A DNA stretch of 64,000 nucleotides. Origin: Malacoraja senta (Eukaryota). The stretch lies in NCBI GenBank assembly GCA_038087875.1, contig CM075989.1:19346001-19410000 (forward strand), in the 5' to 3' direction. The stretch's first letter is position 1. Each line of letters begins with the position of its first letter. Below, one piece after another: positions 1-64,000 of the stretch. The notes beneath the pieces are model-generated. The model did not search any database, was not told the DNA's origin, and saw nothing but the letters and a program-made list of their open reading frames with translations. A program made the translations under genes and the position numbers.

Positions 1-131
1 AGTCTGAAGAAGGGTCTCGACCTGAAACGTCACCCATTCCTTCTCTCCGGAGATGCTGCCTGTCCCGCTGAATTACTCCAGCATTTTGTGTCTACTTTCA
101 ATTTAAACTAGCATCCGCAGTTCTTTCCTAC
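1..131 (+). mobile_element. Penelope-like element terminal-repeat fragment with minimal hammerhead core
   Basis: CTGAAGA(4-10)-A-GGGTCTCGACCT-GAAAC(24-28)-GTC, then the tail GATGCTGCC...TTACTCCAGCA...GCATCCGCAGTTC; the same module follows the GIY-YIG coding sequence at 14096-14635. Confidence 0.8.
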
Positions 132-262
132 ACTATTTAGGTGGCAATTTTTGTTGTTATTTCTGGTATCAGTGCAATACTAACAGTAGATTTAGTTCAA
201 GTGAAAAAGATAGTTGATGCTTATTGACGCATTGTGAGTCACAAACTGCACAAGTTTGGAAC

Positions 263-392
263 ATGTGTTGGAAGGAACTGCAGATGCTGTACAGCAGGAC
301 AGGCAGCATCTCTGGAGAGAAGGAATGGGTGACGTTTCGGGTCAAGACCCTTCTTCAGTCTGAAGTTACTCCAGCATTTTGTGTCTATCTTC
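263..392. mobile_element. Inverted pair of Penelope-derived terminal-repeat fragments
   Basis: Minus-strand copy (GACGTTTCGGGTCAAGACCCTTCTTCAG, 331-358) directly abutting a plus-strand remnant (CTGAAG-TTACTCCAGCATTTTGTGTCT). Confidence 0.7.
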
Positions 393-1416
393 AAGTTCAG
401 ATCAGTCGGACACAATAATGTTTATGAGAGAGCATTGGTCTAGTTTGTGAATTCACACTGTACATTGCAAAGCAGCAATTCATAAACTTTGTAGATTGAA
501 TATTAATACCTATATAGCTCTTGTGCTTAAACCTGTAACATAATAATTGAAGTCAATGGGGTTTACTAACAAGGATTTCTACAAGAAACTATTCAATGTT
601 TTACCTTTAATTCTGAAGCTGATTTAGTCAAGTTTAATAATCGCCATCTTCTGTTTAAATGGTAGGCTGAAAGGTTTATTTTTTTTACTCTAGCATACAC
701 CATCCAATTTGTTGTGTATCTTGATCATAATAAGAGTGGAGTTAGAGTCCATTCATTCTTCCTGCCTTCCACCATTCCATATCATAATGAGTCTTTACCT
801 CAGCCACTTGACTGTACTCACCTCATATCCCTTAATAGCTGAAGATGTATTGATCTGCTTGAGTTTATTCAGTGACTGGGCCTCTTGCATAGAGAATTCT
901 GAGGATTCTCTAATCTCTGGGTGAAGTTTCTTCATCTTCCAACTTGAATTGTCAACCTCCTATTTTGACACTGAGAACCCCGACACTGAGCAAGAGAAAA
1001 CAGTATTCCACAATCTATCCTATCAATCCACAGAAAAATTGTGCACGTTTTAATGTGATCACGTTTCATTCCACGAAACTCAAGTGCAGCGTATTGGTCG
1101 ATTTGCTTAAACAAGGTATGTGAAAAAGCAATGAGATGAGCAGCAATAATGAGTTTTAAATGACAAGGGAGCAAATTAGGTGATCACCATGTTATGTGTT
1201 GCTTTACTTACTAGTGCAAAGGTACACAAATGAACACATCATATGCTACATGATAAATCAATAAAATGAGTCATTTAGCTTTAAGCAATTCTGAGGACAC
1301 AAAAAAATACAGAGCACAAGGTGAACGAGGGTCTATATTTACTCTAGCAAATGACGAGTCAGTAACTATATATAATTGGAAAATAATTAACATAACGTTA
1401 TAATTATGTTGATTAT

Positions 1417-4400
1417 TGCAAAGGCTACTGGGGAGACTTTAAACTAGAATGGTTGGGGGGAGGGACTCAAATAGAGAATGCTATTAGACAGTGTGTGAGG
1501 CAGGAGGCAGAGAAGGAAAGCACTCAGACCCAACATGTAGGGGGGAAAGAAGAAAACAATAATAAACAGATAATAAGAGGTGGTGGGGTTCTTAAATGGG
1601 TGATCAGAGAAACAGAGGGGTGTAAAATGCGGGCGGAAGCAATAGGTAGCAAGGTAAAAAGTAAAAGTGGCAGGCAGACAAATCCAGGGCAAAAATCAAA
1701 AAGAGCCACTTTTCAACATAATTGTATAAGGGGTAAGAGCGTTGTAAAAACAAGCCTGAAGGCTTTGTGTCTCAATGCAAGGAGCATTCGTAATAAGGTG
1801 GATGAGTTGAACGTGCAGATAGCAATTAATGATTATGATATAGTTGGGATCACGGAGACATGGCTCCAGGGTGACCAAGGCTGGGAGCTGAACATCCAGG
1901 GATATTCAATATTCAGGAGGGATAGAGAGAAAGGAAAAGGAGGTGGGGTAGCGTTGCTGGTTAGAGAGGAGATTAACGCAGTGGAAAGGAAGGACATTAG
2001 CTTGGAGGATGTGGATAGAGTTGCGAAACACTAAGGGGCAGAAAACGCTGGTGGGTGTTGTGTACAGGCCACCTAGCAGTAGTAGTGAAGTTGGGGATGG
2101 CATCAAACAGGAAATTAGAAATGCGTGCAACAAAGGCAAAACAGTTATAATGGGTGACTTCAATCTACATATAGATTGGGTGAATCAAATTGGCAGGGGT
2201 GCTGAGGAAGAGGATTTCTTGGAATGTATGCGGGATAGTTATCTAAACCAACATGTAGAGGAACCAACGAGAGAGCAGGCTATTCTAGACTGGGTATTGA
2301 GTAATGAGGAAGGGTTAGTTAGCAGTCTTGTTGTGCGTGCCCCCTTGGGCAAGAGTGACCATAATATGGTTGAGTTCTTCATTAGGATGGAGAGTGACAT
2401 TGTTAATTCAGAAACAACGGTTCTGAACTTAAAGAAAGGTAACTTTGAGGGTATGAGACGTGAATTGGCCAAGATTGACTGGCAATTAGTTCTAAAAGGG
2501 TTGACGGTGGATATGCAATGGAAGGCATTTAAAGACTGCATGGATGAACTACAAAAATTGTTCATCCCAGTTTGGCAAAAGAATAAATCAGGGAAGGTAG
2601 TGCATCCGTGGATAACAAGGGAAATCAGGGATAGTATCAAAGCAAAAGATGATGCGTACAAATTAGCCAGAAAAAGCAGCATACCAGAGGACTGGGAGAA
2701 ATTCAGAGACCAGCAGAGGAGGACAAAGGGCTTAATTAGGAAAGGGAAAATAGATTATGAAAGAAAACTGGCAGGGAACATAAAAACTGACTGCAAAAGT
2801 TTTTATAGATATGTGAAGAGAAAGAGATTAGTTAAAACAAATGTAGGTCCCTTGCAGTCAGAAACAGGTGAATTGATCATGGGGAACAAGGATATGGCGG
2901 ACCAATTGAATAACTACTTTGGTTCCGTCTTCACTAAGGAAGACATAAATAATCTGCCGGAAATAGCAGGGGACTGCAGGTCAAAGGAGATGGAGGAATT
3001 GAGTGAAATCCAGGTTAGTCGGGAAGTGGTGTTGGGTAAATTGAATGGATTAAAGGCCGATAAATCACCAGGGCCAGATAGGCTGCATCCCAGAGTACTT
3101 AAGGAAGTAGCTCCAGAAATAGTGGATGCATTAGTGATAATTTTTCAAAACTCTTTAGATTCTGGAGTAGTTCCTGAGGATTGGAGGGTAGCAAACGTAA
3201 CCCCACTTTTTAAGAAGGGAGGGAGAGAGAAAACGGGGAATTACAGACCAGTTAGTCTAACATCGGTAGTGGGGAAACTGCTAGAGTCAGTTATTAAAGA
3301 TGGGATAGCAGCACATTTGGAAAGTGGTGACATCATTGGACAAAGTCAGCATGGATTTACGAAAGGTAAATCATGTCTGACGAATCTTATAGAATTTTTC
3401 GAGGATGTAACTAGTAGAGTGGATAGGGGAGAACCAGTGGATGTGTTGTATCTGGACTTTCAGAAGGCTTTCGACAAGGTACCACATAAGAGATTAGGCT
3501 ACAAACTTAAATCACACGGTATTGGGGGTTCAGTATTGATGTGGATAGAGAACTGGCTGGCAAACAGGAAGCAAAGAGTAGGAGTAAACGGGTCCTTTTC
3601 ACAATGGCAGGCAGTGACTAGTGGGGTACCGCAAGGCTCAGTGCTGGGACCCCAGCTATTTACAATTTATATTAATGATCTGGACGAGGGAATTGAAAGC
3701 AACATCTCCAAGTTTGCGGATGACACTAAGCTGGGGGGCAGTGTTAGCTGTGAGGAGGATGCTAGGAGACTGCAAGGTGACTTGGATAGGCTGGGTGAGT
3801 GGGCAAATGTTTGGCAGATGCAGTATAATGTGGATAAATGTGAGGTTATCCACTTTGGTGGCAAAATCGGGAAGGCAGACTATTATCTAAATGGTGGCCG
3901 ATTAGGAAATGGGGAGATGCAGCGAGACCTGGGTGTCATGGTACACCAGTCATTGAAAGTAGGCATGCAGGTGCAGCAGGCAGTGAAGAAAGCGAATGGT
4001 ATGTTGGCCTTCATAGCAAGAGGATTTGAGTATAGGAGCAGGGAGGTTCTACTGCAGTTGTACAGGGTCTTGGTGAGACCACACCTGGAGTATTGCGTAC
4101 AGTTTTGGTCTCCAAATCTGAGGAAGGACATTATAGCCATAGAGGGAGTGCAGAGAAGGTTCACCAGACTGATTCCTGGGAGGTCAGGACTTTCATATGA
4201 AGAAAGACTGGATAGACTTGGCTTATACTCGCTAGAATTTAGGAGATTGAGAGGGGATCTTATAGAAACGTACAAAATTTTTATGGGGTTGGACAGGCTA
4301 GATGCAGGAAGATTGTTCCCGATGTTAGGGAAGTCCAGGACAAGGGGTCACAGCTTAAGGATAAGGGGGAAATCCTTTAAGACCGAGATGAGGAAAAACT

Positions 4401-4649
4401 TTTTCACACAGAGAGTGGTGAATCTCTGGAACTCTCTGCCACAGAGGGTAGTTGAGGCCAGTTCATTGGCAATATTTAAGAGGGAGTTAGATGTGGCCCT
4501 TGTGGCTAAGGGGATCAGGGGGTATGGAGAGAAGGCAGGTACGGGATACTGAGTTGGATGATCAACCATGATCATATTGAATGGCGGTGCAGGCTCGAAG
4601 GGCCGAATGGCCTACTCCTGCACCTATTTTCTATGTTTCTATGTTTCTA
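1417..4649 (+). mobile_element. CR1-clade LINE, 5'-truncated in ORF1, near-complete ORF2
   Basis: APE motifs (LNARSIRNK, GITETWL, GDFN, SDHN), RT motifs ([34 protein letters not shown]), CR1-type C-terminus (RTRGH...FFTQRVVNLWNSLP), 3' tail of (TTCTATGT)n-type repeats. Confidence 0.97.
1453..4552 (+). pseudogene. CR1 ORF2 (APE endonuclease + reverse transcriptase), single frameshift near 2009-2020
   Basis: ORF 1453-2034 has the APE N-terminal half; ORF 2009-4552 (847 aa) continues in another frame with the rest of APE and the RT, with no further stops. Confidence 0.9.
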
Positions 4650-5949
4650 ATTATTCAAACTTCAAAGTAGGAAAGAATAATTCTCTTCAAATACAACTTT
4701 GTAATACTGCATCTAATTTCACTTCATATGTCAAGAAACAAATCACCAGTACAAACTGTATTTTTGAGGGAGTGGGAAAGAAATGCTGCTTAAACAAATG
4801 GTTTATTATAACGAAGTTCAGAATAGTAGTTAGCACGTGGAAGCCGCTATCAATTTCATAATATGAAAATAACTTGAAATGTTTGTTCCAGTTTCAAAAT
4901 CAGAGAGAAAGAAAAACAGGATAAAAACTAATGTCCAAATACATTTCGAATGATTTCAAGATAATGTAACAGAACAATAACCAGCAAAAGAAAGCAAACA
5001 TTAAAAGAAATCCCTTTATCCATTTTATCCTATAAGAAAATACAGAACACGTGAAAACTACTGGTTTAGCTCAGTGAAAATCTTGGGAGCAGAGGAAATA
5101 GCTGAGTACTGAAAAACAAGATGAGTGCTGGATGGGTTTCTTAGAAACATAGCATAAGCCAGCTAGCTCCATCCTTTATGCTGATGTCATTGTGAACATA
5201 GGCAGCTGGGAATGTTTAGTCACTAACACAACACGCCCTGTATGTCACTGCTGTGTTTAACATTATTTCACATTAACCGGATAGCTTCTAATGACATGGC
5301 CAAAATTTAAATTCCAAAATAATTTACCCAGTTACAGTTCCACACTGAACACATGTTAAATTCACACAATTCTTTTAAATGCTCTTTTATTGGCAGAGAA
5401 CTGGATACCATATGGCCTCAGGTAAACCTTACTGCAACAAATGTCTTGCTCCAAAACAATGTGTATCCAAGCACTCCACCCAAATGAAAGCATTGAGTTG
5501 TCAGCAGTGTTCACAATGGTATCATAGATCTCTACAAACTTTATAGCAACAACAGCTTTGTGTTTATCGAGTTCATTTTAAAGTAGATGGTGCGTGGCAC
5601 ATGACAGAGAAGTGAGGAATCTGAATCTCAGTCACGTAAAGGTTCTCGAGGATGATGGAAAGGAAAAAAGGAATGGGCTTTGAGAATGATCTGGTGACCT
5701 TAACATTCAGTAGATACAGTTCTAGAATTCTATTTGTTCCCCCAAATAAGTAACATATTTTCACATGAAAAATAATTACATTTGCTATATTGGTTACTTG
5801 ATGTCCGAGTTCTAGTGCTTCCCTCCCTTTCAGATTCACGTCAAAATGCAAAAACATTAATAAAGGCTTCTCTACCTGGTAATGGTCATGTCATGAATAC
5901 ACAACAGGCCAAAAGGAATGAGATTAGAAATAATATTTTTGCTCGATTC

Positions 5950-6275
5950 ACTACATACAGTCAAAGAGTCATTCAGCATGAAGTAGACCCTTCAATCCAA
6001 CTTAGTTCTGACCTACACTCATCCCACCTGCCCACATTTGGCCCACATCTCTCTAAACCTTTCATATCCACGTACCTGTCCAAAAGTCTTTTAAATGTTG
6101 CAGTACCTCAATCAACTACTTCTTTTGGCAGCTTGTACTATATACCCACCACCCTCCATGTAAACCTCTCAGGTTCCTATAAATTCTTTCTCCTCTCACT
6201 TTAAACCTATGTCCTCGAGTTCTTGATTCCCCTTAACTGGATAAAACACAGCATTCACCCCTATCTATTCCCCCC
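5950..6275 (-). mobile_element. Degenerate CR1/SINE 3'-end fragment
   Basis: Reverse complement resembles the CR1-type 3' ends at 19725-20030 and 52280-52600. Confidence 0.6.
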
Positions 6276-7212
6276 ATTTTTATGCACATAATAATAAAAA
6301 AAACATTACATAACAATGAATAAATAATATCAACTTGACATAAAGAACACTGGCTACAGGGTGCTGCCATAGTCACATTAGCTTTTTCAAGCACTGTTCT
6401 GGTACTCGGAGTTCAGAACTTAGCCTTGGCTCCCAATCAAACTCAATTAGGCAGCTCCATTACAGTTTGGTCATCTAAATAGAGGGAAATCTTGCAGTAC
6501 GGGGTCAGACATCCCAAACTTTCATGAAGTTAGACCAATTCTGATTACAGATACATCTCCAGCTCAGCCTGTTCTCCTGACTATTATTAATGTAAAGCAA
6601 ATGATAAAAAAAGATCAAATGACTTGAGAATTTGGAAAATATACTTCCATAAAATGCAAATGTAACATTTACTTTGGACCCAAATAGGTTAGAGGACCAT
6701 ATATTCCAAAACAAACCTAGAAGCACTAATGTCCAGAAAGACTCAGGGATCTATGTGCATAGTGGACAAGGATGTGATAGGATTGCTTTCAAGATATCAG
6801 GGAGAGACAAGAGTGTTTGGAAGAAATAATTTCCATTGGTTGAAAGTTCAAAATCTGGAGACATGCCTAAAAATTTGAACCAGTCTTTCCAGACAAAGTG
6901 TGGTTGGAGTTAAAATGTAACCTGTAAATTGGATTTAATGCTATGGCGATAGTTAATTTAAAATCTGTGATAGACTAGTTTTTAAAAAATGAAAAAAAAT
7001 ATGGGCAAAGGAAGGTATGTGAAGCTAAATTAATCATGATTTCACTGACGTGTGGGAAAAGGCTAGATGGGCTAAATCACTTATTCCTGTTCCTACATTG
7101 TTATGTTCACAATTCTGGTTTTGTTGGATGGTGGAATTAAATGTAGCCATTGAAAATTAAGAGATAATTCTTGTTCTGGAAGAAGTTGTGTGACTTCCAC
7201 AATGAATGGATT

Positions 7213-7355
7213 AGGAAGGAACCGCAGATGCTAATTTAAACCGAAGATAGACACAAAATGCTGGAGTATGGGTATCGAAGGAAGTCGGGTCTGAAGAAGG
7301 GTCTCGATCTGAAACGTAACCCATTCCTTCTCTCCAGAGATGCTGCCTGTCCCGA
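7213..7355. mobile_element. Inverted pair of Penelope-derived terminal-repeat fragments
   Basis: Minus-strand tail (GGAAGGAACCGCAGATGC...ATGCTGGAGTA), then plus-strand CTGAAGAAGGGTCTCGATCTGAAACGTA. Confidence 0.7.
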
Positions 7356-8439
7356 TGGACCAAGTTTCATTTGCCTGGGAGTGGTGAGAAAAGGTTCAAG
7401 TCATAACTGCAGACTGAATGTGAACAACTTGAATTAATGCATAACATTTGACTCTCATTTTCTAAGTATGTTCATAAATACTAATTAATTGTTTATCAGG
7501 CTTAATTGTAGAATTCCGCATTCAATAAGTGTGTATCATAGCAATTAATTTGTTTACTTCCAAATCAGAATAATTTGAATTGACTCCATGAAGCACATCA
7601 TTCAAGTCCAAGAAAATAGTGCATAAATCGAGATGCCAAATAACAGTTAAAAAAAAAAAAATTCAAAATGATTTTCTTTAATAAAAGTGCACTCATAGCT
7701 TACCATGTTAAGAACAGAAACAAAGTCCATTATCCACTTTACTTCAGCATGAGCTTCTTTATGAAGAGAATGTTTAATAGTACAGTGTTGGAGTTCATGA
7801 CAATCGATACACCATCTTGCTGGCTACAAAACAATGTGTGAAGACAACTGGGGTTAACCCCATTTGTTACTGCATTGTACACTATGTGCACATGGTGTCA
7901 TCCTGATATATATACACATCCATAATTAAAACTGTGCTAGTGAATTTGCAGTGGTATCAGTTTCATTATAACTGATTGGCACAGAGATGCTTGTACCTAC
8001 GAGAATAAATTATTTAATTTATTCTCTGGGGTTTGATTCTGAGAGTCTTTTAAATGACATGATTCTGATTTAATTTTAGCTGAAATATAAGCGGCATTTA
8101 GCTCCAGCAGGACCTCGTGTATTTAATCTGGCCTCCCTCTATGGAGCACGTTAGCATACTCATGGATAATTACTGCTTTACACAACTATTCTGTTCATCA
8201 GCAAGTCTGTGTCAGAGTCTGCATTTTCTTTTCATGTTTTACCATGGCAATCACTACATTCAGGCTTCGTATGACAATGCTATCTTTTCTTCCACCACAC
8301 CAAACTCAGAATTCAAGTTGCAGTGGTTAGATGAGCTAAGCAGAAAAGACTCCGATACATGATTTCTAAGACTAATCAAGAATCTGCTAACTCAGCATTT
8401 GCAGTGAAGACTGAAGTCCAATTCATCTACATCGAGCTA

Positions 8440-8571
8440 CACACAAAGACACACACAGACACAGTCACACACACACAGTCTCACACATACACACACTCTC
8501 ACATACACACACACACATGCACACACACACACACAGCCACATGCACACACACGCACACAGCCAGACGCGCG

Positions 8572-8604
<33 letters not shown>
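8440..8604. repeat. Compound (CA)n microsatellite
   Basis: Interrupted CA runs seen directly. Confidence 0.95.
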
Positions 8605-8607
<3 letters not shown>

Positions 8608-8829
8608 GTCTGTGGATCACCAGCGTCTCTGGCAAAACTGTTACTTGTGCTTTCTCATTTATACTAACAGATCTGGTTGAGTAAATATCATTACATTTTA
8701 AATTTAGTTGAGAGATATGGGACAGAAATTTAAAAAAAGAAATTGGGTAGAAAGGAAAGCAGGAGTTATCAATACACCAATGCACATCACAGTTGTGTGA
8801 ATGTTATACATTTGTTAGGAGGTACGAGA

Positions 8830-9790
8830 TTACAGATACAGGAATCTGGTGCAAAAAAAATGGAGCAATCCTGGAATAACTCAGTGGATCAGACAGCATC
8901 TGTGGAAATGAAGTGGATAGTTGGTTTCAGGTTGAGACCATTCATTTGGACTGAAAAGGAGTGAGGAAGTATCACGGAAAAGGTATCAAGAGGTGGAAGT
9001 GGGGAGACAAGAACCAGCAAATAACAGGTGGAAACAGGTGAAGAGAGATTGATTGGCAGATAAGAGCCAGATGAGAAGGGAGGGGTGTACATTGCAGAAG
9101 AGCCTGGGATGTGATAAGTAGAGAACAGAAGTCTGCAGATTCTGTAATCAGATGGGAAAGGAAGTTGAAGAGTGGAATTTAATAAAGAAGGATGGTGGCA
9201 GATCGACAATAGACAATATGTGCAGGAGTAGCCATTTGTCCCTTCGAGCCAGCACCACCATTCAGTGTGATCATGGCTGATCATCCACAATCAGTACCCC
9301 GTTCCTGCCTTCTCCCCATATCCCTTGACTCCGCTATCTTTAAGAGCTCTATCTAACTCTCTCTTGAAAGCATCCAGAGAACCGGCCTCCACCGCCCTCT
9401 GAGGCAGTGACCAAGAGTGGAAAGGGATGAGCAGTGGGGTGGTAGGTGATTCCAATGGGAGGAGTATACAAGTGATGAGCAGATGGTATACATATGGGGA
9501 GGGGAGAGAAACAGAGTGATAGGTATCTGGGGGGGGGGGGGGGGTGAGAATGCTGTGGGAGATAGCGAGTGTGTGAGAGAACCAGGGTTGATGGGGGATA
9601 CAAAAACTGAGGTGGCATGGTTTTCTTGAAATTGAAGAATGAGGTTGAGGTAGAGTATTTAGGCAGAATACTCCAGTTTGCGTTTGGCCTCAACAATGCA
9701 GTGGAGGAGTCAGAGAATAAACAGGTCGATGTGGGAAGGGGAATTAAAACGTGAGATCCAGATCTCCAGAGTGGACAGAGCTCTGGTGCT
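8830..9790 (-). mobile_element. Old Penelope-like fragment with a nested CR1 3' end (~9203-9407)
   Basis: Degenerate similarity to the 14096-14635 element; the internal segment matches the reverse complement of the CR1 3' UTR at 4500-4640. Confidence 0.55.
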
Positions 9791-12700
9791 CGACAAAGTT
9801 TTAATTTAAACAATTTTAAATGTTTTGTACTTAAGTGACAAAGTCACTTGTTGAAAACTGCAGACGTTCTAGCGTTGCACACATAATACCTTTCTTCTGA
9901 AACTGGCTGTTAAGGACTTCCATACATCAGCTTGGAAGTCTAACAAAATATGTGAGTGGGCACAGTTAATTCATTAGGCTTCCAAACAGAACTAATTCTG
10001 ATCATGCCCATTTTATTCAGAGTTGTACTTGAAAAAATGGTTGCTTGTCTCATTGTCAATGGAAAACATGAAAAAAGACTCAAATCCTGGCTTAAATTGC
10101 ATATTTATGTTAGAATGTTCTAATTTTCTGGGTGGAGGGTGTCGTGGGTGCAAGGTTATATTATTAAGACTTCACATGGATGTTAACAGAATAGGGAAGG
10201 ACAGTGCTCACAGAAGGCATGTTCTCAATGTTTGTCTCGACTCAGATGCTGCTGGATCTTCTGCACATAGCCAGCATTTTCTGTTTTTATTGCACATCTT
10301 TAGTTCCAATGTTTCTATTTAGCCTTTGGTTGAAATACTGTATACGTTTAGTGAAAGCACAGACAGTCTTGAATAGGTTATCCTCAAGAAATCATACATA
10401 GAGAGTAGGTGGTATTTGGAATGCACCGCCAGAGAATCAGGTGGAATCAGACACAAGCACTATGTTTAAGAGGCATTTAGACAGGCATTTAAATAAGCAA
10501 GACATGCAGGCAAATGGGATTAGTATAGATAAGGAAACTGGTGCTCTCTGACTGTGACTCTAAAAGTTGGAAGTTCAAATCTTGCTGACAGAGTTGTCAC
10601 GCAAATTTATTTGGTCTGGATAAAGAAGACACATCTTCTTGACCTGAAGCATCCCAGACTCTGGTGACGAGTCCTAAATATTGACAAGGGCTAATACTGA
10701 GCGGAAAAGTTCATTCCCAAAACTCGCCATGATAGCTGACAAAAATCGTAACCCCAGTTTTGCCTACTGCCAGAACAATAAGGATTTAATTGAAAACGTA
10801 AAACATCACAATCCTCTGCCCAAAGTTGAACAATGCTCTCTTTGGTTCAGCTCACCTCCTCCTAATAAAAGGTGTTACAATGGGAACCTCCACAAGTCTG
10901 AGTTTTCATGCAATAGGACCAGCATTCTTTGTTCTATCCATGTTTGTGTTCAGACATACTGTTACCATGAAACTTGCCATGACTGCTTGCCACCTCACTT
11001 TGGTTCACTCTCAACCTTCCACCGTCCCTCTGAAACCCAATGGAAGCTTGAAGACCACATCTGACCTTACACAGTATTTTATACCTTTCAGATTCAACAA
11101 TTATTTCAATAACTTTTTATCATCATTTTTGATTTTGCCCTTTTCATTTACAGCATCTCCATTCCGATTTCTTGTGTAGTAAATATTTTGCCTACATTGT
11201 CATACCCTTTTATTAATTCATCACTCTATCCCTCACTCCACATGAGCTTTTCTTCTATTCTTTCACTCTATCACCCATTGCTCTCGTTTTCCTCCAACTT
11301 CCTGCTGTTCGCACTGAATGTTAGCACTCTCGCTCCACAGACACCTGACCAGCATTTTGCACTCTTCTAGCGAAGCATCTCTTCTGGATGGCACTTAGAA
11401 TCTATACAACAAATGATCATCTGCACTGAAGCATCAGCCTTGGGATCAAAAGAGTTATGTACTTGCAATTCACCATCCATTAAGCTAATTCAGATTCATA
11501 GATAGCTCTCATTATTATAGCTCTCAAGAATTATTATTTATTTTGTTGGCCCAATTAATCTCAAATCAAACAATACCAATGTTTGACCCTCATGCAGCAT
11601 CGCCAGTCTTTTATATTTGTCTTACTACCATGTGCAAAATGGAAGTCATATTTTCTCATATCACGTTTACTATTTCATTAACCACAAAGTATGCCTAAGT
11701 CCAAGTACTATAATGGTGACACATGAAAGAGAACTGCAAATTGGATAGGCTCAGGTGCTTGGTGGCCAAATTTACCTTTAAAAGCAGTTTCATTGAAACA
11801 ACATCCATCATATCACTAGCCAGGTTTTGTCATGTCTCTCCCCCACCCCCACCCCCTCTTTCCTAGCTTTCTCCCCCCCCCCCACCCTTACAACAATTAG
11901 TCTAAAGGGTCCAAACCCAAAACATCACCCATTCATGTCTTCTACAGATGCTGCCTGACTCCAGCACTGTCTTTTTTTGGAAACCGGCATCTGCAGTTCC
12001 TTGCGTCTCCATCATAATATTGATCCAAATGCTGATAAATTAAACCACTGCATATTTTATTTCACTTCGGCATTCTTATTATTCCATTAGATGAAAAATA
12101 ATGAATATATCTTTCTATTGTCATGTTTGTGGTTTCCTCAAGTGGTGCTTTGTAGTTAGAAGTTAAATGCAATTTCTCTCCAATGAATCGTTTAAAGATG
12201 TCTTACTATGTTTTTCCAGATTCAACTTGTGAAGTGCTGGCTCTGACTGAATACTAAAAGAATAGAAAAATACACGAATAGGCCCTTTGGCCTAAAGCAC
12301 AGGAACATGCCCTTTCTCCACAATATTAGTGCCAACCATGACGCCGATCAAAACTAATCCTATCTACCTGCACAAGGTCCATTTCCTACCCGTTCATATG
12401 TCTGTCTAAATATCTCTTAACCCTCCCCTGGCAATATGCTTCAGACATTCACCACATAGCAAAGAATTTGCCTCATAAATCTCCTTTAAACCTTAAACTT
12501 TAAACCATACTTGCGCAAGGCATTTGAGAAACAGGAGATAGCACCTGCAGCTCATTTTCTACGAGTTCAACATCTCTGCTCATATAATGAGTCTTTCTCT
12601 GCCTTTCAAATCAGGTTTCTGAGAACAATTACAAACCAATCCATTGGAAATACCCCAATAACTGCTTTATGATTGCTGTGATTTGATACCATTTAATTAC

Positions 12701-14095
12701 CTCCACACTGCTTTTAAATCAACACTATTAAATTTGTTTCAAGCAAAACTGAGCAGATTCTGAAGTTATTGTAATTGTCTCATTCTCCAAATTATTGGTC
12801 TGAAATTACACTTCCCTTTGCTTTTGTGGAATTTACAACCGATACAAGAAATTGAATACCATTAAAAAAATGTTGAAATTCTATCTTTTTTTGCAGATCA
12901 AGTTAATCTTTTTCTCTATTTGAGGATTATTTCCACATATTCAATATGTTCTTAAGTATCCATGCTTCTCTGCATTTAATTTGGATAATATTTCCACTTA
13001 AGGCTAGAATTGCAACAGTAACTCAAGACCAGTTGTTAAGCCATATGTAATTTAGCTTAGTTTTGAATACCTCTAAAGTATTCTCAACTTGTACTTAATA
13101 GATTAGGTGAGCAAAGTTGGAGTGTAGAAATGTATTTTGAAAAGGTTTAGCAAACTGTGTGTCATACATAAAATTTGTAAGTATGTCAGACTACAATTTA
13201 AATGCAAGGTATACATAAATCTAGCTATCAAATAAAGTAATTCACAGCAACAGAAGTTAATATTTACAACAGCAGAGCCCTAAAGAAAACCAGTGGGCAG
13301 TAAAATGGAAAACTAAAGTGCAAAAAAAAGCAATAAAATGCTGCAGTTTGTTAGATATCATTCACTTTAATTAAAGATATATATGCTTTAAGCAAGGAAA
13401 CATTTTATAGTGTAAAAGGGCAGAAAATTAGATAAGCAATTTACATGAATCAACAGCAGATTTACATAATTATCGTTGCAATTTCCACAGTAAAAACGTA
13501 ATTAAGTACCGAGTACTGCCATTCCGGTCAAAACAACCTTCTTGAAATACAATTTACAGAAAGGTATGCAATATGCCAGATGTACACGATGATTTACAAC
13601 TCCATCAAGAAACAGATAAAAGATCAAAATATTTAAGTACAGAATAAACAATTTATGAATTTGCCAAAATTAAGTTTTGAAATTTCAAGCATACTGAAAG
13701 GAATATTTCGGAAACTAATGAAAAGTGGCATGGGTATTTTCTCAAGCAAAATTTTTACTTGGATACAGAATCTACATGACTTCTTTCTAAGGTTTAAGGG
13801 GACATCAGCCATTCCCACATCAACCAATTACAAGCCTCATGATTGCAACAGATTTCTTTATTACATGGTAAATTGTGCTGCAGTTACTATCGTAGATCTA
13901 ACCACAATCTGGATAACAATTTTATCCACTCAAAGAAAAGTTTTCCTTTTATTGAAAATGGTTTAATTCAAGTACAAATCTCCAATGGTTGTCTGCCTCT
14001 CTCATATCTATCCACCGGTTCACAATGTTGTCGGGCAAACGGGCAAAAAGCAAAGTTCAGAGGCAGGTGTCCACAAGATCTTCAACTATGTGAGG

Positions 14096-14635
14096 GTGTT
14101 TAAGAAGGAACTGCGGATGCTGGAAAATCGAAGGTAGACAAAAGTGCTAGAGAAACTCAGTGGGTGCAGCAGCACCTATGGAGCGAAGGAAATCGGCAAC
14201 GTTTCGGGCCAAAACCCTTCTTCAGACTGATGTTGGGGGGGGGGGGGGGGGGCGGGGAGAAGAAAGGAGAAAGGAACAGGAGGAGCCCGAGGGCTGAGGG
14301 GGAGCTGAGAAGGGGAGGAGACAGCAAAGGCTACCGGAAATTGGAGAAGTCAATGTTTATGCCGCTCGGGTGCAGACTGCCCAAGCGGAATATGAGGTGC
14401 TGCTCCTCCAATTTCCGGTGGTGCTCACTCTGGCCATGGAGGAGGCCCAGGACAGAAAGGTCGGATTCAGAATGGGAGGGGGAGTTGAAGTGCTGAGATA
14501 CCGGGAGATCAGGTTGGTTAATGCGGACCGAGCGGAGGTGTTCGGCGAAATGATCGCCAAGCCTACGCTTGGTCACACCGATGTAGATCAGCTGACATCT
14601 AGAGCAGCGGATGCAATAGATGAGGTTGGAGGAGA
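14096..14635 (-). mobile_element. Penelope-like retroelement 3' portion: GIY-YIG endonuclease plus terminal repeat with hammerhead core
   Basis: Minus strand translates SSNLIYCIRCSRCQLIYIGVTKRRLGDHFAEH...SQHFN...KLEEQHLIFRLGSLHPSGINIDF (PLE GIY-YIG domain), followed by CTGAAGAAGGGTTTTGGCCCGAAACGTT. Confidence 0.92.
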
Positions 14636-16563
14636 TCCTCCAACCTCATCTATTGCATTCTGAAAATATTACAGAAATTCTGAAGGTAATGGAGGGCTTG
14701 GTGACAAGTGGGATGGTAGGAATGAGAATCAATGATCATATAAAGGGTGGTGGGAATTAATATCCTGTAGATACAAGAAATAATTTTAGTAACACTCCCA
14801 ATTTATGCACAAATGCAATTAACCCGAGGTGGAATTAATAAAATTCATGCGATTAAAGACACAGAAGGTGCTGTGCTTAACAGAAATAAATCTTGACTCT
14901 GTTAAATTGCTTGAGGGTCAAAATTAAAGTTATGCCCATATGATCTTGAGTTTTTCATTGATACCACAACTAGTGATTCTGTTGATACCACAACAATTAG
15001 ATAATTAAAAGGATCGAACAAGTACGCAGACTCAGTGTTCCGAAGTGCCTGTTTCCACGCTGTACCTCTAAACTAAAACAAACAATCCCAGAGAGCACAT
15101 ACAGTGAAAATGGAAGAACAGCAGAACAAATCTGATACCATATTGTATTAACAGCAAGGGGAACAAGGAAAGGAGCTTGACATTCATATGAAGAGAAAAA
15201 ATATTGAAAACAATGTTTTAGTAGATGTTAAGTGCTAAAGTAGTAATAGCTGCTGAGAGAGACAAAGATCTAAGCTCTGGACAACTGAAAAGCTCCAATC
15301 CTGGGAATGCTTTGGGGGGGGGAGGGGGGGGGAGACGATGGTGGGGGATACAAATCCGGGTATGTGCCAAGGTAATTGAAAACAGAACAAAACAGTTTGA
15401 AGCTGGAAAGTTAATCAGAGGTTATCTGGCAAAGGGAGTTCAAAAGGTAACTTTGTGCCAGTAGTTTATGAATTGAGGGTTGCAGGGTGCCTAGAGCTGA
15501 CTGGGAATTAAAAGTGAAAAGAAATCTTAACCACAACAGAAACTACTTTTGAACAAAGGTTTCCATGAAGGATTTGTTTTAAATTGGAACAACCCAGTAA
15601 CATTATTTTACATACATGATTATTGAATTAGTTAATGCAAACTTTTTTTTTTAAAGTCAACCCAGTAATTTGAAGCCAAGATTTGAGAAAACTACCACTA
15701 AAGGTCACATTTTGAAACGTGATTAAATACAAAGCTTCAGTCTTGGTGCAATGACATCAGTACAGCAAAAAAAGGTCACATTATCAAGAGCTGCTGCCTA
15801 AGCTTATTGCAAAAGCCTTTTTACAAGGAGCGAGTTTCTTTGTGATAAGTAGATTTATTCTCTTGAGTTGTACTATGGGATATTGTTTCGACTTCTCATG
15901 TAAAAGGGGTAATTATGATAACCAAAGTAGTCAGTCAAATCCCTTACACTCATGGTTTTCAACTTTTTTTTTGTTTGAGAGAATCCCTGAAAATACCAAC
16001 ATGTCCCCTGGAGACTCCCTGCAAATACTGATTACCCTGGGGGGATGCTGTTCCCTGAAAAATAACACTAGTTATCCATGGGCAAACACTGATTTTGTTT
16101 TAAAGGATCTACAATGACAGAAATAAAATGCAAGAATGGTAAACACAACTGTGGTCCCTCTGGGAATCCCTGCCAATCCCCAGAATCTCCTTGCAGGCCT
16201 CACAGAATCCGGAATTCATGTTTGAAACTATGCCCCAGAACATTTACAGAATTAAAATCCACAGTATGTCAATCTACAGATGAAAAAAAAGTTAACATGA
16301 TTTTGACATCTGTAAGATATAATCAAGCAAGAATTTGAATATGTATTGGAAGTTGCAATGAATCATATTTAGAAACTACTTCAACTAGTCTTTTGGATTT
16401 TGTATCACACTTTGTCTTTGTCCAACCATATGCCTATCAAAAACCACTCACATCTGTCCACACCTATAATTGCCAGGCTTTGTTCTACCCCTGGTAGACA
16501 GTGGGTCAGGCAGCATCTCTGGAGAAAAAGGACGGGTGATGTTTCGGGTCAGGACCCTTCTTC

Positions 16564-16790
16564 AAGTCAAGTCAAGTCACATTTATTTATATAGCACATT
16601 TAAAAAACAATTCTCGTTGGCCAAAGTGCTTTACATTGGTATAAGAATAGTATAACAGACAAACTACATACATATAGCCCTCGCTCAGAGGACGTCAAGA
16701 AAGGCTTGGGAGTACAGATGAGTTTTTAGTCTTGACTTAAAGGAGTCGATGGAGGGGGCAGTTCTGATGGGAAGAGGGATGGTGTTCCTG
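16564..16790 (-). mobile_element. L2-clade LINE 3' end, between inverted Penelope-derived fragments (16495-16563 minus; ~16900-17055 plus)
   Basis: Minus translation NTIPLPIRTAPSIDSFKSRLKTHLYSQAF* (L2-type C-terminus) and (GACTT)n tail. Confidence 0.75.
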
Positions 16791-17589
16791 AAAATAGACG
16801 GGAGGTAACTGGAGGTAAAAAAAATACCAGAACAAAACAGGGCCAGTAACAGATGACCAAGGAAGTGCAGATCCCATAATGGCCCATTGTTCAAGGTATC
16901 CCTGTTTTGTCCTACCGCTCTTTCAACTTTCTCCCCCCCCCCCCCCCCACAACCAGTCTGAAGAAGGGTCCCGACCCAAAACGTCACCTATCCATGTTCT
17001 TCAAAGATTGCTGCCTAACCCGATGAGTTACTCCAGCAGTTTGTGTCATTTTTAGATTTTCCTTTTCTCAATTCATAATTCATACTTTTTCATTTTCCAC
17101 GGAAATTTTTAACAAACTTGGTTAAAAACCCTTCCAAACAAAAATGCAGATTACAATTCACATATTATCTCAAATCCGAAATGCTAACCAATTATCTCTG
17201 TTTATTTCTTATTTGTTGCTTTGATTTGTTTGAAATTTGTGGCCGTGGTGATTTGGAAAGAGGCGTTCTTTTTGTTGTCTCTGAGTGTTGCGTAAATCCT
17301 AGAACGGAATACCAAGATTTACAACTATTAACAGTGAGATACGCAAATGAACAAGAACATCAATTTAAATATTACATGGACTTTGGAAGTTCCACGGCAA
17401 CCACTAAGATTAAATACCTAGGCACTTTTGCTCTGTAGTTTGATAACTCCAAAGGCGAATAAATGTTATATGTTTTAAGCTACCTCTAATCCACCTGTCC
17501 ATAGTAGAACTTTGTTGTTTAATAGTATATTGTTTCATAGAAGAACCATTACTATTATTTTAAGCAATCCTAGTAGAAAGGAACAGTGG

Positions 17590-18870
17590 GGACCACCACC
17601 ACGTGTTCCAAACCTCATTCAGTCCTTCTATGAGAATATGCATGGTACTATGCAATTTGATGACACTACATCAGACAGTTTCCCCATAAGAAATGGAGTG
17701 AAGTAAGGCTGTGTCCTAGCGCTCACTGTTCAGCACCTGCCTATCTGCCCTTCTGTCCGTTGCCTTCCCGACAGACACGGAAGGAGTGTATAATGACACC
17801 AGAAGCGGCGGGAAGCTCTTCAATCTAGCAAGGTTGAAAGTCAAGATGAAGGCGAGTACCATGCTTTTAAGGGAACTCCTGTACACTGTCCCTGCACTCA
17901 TTGCCCCAACGATAGGAGGACTTCCGGGGCTGATGGAGAGACTGTCTCATGCTTGCAATAAAGACCGACTGACAATCAGCATTAAGACGACTGTTGTCAT
18001 GGGTCAAGGCACTCACTCTAAACACCACTCTGCTGGAAGCAGACAACAATTTTGCCTGCCTATTATCTAAGGTGACTGATAGCCTACCTCTGGATGAGGA
18101 AATCAATTTACGCATAGGTAAAGCAACAACTACCTTCGGATGTCCAACCAAGTGGGCATGGAAGAAAAGGAACTCACAATCAAGACGAAGATACCTGTCT
18201 ACAAAGCGTGCATCTTGAGCACGTTACTGTACAGCAGTGAAGCTTGGACGAATTATCTACATCAAGAATGGAAATTTAATAATTTTAATTTCTACTGTCT
18301 ACGCATCCTGGGAATTTCTTGGCAGGACAAAAATCACCAATGAATCTGTCCTCTCCCTGGCCAACATGCCTAGCATCCCTGTGATCCTCAAGCAGAAAAG
18401 TGTCTCTGCTGGCTTGGATATGTACACAGGATGGAAAATTGAACCATCTGCAAAGATTGGCTATACAGGGAGGTCGCCACTACACGGAGACCAAGAGGAA
18501 ATCCGAAGTTTGGCGACAAGAATGAGACTAAAAGAGATATGTCAAATTTTTAACATTACCACTGACAACTGGGGAACATCTACTGAGGACTGGAGAAATG
18601 CCCACCAGGCAGGTATGAAGGATCACAACAGCATCTGGTTCAAGACCATGAAGGTCAGACACCCACACCACAAAAAGCGTCAATGGCAGCAGCAACACAA
18701 TACAACAGCCAGAGACAACTTCACCTGTGGAAGCTGTGTGAAGGTCTGCCTGTCAAGGATAGGCTAGTCAATCACAGCAGGAAATGCAACCACGGTTGAA
18801 ACATTCCCCTCTCCAAGCAGGACAATGTCAAAGCCGCACCATCATCTCTCGAAGATGGATGGATCCTAAC
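17590..18870 (+). mobile_element. RTE-clade LINE, degenerate RT and C-terminal region
   Basis: Frameshifted motifs FPIRNGVK*GCVLA, GKLFNLARLK, INLRIGKATTTFG, KTKIPVYKACILSTLLYSSEAWT, LRILGISWQDK, terminal CGSCVKVCLSRIG. Confidence 0.85.
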
Positions 18871-19724
18871 AACCTATTGGAAAGGAACAGAGGGGATGTG
18901 GGGGTGAGATGATGGGTTAAACGCAGTGAAAACTTGGACTATTAGCCAGGCAGCAATTATCAGAACATATGTCACAACATTCAAGTCATGGAAAACATTA
19001 TCATTAGTGGGATTATGTTTTATTTTAAGACTTTGAAAGGCTTCAAGGATTTTAAAGTAAGATATTTATTGTAACAGAGCCATCAGAAATAAAATATATA
19101 CTGCCACTAGGCAAGTCATGGATGACAAAACACTCGCAACCAGTTATATTACATTGCTAGAAACCAGAAACTGCAGATGCTGGTTTACAAAAGAGGACAC
19201 GGAGTGCCCGAGTAGCTCAACGAGTCAGTCAGCATTTTTTGTCTTCTCTAGGTACACTGCTGTTCACAGTCATGTAAATATTGGGAAAGTTTTCATCTCT
19301 GCAATGCGTTCTTGATGAAGATGAAAGAGGTTTGAAGAGGAAAAGGTTTAAAGTGGAACTATCCCCCCACAAAATATTTGTGTTGCTCTCCTTTTTCAAA
19401 AGTGGTTCTTACCCAAATCTTTAAATTTTCACAACTAATTAACTATTGCGCTCAACAACCATTTTTGCAGTATATTTTTTACGAATACAGAACCTTCAGA
19501 TGTAAACCAATTATGCTTAGATTGTTTTTTCCAGCCTCCCTCTACAACATGCCACTTCTTTGATGAATCTACAAACGTGTTACATGTGTTAACCATGCAA
19601 ATCTGTAATCTCAGATTTCTAACAAAATCACACTGAAGCAAGACTTCAATGTGGCTGGCTCCAATTTCTTGAAGATGTGGCAAAATAAACTTTCAGATGC
19701 AGAGGAATTGATCATGTTTAGGAT

Positions 19725-20580
19725 GCCCCATGGTTATAGTTTGAGGGTGAAGAGGACATAGGTTAAAGGTGAAAATATTTAATAGGAATCTGAGGGGTAA
19801 CTTTTTCCACACTAATGGTGATGGGTGTATGGAACTAGCTGTCAGAGGCTGTAGTTGAGGCAGGGACTATCCCAACATTTAAGAATGTTAGACAGATACA
19901 TGGATAGGACAGGTTTGGAGGGATATGGACCAAACATGGGCAGGTGGGACTAGTATAGCTGGGACATGGTGGTCGGTGTGGACAAGTTGGGCCAAAGGGC
20001 CGGTTTCAACACTGTATCACTCTATGACTGTGGTGCAGCACTGCCCCACAGTGCCAGAGACCAGACTTCAAGTGTTCCCTGCAACTGTGCGAGTTTCCTC
20101 TAGCATCCCAAGAGACGTGCAGGTTACTTGGCCATTGCAAATTGCCCCAAGCAAGTAGATGGGTGATAGAATCTGGGGGGAACTGTTGCCAATGTGGAGA
20201 GGATATAAACATGGGATTAAGGTAGGATTATCATAGATGGGTGATTAATAGTCATTGCACTTATTTGGTCAAAAAGCCTTGTATGTTTAGTTTAGGGAAA
20301 CAGCATGGTAACAGACCCTTCAGCCCATCGAATCCATGCTGACCAGTGATCACCCGTACACCAGTTCTATCCTACAAACCAGGACAGTTTACAGAAGCCA
20401 ATTAACCTACACACCTGTATTTCTTTGGAAAGGAGGAGGAAACCTGAGCACCCAGAAAATACCCACGCGGTCACAGGGAGAATGTACAAACTTCGTACAG
20501 ACTGCACCTGAAATCAGGATTGAACCTGGGTCTCTGGCACTGCAAGGCAGAAACTCTACCGCTGAGCCACTGTGCCGCCC
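19725..20580. mobile_element. Cluster: CR1-type 3' end (+), degenerate SINE (+), tRNA-derived V-domain SINE (-, ~20285-20580)
   Basis: Minus copy begins GGCGGCACAGTGGCTCAGCGGTAGAG (A box), has GGTTCAATCC (B box) and the central TTCTCCCTGTGACCGCGTGGG...GGTTTCCTCC domain; resembles HE1/V-SINE organisation. Confidence 0.75.
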
Positions 20581-21365
20581 TTCCTGTATGCGGGTAGTGA
20601 TGGCTGCATCAGAAAAGAGGATGCCGAGAAGCAATTCCAATGAGAAAAGGTCAGTAATCGTCAGCAATTTGATGAGAGCTTTTCCTCTATCACATCGAAA
20701 CCATTTATGCACAAATTAAGCAAGGGCAATCACAATACTTTTTGAGGTGGACCTCTAATTTGCTCTTGTAGATTAACCTTCAATATGAAGTGATAACGAG
20801 AGCACTGGGAAACCTTGTGTGTATTGTATTAAGATTATCACATGAAAGGAAGGAAGGCATACGTTTAGGTTTGAAAACATAAAAGTAATATTTTTATAGA
20901 ACAGAGAACTGTTCAGCCCAGAAACAGGTGCTTCGGCCCACAATGTGCGTGCTGAACATGATGCCAAGTTAAACGCACCTCCTCTGCCTGCGTGCGATCC
21001 ATATCCTCCATTTCCAGCATATCCATGTGCCTATCTAAAAGTCTCTTAAATGCCACTATAGTATCTGCTTTAATACTTGGAAGGAATAATGCCAGTTAAA
21101 GAAGAGAGAGTTGCTTAAGGAATCTTGTGTAAATAATGCAAGGAGGTGCAGTAGTGGAGTGAACGAGGGGAAGAAGAGGTGGTAATGATGGCTGCATCAG
21201 GAAAGCGGATGCCGAGAAGAGGGGACCGCACGTCAACCGCGAGAGCGCCGAGACTATGCCGCGGGAGCGCCGCACGGATGCTGCGCGGGGGCCGAGTGAT
21301 CTCAGTACGGCCGGTCCCACGAGCTTGCGGTGTTATAGAAATTTGCTATATAAAAGACAAGCGGG

Positions 21366-21578
21366 GCTGTGGCGGCGGTAGTGCTGATCGCGGCGCTGTG
21401 GCGGCGCCCGTGCCGCACACGTGCCTCACTGGCGGAGGCTGTGGCGGTGACCGTGCCGCACTCGTGCCTCACTGGCGGCGGCTGTGGCGGTGAGAGTTCG
21501 ACTCACGGCGCTCGTGCCGCACTGGCGGCGGCTGTGGCGATGACGCACTCGTGCCTCACTGGCGGCGGCTGTGCGGTA
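21366..21578. repeat. GC/CpG-rich minisatellite (~43-bp unit, ~4 copies) within a CpG-rich block 21180-21790
   Basis: Repeated GCACTCGTGCCTCACTGGCGGCGGCTGTGGCGGTGA. Confidence 0.85.
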
Positions 21579-22982
21579 AGAAATTATTTTTAGACATTGC
21601 TGACTTTTTGTGAGCACCGTGCGGTGTTGGGACCAACGCCGCACGGCCCTGGCGGTGTGCGTTTGACCAAACCCGCGGTCTCTGGCGGTCCACGAGCGGT
21701 AGATACTTCCTGTATCACCGCCAATGACCGCAGACTCGTGAGACAGGCCTTTAACCGACCTCACTATTGCTGCACCAAATGTCATACAATCACTTCTTTA
21801 ACAGGAACAGTCAATCTAACCTTGCATGATTAACAAAGGGAACTGTACATCAGACTGGAATTTCCATAATTATTCTCTTGTGCCAGAACGTCAAGCAGTA
21901 AGTTAATTGAAATTCAAAAATTCCTTAAACTTGACAACGTTTGTGGAGTTGAAGAACACCAGAAAAGAATTTGCAGCACGATATACTGGAAGGATTAATA
22001 AATTATTTAATAGTATGTAAATCATTAATTTTCTAGCTAAATGCTGAAATAAAAAGGTACTGCAGTGTGTCTTTAGCCTTCACGTAGCTTTGTTTGAAGG
22101 ACAAGATATGTTGAGAATGCACTAAAGTCACAACTTAGAACAGAAGGCGTGCATAAAGAGAAGCCTGGAAGGTGCCTTTGTAGGTGTTTCATTCAGTTAT
22201 TTGCATAGATTGTAATCTATGGCCCACCTTGGGAAGACAAATACCTACAAAAGATTCATTTCAGAGGTAATTTAAAGGTAAAATACTTCTGCAGCCAGAA
22301 ACTAGAGAAAGCCGATCTACTAAATGCAAATGAAGCATAATGAAACAATCTAAATGTTGCTATTCATTGGGTAACTGACGATAATGTGAACCGTAAGTAA
22401 TAAATCTACTGAATTCAATCACACAAAAGAATAAAGTTAGGGAGATCTCAACATTTCTGTGTACACTCTTGTGCTCCACCCCCTTAAACATGTTACATTG
22501 GGGGATAATGTAAGAGAAAGCAATGACAATATAACACACAAAAGCACTCTCCACAGTACACACCTTTTCTATGCAGCCATAATTTTCCTTTTTGAACAAA
22601 GAATGTTTGACTTCTTGAGTAAAGGAAGTTGCCTCTGGCTAATGCTGGGCTGCACTGTCAGTATCTGAGTGCACCAGATGTCTGCAATGGTCAAAACAAC
22701 ATGTTCTGCTGTGGTGCATATTAGCTCCAGCCTATCACTCTGCAATGCACTGCCTCTACAATGAGGCAGACTTAGAGCAGGCATAGCAACAGCCGTGCAA
22801 CCCGATTGGCTGGCAGCAATGTGAAACCCACAGTGTCAAACTCTGCTATAGTTTCCTGTCCAGCAGCAGCAGCCACATCTCTACACAGCTGCAATCAGAC
22901 AAATTAAAGTTCAGAGTACAACAGCAGCCTCTCGCACCGGCAACTGTAGAACTAAGTCACTATATATATATATATATATACT

Positions 22983-23173
22983 ACTATGCAAAGCAGGCGT
23001 GTACACTGTCAGCTTAAATACAGTATTACTTCAGTAGGTTTAAAGAATTGTTACAAAACTTACAATCTTGATATATATAAAACTATGCAGAGCAGGCGTG
23101 TACACTGTCAGTTTAAATACAGTTTGCTACTTCAGTATGGTTTATAAAGAATTGTTACAAAACTCTTACAATC
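22983..23173. repeat. Diverged tandem duplication (~98-bp period, 2 copies)
   Basis: ACTATGCA(A/G)AGCAGGCGTGTACACTGTCAG...AAGAATTGTTACAAAAC...TTACAATC occurs twice, each after a (TA)n run. Confidence 0.9.
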
Positions 23174-24299
23174 ATGAAAATTAATATTTCCAATATAAAA
23201 GTAATCAACGCAAAAGTTTAATGGGTATGCCATGAGACCAAATAATGTTAAATATAATTTTAAATGAGGAAAAGCTTCCTTCAGCCACCGTCCTTGAGCT
23301 GCTAATCTGCCATCTCCAAATGCCTAGTGGATGGTTCTTTAAACCAGTCACCAAAGCTAATCAATTATCAACTGGATGGAGTGGCACAAGACCCTCCTCA
23401 GAAGTAACTGATGATTCATTTTCTTTCTTGCACACATGCATAAACCTCTTTTAACATCAATTAAGACGCTTATGGCCATAAAAAAAGTAACCCATCCTCC
23501 AATCTCAAACAACAGGCTCAATGAAGGAAACTGATGAAGTTGACAAAACACCTTCAGAATTTGTTTAAAAAAAGCCACAAACAAGACCTCAAAATAATCC
23601 TACATGTTCACAAGAGGGAAAGAAAAAAGACACACAGAAATAATTAATGTTGTAATCTAATCATATGAATGTAAACCAGTCAGTAGGAAGGATCTTAAAT
23701 GGTTCTGAGTTTTACAAAACTGTTCTTTGAATCTGGAATTTCAGTTCAAAGCTACTGCACACCACTGGGATTTAATCTCCTGCTGCTTGTAGAGATCTTA
23801 TCAAGAGCATACCTAGTTCTGCAAATTTATCGATTTTACAGATGAACCATATAGGAGAAAAAAAAGGGGTTGAATCACAGGTCTGTCCAATTTAGTTGTA
23901 GACAAAAAAAAGTTTCCACGGTGGAACACAAAAAAAATCTTTGATAACAAGCAAACACGAATGTCAGAATCAGCACTAGCTACAAAATTCTACACTATGA
24001 AATTCAGTATCAAGATTTATTTGAATTATGGTCATTCGGGGAATGTATCAAATGGTACTTGTTGCCCTTGGAATTACAATGAAGCCAATGGGTAGGGTGA
24101 TTGATAGGGTGAGAAATCAATAAGCAAAATAAAAGCACAAATTGAGCCTGGATCCTTTTGAAAAAGTCCATAACATACACGCATCAGTAGATTGGCTTTA
24201 GACAGTATGACAAATGGAAAATTCAACTGGTCAGTAGAGTGTATAATGAAGGTAACATAATTATATTTACGGTTCATACACAAACCACTATCAGTGTAC

Positions 24300-24660
24300 T
24301 CTCCCAGGCCAACTCCATTGACTCTGCTGCACAGGCCATGGTATTTGCGCGTCCAACATCATCGCTCGAAACAGACGTTCTATTCTGAGCTCCGTCTTGC
24401 AAAAAGATGACCAGACGGAAGAAAAATGCAACACTCTCCCCAAATCTTAGGATTGCACTGCGAATGATCGCTCAAAGTGGAGAAGGAGCTTTCAGGGTGA
24501 TGTTAGGAACCTTAAATTAATGCATCAGGAGTACAATGGCCCCCTCCGAAAACAACAGAACGAGAGTACCTCTTCAAACACTAATGTCAGGTAGTCCTGG
24601 CCCATTTGGCAGGGAGTCTGCAGTTCCCTTATTGGCCTCATCAGAACCCACTGAATGGGT
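24300..24660 (+). mobile_element. Very degenerate RTE-like 3' fragment
   Basis: Remnants such as TTCTATTCTGAGCT and GTCTGCAGTTCCCTTATTGGCCTCATCAG resemble the RTE C-terminal coding region. Confidence 0.4.
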
Positions 24661-25821
24661 GATGATCTAGGACTCCATAGAAACAAAGCTTCTGAGGAAA
24701 ATTGTTCAATTTTGCTACCTTCATCAGTAATTATTTTAAGTAACCCACTAAACTGACTGACATCATTCAAACTCTGTAATGTTAATTACTGCCATGATGT
24801 AATCTCATACATTAATCTCAAATTACTGCCATGATGATAACTTGCGTTGTTCAAAACTTCGGAATGCATCGTGATGTATGTCACTGCAATATGACAAATA
24901 GGGGCAAACATTTGAACTGAATATGATAGTTAATGCAAAAGAGGAAAACATAGAAATGACTAATAAGTGAACGAGCAAAAATAAAAACACAAACTTGTTT
25001 CCAAATTTTGAAACTTCATATTTTATGAAAAAAAGTAGATGCCAGGTCACAACAATGATTAAATCAAAGGACTATAATAACAATTTTCCATTAGAATGTT
25101 CTGAAATCTTTGAACTCAATTAAACAATCTTAAACCAAAATTGTTTTGTGGAACCAGTGTAATCATATTAGTGACATGCAAGTGGATGAGTCTAGTTTAA
25201 TGAGCTATTTAATTTTCAGATCAAAGAACTTGCAGCACCAATCTGACAAAGACATTAAAAGTTAATTTATTAGAAATACTATTCTGTTTTGCCGAAGTCC
25301 ATAAAAATGAGATGTAGAAATTGCAAGTCATGTTGACTATCAAAGAAATAAAATCATTAAGAAGGCTTCAGAATAAATATTTGCTTGATTCGGTTAAATT
25401 TACGAAGTTAAATATAAAATCCAAATAATATTTGATCCTAGACTTTGAATTTAAAACACCGTACTAATTTGCATGTTACCCCAATTTTAACAGATAAAGT
25501 TAGGTTAACATTTTGTAAAGTTTCAAAGTAACATTAGAATTGCCTTATTGCAGGTAAACTGTGACAGTCATTTAATCCACATTTCAATGTAAAATATACT
25601 TTGGTATGCATGTAAATATGATCTTTAAAAATTACAAATTTAGAAAAGGACCAATGTTGGCCAAGTATTTTTCCTTGCAAATTGCCATCGAAGCAAAAGA
25701 TGACTCCCGCCCACTTCTCAGATTGTACCTTGAGTTCTTCATCCACTTTGTTGGAGTATGGCTATGTTTTATACACAAGCAAGATCCCACATGCAATGAG
25801 GACAGGATGAATGACCAGCTA

Positions 25822-26125
25822 ATGGACGGCACAGTGGTGCAGCGTCGAGCTGCAGCCCAACAACATCTGAAACTTGGGATCGATCCTAACCTTGGGTGCC
25901 GGCCGCAAGTGTTTGCATGTTCTCCCTGTGACCGCAGGGGTTACATCTGGGTGCTCTACTTTCCTGCACATCCCAAAGGCTAATTGGCATCTGTAAATTG
26001 GCCCTTCTGTGTAGGGAGTGGATGAGAAAGTAGGACAACAAAGAATTAGTGTAAACAGGTGATAGATGGCTGGCATGGACTCGGAGGGCCAAAGCACAGT
26101 TTCCGTGCTCTATTGCTAAACTGAA
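25822..26125 (+). mobile_element. tRNA-derived V-domain SINE
   Basis: GGCACAGTGGTGCAGCG head, GATCGATCC B-box variant, GTTTGCATGTTCTCCCTGTGACC...CACATCCCAAAG core, CTAAACTGAACTAAA tail. Confidence 0.8.
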
Positions 26126-26473
26126 CTAAATAAAATTAAACTGGTTGTTTAGGAACAAATAACTGCCAGGTACGATTAAAAAATTGTTATTCCCGACCAG
26201 CCATGTTGGGAAGGCAAAGTCATTGCTCCCTAGAGAATTAAGCTGCGTTGGGACAAAGCGGACAGAGAAAAAGATTATAAAGATGTGTTCAAAGGGGAAA
26301 AAAAACACACAAAAAAGGTATCATCTCCACTGACTCCTGGTAGCCACTGTCATGGGAGCACACAAATCAGAGAAGGAACATGGTATTGAGAACCAAAGCC
26401 TTGAATTATATGTATCAGGAAGCCCTGCCTAACTGGCGGAAGTGTACTCCTTCACAGACTACTTGTCAGTCAC

Positions 26474-26530
26474 CTCTTTCTGCAGAATATTCATCAATGC
26501 CCACATTGCCCTCATTAGCCATATCATAAC
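26474..26530 (-). CDS. Candidate 57-nt phase-1 exon of the unidentified minus-strand gene: (G)YDMANEGNVGIDEYSAER(G)
   Basis: Acceptor TTTTGCAG after ~250 nt of pyrimidine-rich minus-strand sequence; donor AG|GTGACT; open in frame with the phase-1 first exon at 38602-38617. Confidence 0.4.
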
Positions 26531-27731
26531 CTGCAAAACTGGAGTGAAGGAAGAATAGGAAAATAAATTGAGAGAACTAGAAGTGAGGAGAGGACAAAAC
26601 AGAGTGAGGAGGGGAATGGACAAACTGGGGCAGTTCGGAGAGGATAAACAGGCAGAGAGAGGATAAAGGTGGAGAATGGAGAGAAAATAGAGGGTGAAAA
26701 TGGAAACGGATGAAAATGAAAAACTGGGGATGGGGAGGAGGAAGAGTGATGCACAGAGAGAGATTAGAGCGAGAGAGAAATTAGAGGTATTTACATAACT
26801 GTTCATGACCTCAGGCACCCTAGACCTTTTAAATCCGGTCATTGGTTTGTTCTACAAAATTAGACTTTCGTTGCGTTTTAACCAACATTATAGGATATTT
26901 TAACACAATTAATAATGCAAAGGATTGCCAGTTTAACACCTTGTCAAAGAAATATCTCTGACAATGCAGTGCTTTAATATCCCAAGAAATATCAGCCCTG
27001 ATTACATGCTCAACTGCTTTAATGGGGTTTGAATCTACTGTGTTTAATTGATTTAAGAAATTTTGGAACAATTCAATGATATTGAAAACTTTACATGTAA
27101 AGGTTAAGGAGTGTCAGCAGATTAGAATGTTTTCACTGTCTTCAGTAATGCATTTTATCCAGTTTTTAAATACTACAGAGTTTACACAAATGTAACCTCA
27201 AACCACACTATTCAAAACAACTTCAGAACTTAGTGATTAAAAATTGCATGTGCCTGTCTCTCTGACTGCAGTTTAACAACCCAACATGAAACACAATACC
27301 GAAAATCCTGAATTATTCTACTGAATGATCACTTTTAACATTTGTTTATTATACAGGTTTAACGCACCCATAAATACTGAAAGCAAATGAAGCATGAAAT
27401 GTGGTTAATATTACGGAATTCAATTTATGTTAATTGGAACTAGTTTCTGGGAAAAATCCATTTGCAAAGAATAATTGTCCTTGCACCTGTTGATTACTAT
27501 GCTTAAAACAATATTGGAGCTGGTGGAAGAAAAGCTATGGATTGTATTCTGCTGCAACTACTTATTTTGCATTCTGGACAAGACTTCGGAATCCCATTTG
27601 CAAACACATGAGTGCATTGCTCTCATTCCTTTAACAAAACTACTATACTTGTAAACAAACCACCCAAATAGGAACATGCTGCTATTTTCATGACCTTCAC
27701 AGCACAATAATCTTCACAGCTGCCCAAACAG

Positions 27732-27745
27732 CAGGAAGTGACGTG
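27732..27745 (+). promoter_or_regulatory. Composite ETS-CRE-like motif
   Basis: CAGGAAGTGACGTG: overlapping GGAAGTG and TGACGT in apparently unique sequence. Confidence 0.3.
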
Positions 27746-27970
27746 ATGATGACAGATACACAAAGTTGTTGCTAGGTGGTGAAAGCCATATCCTATTACA
27801 TTGGGTTAATGCAAGTCTGAAAGCAGCTAGAATGATTAATACCAAGTAGAGTACAAGCACCAGACACACCAATCAAAGTTAAATCCGCTCTTGCATCCTC
27901 CTTAAAAAATACAAAATAACATTTTTAATTCTGTTTTCAAATTCACCAAATTCTTGGTAGTTCATTAATA

Positions 27971-29520
27971 CAGTGCATTCCGAAAGTATTCAGACCCCTT
28001 CACTTTTTCCACATCGTTATGTTACAGCCTTATTTTAAAATGGATTAAATTCATTTTTTTAATCATCAATCTACACACAGAATGAAGAAGCAAAAACAGG
28101 TGTCTTGAAATTTTTGCAAAGTAATTGAAAAGAAATAACTGAAATATCACATTTACATAAGTATTCAGACCCTTTCCTATGACACTCAAAATTGAGCTTA
28201 GGTTCATCCTTTTTCCATTGATTATCCTTGAGATGTTTCTACAACTTGATTGGAGTCCACCAGTGGTGAATTCATTGATTGGACATGATTTGGAAAGGCA
28301 CACACCTGTCTATACAAGGTCCCACAGTTGACAGTGCATGTCAGAGCAAAAAAACAAGCCATGAAGACAAAGGAATTGTCCGTAGACCTCTGAGAGAGGA
28401 TTGTGTCGAGACACAGATCTGGGAAAGGGTATAAAACAATTTCTGCACCATTGCAGGTCCCACAGAGCACAGTGGCCTCCGTCACTCTTAAATGGAAGAA
28501 CTTGAGATCCACCAGGTCTCTTCATAGAGCCGGCCGCCTGGCCAAACTGAGCAATCGGGGGAGAGCTCGAGTTCCTCTGTGGAGATGGGAGAACCTTCCA
28601 GAAGGGCAACTATATCTGCAGCAGCACCAATCAGGCCTTTATGGTAGAGTGGCCAGAGAGAAGCCACTTCTCAGTAAAAGGCACATGACAGCCCGCTTGG
28701 AGTTTGCCAAAAGGCAACCAAAGGAGATTCTCTGGTCTGATGAAACCAAGATTGAACTCTTCGGCCTGAATGCCAAGCATCACGCCTGTAGGAAACCAAG
28801 CGCCGCTCATCACCTGGCCAATACCATACCTACGGTGATTCATGGTGGTGGCAGCATCATGCTGTTGGGATGTTTTTCAGCGGTAGGAACTGGGAGACTA
28901 GTCAGGATCGAGGGAAAGATGAACGGAGCAAAGTACAGAGAGATCCTTGATGAAAACCTGCTCCAGAGCGTTCCGGACCTCAAACTGGGGCGGAGGTTCC
29001 ACTTCCAACAAGACAACGACTCTAAGCACACAGCCAAGACAACACAGGAGTGGCTTTGTGACAAGTCTGTGAATGTCCTTGAGTGGCCCAGCCAGAGCCC
29101 GGACTTGAACCCGATAGAACATCTCTGGAGGGACCTGAAAATAGCTGTGCATCGATGCTCCCCATCCAACCTGACAGCTTGAGAGGATCTGCAGAGAAGA
29201 ATGGGAGAAATTACCCAAATACAGGTGTGCCAAGCTTGTAGCGTCATACCCAAGAAGACTTGAGGCTGTAATCACTGCCAAAGGTGCCTTAACAACATAC
29301 TGAGTAAAGGGTCTGAATACTTATGTAAATGTGATATTTCAGTTATTTCTTTTCAATTACTTTGCAAAAATGTTCTAATCACCTGTTTTCGCTTCTTCAT
29401 TCTGGGGTATTGTGTGTAGATTGATGATAAAACTAATGAATTTAATCCATTTAGAAAAAGGCTGTAACGTAACAAAATGTGGAAAAAGTGAAGGAGTCTG
29501 AATACTTTCTGAATGGACTG
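27971..29520 (+). mobile_element. Full-length Tc1-family DNA transposon, IR/DR-type TIRs, TA target duplication
   Basis: TA|CAGTGCATTCCGAAAGTATTCAGAC ... GTCTGAATACTTTCTGAATGGACTG|TA; ~200-bp TIRs with the inner direct repeat AAGTATTCAGACCC (~28159; inverse ~29309-29322). Confidence 0.96.
28361..29303 (+). pseudogene. Tc1 transposase (DD34E), inactivated
   Basis: ATG 28361 MKTKELSVDL then TGA 28391; ILWSDETKIELFG, FQQDNDSKH, WPSQSPDLNPIE with 34 residues between D and E; deletions in the DNA-binding region and a frameshift near 29178. Confidence 0.93.
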
Positions 29521-30189
29521 TATATCAGGTACATGATCGAACCATGGCATTACCATACTTATCTTGGCCAGAGGCAGTCTGTACAGTGCCCCACCTTTCA
29601 ATTTTTTCCAAAACAAGTGCAGTCCTCCTATAAAACTGCACTAAACTCCCTGTGAATGAATATGCCATAACTCTGTAGATTAAACCTTAATGCAGCGCCA
29701 TGTAAAATATTTTGATATATTTAAAAATATATTTTAATATGGTTATATTCCACAAAGTAAAAATTACTAAAAGTACAGAATCAAAGGGTAGCACCTGAAC
29801 CCCCCCCCCCCCCATCTCAATTAGACACAGACTGGGATCAGCAGGAGTGAGGTTTCACATACTGTACATGTCTGAAAGTTATTTTTTTTTTTAAGGTACC
29901 TCTTTATTTAAAAAGTAAACATTAAAGGTTGGTTGTTAACTGAGTTATGTAAAGGTACTCTACAAACCACAGACTCTTGAATGGAATCTTAGAAGCTCCT
30001 GCTCAACTTTCTAAAAAAAAAACGAAGAAACTACAAACATTTCTGTCTGCTGAAGTTCCCAACTCTGCTCCCCCTGCTCGCCACCACCCTTCCTGTTTTT
30101 CTTTTTTTTTTAATGAAAATGTTTTCCATGCCTTTAGTTCCCCACTATGCTCTCAATCTTTCCCTTCCACCATCTTCTTAGCTACTACA

Positions 30190-31316
30190 ACCTTCTCCCC
30201 TTGACGATGTGAGGTGCTCTCGGTATTGTTGTACTTGGTACAGGTGGGACCAATACACTGATCCTCTGTGTTACAGTCATCCAAACCATCTTCGATTTCA
30301 TCTGAAGATCTAAGATGACCAATAGGCCACAACACACAAGTCTGCAGATAATGAGAGGAAATGTGCCCACCACTGCCCTTGTCCCCTGATAGCCAACTTT
30401 GTGTGAGGCTGCATCAAGTTGTGCATAGTGTCAAACAGTGCATCATCACATCCACTGTGCTGCAACGGATGGGCCTGACCTCATCACCGTGCAATGTTTC
30501 ATTCAGTGGACCTTGCAACACTAGCTGGCTTCATGGCAAAGTTCTTTCAGGAAACATCTTTGACCACAACACTATCAGGCACAGTAGCCAGTGCGGAGGG
30601 TCCTGCAAGCTTTGAAGAAAGAAACAATAAATTCTGTGTAAGGTTTCCCAAGCAGATACCAAAATGCCTCATCACCAGTATAAGCACATTGCTTGGTTGA
30701 CTGTGAGAAAGTCCTCACTGCCAGATCTTCCTGCATGAGTGGATTCTCATTCCCAATGTACATTGCCCTAGAGATGGTTGTGATGAGGATGAGATGTTTT
30801 CCCATTTCTTTATGGACTGTAGCTTTGCAAAGAAAGGACACAAGCATCCTTGTCGAAGTTCATCCCAAGCAGTTTTGTAACAAAGGACTGAGCTCTGGGA
30901 TGATCCCAGAGATTCACACCAAGACGAATGTCTAGTTCTGCTGCAAGATCTGAAAAATGCACTCTGGTCTGCCCTAAACCTGTTGGTCTTCCAGTACCAA
31001 TGTGATATCCATGAGGTAATACTGCCGCCCAGCACATTCCAGGCTGCAGGATCACATGCTAAGGGTTGCATTGAAACTTGGTGCAACAAACATAAATGCT
31101 TTTGTGACGAAGGCTGCAGTTCAAGGTCTTGCTGCCTCCGAATATTGAGGGACAGGGTTCCATGTAAAATCATCTTATAGTTTATATCATTTGAAGATGT
31201 TGCATGAATGGCAATGGTGTCACTTACGTATAACATGCTAATATTTCTAATGTATCGACCCAATTACACAGTGAATGTAAAGAAAGTCTTGCACTGTGTT
31301 TTGTATTTCTTATATA
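30190..31316 (+). mobile_element. Degenerate Tx1/L1-like ORF2 C-terminal region and 3' UTR
   Basis: Zinc-knuckle remnant CPRDGCDEDEMFSHFFMDCSFAKK (~30766-30837); homologous to the better-preserved copy at 55886-56496. Confidence 0.65.
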
Positions 31317-31528
31317 TCTATATAATTAAAAGTCTCATCTTGACCACTTCCTGTTTGCACTGTGCTTTGATTTTAGAAAAAACGCTACCACATATGGCTG
31401 CGATTTTTTGGCCATCTTACTCAGAGTCCTCGTGCAGGCCCCGAGGATTTTTCCCATCACTGAAAAATAAAAGACTTTAGTGTTTAAAAAATCTTGAGAT
31501 TCTCTCTCCTGTCAATCACCACCATGAA

Positions 31529-31610
31529 GGCCACGCCCCTTCTGGTGGGAGGGGGAGGGACTATAAAACCCGGAAGTGTGGGGGTGGCTCAGTCTGTCTG
31601 CAAGATGGCG
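31529..31610 (+). promoter_or_regulatory. Pol II core-promoter-like cassette inside the Helitron
   Basis: GGCCACGCCCC (Sp/KLF, 31529), TATAAAA (31562), CCGGAAGTG (ETS, 31570), Inr TCAGTCT with A at 31591 (TATA at -29), CAAGATGGCG (YY1, 31601). Confidence 0.6.
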
Positions 31611-31714
31611 AGGGAGAGGTCACAACTCTGTCTGAGCTGGGAAACTACAGAACATTGTAGTTGTATTCAAGTACATTGTATGCAATGTACTTGAATAAAT
31701 GATTTGTTAGCCCT

Positions 31715-32200
31715 AAATGGAAATGAAATGAGTTGTTTGGCCTGCCCTGTGCTTGAAAGTGCAATGGCAATGGAAATGAAGTGAAAATGCAATCGGCTGT
31801 TTGGCTTGAGCCTGCCTGTGCTTGAAAGTGCAATGGAAATGAAGTGTAAATACAATGAGTTGTTTGGCGTGAGCCTGCCCTGTGCTTGAAAGTGCAATGG
31901 AAGTAAAGTGAAAATGCAATGAGCTGTTTGGCTTGGGCCTGCCCTGTGCTTGAAACTGCATTGGCAATGGAAATTAAGTAAAAATGCAATCAGCTGCTTG
32001 GCTTGAGCATGCCCTGTGCTTGAAAGTGCAATGGAAATTAAGTGAAAATGCAATCGGCTGTTTGGCGTGGCCTGCCCTGTGCTTGAAAGTGCAATGGCAA
32101 TGGAAGTGAAATGAAAATGCAATGAGCTATTCGGCCTGCCCTGTGCTTGAAACTGCAATGCAATTGGAAATTAAATGAAATGAGTTGTTTGGCCTGCCTG
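31715..32200. repeat. Minisatellite, ~63-70-bp unit, ~7-8 copies (Helitron-internal)
   Basis: Recurrent CCTGCCCTGTGCTTGAAAGTGCAATGG...GAAAATGCAAT...TGTTTGGC. Confidence 0.95.
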
Positions 32201-32638
32201 AAACCACTAATTTCGGCCCACAAGGCCCCTATTAGCCGCGTAACCAGTCCCTTTTGCCAAAATGCCCGTATTAGCCCAGGAGGAGCATCTTGGCCCAAAA
32301 GGCCCGTGCCAGGCCAGGAAAAGTCCAGAAAAAGTGCCTTTCACTGAGATTTCACGCAGATTTTTTTAGAGCCCCTTCGGCCCATCAGGCCTGTACTAGC
32401 CCAGGAGTCCCTTCAGCCCATCAGTAAGAATTCTCCCTGCAAGTATTAAACCTCACCCCAGTATTTTCTCCCTCCCTTCATTTGTTCCCTGTGCAATCCA
32501 GGCCAGGATAGACTTTCCTCCTTCATTGCTGTGATCTGCAGAAAAAGATAAAAAAAATTCTAAAATTGATTCTCCACACTCTCCCCCTTCTCTCTCAGAA
32601 TCTCTCACCTGTTTTGGGCAGAATTTCTGGCAGTTTCT

Positions 32639-32817
32639 GAGCTGTCAGCCCCACCAGGCCTGAGTGACTGAACTGCCAGTCCACCAGGCCTGAGTGACTG
32701 AGCTGCCAGCTCACCAGGCTTGAGTGACTGAGCTGCCAGCCCACCAGGCCTGAGTGACTGCCAGCCCACCAGGCCTGAGTGACTGAGCTGCCAGCCCAGC
32801 AGGCCTGAGTGACTGAG
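32639..32817. repeat. Minisatellite, 30-bp unit, ~6 copies (Helitron-internal)
   Basis: GAGCTGCCAGCCCACCAGGCCTGAGTGACT repeated. Confidence 0.95.
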
Positions 32818-33676
32818 AATCTCCCCCAGCCCAAGAATCCATTCAGCCCACAATGTCCATACTAGCCCTCCAGAAACCAGTCCCTTTGGCCCACAACACC
32901 CATGCTAGCGCTCCAGGAAAGCCCACTGGCCAGCAATATTGGAATTGGTGGAGAGGTGGAATATTGCGTTGGGGGACCAGCCCTCCCGTGTGAACATGGG
33001 ATCCAATGGGTCCCACTTAGTCTAGTTTAAGAATAAAAACTTGAAACTTATGTAAAGTCTGGCCTCCAGCTCATCTTTGACTTCCATATTTTCATGTCAC
33101 GCACTGAAATCAGACACAAACTGAATGGTGAATATCATCAAGTATCCACAGAAGACTTGACTAAAGATAAATTCAAATTAACTCATTACGTTTGGAAGAT
33201 TAATAAATTTATTGCAAAAGAATTATTCCGCAGTAGTTAAATATCTCCTTTACCACATCTCCAATCATAGAAAGGAATCTCTACTTTAATGTCATAGTAA
33301 ATTTTCTTTGATGTCTTCAAATGATACTTTTATTTTGCTATCTGCAAGGAGATAAAGACCCAGAATTTATCACAGAAATAACTCTTGGCTTTCAGCACTT
33401 AACTTAATTATGGAGTTGATCTTATAGTAACTTTGTGGCGGTCCCTGGGGGGTAAGCCACTCCTTTGATCATCCCCCTCGCCGAGTGAAGGACAGGGGAC
33501 TGGTCTGCCACGGGGTTTCCAGTCGACCCTGGATTTAGTGCTCTCGAGGTGTGTGTGTGGGGTGCTCTCGTTGTAAGCATTAAAGTCTGCTAATTGAACC
33601 CGTCTGGCGTCTGGCCTTTTACTGACCTCGTTCAGGCCGCTACACTGGTGACCCACGCCGTCCATCACGCGTCGTG

Positions 33677-33856
33677 ATGGATAATAACGCCGTTGCGTTG
33701 AAGCTCCCTACTATGTGGACCGAAGAAGCTGACACTTGGTTCCAGCAGGCAGAGGCACAGTTTGCTTTGAGAGGAATTACGGTAGATGAGACAAAATATT
33801 TATTATGTGATTGGGGCGCTGACCAAGCAACCGCAAGGAGAATTATTACGCCCTAG
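33677..33856 (+). pseudogene. Gag N-terminal stub
   Basis: MDNNAVALKLPTMWTEEADTWFQQAEAQFALRGITVDETKY matches the KLPxFW...WFxQxEAQF gag motif of Mag-like Gypsy elements; followed by a frameshift and deletion. Confidence 0.8.
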
Positions 33857-33867
33857 CAGCCGCTCAG

Positions 33868-35331
33868 TTGGTCGACGAGGAGATGTCCGCTTATCGTACG
33901 GCAGTTTCGGGCCTGCAGTTGGAGGACGTTGTCTGTGGTCCTAGGGGTGCAACGCTGCTGTACGATGTCTCCTCTGGGGTTCCGCAACCCATTGTCCCCA
34001 TCGCCTGGCGGCGCAGGGTGTTTGAGGTGCTCCATGGGCTTGCGCATCCCTCCATCCGGGCTATAACGGCCCTGGTGGCCTCCCGTTTCATGTGGCACGG
34101 ACTGCGGAAGGAGGTTGGACACTGGGCGCGCACCTGCATCTCGTGCCAGACCGCCAAGGTGCAACGACACGTGCGCGCGCCGTTGCAGGAGTTCCCCATT
34201 CCAAGGCAGCGTTTCGACCACATTCACGTGGACATCGTGGGGCCGCTGCCGTCGTCCCAGGGCATGACCTACCTATTCACCGTTGTGGACCGCTTCACGC
34301 GGTGGCCTGAAGCCATCCCGCTACCGAATTCGGCAACGACTACTTGCGCTCGAGCCTTGGTGGCGCATTGGATCGCCAGGTTCGGAGTGCAACTGGACAT
34401 AACTTCCGACCGGGGGCCTCAGTTCACGTCGGAGCTGTGGGCGGCCATGGCACGTCTCCTGGGTGTTCGTCTGCACCACACGACGGCGTACCACCTGCAG
34501 GCGAATGGCTTGGTGGAGCGGTTTCACCGTCAACTTAAGGACGCCCTGAAGGCACGGCTCAAGGATCCGGACTGGGTGGACGCTCTGCCGTGGGTTTTGC
34601 TGGGGATCCGCACCGCACCCAAAGAGGACTTAGCCTCCTCCTCCGCCGAGTTGGTATATGGGTCTCCGTTGACGGTGCCCGGGGAATTCATCCCGTCGGC
34701 ACGTGGTAAGGCGGAGCAGCCTTCGGACGCTCTACAACGTCTTCGGCACACGGTGGGCAAGTTGGCGCCGGTGCCAACGTCTCGTCATGGGTCTTTCCGT
34801 CCCCATGTTCCGCCTGCCCTGGTGGACTGCCAGTTCGTTTTTCTGCGCAGGGATGCGCATCGGACACCTCTCCAGCGGCCGTACGAGGGTCCCTTTCGGG
34901 TACTGGAACATGGCTCATCCTCTTTCGTCCTGGACATGGGGGGTCGGCATGAGACTGTTTCAGTTGCGCGGTTGAAGCCAGCACATATTGATATCGATCA
35001 GCCGGTGTTGGTAGCGCGGCCTCGTAAGCGAGGGCGGCCTCTGTCTAGGGTACCTCCTCTGATAACTCGGTCCCATGCACCTGTTGGTCAGTTGCCTGTT
35101 CCGGGGCAGGGCATGGTGTGTACCCGCGCTGGTCGCCGTGTACGGCCTCCTGTCCGTTTCGTGTCTCGGGTACTTGGGGTGGGGGTCATGTGGCGGTCCC
35201 TGGGGGGTAAGCCACTCCTTGGATCATCCCCCTCGCCGAGTGAAGGACAGGGGACTGGTCTGCCACGGGGTTTCCAGTCGACCCTGGATTTAGTGCTCTC
35301 GAGGTGTGTGTGTGGGGTGCTCTCGTTGTAA
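33868..35331 (+). CDS. Gypsy integrase, open ORF (487 aa; first ATG at 33883)
   Basis: HHCC (HGLAH...CISC), D,D(35)E core (HVDIVGP, ITSDRGPQF, NGLVERFHR), GPY/F motif PYEGPFRV; the ORF reads on into the 3' LTR. Confidence 0.9.
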   Translation: MVDEEMSAYRTAVSGLQLEDVVCGPRGATLLYDVSSGVPQPIVPIAWRRRVFEVLHGLAHPSIRAITALVASRFMWHGLRKEVGHWARTCISCQTAKVQRHVRAPLQEFPIPRQRFDHIHVDIVGPLPSSQGMTYLFTVVDRFTRWPEAIPLPNSATTTCARALVAHWIARFGVQLDITSDRGPQFTSELWAAMARLLGVRLHHTTAYHLQANGLVERFHRQLKDALKARLKDPDWVDALPWVLLGIRTAPKEDLASSSAELVYGSPLTVPGEFIPSARGKAEQPSDALQRLRHTVGKLAPVPTSRHGSFRPHVPPALVDCQFVFLRRDAHRTPLQRPYEGPFRVLEHGSSSFVLDMGGRHETVSVARLKPAHIDIDQPVLVARPRKRGRPLSRVPPLITRSHAPVGQLPVPGQGMVCTRAGRRVRPPVRFVSRVLGVGVMWRSLGGKPLLGSSPSPSEGQGTGLPRGFQSTLDLVLSRCVCGVLSL

Positions 35332-35350
35332 GCATTAAAGTCTGCTAATT

Positions 35351-35944
35351 TTTTTTTTTTTTTTTAATAATTTTTTTAATAGAAGTACGGTAGATTACAG
35401 TAATGTACAACACGTATATATTAATACATTTTTTGTACCGCTTCACTTTTTTAAACTTTAAGAAAGAAAAAGAAAGAAGTAAGAAAAGTGAAGAAAGTGC
35501 GCAAAGGTTGTGAAGTGCAAAAGAGTGTTGGGAAAAGAAAGCCCCTTAGAAAAGAAGTTAGAGAAGGAAGTAAAGTTAGAAAATAGACCCTAGAAAAGAA
35601 AGAGAAAGAAAGAAGGAACAATCGCTCTATTATAACTCTTATAACATACTTCATAGAGAAGGAACTACCAACCAAGTCTGTTTTTGTTTTACCTCCCATT
35701 ACCAGGTCCAGATACCTTTTATTTATTTATTTGTTTTTCTAAATTACTATTGCACCTCATGCTTGTAATAGGTCCAAAAACGTAGACCACGTCTTTTGAA
35801 ATTGGTCTACTTTGCCTACTAGGAGGAATCTCATCTCTTCCAGATGTAATGTTTCCAACATATTTGATGTCCACATTTTTATTGTTGGTGTGGGCGCATT
35901 TTTCCAGAATTTAAGTATAAGCTTTTTTCCCATTATTAGCCCAT
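35351..35944 (-). mobile_element. 5'-truncated L1-clade LINE inserted in the Gypsy 3' LTR
   Basis: Poly(A) tail (T-run at ~35349-35365); ORF2 end GLIMGKKLILKFWKNAPTPTIKMW...LHLEEMRF...FQKTWSTFLDLLQA*; 13-bp TSD AAGTCTGCTAATT (35338-35350, 35945-35957). Confidence 0.9.
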
Positions 35945-36644
35945 AAGTCTGCTAATTGAACCCGTCTGGCGTCTGGCCTTTTACTGACCTCGTTCAGGCC
36001 GCTACAACTTCATGCGCGATTCAACGCAGAACAACCAAACTTGTATGTTATAATTATTGTCAAACAATATGTTTACACTCAAAGTATCAGATTCAATTAA
36101 ATTTGAATTATCATTGGTGAAAAATATGATTTTCTTTTCTATTCTCATCTTTTTATCATTTTATTCTGTATCTGTTGATGATTTAGCATTGATATTGTAA
36201 TTTATACTTCCTTGTTTAAAGAAGGCTCAATGATGATTCCTCAACCGAATTGGTTGAAATAACAACTTTTGTTCAGTCACTGTCCCAGATCTCCTGCAGA
36301 GGGCGCAGTGTTGCCCGATAATCACTTATAGCCCATGAAAAGTCTGTGGGCAAGTTGCAAGCAGAATGTTTGTTCACCACAGACTCCAAAATCCCAAACA
36401 TATGCCTGCTGACACATCAAATCCTGGACCCTTAAACAACTGACGTTGGCTCTATAAATACAAATAGTCAGGCCTAAGGTCAGCTGTTCATGCTTTCAAA
36501 TATATGGGAAGCAGTCGCAGGTGGTGGCAACTATAGTAAGAACGACTGTTAAAGGGCAAGAAATGCATGTGTTTCGGGGGAAGCAGCCTTGGGAGCAAGG
36601 TTCCTGTCCATCTTTTTAAATAGAATCACATAACTTTTTTTCAT

Positions 36645-37055
36645 ATGAAGACACAGCATGGAAACAGGTGCTTCAGCCCATCGAGTCCACGCCAACCATT
36701 GATCACCCATTCGTACTAGTTCTATGTTATCCTACTTTCTCATCCGCTGTGTACACGCTAGAAAGCAATTTAGTCTGAAGAAGGGTCTCCACCCAAAAAG
36801 TCACCCATCCCTTCTCTCCAGAGATGCTGCCTGTCCTGCTGAGTTAATCCAGCTTTGTGTCCAAGCAATTTACAGAGGCCAGTTAACCTACAAACCCACA
36901 TGCCTTTGGGATGTGGGAGGAAACTGGAGCACCCAGAGAAAAGCCTCATGGTCACAGGGAGAATGTGCAAATTCCACAATGATAAAACCCTAGGTCAGGA
37001 TCAAACCTGGGTCTCTGGTGCTGTGAGGCAGCAACTCCAGTATCTGTGGCACTGT
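36645..37055 (-). mobile_element. V-domain SINE interrupted by a Penelope-derived fragment (36772-36860, +)
   Basis: SINE halves match the 20285-20580 copy; the insert begins AGTCTGAAGAAGGGTCTCCACCC. Confidence 0.75.
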
Positions 37056-38601
37056 ACAGTTGGAAAAGAATAGAAGGCAGAAATTCATTCCATCAAATTG
37101 AATCTTTGTAAGAGTAAGCAAATTAATTCTATTAGTAAATCATTCCCTACAGCTCTACATTTATTTCTCTCATATGATCCTTATTCAAAAAATATGATTT
37201 TTAAAAACCAGTTTCAATATTTCAGTCAGTAAATTCCAACCATACCTAACCACGATATATTGAGGTTTCCTTTTTTAGATCTGTAATAACATTAAAGCTT
37301 ATTCCTAACTATTCCAAGAATCAGCTTAAAGGACTAATGCAGGGCAATATTTCAGATAAATATAATCCAGTAACATCAGGTAATGGATTCACATAATGCA
37401 GGTTTTGTAGTCATATGGTTTACACTATTCAAAAATACTCCAGGAAATTTCCCACTCTTTACAGTAATCCTGCCAAGTGCTGTAACGTTCTTTACCGTTA
37501 ACAAAGAAGCATCCTTTGTTCAATCCAATTTCCCCAGAACTTTAACTCGTTGGATGTGAACTCCACATAATTTTTAGATCTTGTAACTGAGACTCTCAAC
37601 TCCTTCTCTGATAAAAATCATAATCCACACTTTGGCAATCAGTGAAAATTACAGTGCAGAGTGCTCTGCACCTGTGTCTGCTCTCAGTGAGAATCACTTT
37701 TGAATAAATTGTCACAGATAGTTGAGGTCTGAGGTGAAAACAAAAAATGCCTTTGATGTAAAGTATGTCGTTAAGAGAAATTTTATTTCACTTGACGGGC
37801 TATTTATTTTAAATTCCTTCACTTCCTTTAGAAATTCAATGTCCCCCAGTTGATATTAGCTGTACTTTTGCCAACAAATGGCATTACAGAGAGGTGTACT
37901 CAGTTGGAACTGAAATCTAAAACTATTGACATAGGGACCTTTAAAACGAAAGAGTGAATCGTCAATCCTGTTGATACGAAAGGAAATTGGGTGGGACACA
38001 AACGATGAAAACTTTGCACAGGCAATACTTCGAGTTAAAGGAAGCCTGTTAGTGCAGGCAGTCAGTGGTGATGCAAGAAACGGGGAAACTATGGCTTACT
38101 TCAATATATAGTTCATAAACCAACAGGAGGGTGCTATTTAAACTGGTTTACTTTTGTTCAACACAGGCGATCACTGCTGATGACAGTCCACCAGATTGTC
38201 TGACACGTCGCCAATATACATCACAGTTATTTTGAGTGACCAAACACTGAATAACTAAAAAAAACAAGCTGGAGAAGTTTGCTTTCCATTCATACCAATT
38301 CCTTCCTGAACTTCTGATGGCCACAAAAAACTATTGAATGACACACTTGAATGCTTTGACAGTATTGAATGTATGAGAAGTTTTTGCACGGATTTTTTGT
38401 TTTATATTCGTAATAAAAAGTTTATTTTTTTAAATAAAACACATTTCCTTGTAATTCCTCCCCTCTTGATTACAAACTTTACATCCAATACAGGCGCATT
38501 TAAAACTCAGTGAGCAGTTTACAGCTCTCAGCCCGTCGCCCAGTGAGAAGTTTGGAATAATGTTGTGGATGGAATCAATAGGTGAGGGAAATGCTGCTTA
38601 C

Positions 38602-38617
38602 CTCGGTCTGACTTCAT
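38602..38617 (-). CDS. Coding part of the candidate first exon of an unidentified minus-strand gene (MKSDR+G)
   Basis: GCCGACC-ATG (A at -3) AAG TCA GAC CGA G|GTAAGC consensus donor at the edge of the CpG island. Confidence 0.6.
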
Positions 38618-39155
38618 GGTCGGCGGTGGCAGCCGGTCTCTGGGCCGTCGCCCGACTCGGGACGGGAGGGAGTGAGTGGAGGAGGCGCAGGAGTGAGGAG
38701 GGCGAGGTGTGAACTGACGAGTCCCCCCCTCTCTCTCACCCCTCCTCCCTCCCCAGTGGGCGACTGGCGGGCCCACCGCCTCACGGCCCGGGCGTCATCG
38801 TGAGGGATGATCCAGCGGATGAAGTCCACAAGCAGCCGAGTTTATTGCGGGGACAGAGAGTGAGAGAGAGGAAGGGGACGGTATGACAGCGCGGTCGCCG
38901 TGTCCGTCCGACTGACCGGTCCGTGCCGATCTCTGGTCACCACTTCACCGCCGCCGCCTCCATGTTGTCAAAACACAGGGCTCTCATCCTCCTCCTCCCC
39001 GCCCCCCATCCCCCCCGGCCTGCCCGCCTGCCCGCCCGCCCCGCCGCCGCCCTCACGTCACCACGCCCCTCCCCCTCTACTGACGTCACCGCGTCCCGCC
39101 GCCCCTCCCCCTCTTCTGACGTCAGCGCGCCCCCACGCCCGCTCGGCTGGCCCGC

Positions 39156-39194
39156 GTTGCCATGGAGACCGGGCCCGGACGCCGCTCGCCTCAG
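39156..39194 (+). other. Candidate short first exon of a divergent plus-strand transcript
   Basis: RFX X-box followed by the donor CAG|GTAACG at 39194/39195; the 5' boundary is uncertain. Confidence 0.45.
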
Positions 39195-39204
39195 GTAACG
39201 TGGA

Positions 39205-40080
39205 TAAAGTTCAGTCAAGAGTCAAAAGTGTTTTATTGTCATATGCCCCAGATAGAACAACTAAATTCTTACTTGCAGCAGCACAACAGAATATGTAAAC
39301 GTACTGAACATAAACATGATCATATAGAGGTGCAGAAAACCATGAGGAATAGATCGGTTTGATGCACAGAGTCTCTTGCCCAGAGTCTCTTGCCCAGAGT
39401 CGGTGAATCGAGAACCCGAGGGCATAGGTTTAAGGTGAAGGGGAAATTATTTAATAGGAATCTGAGGGGTTACGTTTTCACACAAACGATGTTGGGTGCA
39501 TGGAACAAGGTGCTGGAGGAGGTAGTTGAGGCAGGGACTATCCCAACGTTTAACGAACAGTTAGGCAGGTACATGGAAGGGCCAATTTTGGAGGCATAAT
39601 GGACCAAAGGTGGGACTAGTGTAGCTGGGATATATTGGCCGCTGTGGGCAAGATAGGCCAAAGGGCATGTTTCCACATTGTATCACTCTATGACTCTAGT
39701 ATTCTGTAAACAACATAATAATAAACGAGAAAGAATAGAGTTCAGTGTGTATATACATGCACAAATATACGTTTGGACCTTATCCCTCCAAACCTGTCCT
39801 AGCCATGTACCTGTCTAACTGTTTCTTAAGTGCTGTGATAGTCACAGCCTCAACTATCTACTCCGGCAGCTTGTTCCATACACCCTTTGTGTGAAAAAGT
39901 TACCCCTCAGATTCCTATTAAATAGTTTCCCCTTCACCTGAAACCTATGTCCTCTGGTCCTTGATTCACCTACTCTGGGCAAGGTAGAACACTGAAATTC
40001 TTACTTGCAGCAGCACAACAAAATCTGTAAACATATTACACTGTAAGCAATATAATAAATGAGAAAGAAAAAAAGAACAA
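39205..40080. mobile_element. Nested LINE 3' ends (Rex1/Babar-like minus; CR1-like plus ~39320-39695 and minus ~39770-39985)
   Basis: Similarity to the 3' UTR at 63100-63226 and to CR1-type 3' ends elsewhere in the window. Confidence 0.65.
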
Positions 40081-40084
40081 TGTG

Positions 40085-40141
40085 TGTATATATACACACA
40101 CACATATATATGTATATACATATATGTATGCATATATACAT

Positions 40142-40177
<36 letters not shown>
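40085..40177. repeat. (TA)/(CA)n microsatellite
   Basis: Seen directly. Confidence 0.95.
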
Positions 40178-40184
<7 letters not shown>

Positions 40185-40312
40185 GTAAGAAAGAACTGCA
40201 GATGCTGGTTTAAATCAAAGGTAGACACAAAATGCTAGAGTAACTCAGCAGGTGAGGCAGCATCTCTGGAGAGAAGGAATGGGCGACGTTTCAGGTTGAG
40301 ACCCTTCTTCAG

Positions 40313-40516
40313 ACCAAAGATCCTATAGCGAGCAAGATAGTCCACTCGACGAAAAAGATGTAGTACGGTCATGGGCAGAGGCATGGGTAATCTTCGGCCC
40401 CATTTCCGTAACCGGCTTCCGTCTCCGCACCAAAGATCCCAAACGGAGCAAAGATACTAGTGTGGAGACGGAAGCCATCTACGGAAACATCCTCGTAAAA
40501 ATCAAAGATCTTTGGT
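40313..40516 (+). mobile_element. ~200-bp non-coding element with 10-bp TIRs and an internal long inverted repeat
   Basis: ACCAAAGATC...GATCTTTGGT termini; internal IR 40403-40430/40460-40487; second copy inverted at ~59728-59916. Confidence 0.7.
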
Positions 40517-41496
40517 AAAAATCTTCTCCTCATTTTCTTTCTGCTTCTCTGCCTCACAATAAAAAGGAAAAATATGCCTATGTTCCTTCCACAGCGTGTG
40601 GGAAGTCTGGCCCGGATCAGCACGGCTGGGACGCCAAGGTAAAGTTGCTGGGAGGTTTGCAATGTATTTTTATGTAATGTTGTCCCTTGTCTGGGCCTGG
40701 TGTCCGAAATAAAGTTTATCATTATATATAAAAATCTGGAGAAATATATATGTGTGTCTTATATGATTATATACATCTATATCTGTATGTGTGTTCTTTC
40801 CTACACAATCTAATCAGTTGTATGCTCGCTGAATAAAACCATCCTTAAGTTATACATCATTTTTTAATCTAGCCCAAAACAATTTCTATTTTATTAAATA
40901 CTTCATTTAGATAACCCCACCATTACAGACAGACCTCATTCCACTCTCTGACTATTGGGAAGACCAGACCAATTTTATGAAGAAAGGTCTCGACCCGAAA
41001 CATCGCCCATTCCTTCTCTCCAGAGATGCTGCCTCACCCGCTGAGTTACTCCAGCATTTTGTGTCTACACACACAAACATATATATATACACACACACGT
41101 ACACATATAAAACAAACAATAACAGTGCAAAAAGACAAAACCAATGCCCCCAAATCTATGTGGTTCAGAGTTTATCTGGAGCTTTATTTATTTAGTTTAG
41201 TTTACTCTCACATGTACAGAGGTACAGTGAAAAGCTTTTGTGCGTGCTATCCAGTCAGCGGAAAGACAATACATGATTATGCTGGAGTAACTCAACAGGT
41301 CAGACAGCATCACTATAGAAAAGGAATTGGTGACATTTCAGGTCGAGACCCTTCAGACTGGGTCCCGACCCGAAACATGACCTATTCCTTTTCTCCAGAG
41401 ATGCTGCCCGAGCCGAAGAATCACTCAAACTTTCTGTGTTTAAACCAGCATCTACAGTTCCTTCCTACACATTTTGTCTGCAGTTCCTACACATGA

Positions 41497-42626
41497 TAAA
41501 GCACACGGTATTGGGGGTTCAGTATTGATGTGGATAGAGAACTGGCTGGCAGACAGGAAGCAAAGAGTAGGAGTAAACGGGTCCTTTTCAGAATGGCAGG
41601 CAGTGACTAGTGGGGTACCGCAAGGCTCAGTGCTGGGATCCCAGCTATTTACAATATATATTAATGATCTGAATGAGGGAATTGAATGCAACATCTCCAA
41701 GTTTGCGGATGACACGAAGCTGGGGGGCAGTGTTAGCTGTGAGGAGGATGCTAGGAGGCTGCAAGGTTGGATAGGTTGGGTGAGTGGGCAAATGCATGGC
41801 AGATGCAGTATAATGTGGATAAATGTGCGGTTATCCACTTTGGTGGCAAAAACAGGAAAGTAGACTATTATCTGAATGGTGGCCGATTAGGAAAAGGGGA
41901 GATGCAACGAGACCTGGGTGTCATGGTACACCAGTCATTGAAAGTAGGCATGCAGGTGCAGCAGGCAGTGAAGAAAACAAATGGTATGTTAGCATTCATA
42001 GCAAAAGGATTTGAGTATAAGAGCAGGGAGGTTCTACTGCAGTTGTACAGGGTCTTGGTGAGACCACACCTGGAGTATTGCATACAATTTTGGTCTCCTA
42101 ATCTGAGGAAAGACATTCTTGCCATAGAGGGAGTACAGAGAAGGTTCACCAGACTGATTCCTGGGATGGCAGGACTTTCATATGAAGAAAGACTGGATAG
42201 ACTCGGCTTGTACACGCTAGAATTTAGAAGATTGAGGGGGGATCTTATAGAAACTTACAAAATTCTTAAGGGGTTGGACAGGCTAGATGCAGGAAGATTA
42301 TTCCCGATGTTGGGGAAGTCCAGAACTAGGGGTCACAGTTTAAGGATAAGAGAAGTCTTTTAGGACCGAGATGAGAAAATCATTTTTTACACATAGAGTG
42401 GTGAATCTGTGGAATTCTCTGCCACAGAAGGTAGTTGAGGCCAGTTCATTGGCTATATTTAAGAGGGAGTTAGATGTGGCCCTTGTGGCTAAAGGGATCA
42501 GGGGGTATGGAGAGAAGGCAGGGATGGGATACTGAGTTGGATGATCAGCCATGATCATATCGAATGGCGGTGCAGGCTCGAAGGGCCGAATGGCCTACTC
42601 CTGCACCTATTTTCTATGTTTCTATG
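41497..42626 (+). mobile_element. 5'-truncated CR1 LINE, same family as 1417-4649
   Basis: Closely similar RT C-terminal half ([13 protein letters not shown]) and 3' UTR; frameshifts near 41767 and 42352. Confidence 0.96.
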
Positions 42627-42974
42627 ATTATGCTTCTCCTCAAAGGCCTTCCCTTTGCTGTGCTGGCATGGGGCAAAGTCACTGATTGAGGGGGCAAAAG
42701 GTTAAACTAATTGGGAGGAGGGAATAAAGGGATTTGCATTTGTTTAGCACCTTTTATATTATAATGCTGAGAATTACATTCTGCACCCTGTAACTTCCCT
42801 TTGGCTATATCTGTTGTACCTGAGATTGACTTCATTGTATTTATGTATGATATTATCTGATTTGTTAGCATACAAAACAACGTTTTTTCCATTGTACCAC
42901 AGTACACATGATAATAATAACCATAACATACCTTTCAGTCTCCCCCAAAGCAGCCAATGAAGAAATGTTGGAAA

Positions 42975-43380
42975 CGCTTGGGCAGTCTACATCCTGGTGG
43001 CCTGAACATTGAATTCTCCCAATTCTGCTAGCCCTTGCTGTCCCCTCCCCTTCATCAGCCATCTGGCTGTCTCCTCCCCTCCCCCAGCCCTCGGGCTCCT
43101 CCTCCGCCTTTTTCCTTTTTTCCTTTCTTCTCCCCACCCCCTATCAGTCTGAAGAAGGGTTTTGGCCCAAAACGTTACCTATTTCCTTCGCTCCATAGAT
43201 GCTGCTGCACCCGCTGAGTTTCTCCAGCATTTTTGTGTACCTGTTGGAAGCACATGTCTGTTTGTCGGAACAAAAGAAACAGGAGGGAGACACAAAATGC
43301 TGGAGTAACTCAGCGGGTCAGGCAGCATCTCTGGAGGGACGGAATGTGTGACGTTTCAGGTCAAGACCCTTCTTCAGACT
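42975..43380. mobile_element. Penelope-like 3' fragment (+, 42975-43240) and terminal-repeat fragment (-, 43285-43380)
   Basis: CGCTTGGGCAGTCTACATCC...TGAATTCTCC (end of GIY-YIG coding sequence), then CTGAAGAAGGGTTTTGGCCCAAAACGTT; minus copy GACGTTTCAGGTCAAGACCCTTCTTCAG. Confidence 0.8.
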
Positions 43381-43984
43381 GAAGCAGGAAGCCAGTCTTA
43401 GAGAGTTTAATTGTCTTATCTATCTGGAACAGACCAATGAAGCTGCAGCTTTACAGGCTCATTAACACAATAAAGTTAATTCATGCATTAAAGTCCTGCC
43501 TTTCAAGTGGTTCATCCAATCTTGGCCTCATTATGCTTTTTCCTACATCCATGACTCATCATTTAAATGTCGGCCAATTTTCACCTTGAATATATTTACT
43601 AACTGTACCACAGCGCACTAGGGTAAAGAATTCATAAATCCTAGAGTGAATAAAATCCAATTCATCTCTCTCATCTCGGAAAAATGTATAAGAGCCCGAA
43701 AAATAGGATCTCCAGACTCAAGAACAGCTTCTTCCCAACTCTTGAACACTGCACAACACTTTAACCTCAGCAACTGGAATCTGCTATGCATTTGGGTTTT
43801 GAACTATTATGGTCTGGTTACCGAAAATTACTGATTATTTATTGTATTATTGTATATTTTGTGTGCTGTTGGGCAGACAAAGCTGCAGCTAGAGAATGTC
43901 ATTGTTCTGTTGCGGGTACATATGACTATTAAATAATCTTGACTTGTTTGTTTCTCTTTGTCTTAAATGAGTGACTTCTTATCA

Positions 43985-44360
43985 GTAGATAGACACAAAA
44001 TGCTTGAGTAACTCAGTGGGACAGGAAGCATCTCTGGAGAGAAGGGATGGGTGACGTATCGGGTCAAGACCCTTCTTCACTCTGAAGATTATGGGGAGAA
44101 GGCAGGAAAATGGGATCAGGAGGCAGAGATCAGCCATGATTGAATGGCAGAGTAGACTTGATGGGCCGAATAGCCTAATTCTACTCCTATAACTTGTGAA
44201 CTTGTGAGTCTGAAGAAGTCTCAGTCTGAAGAAGGGATTCGACCCAAAACGTCACCTAATGCCTTATCTCCAGATGATGCTGCCTGTTCCGCTGAGTTAC
44301 TATAGCATTTTGTGTCTATCTTCGATTTAAACCAGCATCTGCAGTTCCTTCTTACAGACT
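43985..44360. mobile_element. Inverted Penelope-derived pair enclosing a CR1 3' tail (44088-44207)
   Basis: Minus copy 43985-44080, CR1 3' UTR with (ACTTGTGA)n tail, plus copy 44223-44357. Confidence 0.75.
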
Positions 44361-44369
44361 TCCATATCA

Positions 44370-45450
44370 GTTCAGCCTAATTCTTGGTACTCCCACTTTT
44401 GAAACCCTTGTTTATCCTCTCTGCAAATCTAACAATCCCTCTCAGAATTGTACATGTTTCACTAAGATTTACCCCTCATTCTATTTTCTATAATAGATAT
44501 GTCCAACATGCCCAATATTTCTTCATCCATCAACTTCTCCATCCAACTTTATACTCTATATCCCTTGCAATAAAGGCTAATATTCCCTTAACCGTCCAAT
44601 TTCTTGCTGTATCTTCGTACTAACCTTCTTGCTTCTTATACTAGAGTTTCCATTGGCATTTGATTGCACCATTTTATTTTCTAACTATTTAAATAATTTG
44701 CTTTTCATTGTACCTTTCTATAATCAATTACCTTATCTCTTCCCACATAACATCGCAACTAATAACTTCTTCCCTGTTGTTCACGTAACCTATCTATATA
44801 TTTTTCTAAACTCTGGGTCCTCTTCCCAACCTCTCTAAGATACACTATATATTTAACTAGAGTTTTCTCAAGCGTATCAACATAGATTATAAATAGATGA
44901 GGCCTCAGCACTGATCCCTGTGGCATCATACTAGTTACTGGTCATTAATCTGAAAATGACCCATGTTTCCTGATTCTCTGTCTTCCATCTGATATTCAAC
45001 CCCCACATTCTGCACTCTTATTATGTGCAGTAACTTACATGTGGTACAATATCAAACGTCTTGGACCACATGCAACAGCCTTTGATGTGGTACATCATCC
45101 AATGTCTTCTGAAAATTAATGTAATATGTCTTTATATAATATATGTAATATTCCTTTACATCTGCCCGGCATGTTAATCCTCAAAGAACTTCAGCAAATT
45201 TGTCGGACACACTTTCTCTTTCACAAAACTATTAACTTTCCTTTATTGTCTTCAAAATGTCCTGATAATATCTTCTTAACAATGGACTCTAATCTTTTCC
45301 CAATGACAGCCACTATAATTTTATGCTTTCCGGCCCTCTCATTTTATTTGAACAGTGGTGTTGCATTTGCTGTGGTTTTACAAGTTTCCAGGACCTCTTC
45401 AGAATCCAGGGAATTTGGAGAGATTTTAACCAGCACATTCCCTATCTCTG
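44370..45450 (-). mobile_element. Old degenerate CR1 RT remnant
   Basis: GGCCTCAGCACTGATCCCTGTGG at ~44901 corresponds to minus-strand PQGSVL; other weak RT remnants flank it. Confidence 0.5.
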
Positions 45451-45792
45451 CAATCTGCTTATGTCTATTTCCATTTTAAAATATCTCCTCCTCCTGATCC
45501 CCCCACAATTCAAAAGGTATGATCCCCTCCCACCACCCCAAGCCCTGCACGGGTTCATTCATTAGACCAAATAACACAATCATTTTTGGTACCTTAAGGT
45601 AAAAATATTCTCTGCAATTGTCAGAAGGGATAGATAGGCCTTTGATATCTGCCTAGATTTCTGTGCTTGCATCTCTGGAATGGATGGCGAGGGAAGTTTT
45701 GGAGGGAAAAGTAGAATCAACTGAACAATGTATAACACAGTAATTAGATGAAGACCGAGGAAAAAACCTTCACCAACTTAAAAAATACTTAA

Positions 45793-46445
45793 GGGCGGCA
45801 CAGTGGCGCAGCAGCAGAGCTGCTGCATTACTGTGCCAGAGACCCAGCTTGATTCCTAACTATGGGTGGTGTCTATGCAGAGTTTGTACATTCTGCGTGC
45901 CTACATCGGTTTTCTCCAGGTGCTCCAATTTCCTCCAACATTTCAAATGGTCTCCCATTGCCGGTTTATCGGTTTCTGTAAATTGCCCCCAGTGTATAGG
46001 ATGCAAAAGTGGGATGACATAGAACTAGTGTATGGGTGATCGATGGTCAGCATCAGTGGGTCAGAAAGGGGCCTGTTTTCATGCTGTATCTCTAAACTAA
46101 CCTTGAACAGAATGGTGGAATAGATAGGGTAAATGCACGTCTATTACCCAGAATAAGGGAATATAGAACCAGAGGGCATAGGTTCAAGGTGCGTGGGAAA
46201 GATTTAATAGGAACACGAGGAGAAACTATTTCACACAAAGGCTGGTGGGTATAAGGAATGAGCTGCCAGAGGAAGTAGTTGAGTCAGGTACTGTAACAAG
46301 ATTTAAAAAGCCATTTGGACAGATACATGGTTTAGAGGGATATGGGCCAAACATACGCAGGTGGGACTAGTATAGATGGGTGATCTCGGTCAGCATGGGG
46401 AAGTTGGGTTAAAGGGCCTGTTACCATGCTATATGACTCTATGAC
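45793..46445 (+). mobile_element. V-domain SINE followed by a CR1-type 3' end
   Basis: GGGCGGCACAGTGGCGCAGC head to CTAAACTAA tail (~46100), then AGAACCAGAGGGCATAGG...TATGACTCTATGAC. Confidence 0.75.
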
Positions 46446-46849
46446 ACTTTATTTGCTTTTACCAGATGAGCACAGACTGAAGGCACAGAAGTAGAATTGG
46501 TATGAATTGCCCTAGTTTTGGGGCCACATTCATACACAATAGGCTGAAAGGCTTTGTACTGTGCTCTTATTTTCTATGTTTCCATTCTATGACATTAATA
46601 GAGTTAACAAACCATTTAAAGCTCCCAGTAAGATGCAGTTTATTTTTGAGGGGGTGGGTGATAACATTAACAAAGTGAAATGGGGGCAAGCTTGAATCTT
46701 TGTGGGGATGGTGGTAGAGTGGGAAGAAACTATAGAAATCCTACCTTTTGGATTAGGGGAGATATTACTAAATACAAACATGAGTGGAAGTTGATTCAAA
46801 GGACTGAGCCCCAATTTATTCACTATTGACAGTTCCATTACCTAATACA

Positions 46850-47200
46850 TACTCAGCCCACTGGCTCCACCTCTTCCTTTCTTCTTCCCACACCCCCACC
46901 CTCACATCAGTCTGAAGAAGGGTTTCGGCCCGAAACGTTGCCTATTTCCTTCGCTCCATAGATGCTGCCTCACCCGTTGAGTTTCTCCAGCATGTTTGTC
47001 TACATGCTCAACCAACCCTTCTCTTCAATTATCCATTCTGTTTTCTACAGTCAACAGCTCCAGGTCAGAATGTTATAGATTCCAGACATAAAGAGACCTA
47101 AGATAGATACAAATTGCTGGAGTAACTCAGTGGGTCAGGCAGCATATCTCGAGAAAAAGGTATAGGTGATGTTTCGGGTCAGAACCCTTCTTCAGACATC
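46850..47200. mobile_element. Opposed Penelope-derived terminal-repeat copies
   Basis: Plus copy with intact CTGAAGAAGGGTTTCGGCCCGAAACGTT (46912-46939); minus copy 47100-47197. Confidence 0.8.
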
Positions 47201-48074
47201 TTCAGTTCCAAAATCCTAGCTGACACCCAGAACAGTACTAAGATACCATGCACTTTCAGATTTGCTGTCATTTGGATGAAAAATTAAACCATACCATATT
47301 TTCTTTCTCAGGTGAACCCTGGGTCTATTCTGGTTATGCACCCAAACGTCCAGTGATCAGGGACAAAGACATTAAGCTCTGTGGAAGCAGAGATTGCTAG
47401 AGTAATAAATACTCTCTCATATTAGTTGTTTATCAAAGGAAGGAGTACTGAAAGGATCTCAGTCGAAATGAAGTTTTGAGAGAGAAAATAACCGTTTTCT
47501 TAATGAAAGGCTGGAAATAGCGGTGGAATGGGATTGAACAACTAACTGTGGGTATGTAGTTTGGCCTGAGTCATAAATATTCCATGGTCCTCCAATCAGC
47601 ATCACCATAACAAATGATGTGGTCATTATCATGTTATTTATGGGTGTTTGCTGTGTAGAAATTGGCTGTATTTACAACATTATAATTATAATTACTTTTC
47701 AAATGTACTAATTTAGTGTAAAATTATCTGTGAATTGCTGAAAGCTATGTAGGAAGAGCAAGCATTCCTTTCGTTCACTTATAACTGTAGATAGTTTGCA
47801 AAATAATGACCGTTCAAGAAAATCTCTGTAATATTAATTATCAATTGATCTCCAGGATTGTTCCACATGAAAGTAAGATGAAGCATAATCATTGGCAGAG
47901 CTAGAACATAATTGAATTAGTGAATCTGTTCTGATGAATGTTCCAGGGCCTGATATCTGCCTGCCTGTTGAGTGTTTTTGTTTCTTGATTTCAGATTAAC
48001 GGCGTCTACATTAAAAAAAAAAAAAAAAGATTTAGTGGCAATTGCCAATAAATCCATTCCTGATCTGGGGCATC

Positions 48075-48368
48075 TTTAGACTTGAGATACAGCTTGGAAC
48101 GAGGCCATTTGGCGTACCAAGTCCGTGGGACCAGCGATTACCCCGTACACTAGATCTATCCTACACACTAGGGACAATTTATAGACACTAATTAACCTAC
48201 AAAACCCACAGGTGTTAGAATGTGGAAGGAAACTGGGGAACGGAGAAAACCCACACAGTCACAGGGAGAACATACAAACTCCATACGGACAGCATCTGAG
48301 GTCAGAATCGAACCCAGGTCTCAGGCGCTGTTAGGCAGCAGCTCTACCGCTCCACCACTGTGCTGCCC
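48075..48368 (-). mobile_element. V-domain SINE
   Basis: Minus-strand head GGGCAGCACAGTGGTGGAGCGGTAGAG, B box GGTTCGATTC. Confidence 0.8.
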
Positions 48369-51300
48369 AAATGCACTTTTTAGTGGCCACTGTTTAATGC
48401 ACTACTCTATCTCCGAATGAATCTTTGATGCAGAGTGAAATGCAGCATATACAGAATAGAAACAGCCTATTCAGTCTAACCAGTCCATGCCACAATTATG
48501 TTCCAGTCAAGACTCTTGTCTTTCTTATTCAATTCCATCAGCACAGCACTCCATTGTAATCTCTTTCATGTGCTTTTTAGCATCCAACAGCATTTATTAT
48601 ATTTGTCTGAACTACTGCTAGTAACGTTCCACGTGCTCAACTCTCTAGATAGAAGTGGCTTCTAAACTCTTGATTCCTACCAAAAACGATAATGATTTTG
48701 AATATCTGTTAAATCTTCTCAGAATTTTGTTTCCTCCAATATTTAAAAAAAAAGGCTTCTCCATTCTTTTCAGAAACTTTCACCAATGATACCAATCTGG
48801 TGTTGGTGTGGAGACACAAGGAACTGCACATGCTGGAATCTTGAGCAAAACACAAAGTGCTGGAGGAACTCTGCGGGTCAGGCAGCATCTGGGGAGGGAT
48901 GGGACAGGTGGTGTTTCAGGTCTGAAGAGGGTCCTCCCCCCCACCCCCCCGAAACATCACCTGTTCATTCCTTCCACAAATGCGTTTTTGCACAGATCTT
49001 GTGTTGTATATCTTTATTATTCTGAATAGAGTTTATTGTGGAAATTACAAAAAGATTGAAGAACCAGCCACATTTTCTCAAAACCACTGCATTGCACATT
49101 GTATTATTCTCCAGTATAATCTTTCACAGACAATTTACAAATGTATTGAAATCATATTTAAGTAGTATAATTATCTTGGCAGTACAGTATGTTATCTATT
49201 AATCTTCTTAATTGACCTATAATGACTTGCCCTCAACAATTAATCTTTACAACATGCAGAGCCTCTGGTTAAAAGAGCTGTTTATGAAACTATCAGACGC
49301 CCAAAGTCACCGCCATTGCCAATTTCATTTGACCGAGGAAACAAAATGTTGGAGGGACTCAGTGGGCCAGCTGCATCCAGGAAGGGAATGGACAGATGAC
49401 ATTTCGGGTCAGCATCTTTCATTGCTTGTCCATTCCCTCCCCAGATGCTGTGTTTTGTTCTGGGTTCCAGCATCTGCAGTTTCTTGTGTCTCCATTTCAT
49501 CAGTCCCTATTCTGTTTATTAATTCTCTTTAAGCTTTTCTCCTTTTTGTTCTTTGACCAAATATATATCCTGCATCATGCTCCCTGCACATATCAATTCT
49601 GCCTACTCTCGATTTTGCCACTCTAGCTGAAAACTTAGCTCGTCTCGGTTTTAGTAATTTTCACATTCTTCAAGCTGTTCATTTGTAGAACCTAACAGCC
49701 CCAACAAATGATTTATACCCAAAATGTCATCAGTCATGTTTTCTTGCCAGATGGTGTTTGACCCGCCGTCTTCAACATTTTCCACTTTGCTGAGATCTTT
49801 TAATTTCAATCTCACGGGATCCGTCCTCATGTTTAGTTTCCCGTGTTCATATTACATCCATTTCTCATATCCCTGCAGCAACGACATAAATTCTTGAAAC
49901 AATTTGATTCTGTTGTCAAGATTGAAATTAGGTGAAAATGCAACTGCTGGCTCACAGAATTTGAACTAAGCAAGTGCCAATGTAATGCTGCCATTTAATA
50001 AGTAAAGCTGTTTCTGCCTGTAATAAATACTTGTTTTTAAAATTATTCTCCATTGCTTGATGTTTTTATTAGAAGATGTTAAATTGAAGGTGCCAGTGAA
50101 TTGTTATACCAGATGAACAGTTGTTATCAAAATCCCACTATTTTATCCTTCTCTGTTAAGTTGGAAAGGGTGCAGAAGGGATTCACCAGGATGTTACCTC
50201 GGCTTGAGTTATAGGGAGAGGTTGGAACTATTTTCTTTGGAGTATACTAGGCTAAGGAGTGACCTTAGGTGGACAAGATTATGAGAGGCATGGATAAAGT
50301 AAACGCTCACTATCTTTTATTTCCCAAGGTAAAAGATTCTAAATTTAGAGGGCATAGGCTTAAAATTATTCAAGAGGGACCATAGGGGCAACGTTTTCCA
50401 CTCAGAGGGCAGTCCATATCTAGAATGAGTAGCCAGAGGAAGCTTATAGAAGCAGATCCAATTACAACTTTTAAAAGGCATTTGGACAGATAAAGATAGT
50501 AAGGATTGAGAGGACTCTGCCGAACGCTGGCAAATTGGATGTCCAACATTCCAACTTGGTTGGTATGGACAAGGTGGGCCAAAGGGCCTGTTACCTTGTT
50601 GTATCACCCAAGGACTCTGATTTACTGAGGCAACAAATGGTTAAAGTAAATGAGGCCGATTCCAAATACATACATGTATTTTAATTATGTGTTTATTCAT
50701 GTGTTTATTAATGGTATATGGACACACTGATCTGTTTTGTAGTCAATGCCTACTATGTTCTGTTGTGCTGAAGCAAAGCAAGAATTTAATTGTCCTATCA
50801 GGGACACATGACAATAAACTCACTTAATCAATAAGAATTTAAACATTTTTCCAGGAATCAATAGACCAGGCACTCTCTTGTTTGAAAGCCACTTGCAAGC
50901 TTCCAACATAGGAATAGGAATACTTTATTGTCACATATGACTAGGCACAGTGAGATTATTTGCTTGCATACATAATGTATACAAATAGCAGCAACCTACA
51001 GCGCTGACAAAGTTACAAAGCATGCTGACTCCCCATGCTATATCATGAATTAATTCATGATTAGTTGATCGGACAAAGGTCTTCAAGTGTGTTCTCCAAG
51101 TTTCTGTTTCTAGCTGATGATGGAATCATGCAAGTCTGGAGCATTGTTACATATTTAATAAAGTGAGATCTTGTTTCCCCCAATTTCTTTTTCAGCAAGG
51201 GGTTAGTGAATGTGGGCCCTTTGGGAAATGTGGTTTGGGTTACGAGTTAAATCTTCAGGAGTTTGAACATTTTGCTAGCTACAGTTTCAAATGGAAAAGA

Positions 51301-52132
51301 GTCCTTTTCATGAGAATCACAAAAATCACGAGTGAAGCAGCCAGGCATCACATTATTGTTAATGGTGCTCCTGAGGTCCAGTTCACAATCTCCAAACAGT
51401 TGTTGGAAACATTTTCTTTCAACTCACTTGAAGTGCATTGTTTTCCTTATGCTAATTGTGCAAGGAGACATTGAAGTCTTTGCATCGAAGTAAACTTGCA
51501 ATGTTGTTTAACCCAATACAGTTGAGTTAAAACATTTGCCAATCATAATTCACTGAAATGAATGATCAAAACAGTAAAAATGAATATCATAAAGCAAAGA
51601 ATATCCAAAACAAATACATATTTTACTAACTTAATGGAAAAAAGCTAGAAATCTGAAATGAAACTCATTTATTCTCAACTATTTGCAAATGAGATTATAT
51701 AGTAATGCATTTATCAAAATAATTGATGTGTTTTCCATATGTATGGAGTCAGACAAATCAGCAGAGACATTCCAGGACCATTTCCAAATAAATACACTGC
51801 AGTTTTGTAGTAGACTTTAAACATTTTGTATTATTAATGTGCATCTCTGAAATGAAAGTTGCAGACTTAATAGCACCTACACTTTCAAGAGCGAACTCAT
51901 AAATAAGGTGATATTTCTGGATTACCACTTTATTGCTAATAGCAACTGAAAAACAGTAAACAAACTATGACTGTAGTGTAGTACAGTGATGTACATTACT
52001 CACCGACGACAAGTAGAGTTGCTACAGAGGTACCGCCCAACAAAGTTGTTTTGTTCCGAGTGGTCCCCGCAGTTATTAATGGCCTTTCTAGAAACTGCTC
52101 TGCAATCTAATTGAGTGGTTAATCCAGATGAG

Positions 52133-52745
52133 GGCAGCTCAGTGACACAGCGGTAGAGTTGCTGCTTTACAGTGCCAGAGACACGAGTTCGACCCTAACT
52201 ATGGGTGCTGTCTGCACGGAGTTTTTATGTTCTCCCTGTGACCTCGTGGGTTTTCTCCAGGTGCTCCGGTTTCCCCCCGCCTTGCCCAGAGTAGGGGAAT
52301 CAAGGACCAGATGACATAGGTTCAAGGTGAAGGGGGAAAGATTTAATGGAATCTGAGGGGTACGTTATTCACACAAAGGGTGGTGGGTGTATGGAACAAG
52401 CTGCCAGATTAGGTAGTTGAGGCTGGGACTATCCCAACATTTATGAAACAGACAAGTGCATGGATAGGACAGGTTTGGAGCGATATGGACCAAGGGCAGG
52501 CAGGTAGGACTAGTGTAGCTGGGACATGTTGGCCAGTGTGGGCAAGTTGGGTCGAAGGGCCTGTTTCTATACTGTATCACCCTATGACTCTAAGGCTATG
52601 ACTTAAGACGTGTAGGTTTGTAGATCAATTAGCTGCCGTAAATTGTCCCTAGTGTGTTGGCAAGAACTAGTGTACGCGTGATCATTGGTCAGCTTGGACT
52701 CTGTGGGCTGAAGGGCCTGTTTCTACATTGTATCTAGAAACTAAA
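52133..52745 (+). mobile_element. V-domain SINE split by a CR1-type 3' end (~52280-52600)
   Basis: SINE 5' half ends GGTTTCCCCC and resumes AAGACGTGTAGGTTTGTAG after the insert. Confidence 0.75.
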
Positions 52746-55700
52746 TGGATTGTATTGTACAAGAAGGAACTGCAGATGCTGGAAAAATCGAAAGTAGACC
52801 AAAAATGCTGGAGAAACTCCACGGGTGAGGCAGCATCTATGGAGAAAAAGAATAGGCGATGTTTCGGGTCGAGACCCTTCTTCAGACTGTAATGTAAATT
52901 GTTGATAAATTAGATCAGGAATGAAGTGTACTGATCATGAAAGTAGTCTTTTGGATTTTTTCTTCTTCCAATGCCACATTCTTAATTACCACAAATATGT
53001 TTTTGAGCTGTCTTATTCAGCAGCAGCAACCCTTGTGACCTGATGCTTCCAATATCTCCGTGGTTTGACTGATCTCTACATAAGATATTACGAATCATAA
53101 CCCAAGTTCAAGTTCAAGTTCCATTTATTGTCACATACACCAATTGGTACAGTGAGATATGAGTTACCATACAACCATACGAATAAACGAATAAACCCGA
53201 GATTAGAATTGATGAAACTAGATCATGAAGACCATTAATAAATAAGTGGACTTTTGTTACGACAGTAGGACATCCTGGATGGCAGTAATCAATAATGAGC
53301 ATATCTATTGAATTGTTGAGATTGAATTTATGACCTTGGGCAACCTAATCCAGAATGATAATCATTACTCCATTATACTCAGTGGATTTCGAATACTCGT
53401 GTTGTGGACCTCGAGTCAGGATCAGAGTCAAGCTGGAATGGCAGTTTGTACGTTCTGTGTGGAGTTTGTACGTTCTCCCTGTGACCACGTGGGATTTCGC
53501 CAGGTGCTCTGGTTTCCTCCCGCATTCCAAAGACGTACAGGTTTGTAGGTTAATAGGCTTCGGTAAAATTGTAAATTGTCCCTAGCGTGTAGGATAGTGC
53601 GAGTATATGGGGTTTGCCTGGACTCGGTGGGCCGAAGGGCCTGTTTTCAGCGGTGTAACTATAAACTCTGAAACCTAAATGCTGAAAATTGTTCTTGTGG
53701 AAGTCATGATTCTCCGTCATCTGCTCTTCAAATGATGCTATTCCCTATGCTATGTTCTTAGACAAAAATGCTCAGGAAATTATGTCACATTGTACTGAGG
53801 TACATTTGTTGCAATCAATAATATATTAGTGGTCCTGGACCAAGATATCTACTGAGGTGGATTTTCTTAGTGTCCTGTAGGGCTCCAACCTCCAAACCCC
53901 ATTTTAACTCACCGATTCATTAGTCACTTCTCAACTCAGGCACCAACCCTCCCCCTCCAACCACCATTGCACTCTGAATGCTTAAAGTCCACAATCAGGT
54001 CTCTGACTACAAACTTTTCTTCCACTGTGATCCACCTGGATTCAACCCAGATCTTTCCTTTAAATTCTGCAAAGGAAAACAGGCAATGGTCACGTAATGC
54101 CTTGCTATTTGATCATTTAACACATTTCCTCCAGAGCCAATAAATTGTTACTTAAACTTAAAGATAATGAGCAGGAAAGGATAAATTAAACAGATTTTAT
54201 GGGGGTTCACTAATAGTTCTATCCCATCAAACACAATGGTGAATATAATCAGCCATGATCATATTGAATGGCGGTGCTGGCTCGAAGGGCCGAATGGCCT
54301 ACTCCTGCACCTATTGTTATGTTTACTTAAATGTGCACAAAGGTCTCCCATTTGCAGGTTTCAATTGAGAAATTCTATCATGCATTGGATACAGTGTTAG
54401 AACAAGGACTGGAGCAGGGGCATAGACTATTTTCTAATTGGGGTGAGAATCAAGAAATCGGAGGTGTAAACCATTACATTTTCTTTTACCATTTCGATTC
54501 TGTACATTCACTGTTGTTGGAAATTGGTCAGCATGTCCATAGGCTGGGCTAAATATTAACCTTAAAAGGGACATACAAGCCTTCATCATTAATGGCCTCT
54601 TTCTAGAAATGGGGGATAAAGCTAATTTAGAACAATACACTTCTGGCACTGAAGATGAGCAGAATATCACATTATGACAAGATGACCTCAGTAGGCAAAG
54701 GAGCATCTAAAGATTTTAATATAGATGGAGTAGGAACAGTTTCTAAACTTCAAAACTCAAGATAAAATAAGTAGTTTCCTGTTTTCCAATGCATTTTGCT
54801 GGTTAGGCCTAGTTTTAATCTTGAAGCGATTACAAATATTTTACTAGATTCAAAACAGACCTTGTAACTGCAATAAAACATGCTACAGGTATTCTTTGAT
54901 TAGTATCCAAAGTAAGTGAAAATATTTACTTTGATACTATTACTTGAAACTTTATGGGGAAACTAGCTCAACATGTTCCAACTGTTCGGGGGTAAAACGT
55001 TATTTAATGTGCAGTTCATAAAGCAAAAAAAAACGACTACCACATTCAGTCAAGGTGCTAGTCTCTGTCCCAGTCTGAAGGGTTCCAACCCAAAATGCAG
55101 TTTGCCCTTTCCCAAGACAGATGCTGCCTGACCCACTGAGTTCCTCCAACACTTTGTGCTTTGCTCAAGATGCTAGTCCCATTATATTAGAAACATAGAA
55201 ACATGGCCAATAGGTGCAGGAGTAGGCCATTCAGCTCTCCGAACCAGCACAACCATTCAATATGATCACGGCTGACCATCCAAAATCAGTACCCCGTTCC
55301 TGCTTTCTCCCATTATCCCTTGATTCCATTAAGGGATATTATTATGAAAAGTTGTGATTTTGCAAAAACAAACTCGTCCATCAGGTTTCTGAAATTCAAG
55401 TTAATTTGAAAATGGACACTTGGAACTCCTTACATTTTCCGCAAGCAAAATTTAAATCTTATCCATTGTCAAAATGTCACGCGCTAAATTAATTTGTACA
55501 TACTACAGGAACCAAGGCCAGACTACTAAAGAAACAGAAGAATCATCGCTATCGTTCCAAGTTACAATCTGACAAGATGGTCTGACCCTGCAATAAATGT
55601 ACTCCAATTCTGCTTAAACAATTTGAACTCATAGAGCAATTTCAAAAGGGGTACAGCATCTAATATTTCGCTTGGGCAGCTTACAGCCCAGTGGTATGAA

Positions 55701-55885
55701 TATTGATTTCTCTCACTTCAGGTAGCCCCAGCATTCCCTCTCTCTCCCTCTCTCTCTCTCTATATCCCTCCCCCACCCAAGTTGCACTAGCTTCTCATTT
55801 TCACCCTACAAACAGCTAACAATGGCCTGTTTGCTTTATCATCGCTACTTTTTTTGCATATCTTTCATTCATTGTTCTTCATCTT

Positions 55886-56496
55886 CATGCCTACCTTTTT
55901 GCAGAGTGTGGATTCGCAAAGAGAGTCTGAAGAGGTCTGCAAGGGTCCCCGTCACGGTTTATTCCGAACAGCTCCGTCACAGAGGACTCTGTGATTTACG
56001 GACCATTCCCAGGGACGCATTCAGAGACTGACATCGAGTGCTGCTGGAAGGTCATCAACTCGGTGAAAGATGCTCTTTGGTCTGCCCGAGCGTTGTTCAC
56101 CACCCAGCAGAGCGAGATGTCCATCGGGGAATATTGCCGACTGGCCCGCTGCAAACTGCAGGAGTACGTGCTGAGGGACGCACTGAAGCTCGGTGGAGCC
56201 AACGCCAAGGCTCGGTGGGGGAGGATCACAGTCTAGGGTCCTTCCGCTGCTGGACATGGGGGGGGGGGGGCAGGGTGTGGTGGAGACGCCCCTCAAAATA
56301 AGGGAAGGGATCCCACGCCAGTGGGCCACATGAGTGGCAAGGGTGGTGGATACATTTGTGAAATTTGAGCAATGTATATAGACTGTATTGAACAATTTGT
56401 ATAGCCTCCGAAAATGTCAAATGAATTTTTTGCACGGTTCATGTATTGTATATATTTATTACCCGAATAATGTCTATTTTGAAATGTTAAAAAAAA
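55886..56496 (+). mobile_element. Tx1/L1-like LINE 3' end nested in a Penelope-like fragment (~55650-55885 and 56497-56636)
   Basis: YLFAECGFAKRV*...SVIYGPFPGTHSETDIECCWKVINSVKDALWSAR...ALKLGGANAKARWG; 3' UTR ending in an A-run; the flanks join into a PLE 3' region. Confidence 0.75.
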
Positions 56497-56639
56497 TCTT
56501 TATATCACCGTCTATATCTCTTGTTTTCCTTATCCCTAACCAGTCTGAAGGGTCTTGACCCGAAACGTCACCCTTTCCTTCTCTCCAGATATGCTGCCTG
56601 TCCCACTGAGTTACTCCAGCTTTTTGTGTCTATCTCCAC

Positions 56640-57335
56640 TATACATTGATGTCGCCAAAGTAGAGATGGTTGAAAATTTCAATTTCTTCGGAGTAAATAT
56701 CACCAACACTTTGACCTGGAATAATCATATTGAAGCAATGGTCAAGAAAGCATAAGAATGCCTCTACTTCCTTAGAAGGGTTTTGAAGTTCGGCATATCC
56801 CCAACAATCCTCATCAACTTCTAGAGATGTGCCATAGAAAGCATTTTATTAGGATGCATCTCAACATGGTTTGGGAACAGCTCCATCCAAAATCACAAGA
56901 ACTTGCAGAGTTGTGGACATTGTCCAGACCATCACGCAAACTAACCTCCCTTCCATTGACTCCATCTACATTTCACGCTGCCTCGACAAGGCCACTAGCA
57001 TAATCAAGGACTAGTCCTACCCTCTTCTCCCCTATCACATCAGGCAAAAATGTACAGAAGTTTCAATACACATAACCCAGTTGACTGTGCCTGAACACCT
57101 CTGTCAGTGGATCACCAACTTCCTGACAGACAGGAAGCAGCATGTGAGGCTGGGAAAGTACATCTCGGACCCGCTGGCCCTCAGCATAGAAGCACCGCAG
57201 AGCTGCGTACCCTCCCCTCTCCTTTACTCTCTCTACACCAATGACTGCGCCTCCACAGACACCTCTGTCAAGCTCCTCAAATTTGCAGACGACACAACCC
57301 TGATTGGACTGATCCAGGATGGGGAGGAATCTGTT
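56640..57335 (+). mobile_element. Rex1/Babar-like LINE fragments
   Basis: VEMVENFNFFGVNITNTLTW...; LCQWITNFLTDRKQHVRLG...LLKFADDTTLIGLI. Confidence 0.75.
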
Positions 57336-58288
57336 CCATCTTTGTATCCGATGATTTGAGTAGCATTTTTCTTCCCCAAAATACTGGTATCTGTTCTGTT
57401 CATGTTTCACAGTGGATACAGTTCTTGCACATCGAATCAAAATTCATTAGTTGTAGCGTCCCACAACTTATTTTAACAACACTATGATAGAACTTTATTT
57501 ATCTCAGGAGGGAAATTGATCTGCAAAACACAAAATACATGAAACATGAAATTAAAGTGACGAATGGAAAGGATTTGGAATGTGCAAAGAATTGGGACGA
57601 GGGGGGGGGGGGGGGGGGGAGGGGTCTGAAAAAGGGTCTCGACCCAAAACACCACCCATTCCTTCTCTCCAGAGATGCTGCCTGGCTCGCTGAGTTACTC
57701 CAGCTTTTTGTGTTTATCTTTGGTTTAAAACAGCATCTGCAGTTCCTTCCTACACTCTTCATCAATATTAACAGGCGTATTGCACAATATTTAATGTCAC
57801 TACACTTGCCCATTGGTCTCCAAGTATATGCACTGTACTATGCAAAAGGATTTCTGGTCCTACCATGCTTATCAACATAGTGTCCGATCAAGCAATATCA
57901 GCTAAAGCTGTTGGCAATGCTCAGTTAATCATTGCTGTGTACCATGATTTTAAATTGCCAGTGAGATATTAAGTGATGCTATTAATTATGGAATACTATT
58001 AATGCCGCATTATACTCTGAATAATTAATTACTTCAATCGAGAAACCATCTCGTTCATGACGCCATGAAGTGCTTTTTTTTTAAACTCTGGAATTTGATG
58101 GCTGTTCAATGTGCAGCCTTGTTGGAAAGAGTTAGCTATTGTAGCTTCTGCTGATGGAAAATTGGTCAAAAACTCTCACATGCCGGGTTTTCATATTGCA
58201 AGAGGAAATTTCCTACCTACATGGTGAATTTGGACTTCACCGAATCACCGGATTTGGAATCATCGAAGATGAAAGAACAGTTTTGTCC

Positions 58289-58488
58289 NNNNNNNNNNNN
58301 NNNNNNNNNNNNNNNNNNNNNNNNNNNNNNNNNNNNNNNNNNNNNNNNNNNNNNNNNNNNNNNNNNNNNNNNNNNNNNNNNNNNNNNNNNNNNNNNNNNN
58401 NNNNNNNNNNNNNNNNNNNNNNNNNNNNNNNNNNNNNNNNNNNNNNNNNNNNNNNNNNNNNNNNNNNNNNNNNNNNNNNNNNNNNNNN
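58289..58488. other. Assembly gap (200 N)
   Basis: Run of exactly 200 N, probably a fixed-size scaffold join. Confidence 1.
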
Positions 58489-59727
58489 GGCATGATACTC
58501 CAAATCGCTAACCTGATTACATACAAGTTGCCAGCTTGGTTGTTTATTTTCTTTTGACCTCCAGCAAGTTTTAGTTCATTTATCATTCACAAAGTAACAA
58601 AGGTTGTTCAGAATGGAGATTTATGACTTTGGGACTGACATTCATGAAGAATGTCATAGCCCAGTATTCTTCTCGGATATTGCCAGCAAATAAAGCAAAG
58701 CAATGCAACCTGGTGTTAAACAGCATGGAAACAGGCCCTTCACCCCACCGAGTCCATGTCAGCCAAGTTGGCACACTGGGCTGGGCTCCCATTTACCTCC
58801 ATTTGAACAATAGGTCTATACTCTTTCCATACATCTGTCCAAATGTCTTTTAAAAGTCCCAACTGTATCCACTTCTACAGCTTCCCTTAGCAGCTCATTC
58901 TAAATATGGACTAGCCTCCGAATGGAAAAAGTTGCCCCCCCCCCTTCCTAAACCTCTCCCTTTTCACTTTCATCCTATACCTTATTGTTTTAGAATCCTC
59001 TACCCTGGGATAAAGACTGTGTTCACTTTATTCATGTCCCTCATTATTTCGTACACCTCAGTAAGGTCACCCCTCAGTCTCCTACACCCCAAAGAAAACA
59101 AAAATCCCATCTGTCCAATTTCTCCCCATAACTCAAGCCCACAAGCCTAGGTAACATCCTGGGGAATCTCTTCTGAAGCCTTTTTCATTGATGACATCCT
59201 TCCTATCTCTAGGCGACTTGAACGGCACACAGTAGAACAGACAACCCCCTAGGTTGTGTCTGAACATGCATCTCTGGAGCTGCAAGGCAGCAGCAGTACG
59301 ATACCCATTCTACCCCCGTGCTTCTCTCCCACCCATTGTTTGCTGAGCCACGTGCTTGGTGGCGTCTCCTCTTGCACATGCATATCTCTGCAAATCTGTC
59401 CTGGGCCCAGTAAAGTTCATCAATGCCTCTACTTCCTGACAAGATAAAGGACATTCAATGTGTTGGCCAATACACTGTCGAACTTGGATAGGCGACATTT
59501 TGGGTCAGGGTCCTTCTTCAATCTGAAGAAGGGTCCAGACCCAGAAATCACCTATTCATATTCTCCAGATGCAGTCCAGCCAGCCAAGTTATTCCAGCAC
59601 TTTGTGTCATTTTTTGTAAATTAGTATCTGCAGTGCCTTGTGTCTACACTGTCAGACTTTACTGCTTACTCCCCCCTACTCCATCAGCCTGACCTGAATC
59701 ATCACCCATCCATGTCCTGACCTGCTG

Positions 59728-59916
59728 AGAGCTTTTATTTTTACGAGGATGTTTCCGTAACCGGCTTCCGTCTCCGCACTGGTATCCTATGGGATCTTTG
59801 GTGCGGAGACGGAAGCCGGTTACGGAACTGAGGCCTTAAATTACCCATGAATCTGCCCATGACCGTACTACGTCTTTTTAGTCGAGTGGGCTATCTTGCT
59901 TGCTATAGGAATTTTG
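59728..59916 (-). mobile_element. Second copy of the ~200-bp hairpin element
   Basis: Reverse complement aligns with 40313-40516; perfect 27-bp IR 59753-59779/59801-59827. Confidence 0.75.
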
Positions 59917-61163
59917 CCTGCCTCCACTGAGAGCTTGTTCCATATACCATCCTCCCCCCTCCCCCCCTCCCCCCCTCCCCCCCATCAGATTCCTTGTAAA
60001 TCATTCCCCTCAATGTGACAGCTAAAACCAAATATCTATTGTTTATTATAAGCTGCAGTTAGCGTGAATGTTCAAATGATGTGTTAATTAGCTGAGCATT
60101 GACCCCATTGCTGTCTGTATGACTGCAGTGTGGAAATTACCTGCTGCCGTTTGTTGATACATTAACATTTGCATTTAAATTGGCTGCAAAGTGCTTTGAG
60201 TACCATGCAGACATTGTGCTATTTAAATGCTCTTCCTTTGATAGATTGATAGATTTTTGATTAGTACAGATGTCAGAAGTTATGGGGAGAAGGCAGAAGA
60301 ATGGGGTTAGGAGGGAGCGATATATCAGCCATGATTGAATGGCAGAGTAGACTTGATGGGCCGAATGGCCTAATTCTACTTCTATCACTTACGAACTTAT
60401 GACCTGTGTGTTTAACTGCTTTAGGGGCTGGAGGATGACATGGGAGGAAACCGGAGCACCAGAAGGAAACCCATGCGGTCACAGGGAGAACATGCAAACT
60501 TCACACAGACAGCACCAGAGGTCAGGATGGAATCCGGATCTTTGGTGTTGTGAGGCCAGTTTCCTCCCCCATCCCAAAGACAAACAGAATCAAGAGATAT
60601 GGGGAAAATGCAGGAACGGGGTACTGATTTTGGATGATCAGCCATGATCCATTGAATGGCGGTGCTGGCCAGAATGGCCTACTCCTGCACCTATTTTCTA
60701 TGTTCTATGTTTCTAAGTGGGTCCGAGGTTAATTGGCCTCTGTAACGTTGTCCCTGATGTGTAGGATGTGAAAGTGGGATAACTTGAGCTTTTGGTGTAA
60801 ATGAGTGATCGATGGTCAGCATAGTCTGGATGGGCCAATAGGTCTGCTTTCATGCTGTATCTTTCAATCAAAAAAGCGTTAATTCCAGTCATGCTCTCAT
60901 TCACTCCTACCATTGGGAAGGTGGTATATGAGTCTGAAAACCATGTCCTCCAGATTCAGGAACAACTTCTTCCCAACAACCATCTGGCTATTGGGCACTA
61001 CAAATACCAACTAAACTTTGAACGGTCTTGATTGTACTGGGGACTTCAGGCTTTTGTCTAGGTTTGCACTAATATTGGGTTTGATTTTTTTTTTTTAATT
61101 GAATTTGTTTTGTGTTAGTTTATTGGTATCTTTCGAGCACTGTGTTTACTGACCTGTTGTGCT

Positions 61164-63226
61164 GTCGGGGGGGACACAACTCCAGGACTGTTTGGAGTCT
61201 GTAGATTGGGCAATGTTCGGGACTCGGCAACGGACCTGAACGAATACGCCACAGTCGTTACAGACTTCATAAAGAAATGTGTGGAGGACTGCATCCCAAC
61301 AAAAACCTTCCGAGTGTTTCCTAATCAGAAGCCTTGGATGAACTATGACATCCACACTCTCCTGAAGACCAGACAACGGCCATTCATGTCTGATGATACA
61401 GTGGTCTACAGATACGACCTTGGTAAGGCCACCAAAAAGGCCAAAAGGGAATTCTGCTCCAAGCTGGATGATGAGACAGATGTTCGGCAGCTGTGGCGGG
61501 GCCTGAATGCAATCACCTCCTACAAGGGCGAAATCAGGAGGCAGCTCAAAGTCAGCGAAGCATCACTCCCTGACGAGCTCAATGCGTTTTACGCACGCTT
61601 TGATAGGGAGAATACTGATGTGCCTTCCCGAGCCCCCATTCGCTGTGATGGTATTTCGGTCACAGTCACAGAGGTCGACGTCAGGAAATCCTTCAGAGGG
61701 GTGAACCATCGAAAAGCGTCTGGTCCTGATGGCATACCCAGTCGTGTTCTAAAAACCTGTGCGGACCAACTGGCTGGAGTTTTTACGGACATTTTCAACC
61801 TCTCACTTCGGAGGTCTGAGGTTCCCACCTGCTTCAAAAGGGCATCAATTATACCAGTGCCTAAGAAGAGCAAGGTGACGTGCCTCAATGACTATCGACC
61901 AGTGGCACTAACGCCTGTGGTGATGAAGTGCTTTGAGAGGTTGATCATGGCGCAAATCAACTCATACATCGACAAAAACCTGGACCCACTGCAGTTCGCT
62001 TACCGCCACAACAGATAAACGGTGGATGCGATCTCGCTGGCTCTCACTCCGCTCTGGACCACTTGGACAACAAAAACACATATGTCAGGCTGTTATTCAT
62101 TGACTACAGCTCGGCATTTAATACAATCATCCCTCCAAGCTGATTACCAAGCTCTCAGAACTGGGTCTCTGCGCATCCCTCTGCAATTGGATCCTCGACT
62201 TCCTCATTCACAGACCAGTCTGTTCGTATTGGTGTAAATGTGTCAGCCTCGATAGCAACACGGGAGCACCTCAAGGCTGCGTGCTCAGCCCCCTGCTGTA
62301 CTCACTCTATACTCATGACTGCATAGCCGGTCATAGTGCGAACTCCATCATCAAGTTTGCCAACGACACCACTGTTGTGGGACGTATCACTGATGGGGAC
62401 GAGTCAGAGTATAGAAGTGAGATCGACCGATTGACAAAATGGTGCCAGCACAATAACCTGGCTCAACACCAGCAAAAGCAAGGAACTGATTGTAGACTTT
62501 GGAAGGGGTAGGATGGGGACCCACAGTCCTGTTTATATCAACGGGTCGATGGTGGAGAGGGTCAAGAGCTTCAAATTCCTGGGCGTGCACATCTCTGAAG
62601 ATCTCTCCTGGTCCCAGAACACTGATGCAATTATAAAGTAAGCACATCAGCGCCTCTACTTCCTGAGAAGATTACGGAGAGTCGGTATGTCAAGGAGACT
62701 CTCTAACTTCTACAGGTGCACAGTAGAGAGCATGCTGACCGGTTGCATCGTGGCTTGGTTCGGCAACTTGAGCGCCCAGGAGCGGAAAAGACTGCAAAAA
62801 GTTGTAAACACTGCCCAGTCCATCATCGTCTCTGACCTCCCTTCCATCGAGGGGATCTATCGCAGTCGCTGCCTCAAAATGCATCATCAAGGATCCACAC
62901 CATCCTGGCCACTCACTCATCTCCCCGCTGTCCTCAGGTAGAAGGTACAGGAGCCTGAAATCTGCAACATCCAGGTTCAGGAACAGCTACTTCCCCACAG
63001 CCATCAGGCTATTAAACTCAACTCATACAAAAATCTGAACTTTCATAGCCTATTGCACTTTATCTGCTTATTTTTGTGTGTGTATATATATATTCAATGG
63101 TATATGGTCACACTGATCTGTTCTGTATTCATGCCTTCTATATTCTGTTGTGCTGAAGCAAAGCAAGAATTCCATTGTCCTATCTGGGACACATGACCAT
63201 AAACTCTCTTGAATCTTGAATCTTGA
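61164..63226 (+). mobile_element. Rex1/Babar-clade LINE, 5'-truncated and frameshifted
   Basis: [69 protein letters not shown], active site mutated to FANDTT, (CTTGAAT)n tail. Confidence 0.92.
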
Positions 63227-63609
63227 GCAGTTTCAGTACATATGACAGTTAAACACTCTTGATTCTTGTCTGTTCAAGAATGTATTTGGTTTTCAACCCT
63301 TAGCTGCCATCCTGTGGTTGTAGCTGACATTACAATTCATAACAATGGTTGCCAGAAATGAATTTAAAACCCCCCACTATCAGTAGCTTCATAGCAGATA
63401 TTTTTTTCCACACTTGTGTGCCAAGAGCTCCCTGTAAACATTAAAACACTTGTGGACACGAAAGTTAGGTCTTCCATGCAACAAGTTAGTCAGTGATCAA
63501 AATGAAAAACAGTCAAAGCTGTTGAAGATGTTGAGATGCAGCCACAGGTGAAAAGGCACACACTATTAAAATCTTGTATTATTTATTTATAGGTGTTCAG
63601 TTTTAGCTT

Positions 63610-64000
63610 TTCTTTTTTTTTTTTTGAAAATATTTTTATTGGAGATAAGTACACAACCTATTAACATCATTACAGTCTTACATTTTTGAATTGATAATAT
63701 TGTCAATTATTATTACATTGTCTCCAATACCTTTTGCCTTTTTTTGTTTTTTTTTAAACTAGATAGAACTAAAAAGATAGATAAAGTAAAGAAAGAAAAG
63801 AGAGAAGAAAAGAGAGAAAAAGAAAAAAAAAAAGAAAAAAACAAAACAAAAAACAAAAAACAAAAAACAAAACAGAAAAGAAAAAGATAGTTAAAGAAGA
63901 ATGGAAAAATTTATTAAAATAAAAAACTTCATTCGAGATATATTCGTACATTCCAGAGTATAGCATTTCATCCATTCTTTAGCTCGAGTGTTAATCAGGT
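63610..64000 (-). mobile_element. Probable L1-like 3' UTR/poly(A) end
   Basis: T-run followed by TTTTTATT (minus-strand AATAAA) and A-rich low-complexity sequence, similar in layout to 35351-35700. Confidence 0.4.

Follow-up and report, generated by a model that had tools for sequence, protein, structure and literature searches.

Minimal hammerhead ribozymes of Penelope-like elements (PLEs) have been reported in Xena, Poseidon, and Neptune elements of fishes and have a published definition (PMC4209133), which comprises CUGANGA followed by one extra base, a G10.1-C11.1 pair, GAAA, and GUH, with a palindromic C-G and no loop III. Their helix I usually has 3–5 bp and helix II at least 3–4 bp, and they occur mostly as dispersed single motifs, with some opposite-strand pairs. 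The same core and arrangement are present in a family of short repeats in the skate Malacoraja senta, represented in a window of 64,000 nucleotides (contig CM075989.1, positions 19,346,001–19,410,000). All eight subfamily consensuses fit CUGANGA(H)...GAAA...UH with G10.1-C11.1, two of them with a CpG-decay change; helix II has 4 bp (93.8% of cells paired, changes one-sided only), and positions 15.2–16.2 form the palindromic GAAAC-GUY. Judged by its sequence, the motif is the previously described loop-III-less minimal type I hammerhead of PLE end repeats. The preliminary description had recognized this type, including the extra base after A9, a stem I of about 2 bp, and a need for dimers; its reading of stem III, stem I, and dimer folding is supported but already forms part of the published definition.

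The repeats nevertheless differ from the published set in several respects. Stem I consists of only 2 bp, one G-C plus one U-A or U-G (91.5% paired, no compensatory change), whereas a 2-bp stem I is found in only 6 of the 56 published entries, each with two G-C pairs, and the 11 vertebrate entries have 3–6 bp. The core keeps a constant length, 28 bases in 58 of 62 descriptor matches, whereas the published survey stresses variability. There is no cartilaginous fish among the 56 entries, and the copy number is about tenfold above the published 4,000–9,000 per genome. An estimated 0.8 million short, decaying end-pieces are present in the genome, in line with the very high density initially claimed, and about 1e5 descriptor-intact cores are obtained by extrapolation from 22 in 399,600 bases. 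Density and 5' ends were counted in 40 scattered 10-kb stretches plus the window, because the 100-kb flanks on the same contig hold duplicated segments.

A tail-inclusive profile yields 31 matches at 26 loci in the window, which bears out the initial count of more than 20 dispersed Penelope-derived repeats with a hammerhead core; a profile built from the window copies yields 30, and the reversed sequence gives neither profile matches nor intact cores. No copies are found among the tandem repeats of the window. Five loci are head-to-head pairs, located at 264–397 (core 331–358(−) intact), 7210–7357 (core 7291–7318(+) decayed), 41278–41471 (one long and one shorter arm), 48815–48984 (an older subfamily), and 59486–59641 (turning at TCAGT). 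Short copies with a tail lie at 1–133(+), with the inverted partner just left of the window, and at 40183–40315(−). The short copy at 43277–43381(−) is arranged tail-to-tail with a copy of the UUCG-type subfamily extended by the pseudo-long terminal repeat (pLTR; 43032–43242(+)), and a partial pLTR copy at 46852–47005(+) carries the intact core 46912–46939. A 90-base short copy at 36773–36862(+) sits inside another repeat and is flanked by 10-base target-site duplications (36763–36772 and 36863–36872), together spanning 36763–36872. The profile places further single copies at 8859–8945(−), 11904–12004(+), 16498–16565(−), 16955–17059(+), 19166–19238(−), 40976–41068(+), 43986–44083(−), 44222–44357(+), 47094–47197(−), 49338–49422(−), 52756–52888(−), 55076–55161(+), 56547–56640(+), and 57623–57755(+). 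The coordinates and strands of the six cores named at the outset are all correct, but only 331–358, 14198–14225, and 46912–46939 retain the G10.1-C11.1 pair; in 4–31, 40285–40312, and 43350–43377, it is reduced to a G-U wobble because C11.1 has changed to T.

The link to PLEs is most evident at positions 14098–14658, where the parts of the element lie on the reverse strand. Positions 14331–14640 are the 3' end of a Neptune-type PLE reading frame in a 5'-truncated copy, whose truncated end is a fold-back palindrome (14611–14658; 23-base arms, 2-base spacer). The GIY-YIG match of the ORF fragment (14331–14645) is below the Pfam cut-off (E = 0.0018; 19 vs 22.6 bits), and its identity as an endonuclease (EN) rests on its genome copies, of which 149 others share 89–96% identity; the longer ones among them extend back into a reverse transcriptase (RT) domain. 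The stop codon is followed by the pyrimidine-rich 3' UTR of the pLTR (14231–14330) and by TCAGT (14226–14230), which directly precedes C3, resembles an initiator (Inr), marks the boundary where short copies start, and contributes the 5' side of the 2-bp stem I. The UUCG-type core at 14198–14225 has an intact G10.1-C11.1 pair and a predicted cleavage site after 14198; it starts 105 bases past the stop on the same strand, as the preliminary description had observed for a motif downstream of a GIY-YIG ORF at 14096–14635. The remainder (14098–14197) comprises a downstream hairpin block that reaches to a first 3' end site at about 14133 and an optional 35-base tail from there to a second site at 14098.

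Genome copies reveal the anatomy of the parent element as pLTR-core-tail-ATG-RT-linker-EN-pLTR, with the hammerhead inside the pLTR on the ORF strand and the ATG about 170 bases after C3. A natural frame of 460 amino acids encodes the RT plus a GIY-YIG domain at the C terminus as a single ORF, with Pfam matches that are weak and below cut-off (RVT_1, E = 0.027; GIY-YIG, E = 7e-4), separated by the linker CNRKRCYTC (CX4CxxC), which fits the CX2-5CxxC criterion. We take the element to be a Neptune from this linker and an RT motif; judged from its coding frame, the parent is an EN+ PLE of that type. Cores with CUCG and with UUCG loops follow the EN stop in 45 copies, in support of the proposed PLE origin. 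The original division into two stem-II subfamilies by these loops is too coarse: there are also CCCG loops and at least eight sequence clusters. A U-G pair, not C-G, closes the UUCG loop. Short and pLTR-extended copies (83 vs 34) occur together in seven of eight clusters, and one cluster (8 of 8 copies) lacks any extended copy in the sample. Between subfamilies, the 3' UTR of the pLTR (72–226 bases) is divergent in sequence yet 84% pyrimidine.

The available parts of the reports on the EN+ elements Neptune and Nematis (Craig et al. 2021, PMC8557442; Arkhipova et al. 2013, PMC3846280) describe the same CX2-5CxxC linker and C-terminal GIY-YIG domain, partial tandems, head-to-head inverted copies, a one-sided tail, short target-site duplications, solo pLTRs, and an Inr-like motif in the pLTR. 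The skate likewise has partial tandems, inverted 5' copies, an optional tail of 30–40 bases, and short duplications. By contrast, the majority of insertions here are units of 90–135 bases with one start position, which sets them apart from the elements as portrayed in those parts.

Tests of core conservation gave a mixed picture. Subfamilies differ at 4 of 28 core positions as opposed to 10 of the next 19 (p = 0.009) but 7 of 37 at +48..+84 (p = 0.74); the expectation that the core is more conserved than its flanks thus held for the adjacent bases but not for those further downstream. Single copies decay neutrally, with cores decaying at the rate of the flanks in three of four clusters and more slowly in one (p = 0.03). 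A covariation test detected no two-sided compensatory change in any pair, and pairing was not above that of shuffles. Rfam gave no match at gathering score across the window, and the 34 matches obtained with E values up to 10 in positions 40000–48000 include no hammerhead family. When 24 copies were folded to a consensus, the hammerhead was not recovered; GGGU was paired with a downstream ACCC, and one hairpin was found (covariation term −0.2). In six of six copies, the hammerhead fold lies 3.7–8.9 kcal/mol above the best fold, and a modelled dimer, with stem I left out of the model, reaches −13.3 vs −25.0 kcal/mol for the best co-fold.

The most informative features are the ends of the copies. 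Among 113 non-inverted copies, 36 start past −20, 16 at −20..−11, and 46 at −10..−1, followed by 10 at +1..+15, 3 at +16..+25, 1 at +26..+35, and 1 later; only one starts near the predicted cleavage site. Starts therefore pile up before the core, and a model in which copies begin at the cleavage site was rejected. Owing to chance extension against the 22 references, the position of a 5' end may be off by as much as about 10 bases. The match to TCAGT in 54 short copies, chosen for covering +1..+11, is 0.93 at C3 and falls to 0.78, 0.70, 0.56, and 0.35 at −1 to −4; in 32 extended copies it stays at 0.94–0.97. Apparent recurrent 5' ends at −476 and −491 were spurious; they stemmed from a truncated reference and disappeared with a longer one. 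The 3' ends cluster at two sites: of 290 copies, 145 end at +84..+106 and 119 at +118..+131. Target-site duplications of at least 10 bases flank 16 of 290 copies (0.3 expected), and 15 of these 16 inserts start at about −11..+5. Exactly one long arm is present in 30 of 32 head-to-head pairs (p about 3e-8), and many fold-backs turn exactly at TCAGT. Copies with the element body are less in line with a single start: of 12 distinct ones not arranged in tandem, only three start at +1..+4 and nine inside the unit, two of them close to the cleavage site (+25, +32). Partial tandems that reach far upstream of TCAGT, and therefore require template jumps or self-insertion, make up about half of the 30 loci with the element body.

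Because copies start before the ribozyme and not at its cut site, they were likely copied from uncut RNA. The 90–135-base units are most plausibly PLE hammerhead-bearing end segments that arose as run-off cDNAs of an uncut transcript starting at TCAGT. Reverse transcription would begin within the end repeat at the transcript's 5' side, and the cDNA would run off the transcript at its 5' end, likely at TCAGT, three bases before the core. TCAGT is likely also the transcription start of the element: TCAGTC matches the Drosophila Inr TCA+1GTY and is at most one mismatch from the mammalian BBCA+1BW. By analogy with the anole element described below, the two 3' end sites would be internal RT start sites; the head-to-head pairs would represent two cDNAs primed from the two nicked strands of the target. 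The hammerhead probably works in the parent RNA alone, as a dimer and aided by protein; the dispersed copies are passengers that probably leave host RNA uncut.

A comparable situation is described in the available text on the Poseidon element PAc of Anolis carolinensis (Frangieh et al. 2024, PMC11167929), where uncut RNA is the main substrate and the hammerhead requires protein for cleavage and is dispensable for insertion. Its two RT start sites flank a 30–40-base tail and place insertion ends about 90–130 bases after the core, a geometry like that of the 3' ends in the skate. PAc differs from the skate element, which has a Neptune-type linker and an ATG about 170 bases after C3, in that its ATG lies at stem II, and a fixed 5' start of short copies is not described in that text.

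Alternatively, the short unit could be a non-autonomous element in its own right, akin to a SINE or retrozyme, that is transcribed on its own, cleaves itself, and amplifies, possibly via circles. The excess of short over extended copies, their own target-site duplications, and their dominance among the RNA reads of a relative would agree with this view, but it is improbable because the short copies mirror the subfamilies of the endonuclease-bearing copies, start before the cleavage site and contain it, and share no upstream head. Metazoan non-LTR retrozymes likewise have type I hammerheads and are non-coding and PLE-related, but the available parts of their descriptions (PMC7229834; bioRxiv 10.64898/2026.07.22.740005) portray tandem arrays of 150–450-base units with mostly canonical cores and circular RNAs, whereas the skate repeats are dispersed, single or head-to-head, with five same-strand adjacent pairs among 198 matches and no arrays; the retrozyme behaviour and SINE-like independence proposed earlier thus find no support. 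It is just as doubtful that the 5' boundary is a 3' splice site (pyrimidine tract, CAG, U-CUGA), with splicing rebuilding stem I, as has been proposed for D. virilis, and copies made from spliced or splice-cleaved RNA. The 3' UTRs do retain their pyrimidine content despite divergence, a polypyrimidine tract and CAG precede a hammerhead in D. virilis, and base use at −4..−2 in short copies resembles the consensus end of exons. None of 318 copies, however, joins the EN end directly to the core (two apparent cases are artefacts of one tandem entry), subfamilies do not consistently retain a GT at the stop codon, the duplications lie next to the core and no exon intervenes, and no supported splice-like joint is present in the relative's RNA reads. 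The pile-up might also reflect a hotspot of RT stalling or annealing, in the C-rich tract or in the near-palindrome around TCAGT-CTGAAG, rather than an RNA end, as suggested by the fold-backs at TCAGT and by the C run just upstream in UUCG-type subfamilies; this is very improbable, since the same end point is seen in non-inverted copies and in subfamilies that lack a long C run.

Efficient cleavage in vivo, by which the hammerhead would process element RNA and cut host pre-mRNAs with sense copies, has hardly better prospects. The core is invariant across the eight consensuses apart from CpG decay, intact cores abound, and in the single run of raw RNA reads, from a fragmented polyA library made from a relative, presumed-sense reads are 6–13% fewer than antisense reads over the core. 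The strand ratio, however, is flat across the cut site (0.91–0.93 before, 0.92–0.94 after), no read ends at GUH in this run, and neither the competing hairpin nor the dimer energies favour the ribozyme, whose stem I is weaker than that of any of the 56 published motifs; published minimal hammerheads do not cleave as monomers. With no strand step and neutrally decaying cores, the suggested cutting of host RNA is not borne out. No pile-up of read starts is listed for this library; a step in read depth at TCAGT is not taken as proof of a transcription start, because subfamily divergence upstream also lowers depth.

It is possible, albeit tentative, that the 28-base core doubles as an internal Pol II core promoter and that the roughly 0.8 million stubs are strong-stop-like cDNAs. 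TCAGT would be the initiator, CGACC of loop II and stem II would occupy the MTE position (+18..+22), and CGTCA of stem III the DPE position (+28..+32). With positions counted from A+1 (Inr; CGANC, +18..+22; CGG, +27..+29; RGWYV, +28..+32), post hoc matches are 6 of 6 for the Drosophila form of the Inr, 1 of 3 for CGG, and 4 of 5 for the DPE, and CGACC fits in seven of eight consensuses. If the core were a promoter, its constant length and the retention of the CpG in loop II would be accounted for, as would a stem I of 2 bp, given that only three bases would precede the core in the RNA.

Since the ribozyme is of a known kind and its copies are neutral debris, ideas of host cleavage or retrozymes add little, and the value of the family lies in its ends. 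Insertion ends bear on how PLEs rebuild their end repeats and on what the hammerhead does, and the fixed start, the two fixed ends, and the pairing of long with short arms predict a transcript that starts at a precise position and a template left uncut. Should the core double as a promoter, its conservation would no longer be evidence of cleavage alone, and the stubs would record, across the genome, a step of run-off and jump in PLE replication like that of retroviruses.

The hammerhead-type motif is genuine and occurs far above chance: a profile including the tail gave 31 matches at 26 loci in the window, and a reversed-sequence control gave 0 matches. All six cores named in the preliminary description (4-31(+), 331-358(-), 14198-14225(-), 40285-40312(-), 43350-43377(-), and 46912-46939(+)) were correctly located, but only three are well preserved in the sense that they keep G10.1-C11.1; in the other three, a CpG change has reduced this pair to a G-U wobble. 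A genome sample of 40 scattered 10-kb stretches (399,600 bases) yielded 164 matches (0.41 per kb), and the number of units extrapolates to ~0.8 million for the 1.94-Gb assembly; the strict descriptor was passed by 22, which extrapolates to ~1e5 genome-wide. Two of the 28-base cores, searched as exact sequences, were matched 18,728 and 19,101 times in the genome (control matches, 0) and 4 and 6 times in the sample, where 3.9 each were expected. By resemblance of its repeats, the host would probably be a cartilaginous fish.

Because every sequence feature fits the published minimal hammerhead (PMC4209133), as had been proposed, the motif belongs to an already known kind and is as such not new. 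Its stem I, however, is weaker than in any of the 56 published minimal-hammerhead motifs (PMC4209133). When six copies were folded computationally, the hammerhead fold was in every case 3.7-8.9 kcal/mol less favourable than the best fold, where the partners of the purine-rich core are mostly pyrimidines 3' of the cut site. Published minimal hammerheads show no monomer cleavage and weak dimer cleavage (PMC4209133), and cleavage by the hammerhead of the anole element (Poseidon PAc of Anolis carolinensis) depends on the protein (PMC11167929). The suggested cutting of host RNA found no support in one polyA run of a related organism, of which ~6% was examined: the strand ratio barely differed between the two sides of the cut site (0.91-0.93 upstream, 0.92-0.94 downstream), which is weak evidence given the different species, mixed copies, and fragmented RNA. 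The same portion of the run showed no pile-up of read ends at the cut site. Unit reads came nearly equally from both strands, with 6-13% fewer presumed sense than antisense reads overall; the library is apparently stranded (75 vs 5 reads in one body bin). At L012:1896-2031, another genomic locus, presumed sense reads were ~8% lower than antisense reads over the core and ~24% lower over the tail.

The ORF fragment of a Penelope-like element (PLE) at 14331-14645(-) has 92,245 first-look candidates genome-wide, and 149 other scored copies show 89-96% identity. Longer copies extend back via a CX4CxxC linker into the reverse transcriptase (RT); because such a linker between RT and the GIY-YIG endonuclease (EN) is described as a Neptune/Nematis signature in PMC8557442 and PMC3846280, the parent is of this type. 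Near-complete copies consist, from 5' to 3', of core, hairpin block, tail, ATG (~170 bases 3' of C3, the first core position), RT, EN, stop, pyrimidine tract, and core. The EN stop lies upstream of the core in 45 copies, of both loop II types (CUCG and UUCG), with a 3' UTR that is 72-226 bases long except in one tandem entry, where it measures 278. Upstream of RT, the N-terminus of the ORF contains a Pro/Ala-rich 27-base tandem repeat of variable copy number (loci L029, L039, and L044). A perfect fold-back with 23-base arms at 14611-14658 lies at the 5' end of the truncated PLE copy; fold-backs therefore arise also within the ORF.

Other features of the window include an 866-aa open frame at 1952-4552(+) with endonuclease and RT domains (Exo_endo_phos_2, RVT_1 of Pfam), presumably a CR1-like LINE, with further fragments near 41497-42629; a Tc1/mariner transposase remnant at 27968-29523 (HTH_SB, DDE_3) between two ~210-base repeats; and an integrase-bearing ORF of the LTR retrotransposon type at 33823-35331(-), within 33434-35350 (rve, Integrase_H2C2) and flanked by repeats. 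GC-rich islands lie at 21155-21800 and 38864-39300; the latter contains a 36-base repeat with TGACGTCA and is possibly a host promoter. Tandem repeats of 64 and 30 bases occupy 31715-32200 and 32637-32817, and an assembly gap of 200 bases lies at about 58290-58490. Within 100 kb on each side of the window on the same contig (L058-L077), many copies occur twice, ~22-32 kb apart with identical flanks, which is a segmental or assembly duplication.

An inverted partner lies upstream of 54 of 167 copies. Among the remaining 113, the start lies at -10 to -1 in 46, at -20 to -11 in 16, and further upstream in 36, and only one starts at +26 to +35, the position predicted from cleavage; the match to TCAGT falls off over four bases upstream of the core. 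We found no description of a fixed 5' start in the literature searched. The 3' ends form two groups ~35 bases apart (145 and 119 of 290), the second of which coincides with the end of the profile model, yet alignments diverge exactly there. Near the unit ends, to which the search was restricted, duplications of 10-18 bases flank 16 of 290 copies (0.3 expected), including the short copy at 36773-36862; units were therefore inserted whole. One long and one shorter arm make up 30 of 32 head-to-head pairs; the long form accounts for 47 of 121 solo copies, and seven of eight clusters contain both short and extended copies.

For the anole element, reverse transcription is described as beginning at two internal sites that flank the tail, with extension of both target strands and with uncut RNA as the main substrate (PMC11167929). 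By analogy, a transcript starting at TCAGT would carry the unit at both ends; RT starts in the 3' copy would yield ordinary 5'-truncated elements, those in the 5' copy a run-off product of 95 or 130 bases, and use of both sites from two nicked strands head-to-head pairs. Two observations speak against a simple version of this scheme. Of 12 distinct non-tandem copies that carry the element body, just 3 extend to the boundary; and among the 30 loci with an element body, about half are partial tandems whose upstream lengths vary, so that a jump or self-insertion would be needed.

Clustering of 239 copies on columns downstream of the core gave eight groups, whose core consensuses vary, two CpG-decay changes aside, at 4 of 28 positions, where a hammerhead tolerates each of the changes; no stem pair shows a two-sided compensatory change. 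The expected excess of core over flank conservation between subfamilies held against the next 19 bases (10/19 varying, p=0.009) but not further on (7/37, p=0.74). The core may also serve as a promoter, as a post hoc motif match with fitting spacing suggests: counted from the A of TCAGT as +1, CGACC at +18 to +22 fits the revised MTE box (CGANC), and CGTCA or CGTTG at +28 to +32 matches the DPE (RGWYV) at 4/5 positions. The CG of loop II is retained in all eight consensuses, though dispensable for a hammerhead, and the 28-base length in 58 of 62 descriptor matches. However, the match follows partly from the hammerhead consensus itself, the second MTE box matches at 1/3 positions, the MTE box is broken in the UUCG subfamily, and DPEs are reported to be uncommon in humans. 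Within clusters, the core of single copies mutates as fast as downstream sequence in three of four tests; taken with the low core variation between consensuses, this indicates that the parent elements retained the core sequence and that the dispersed copies are passengers.
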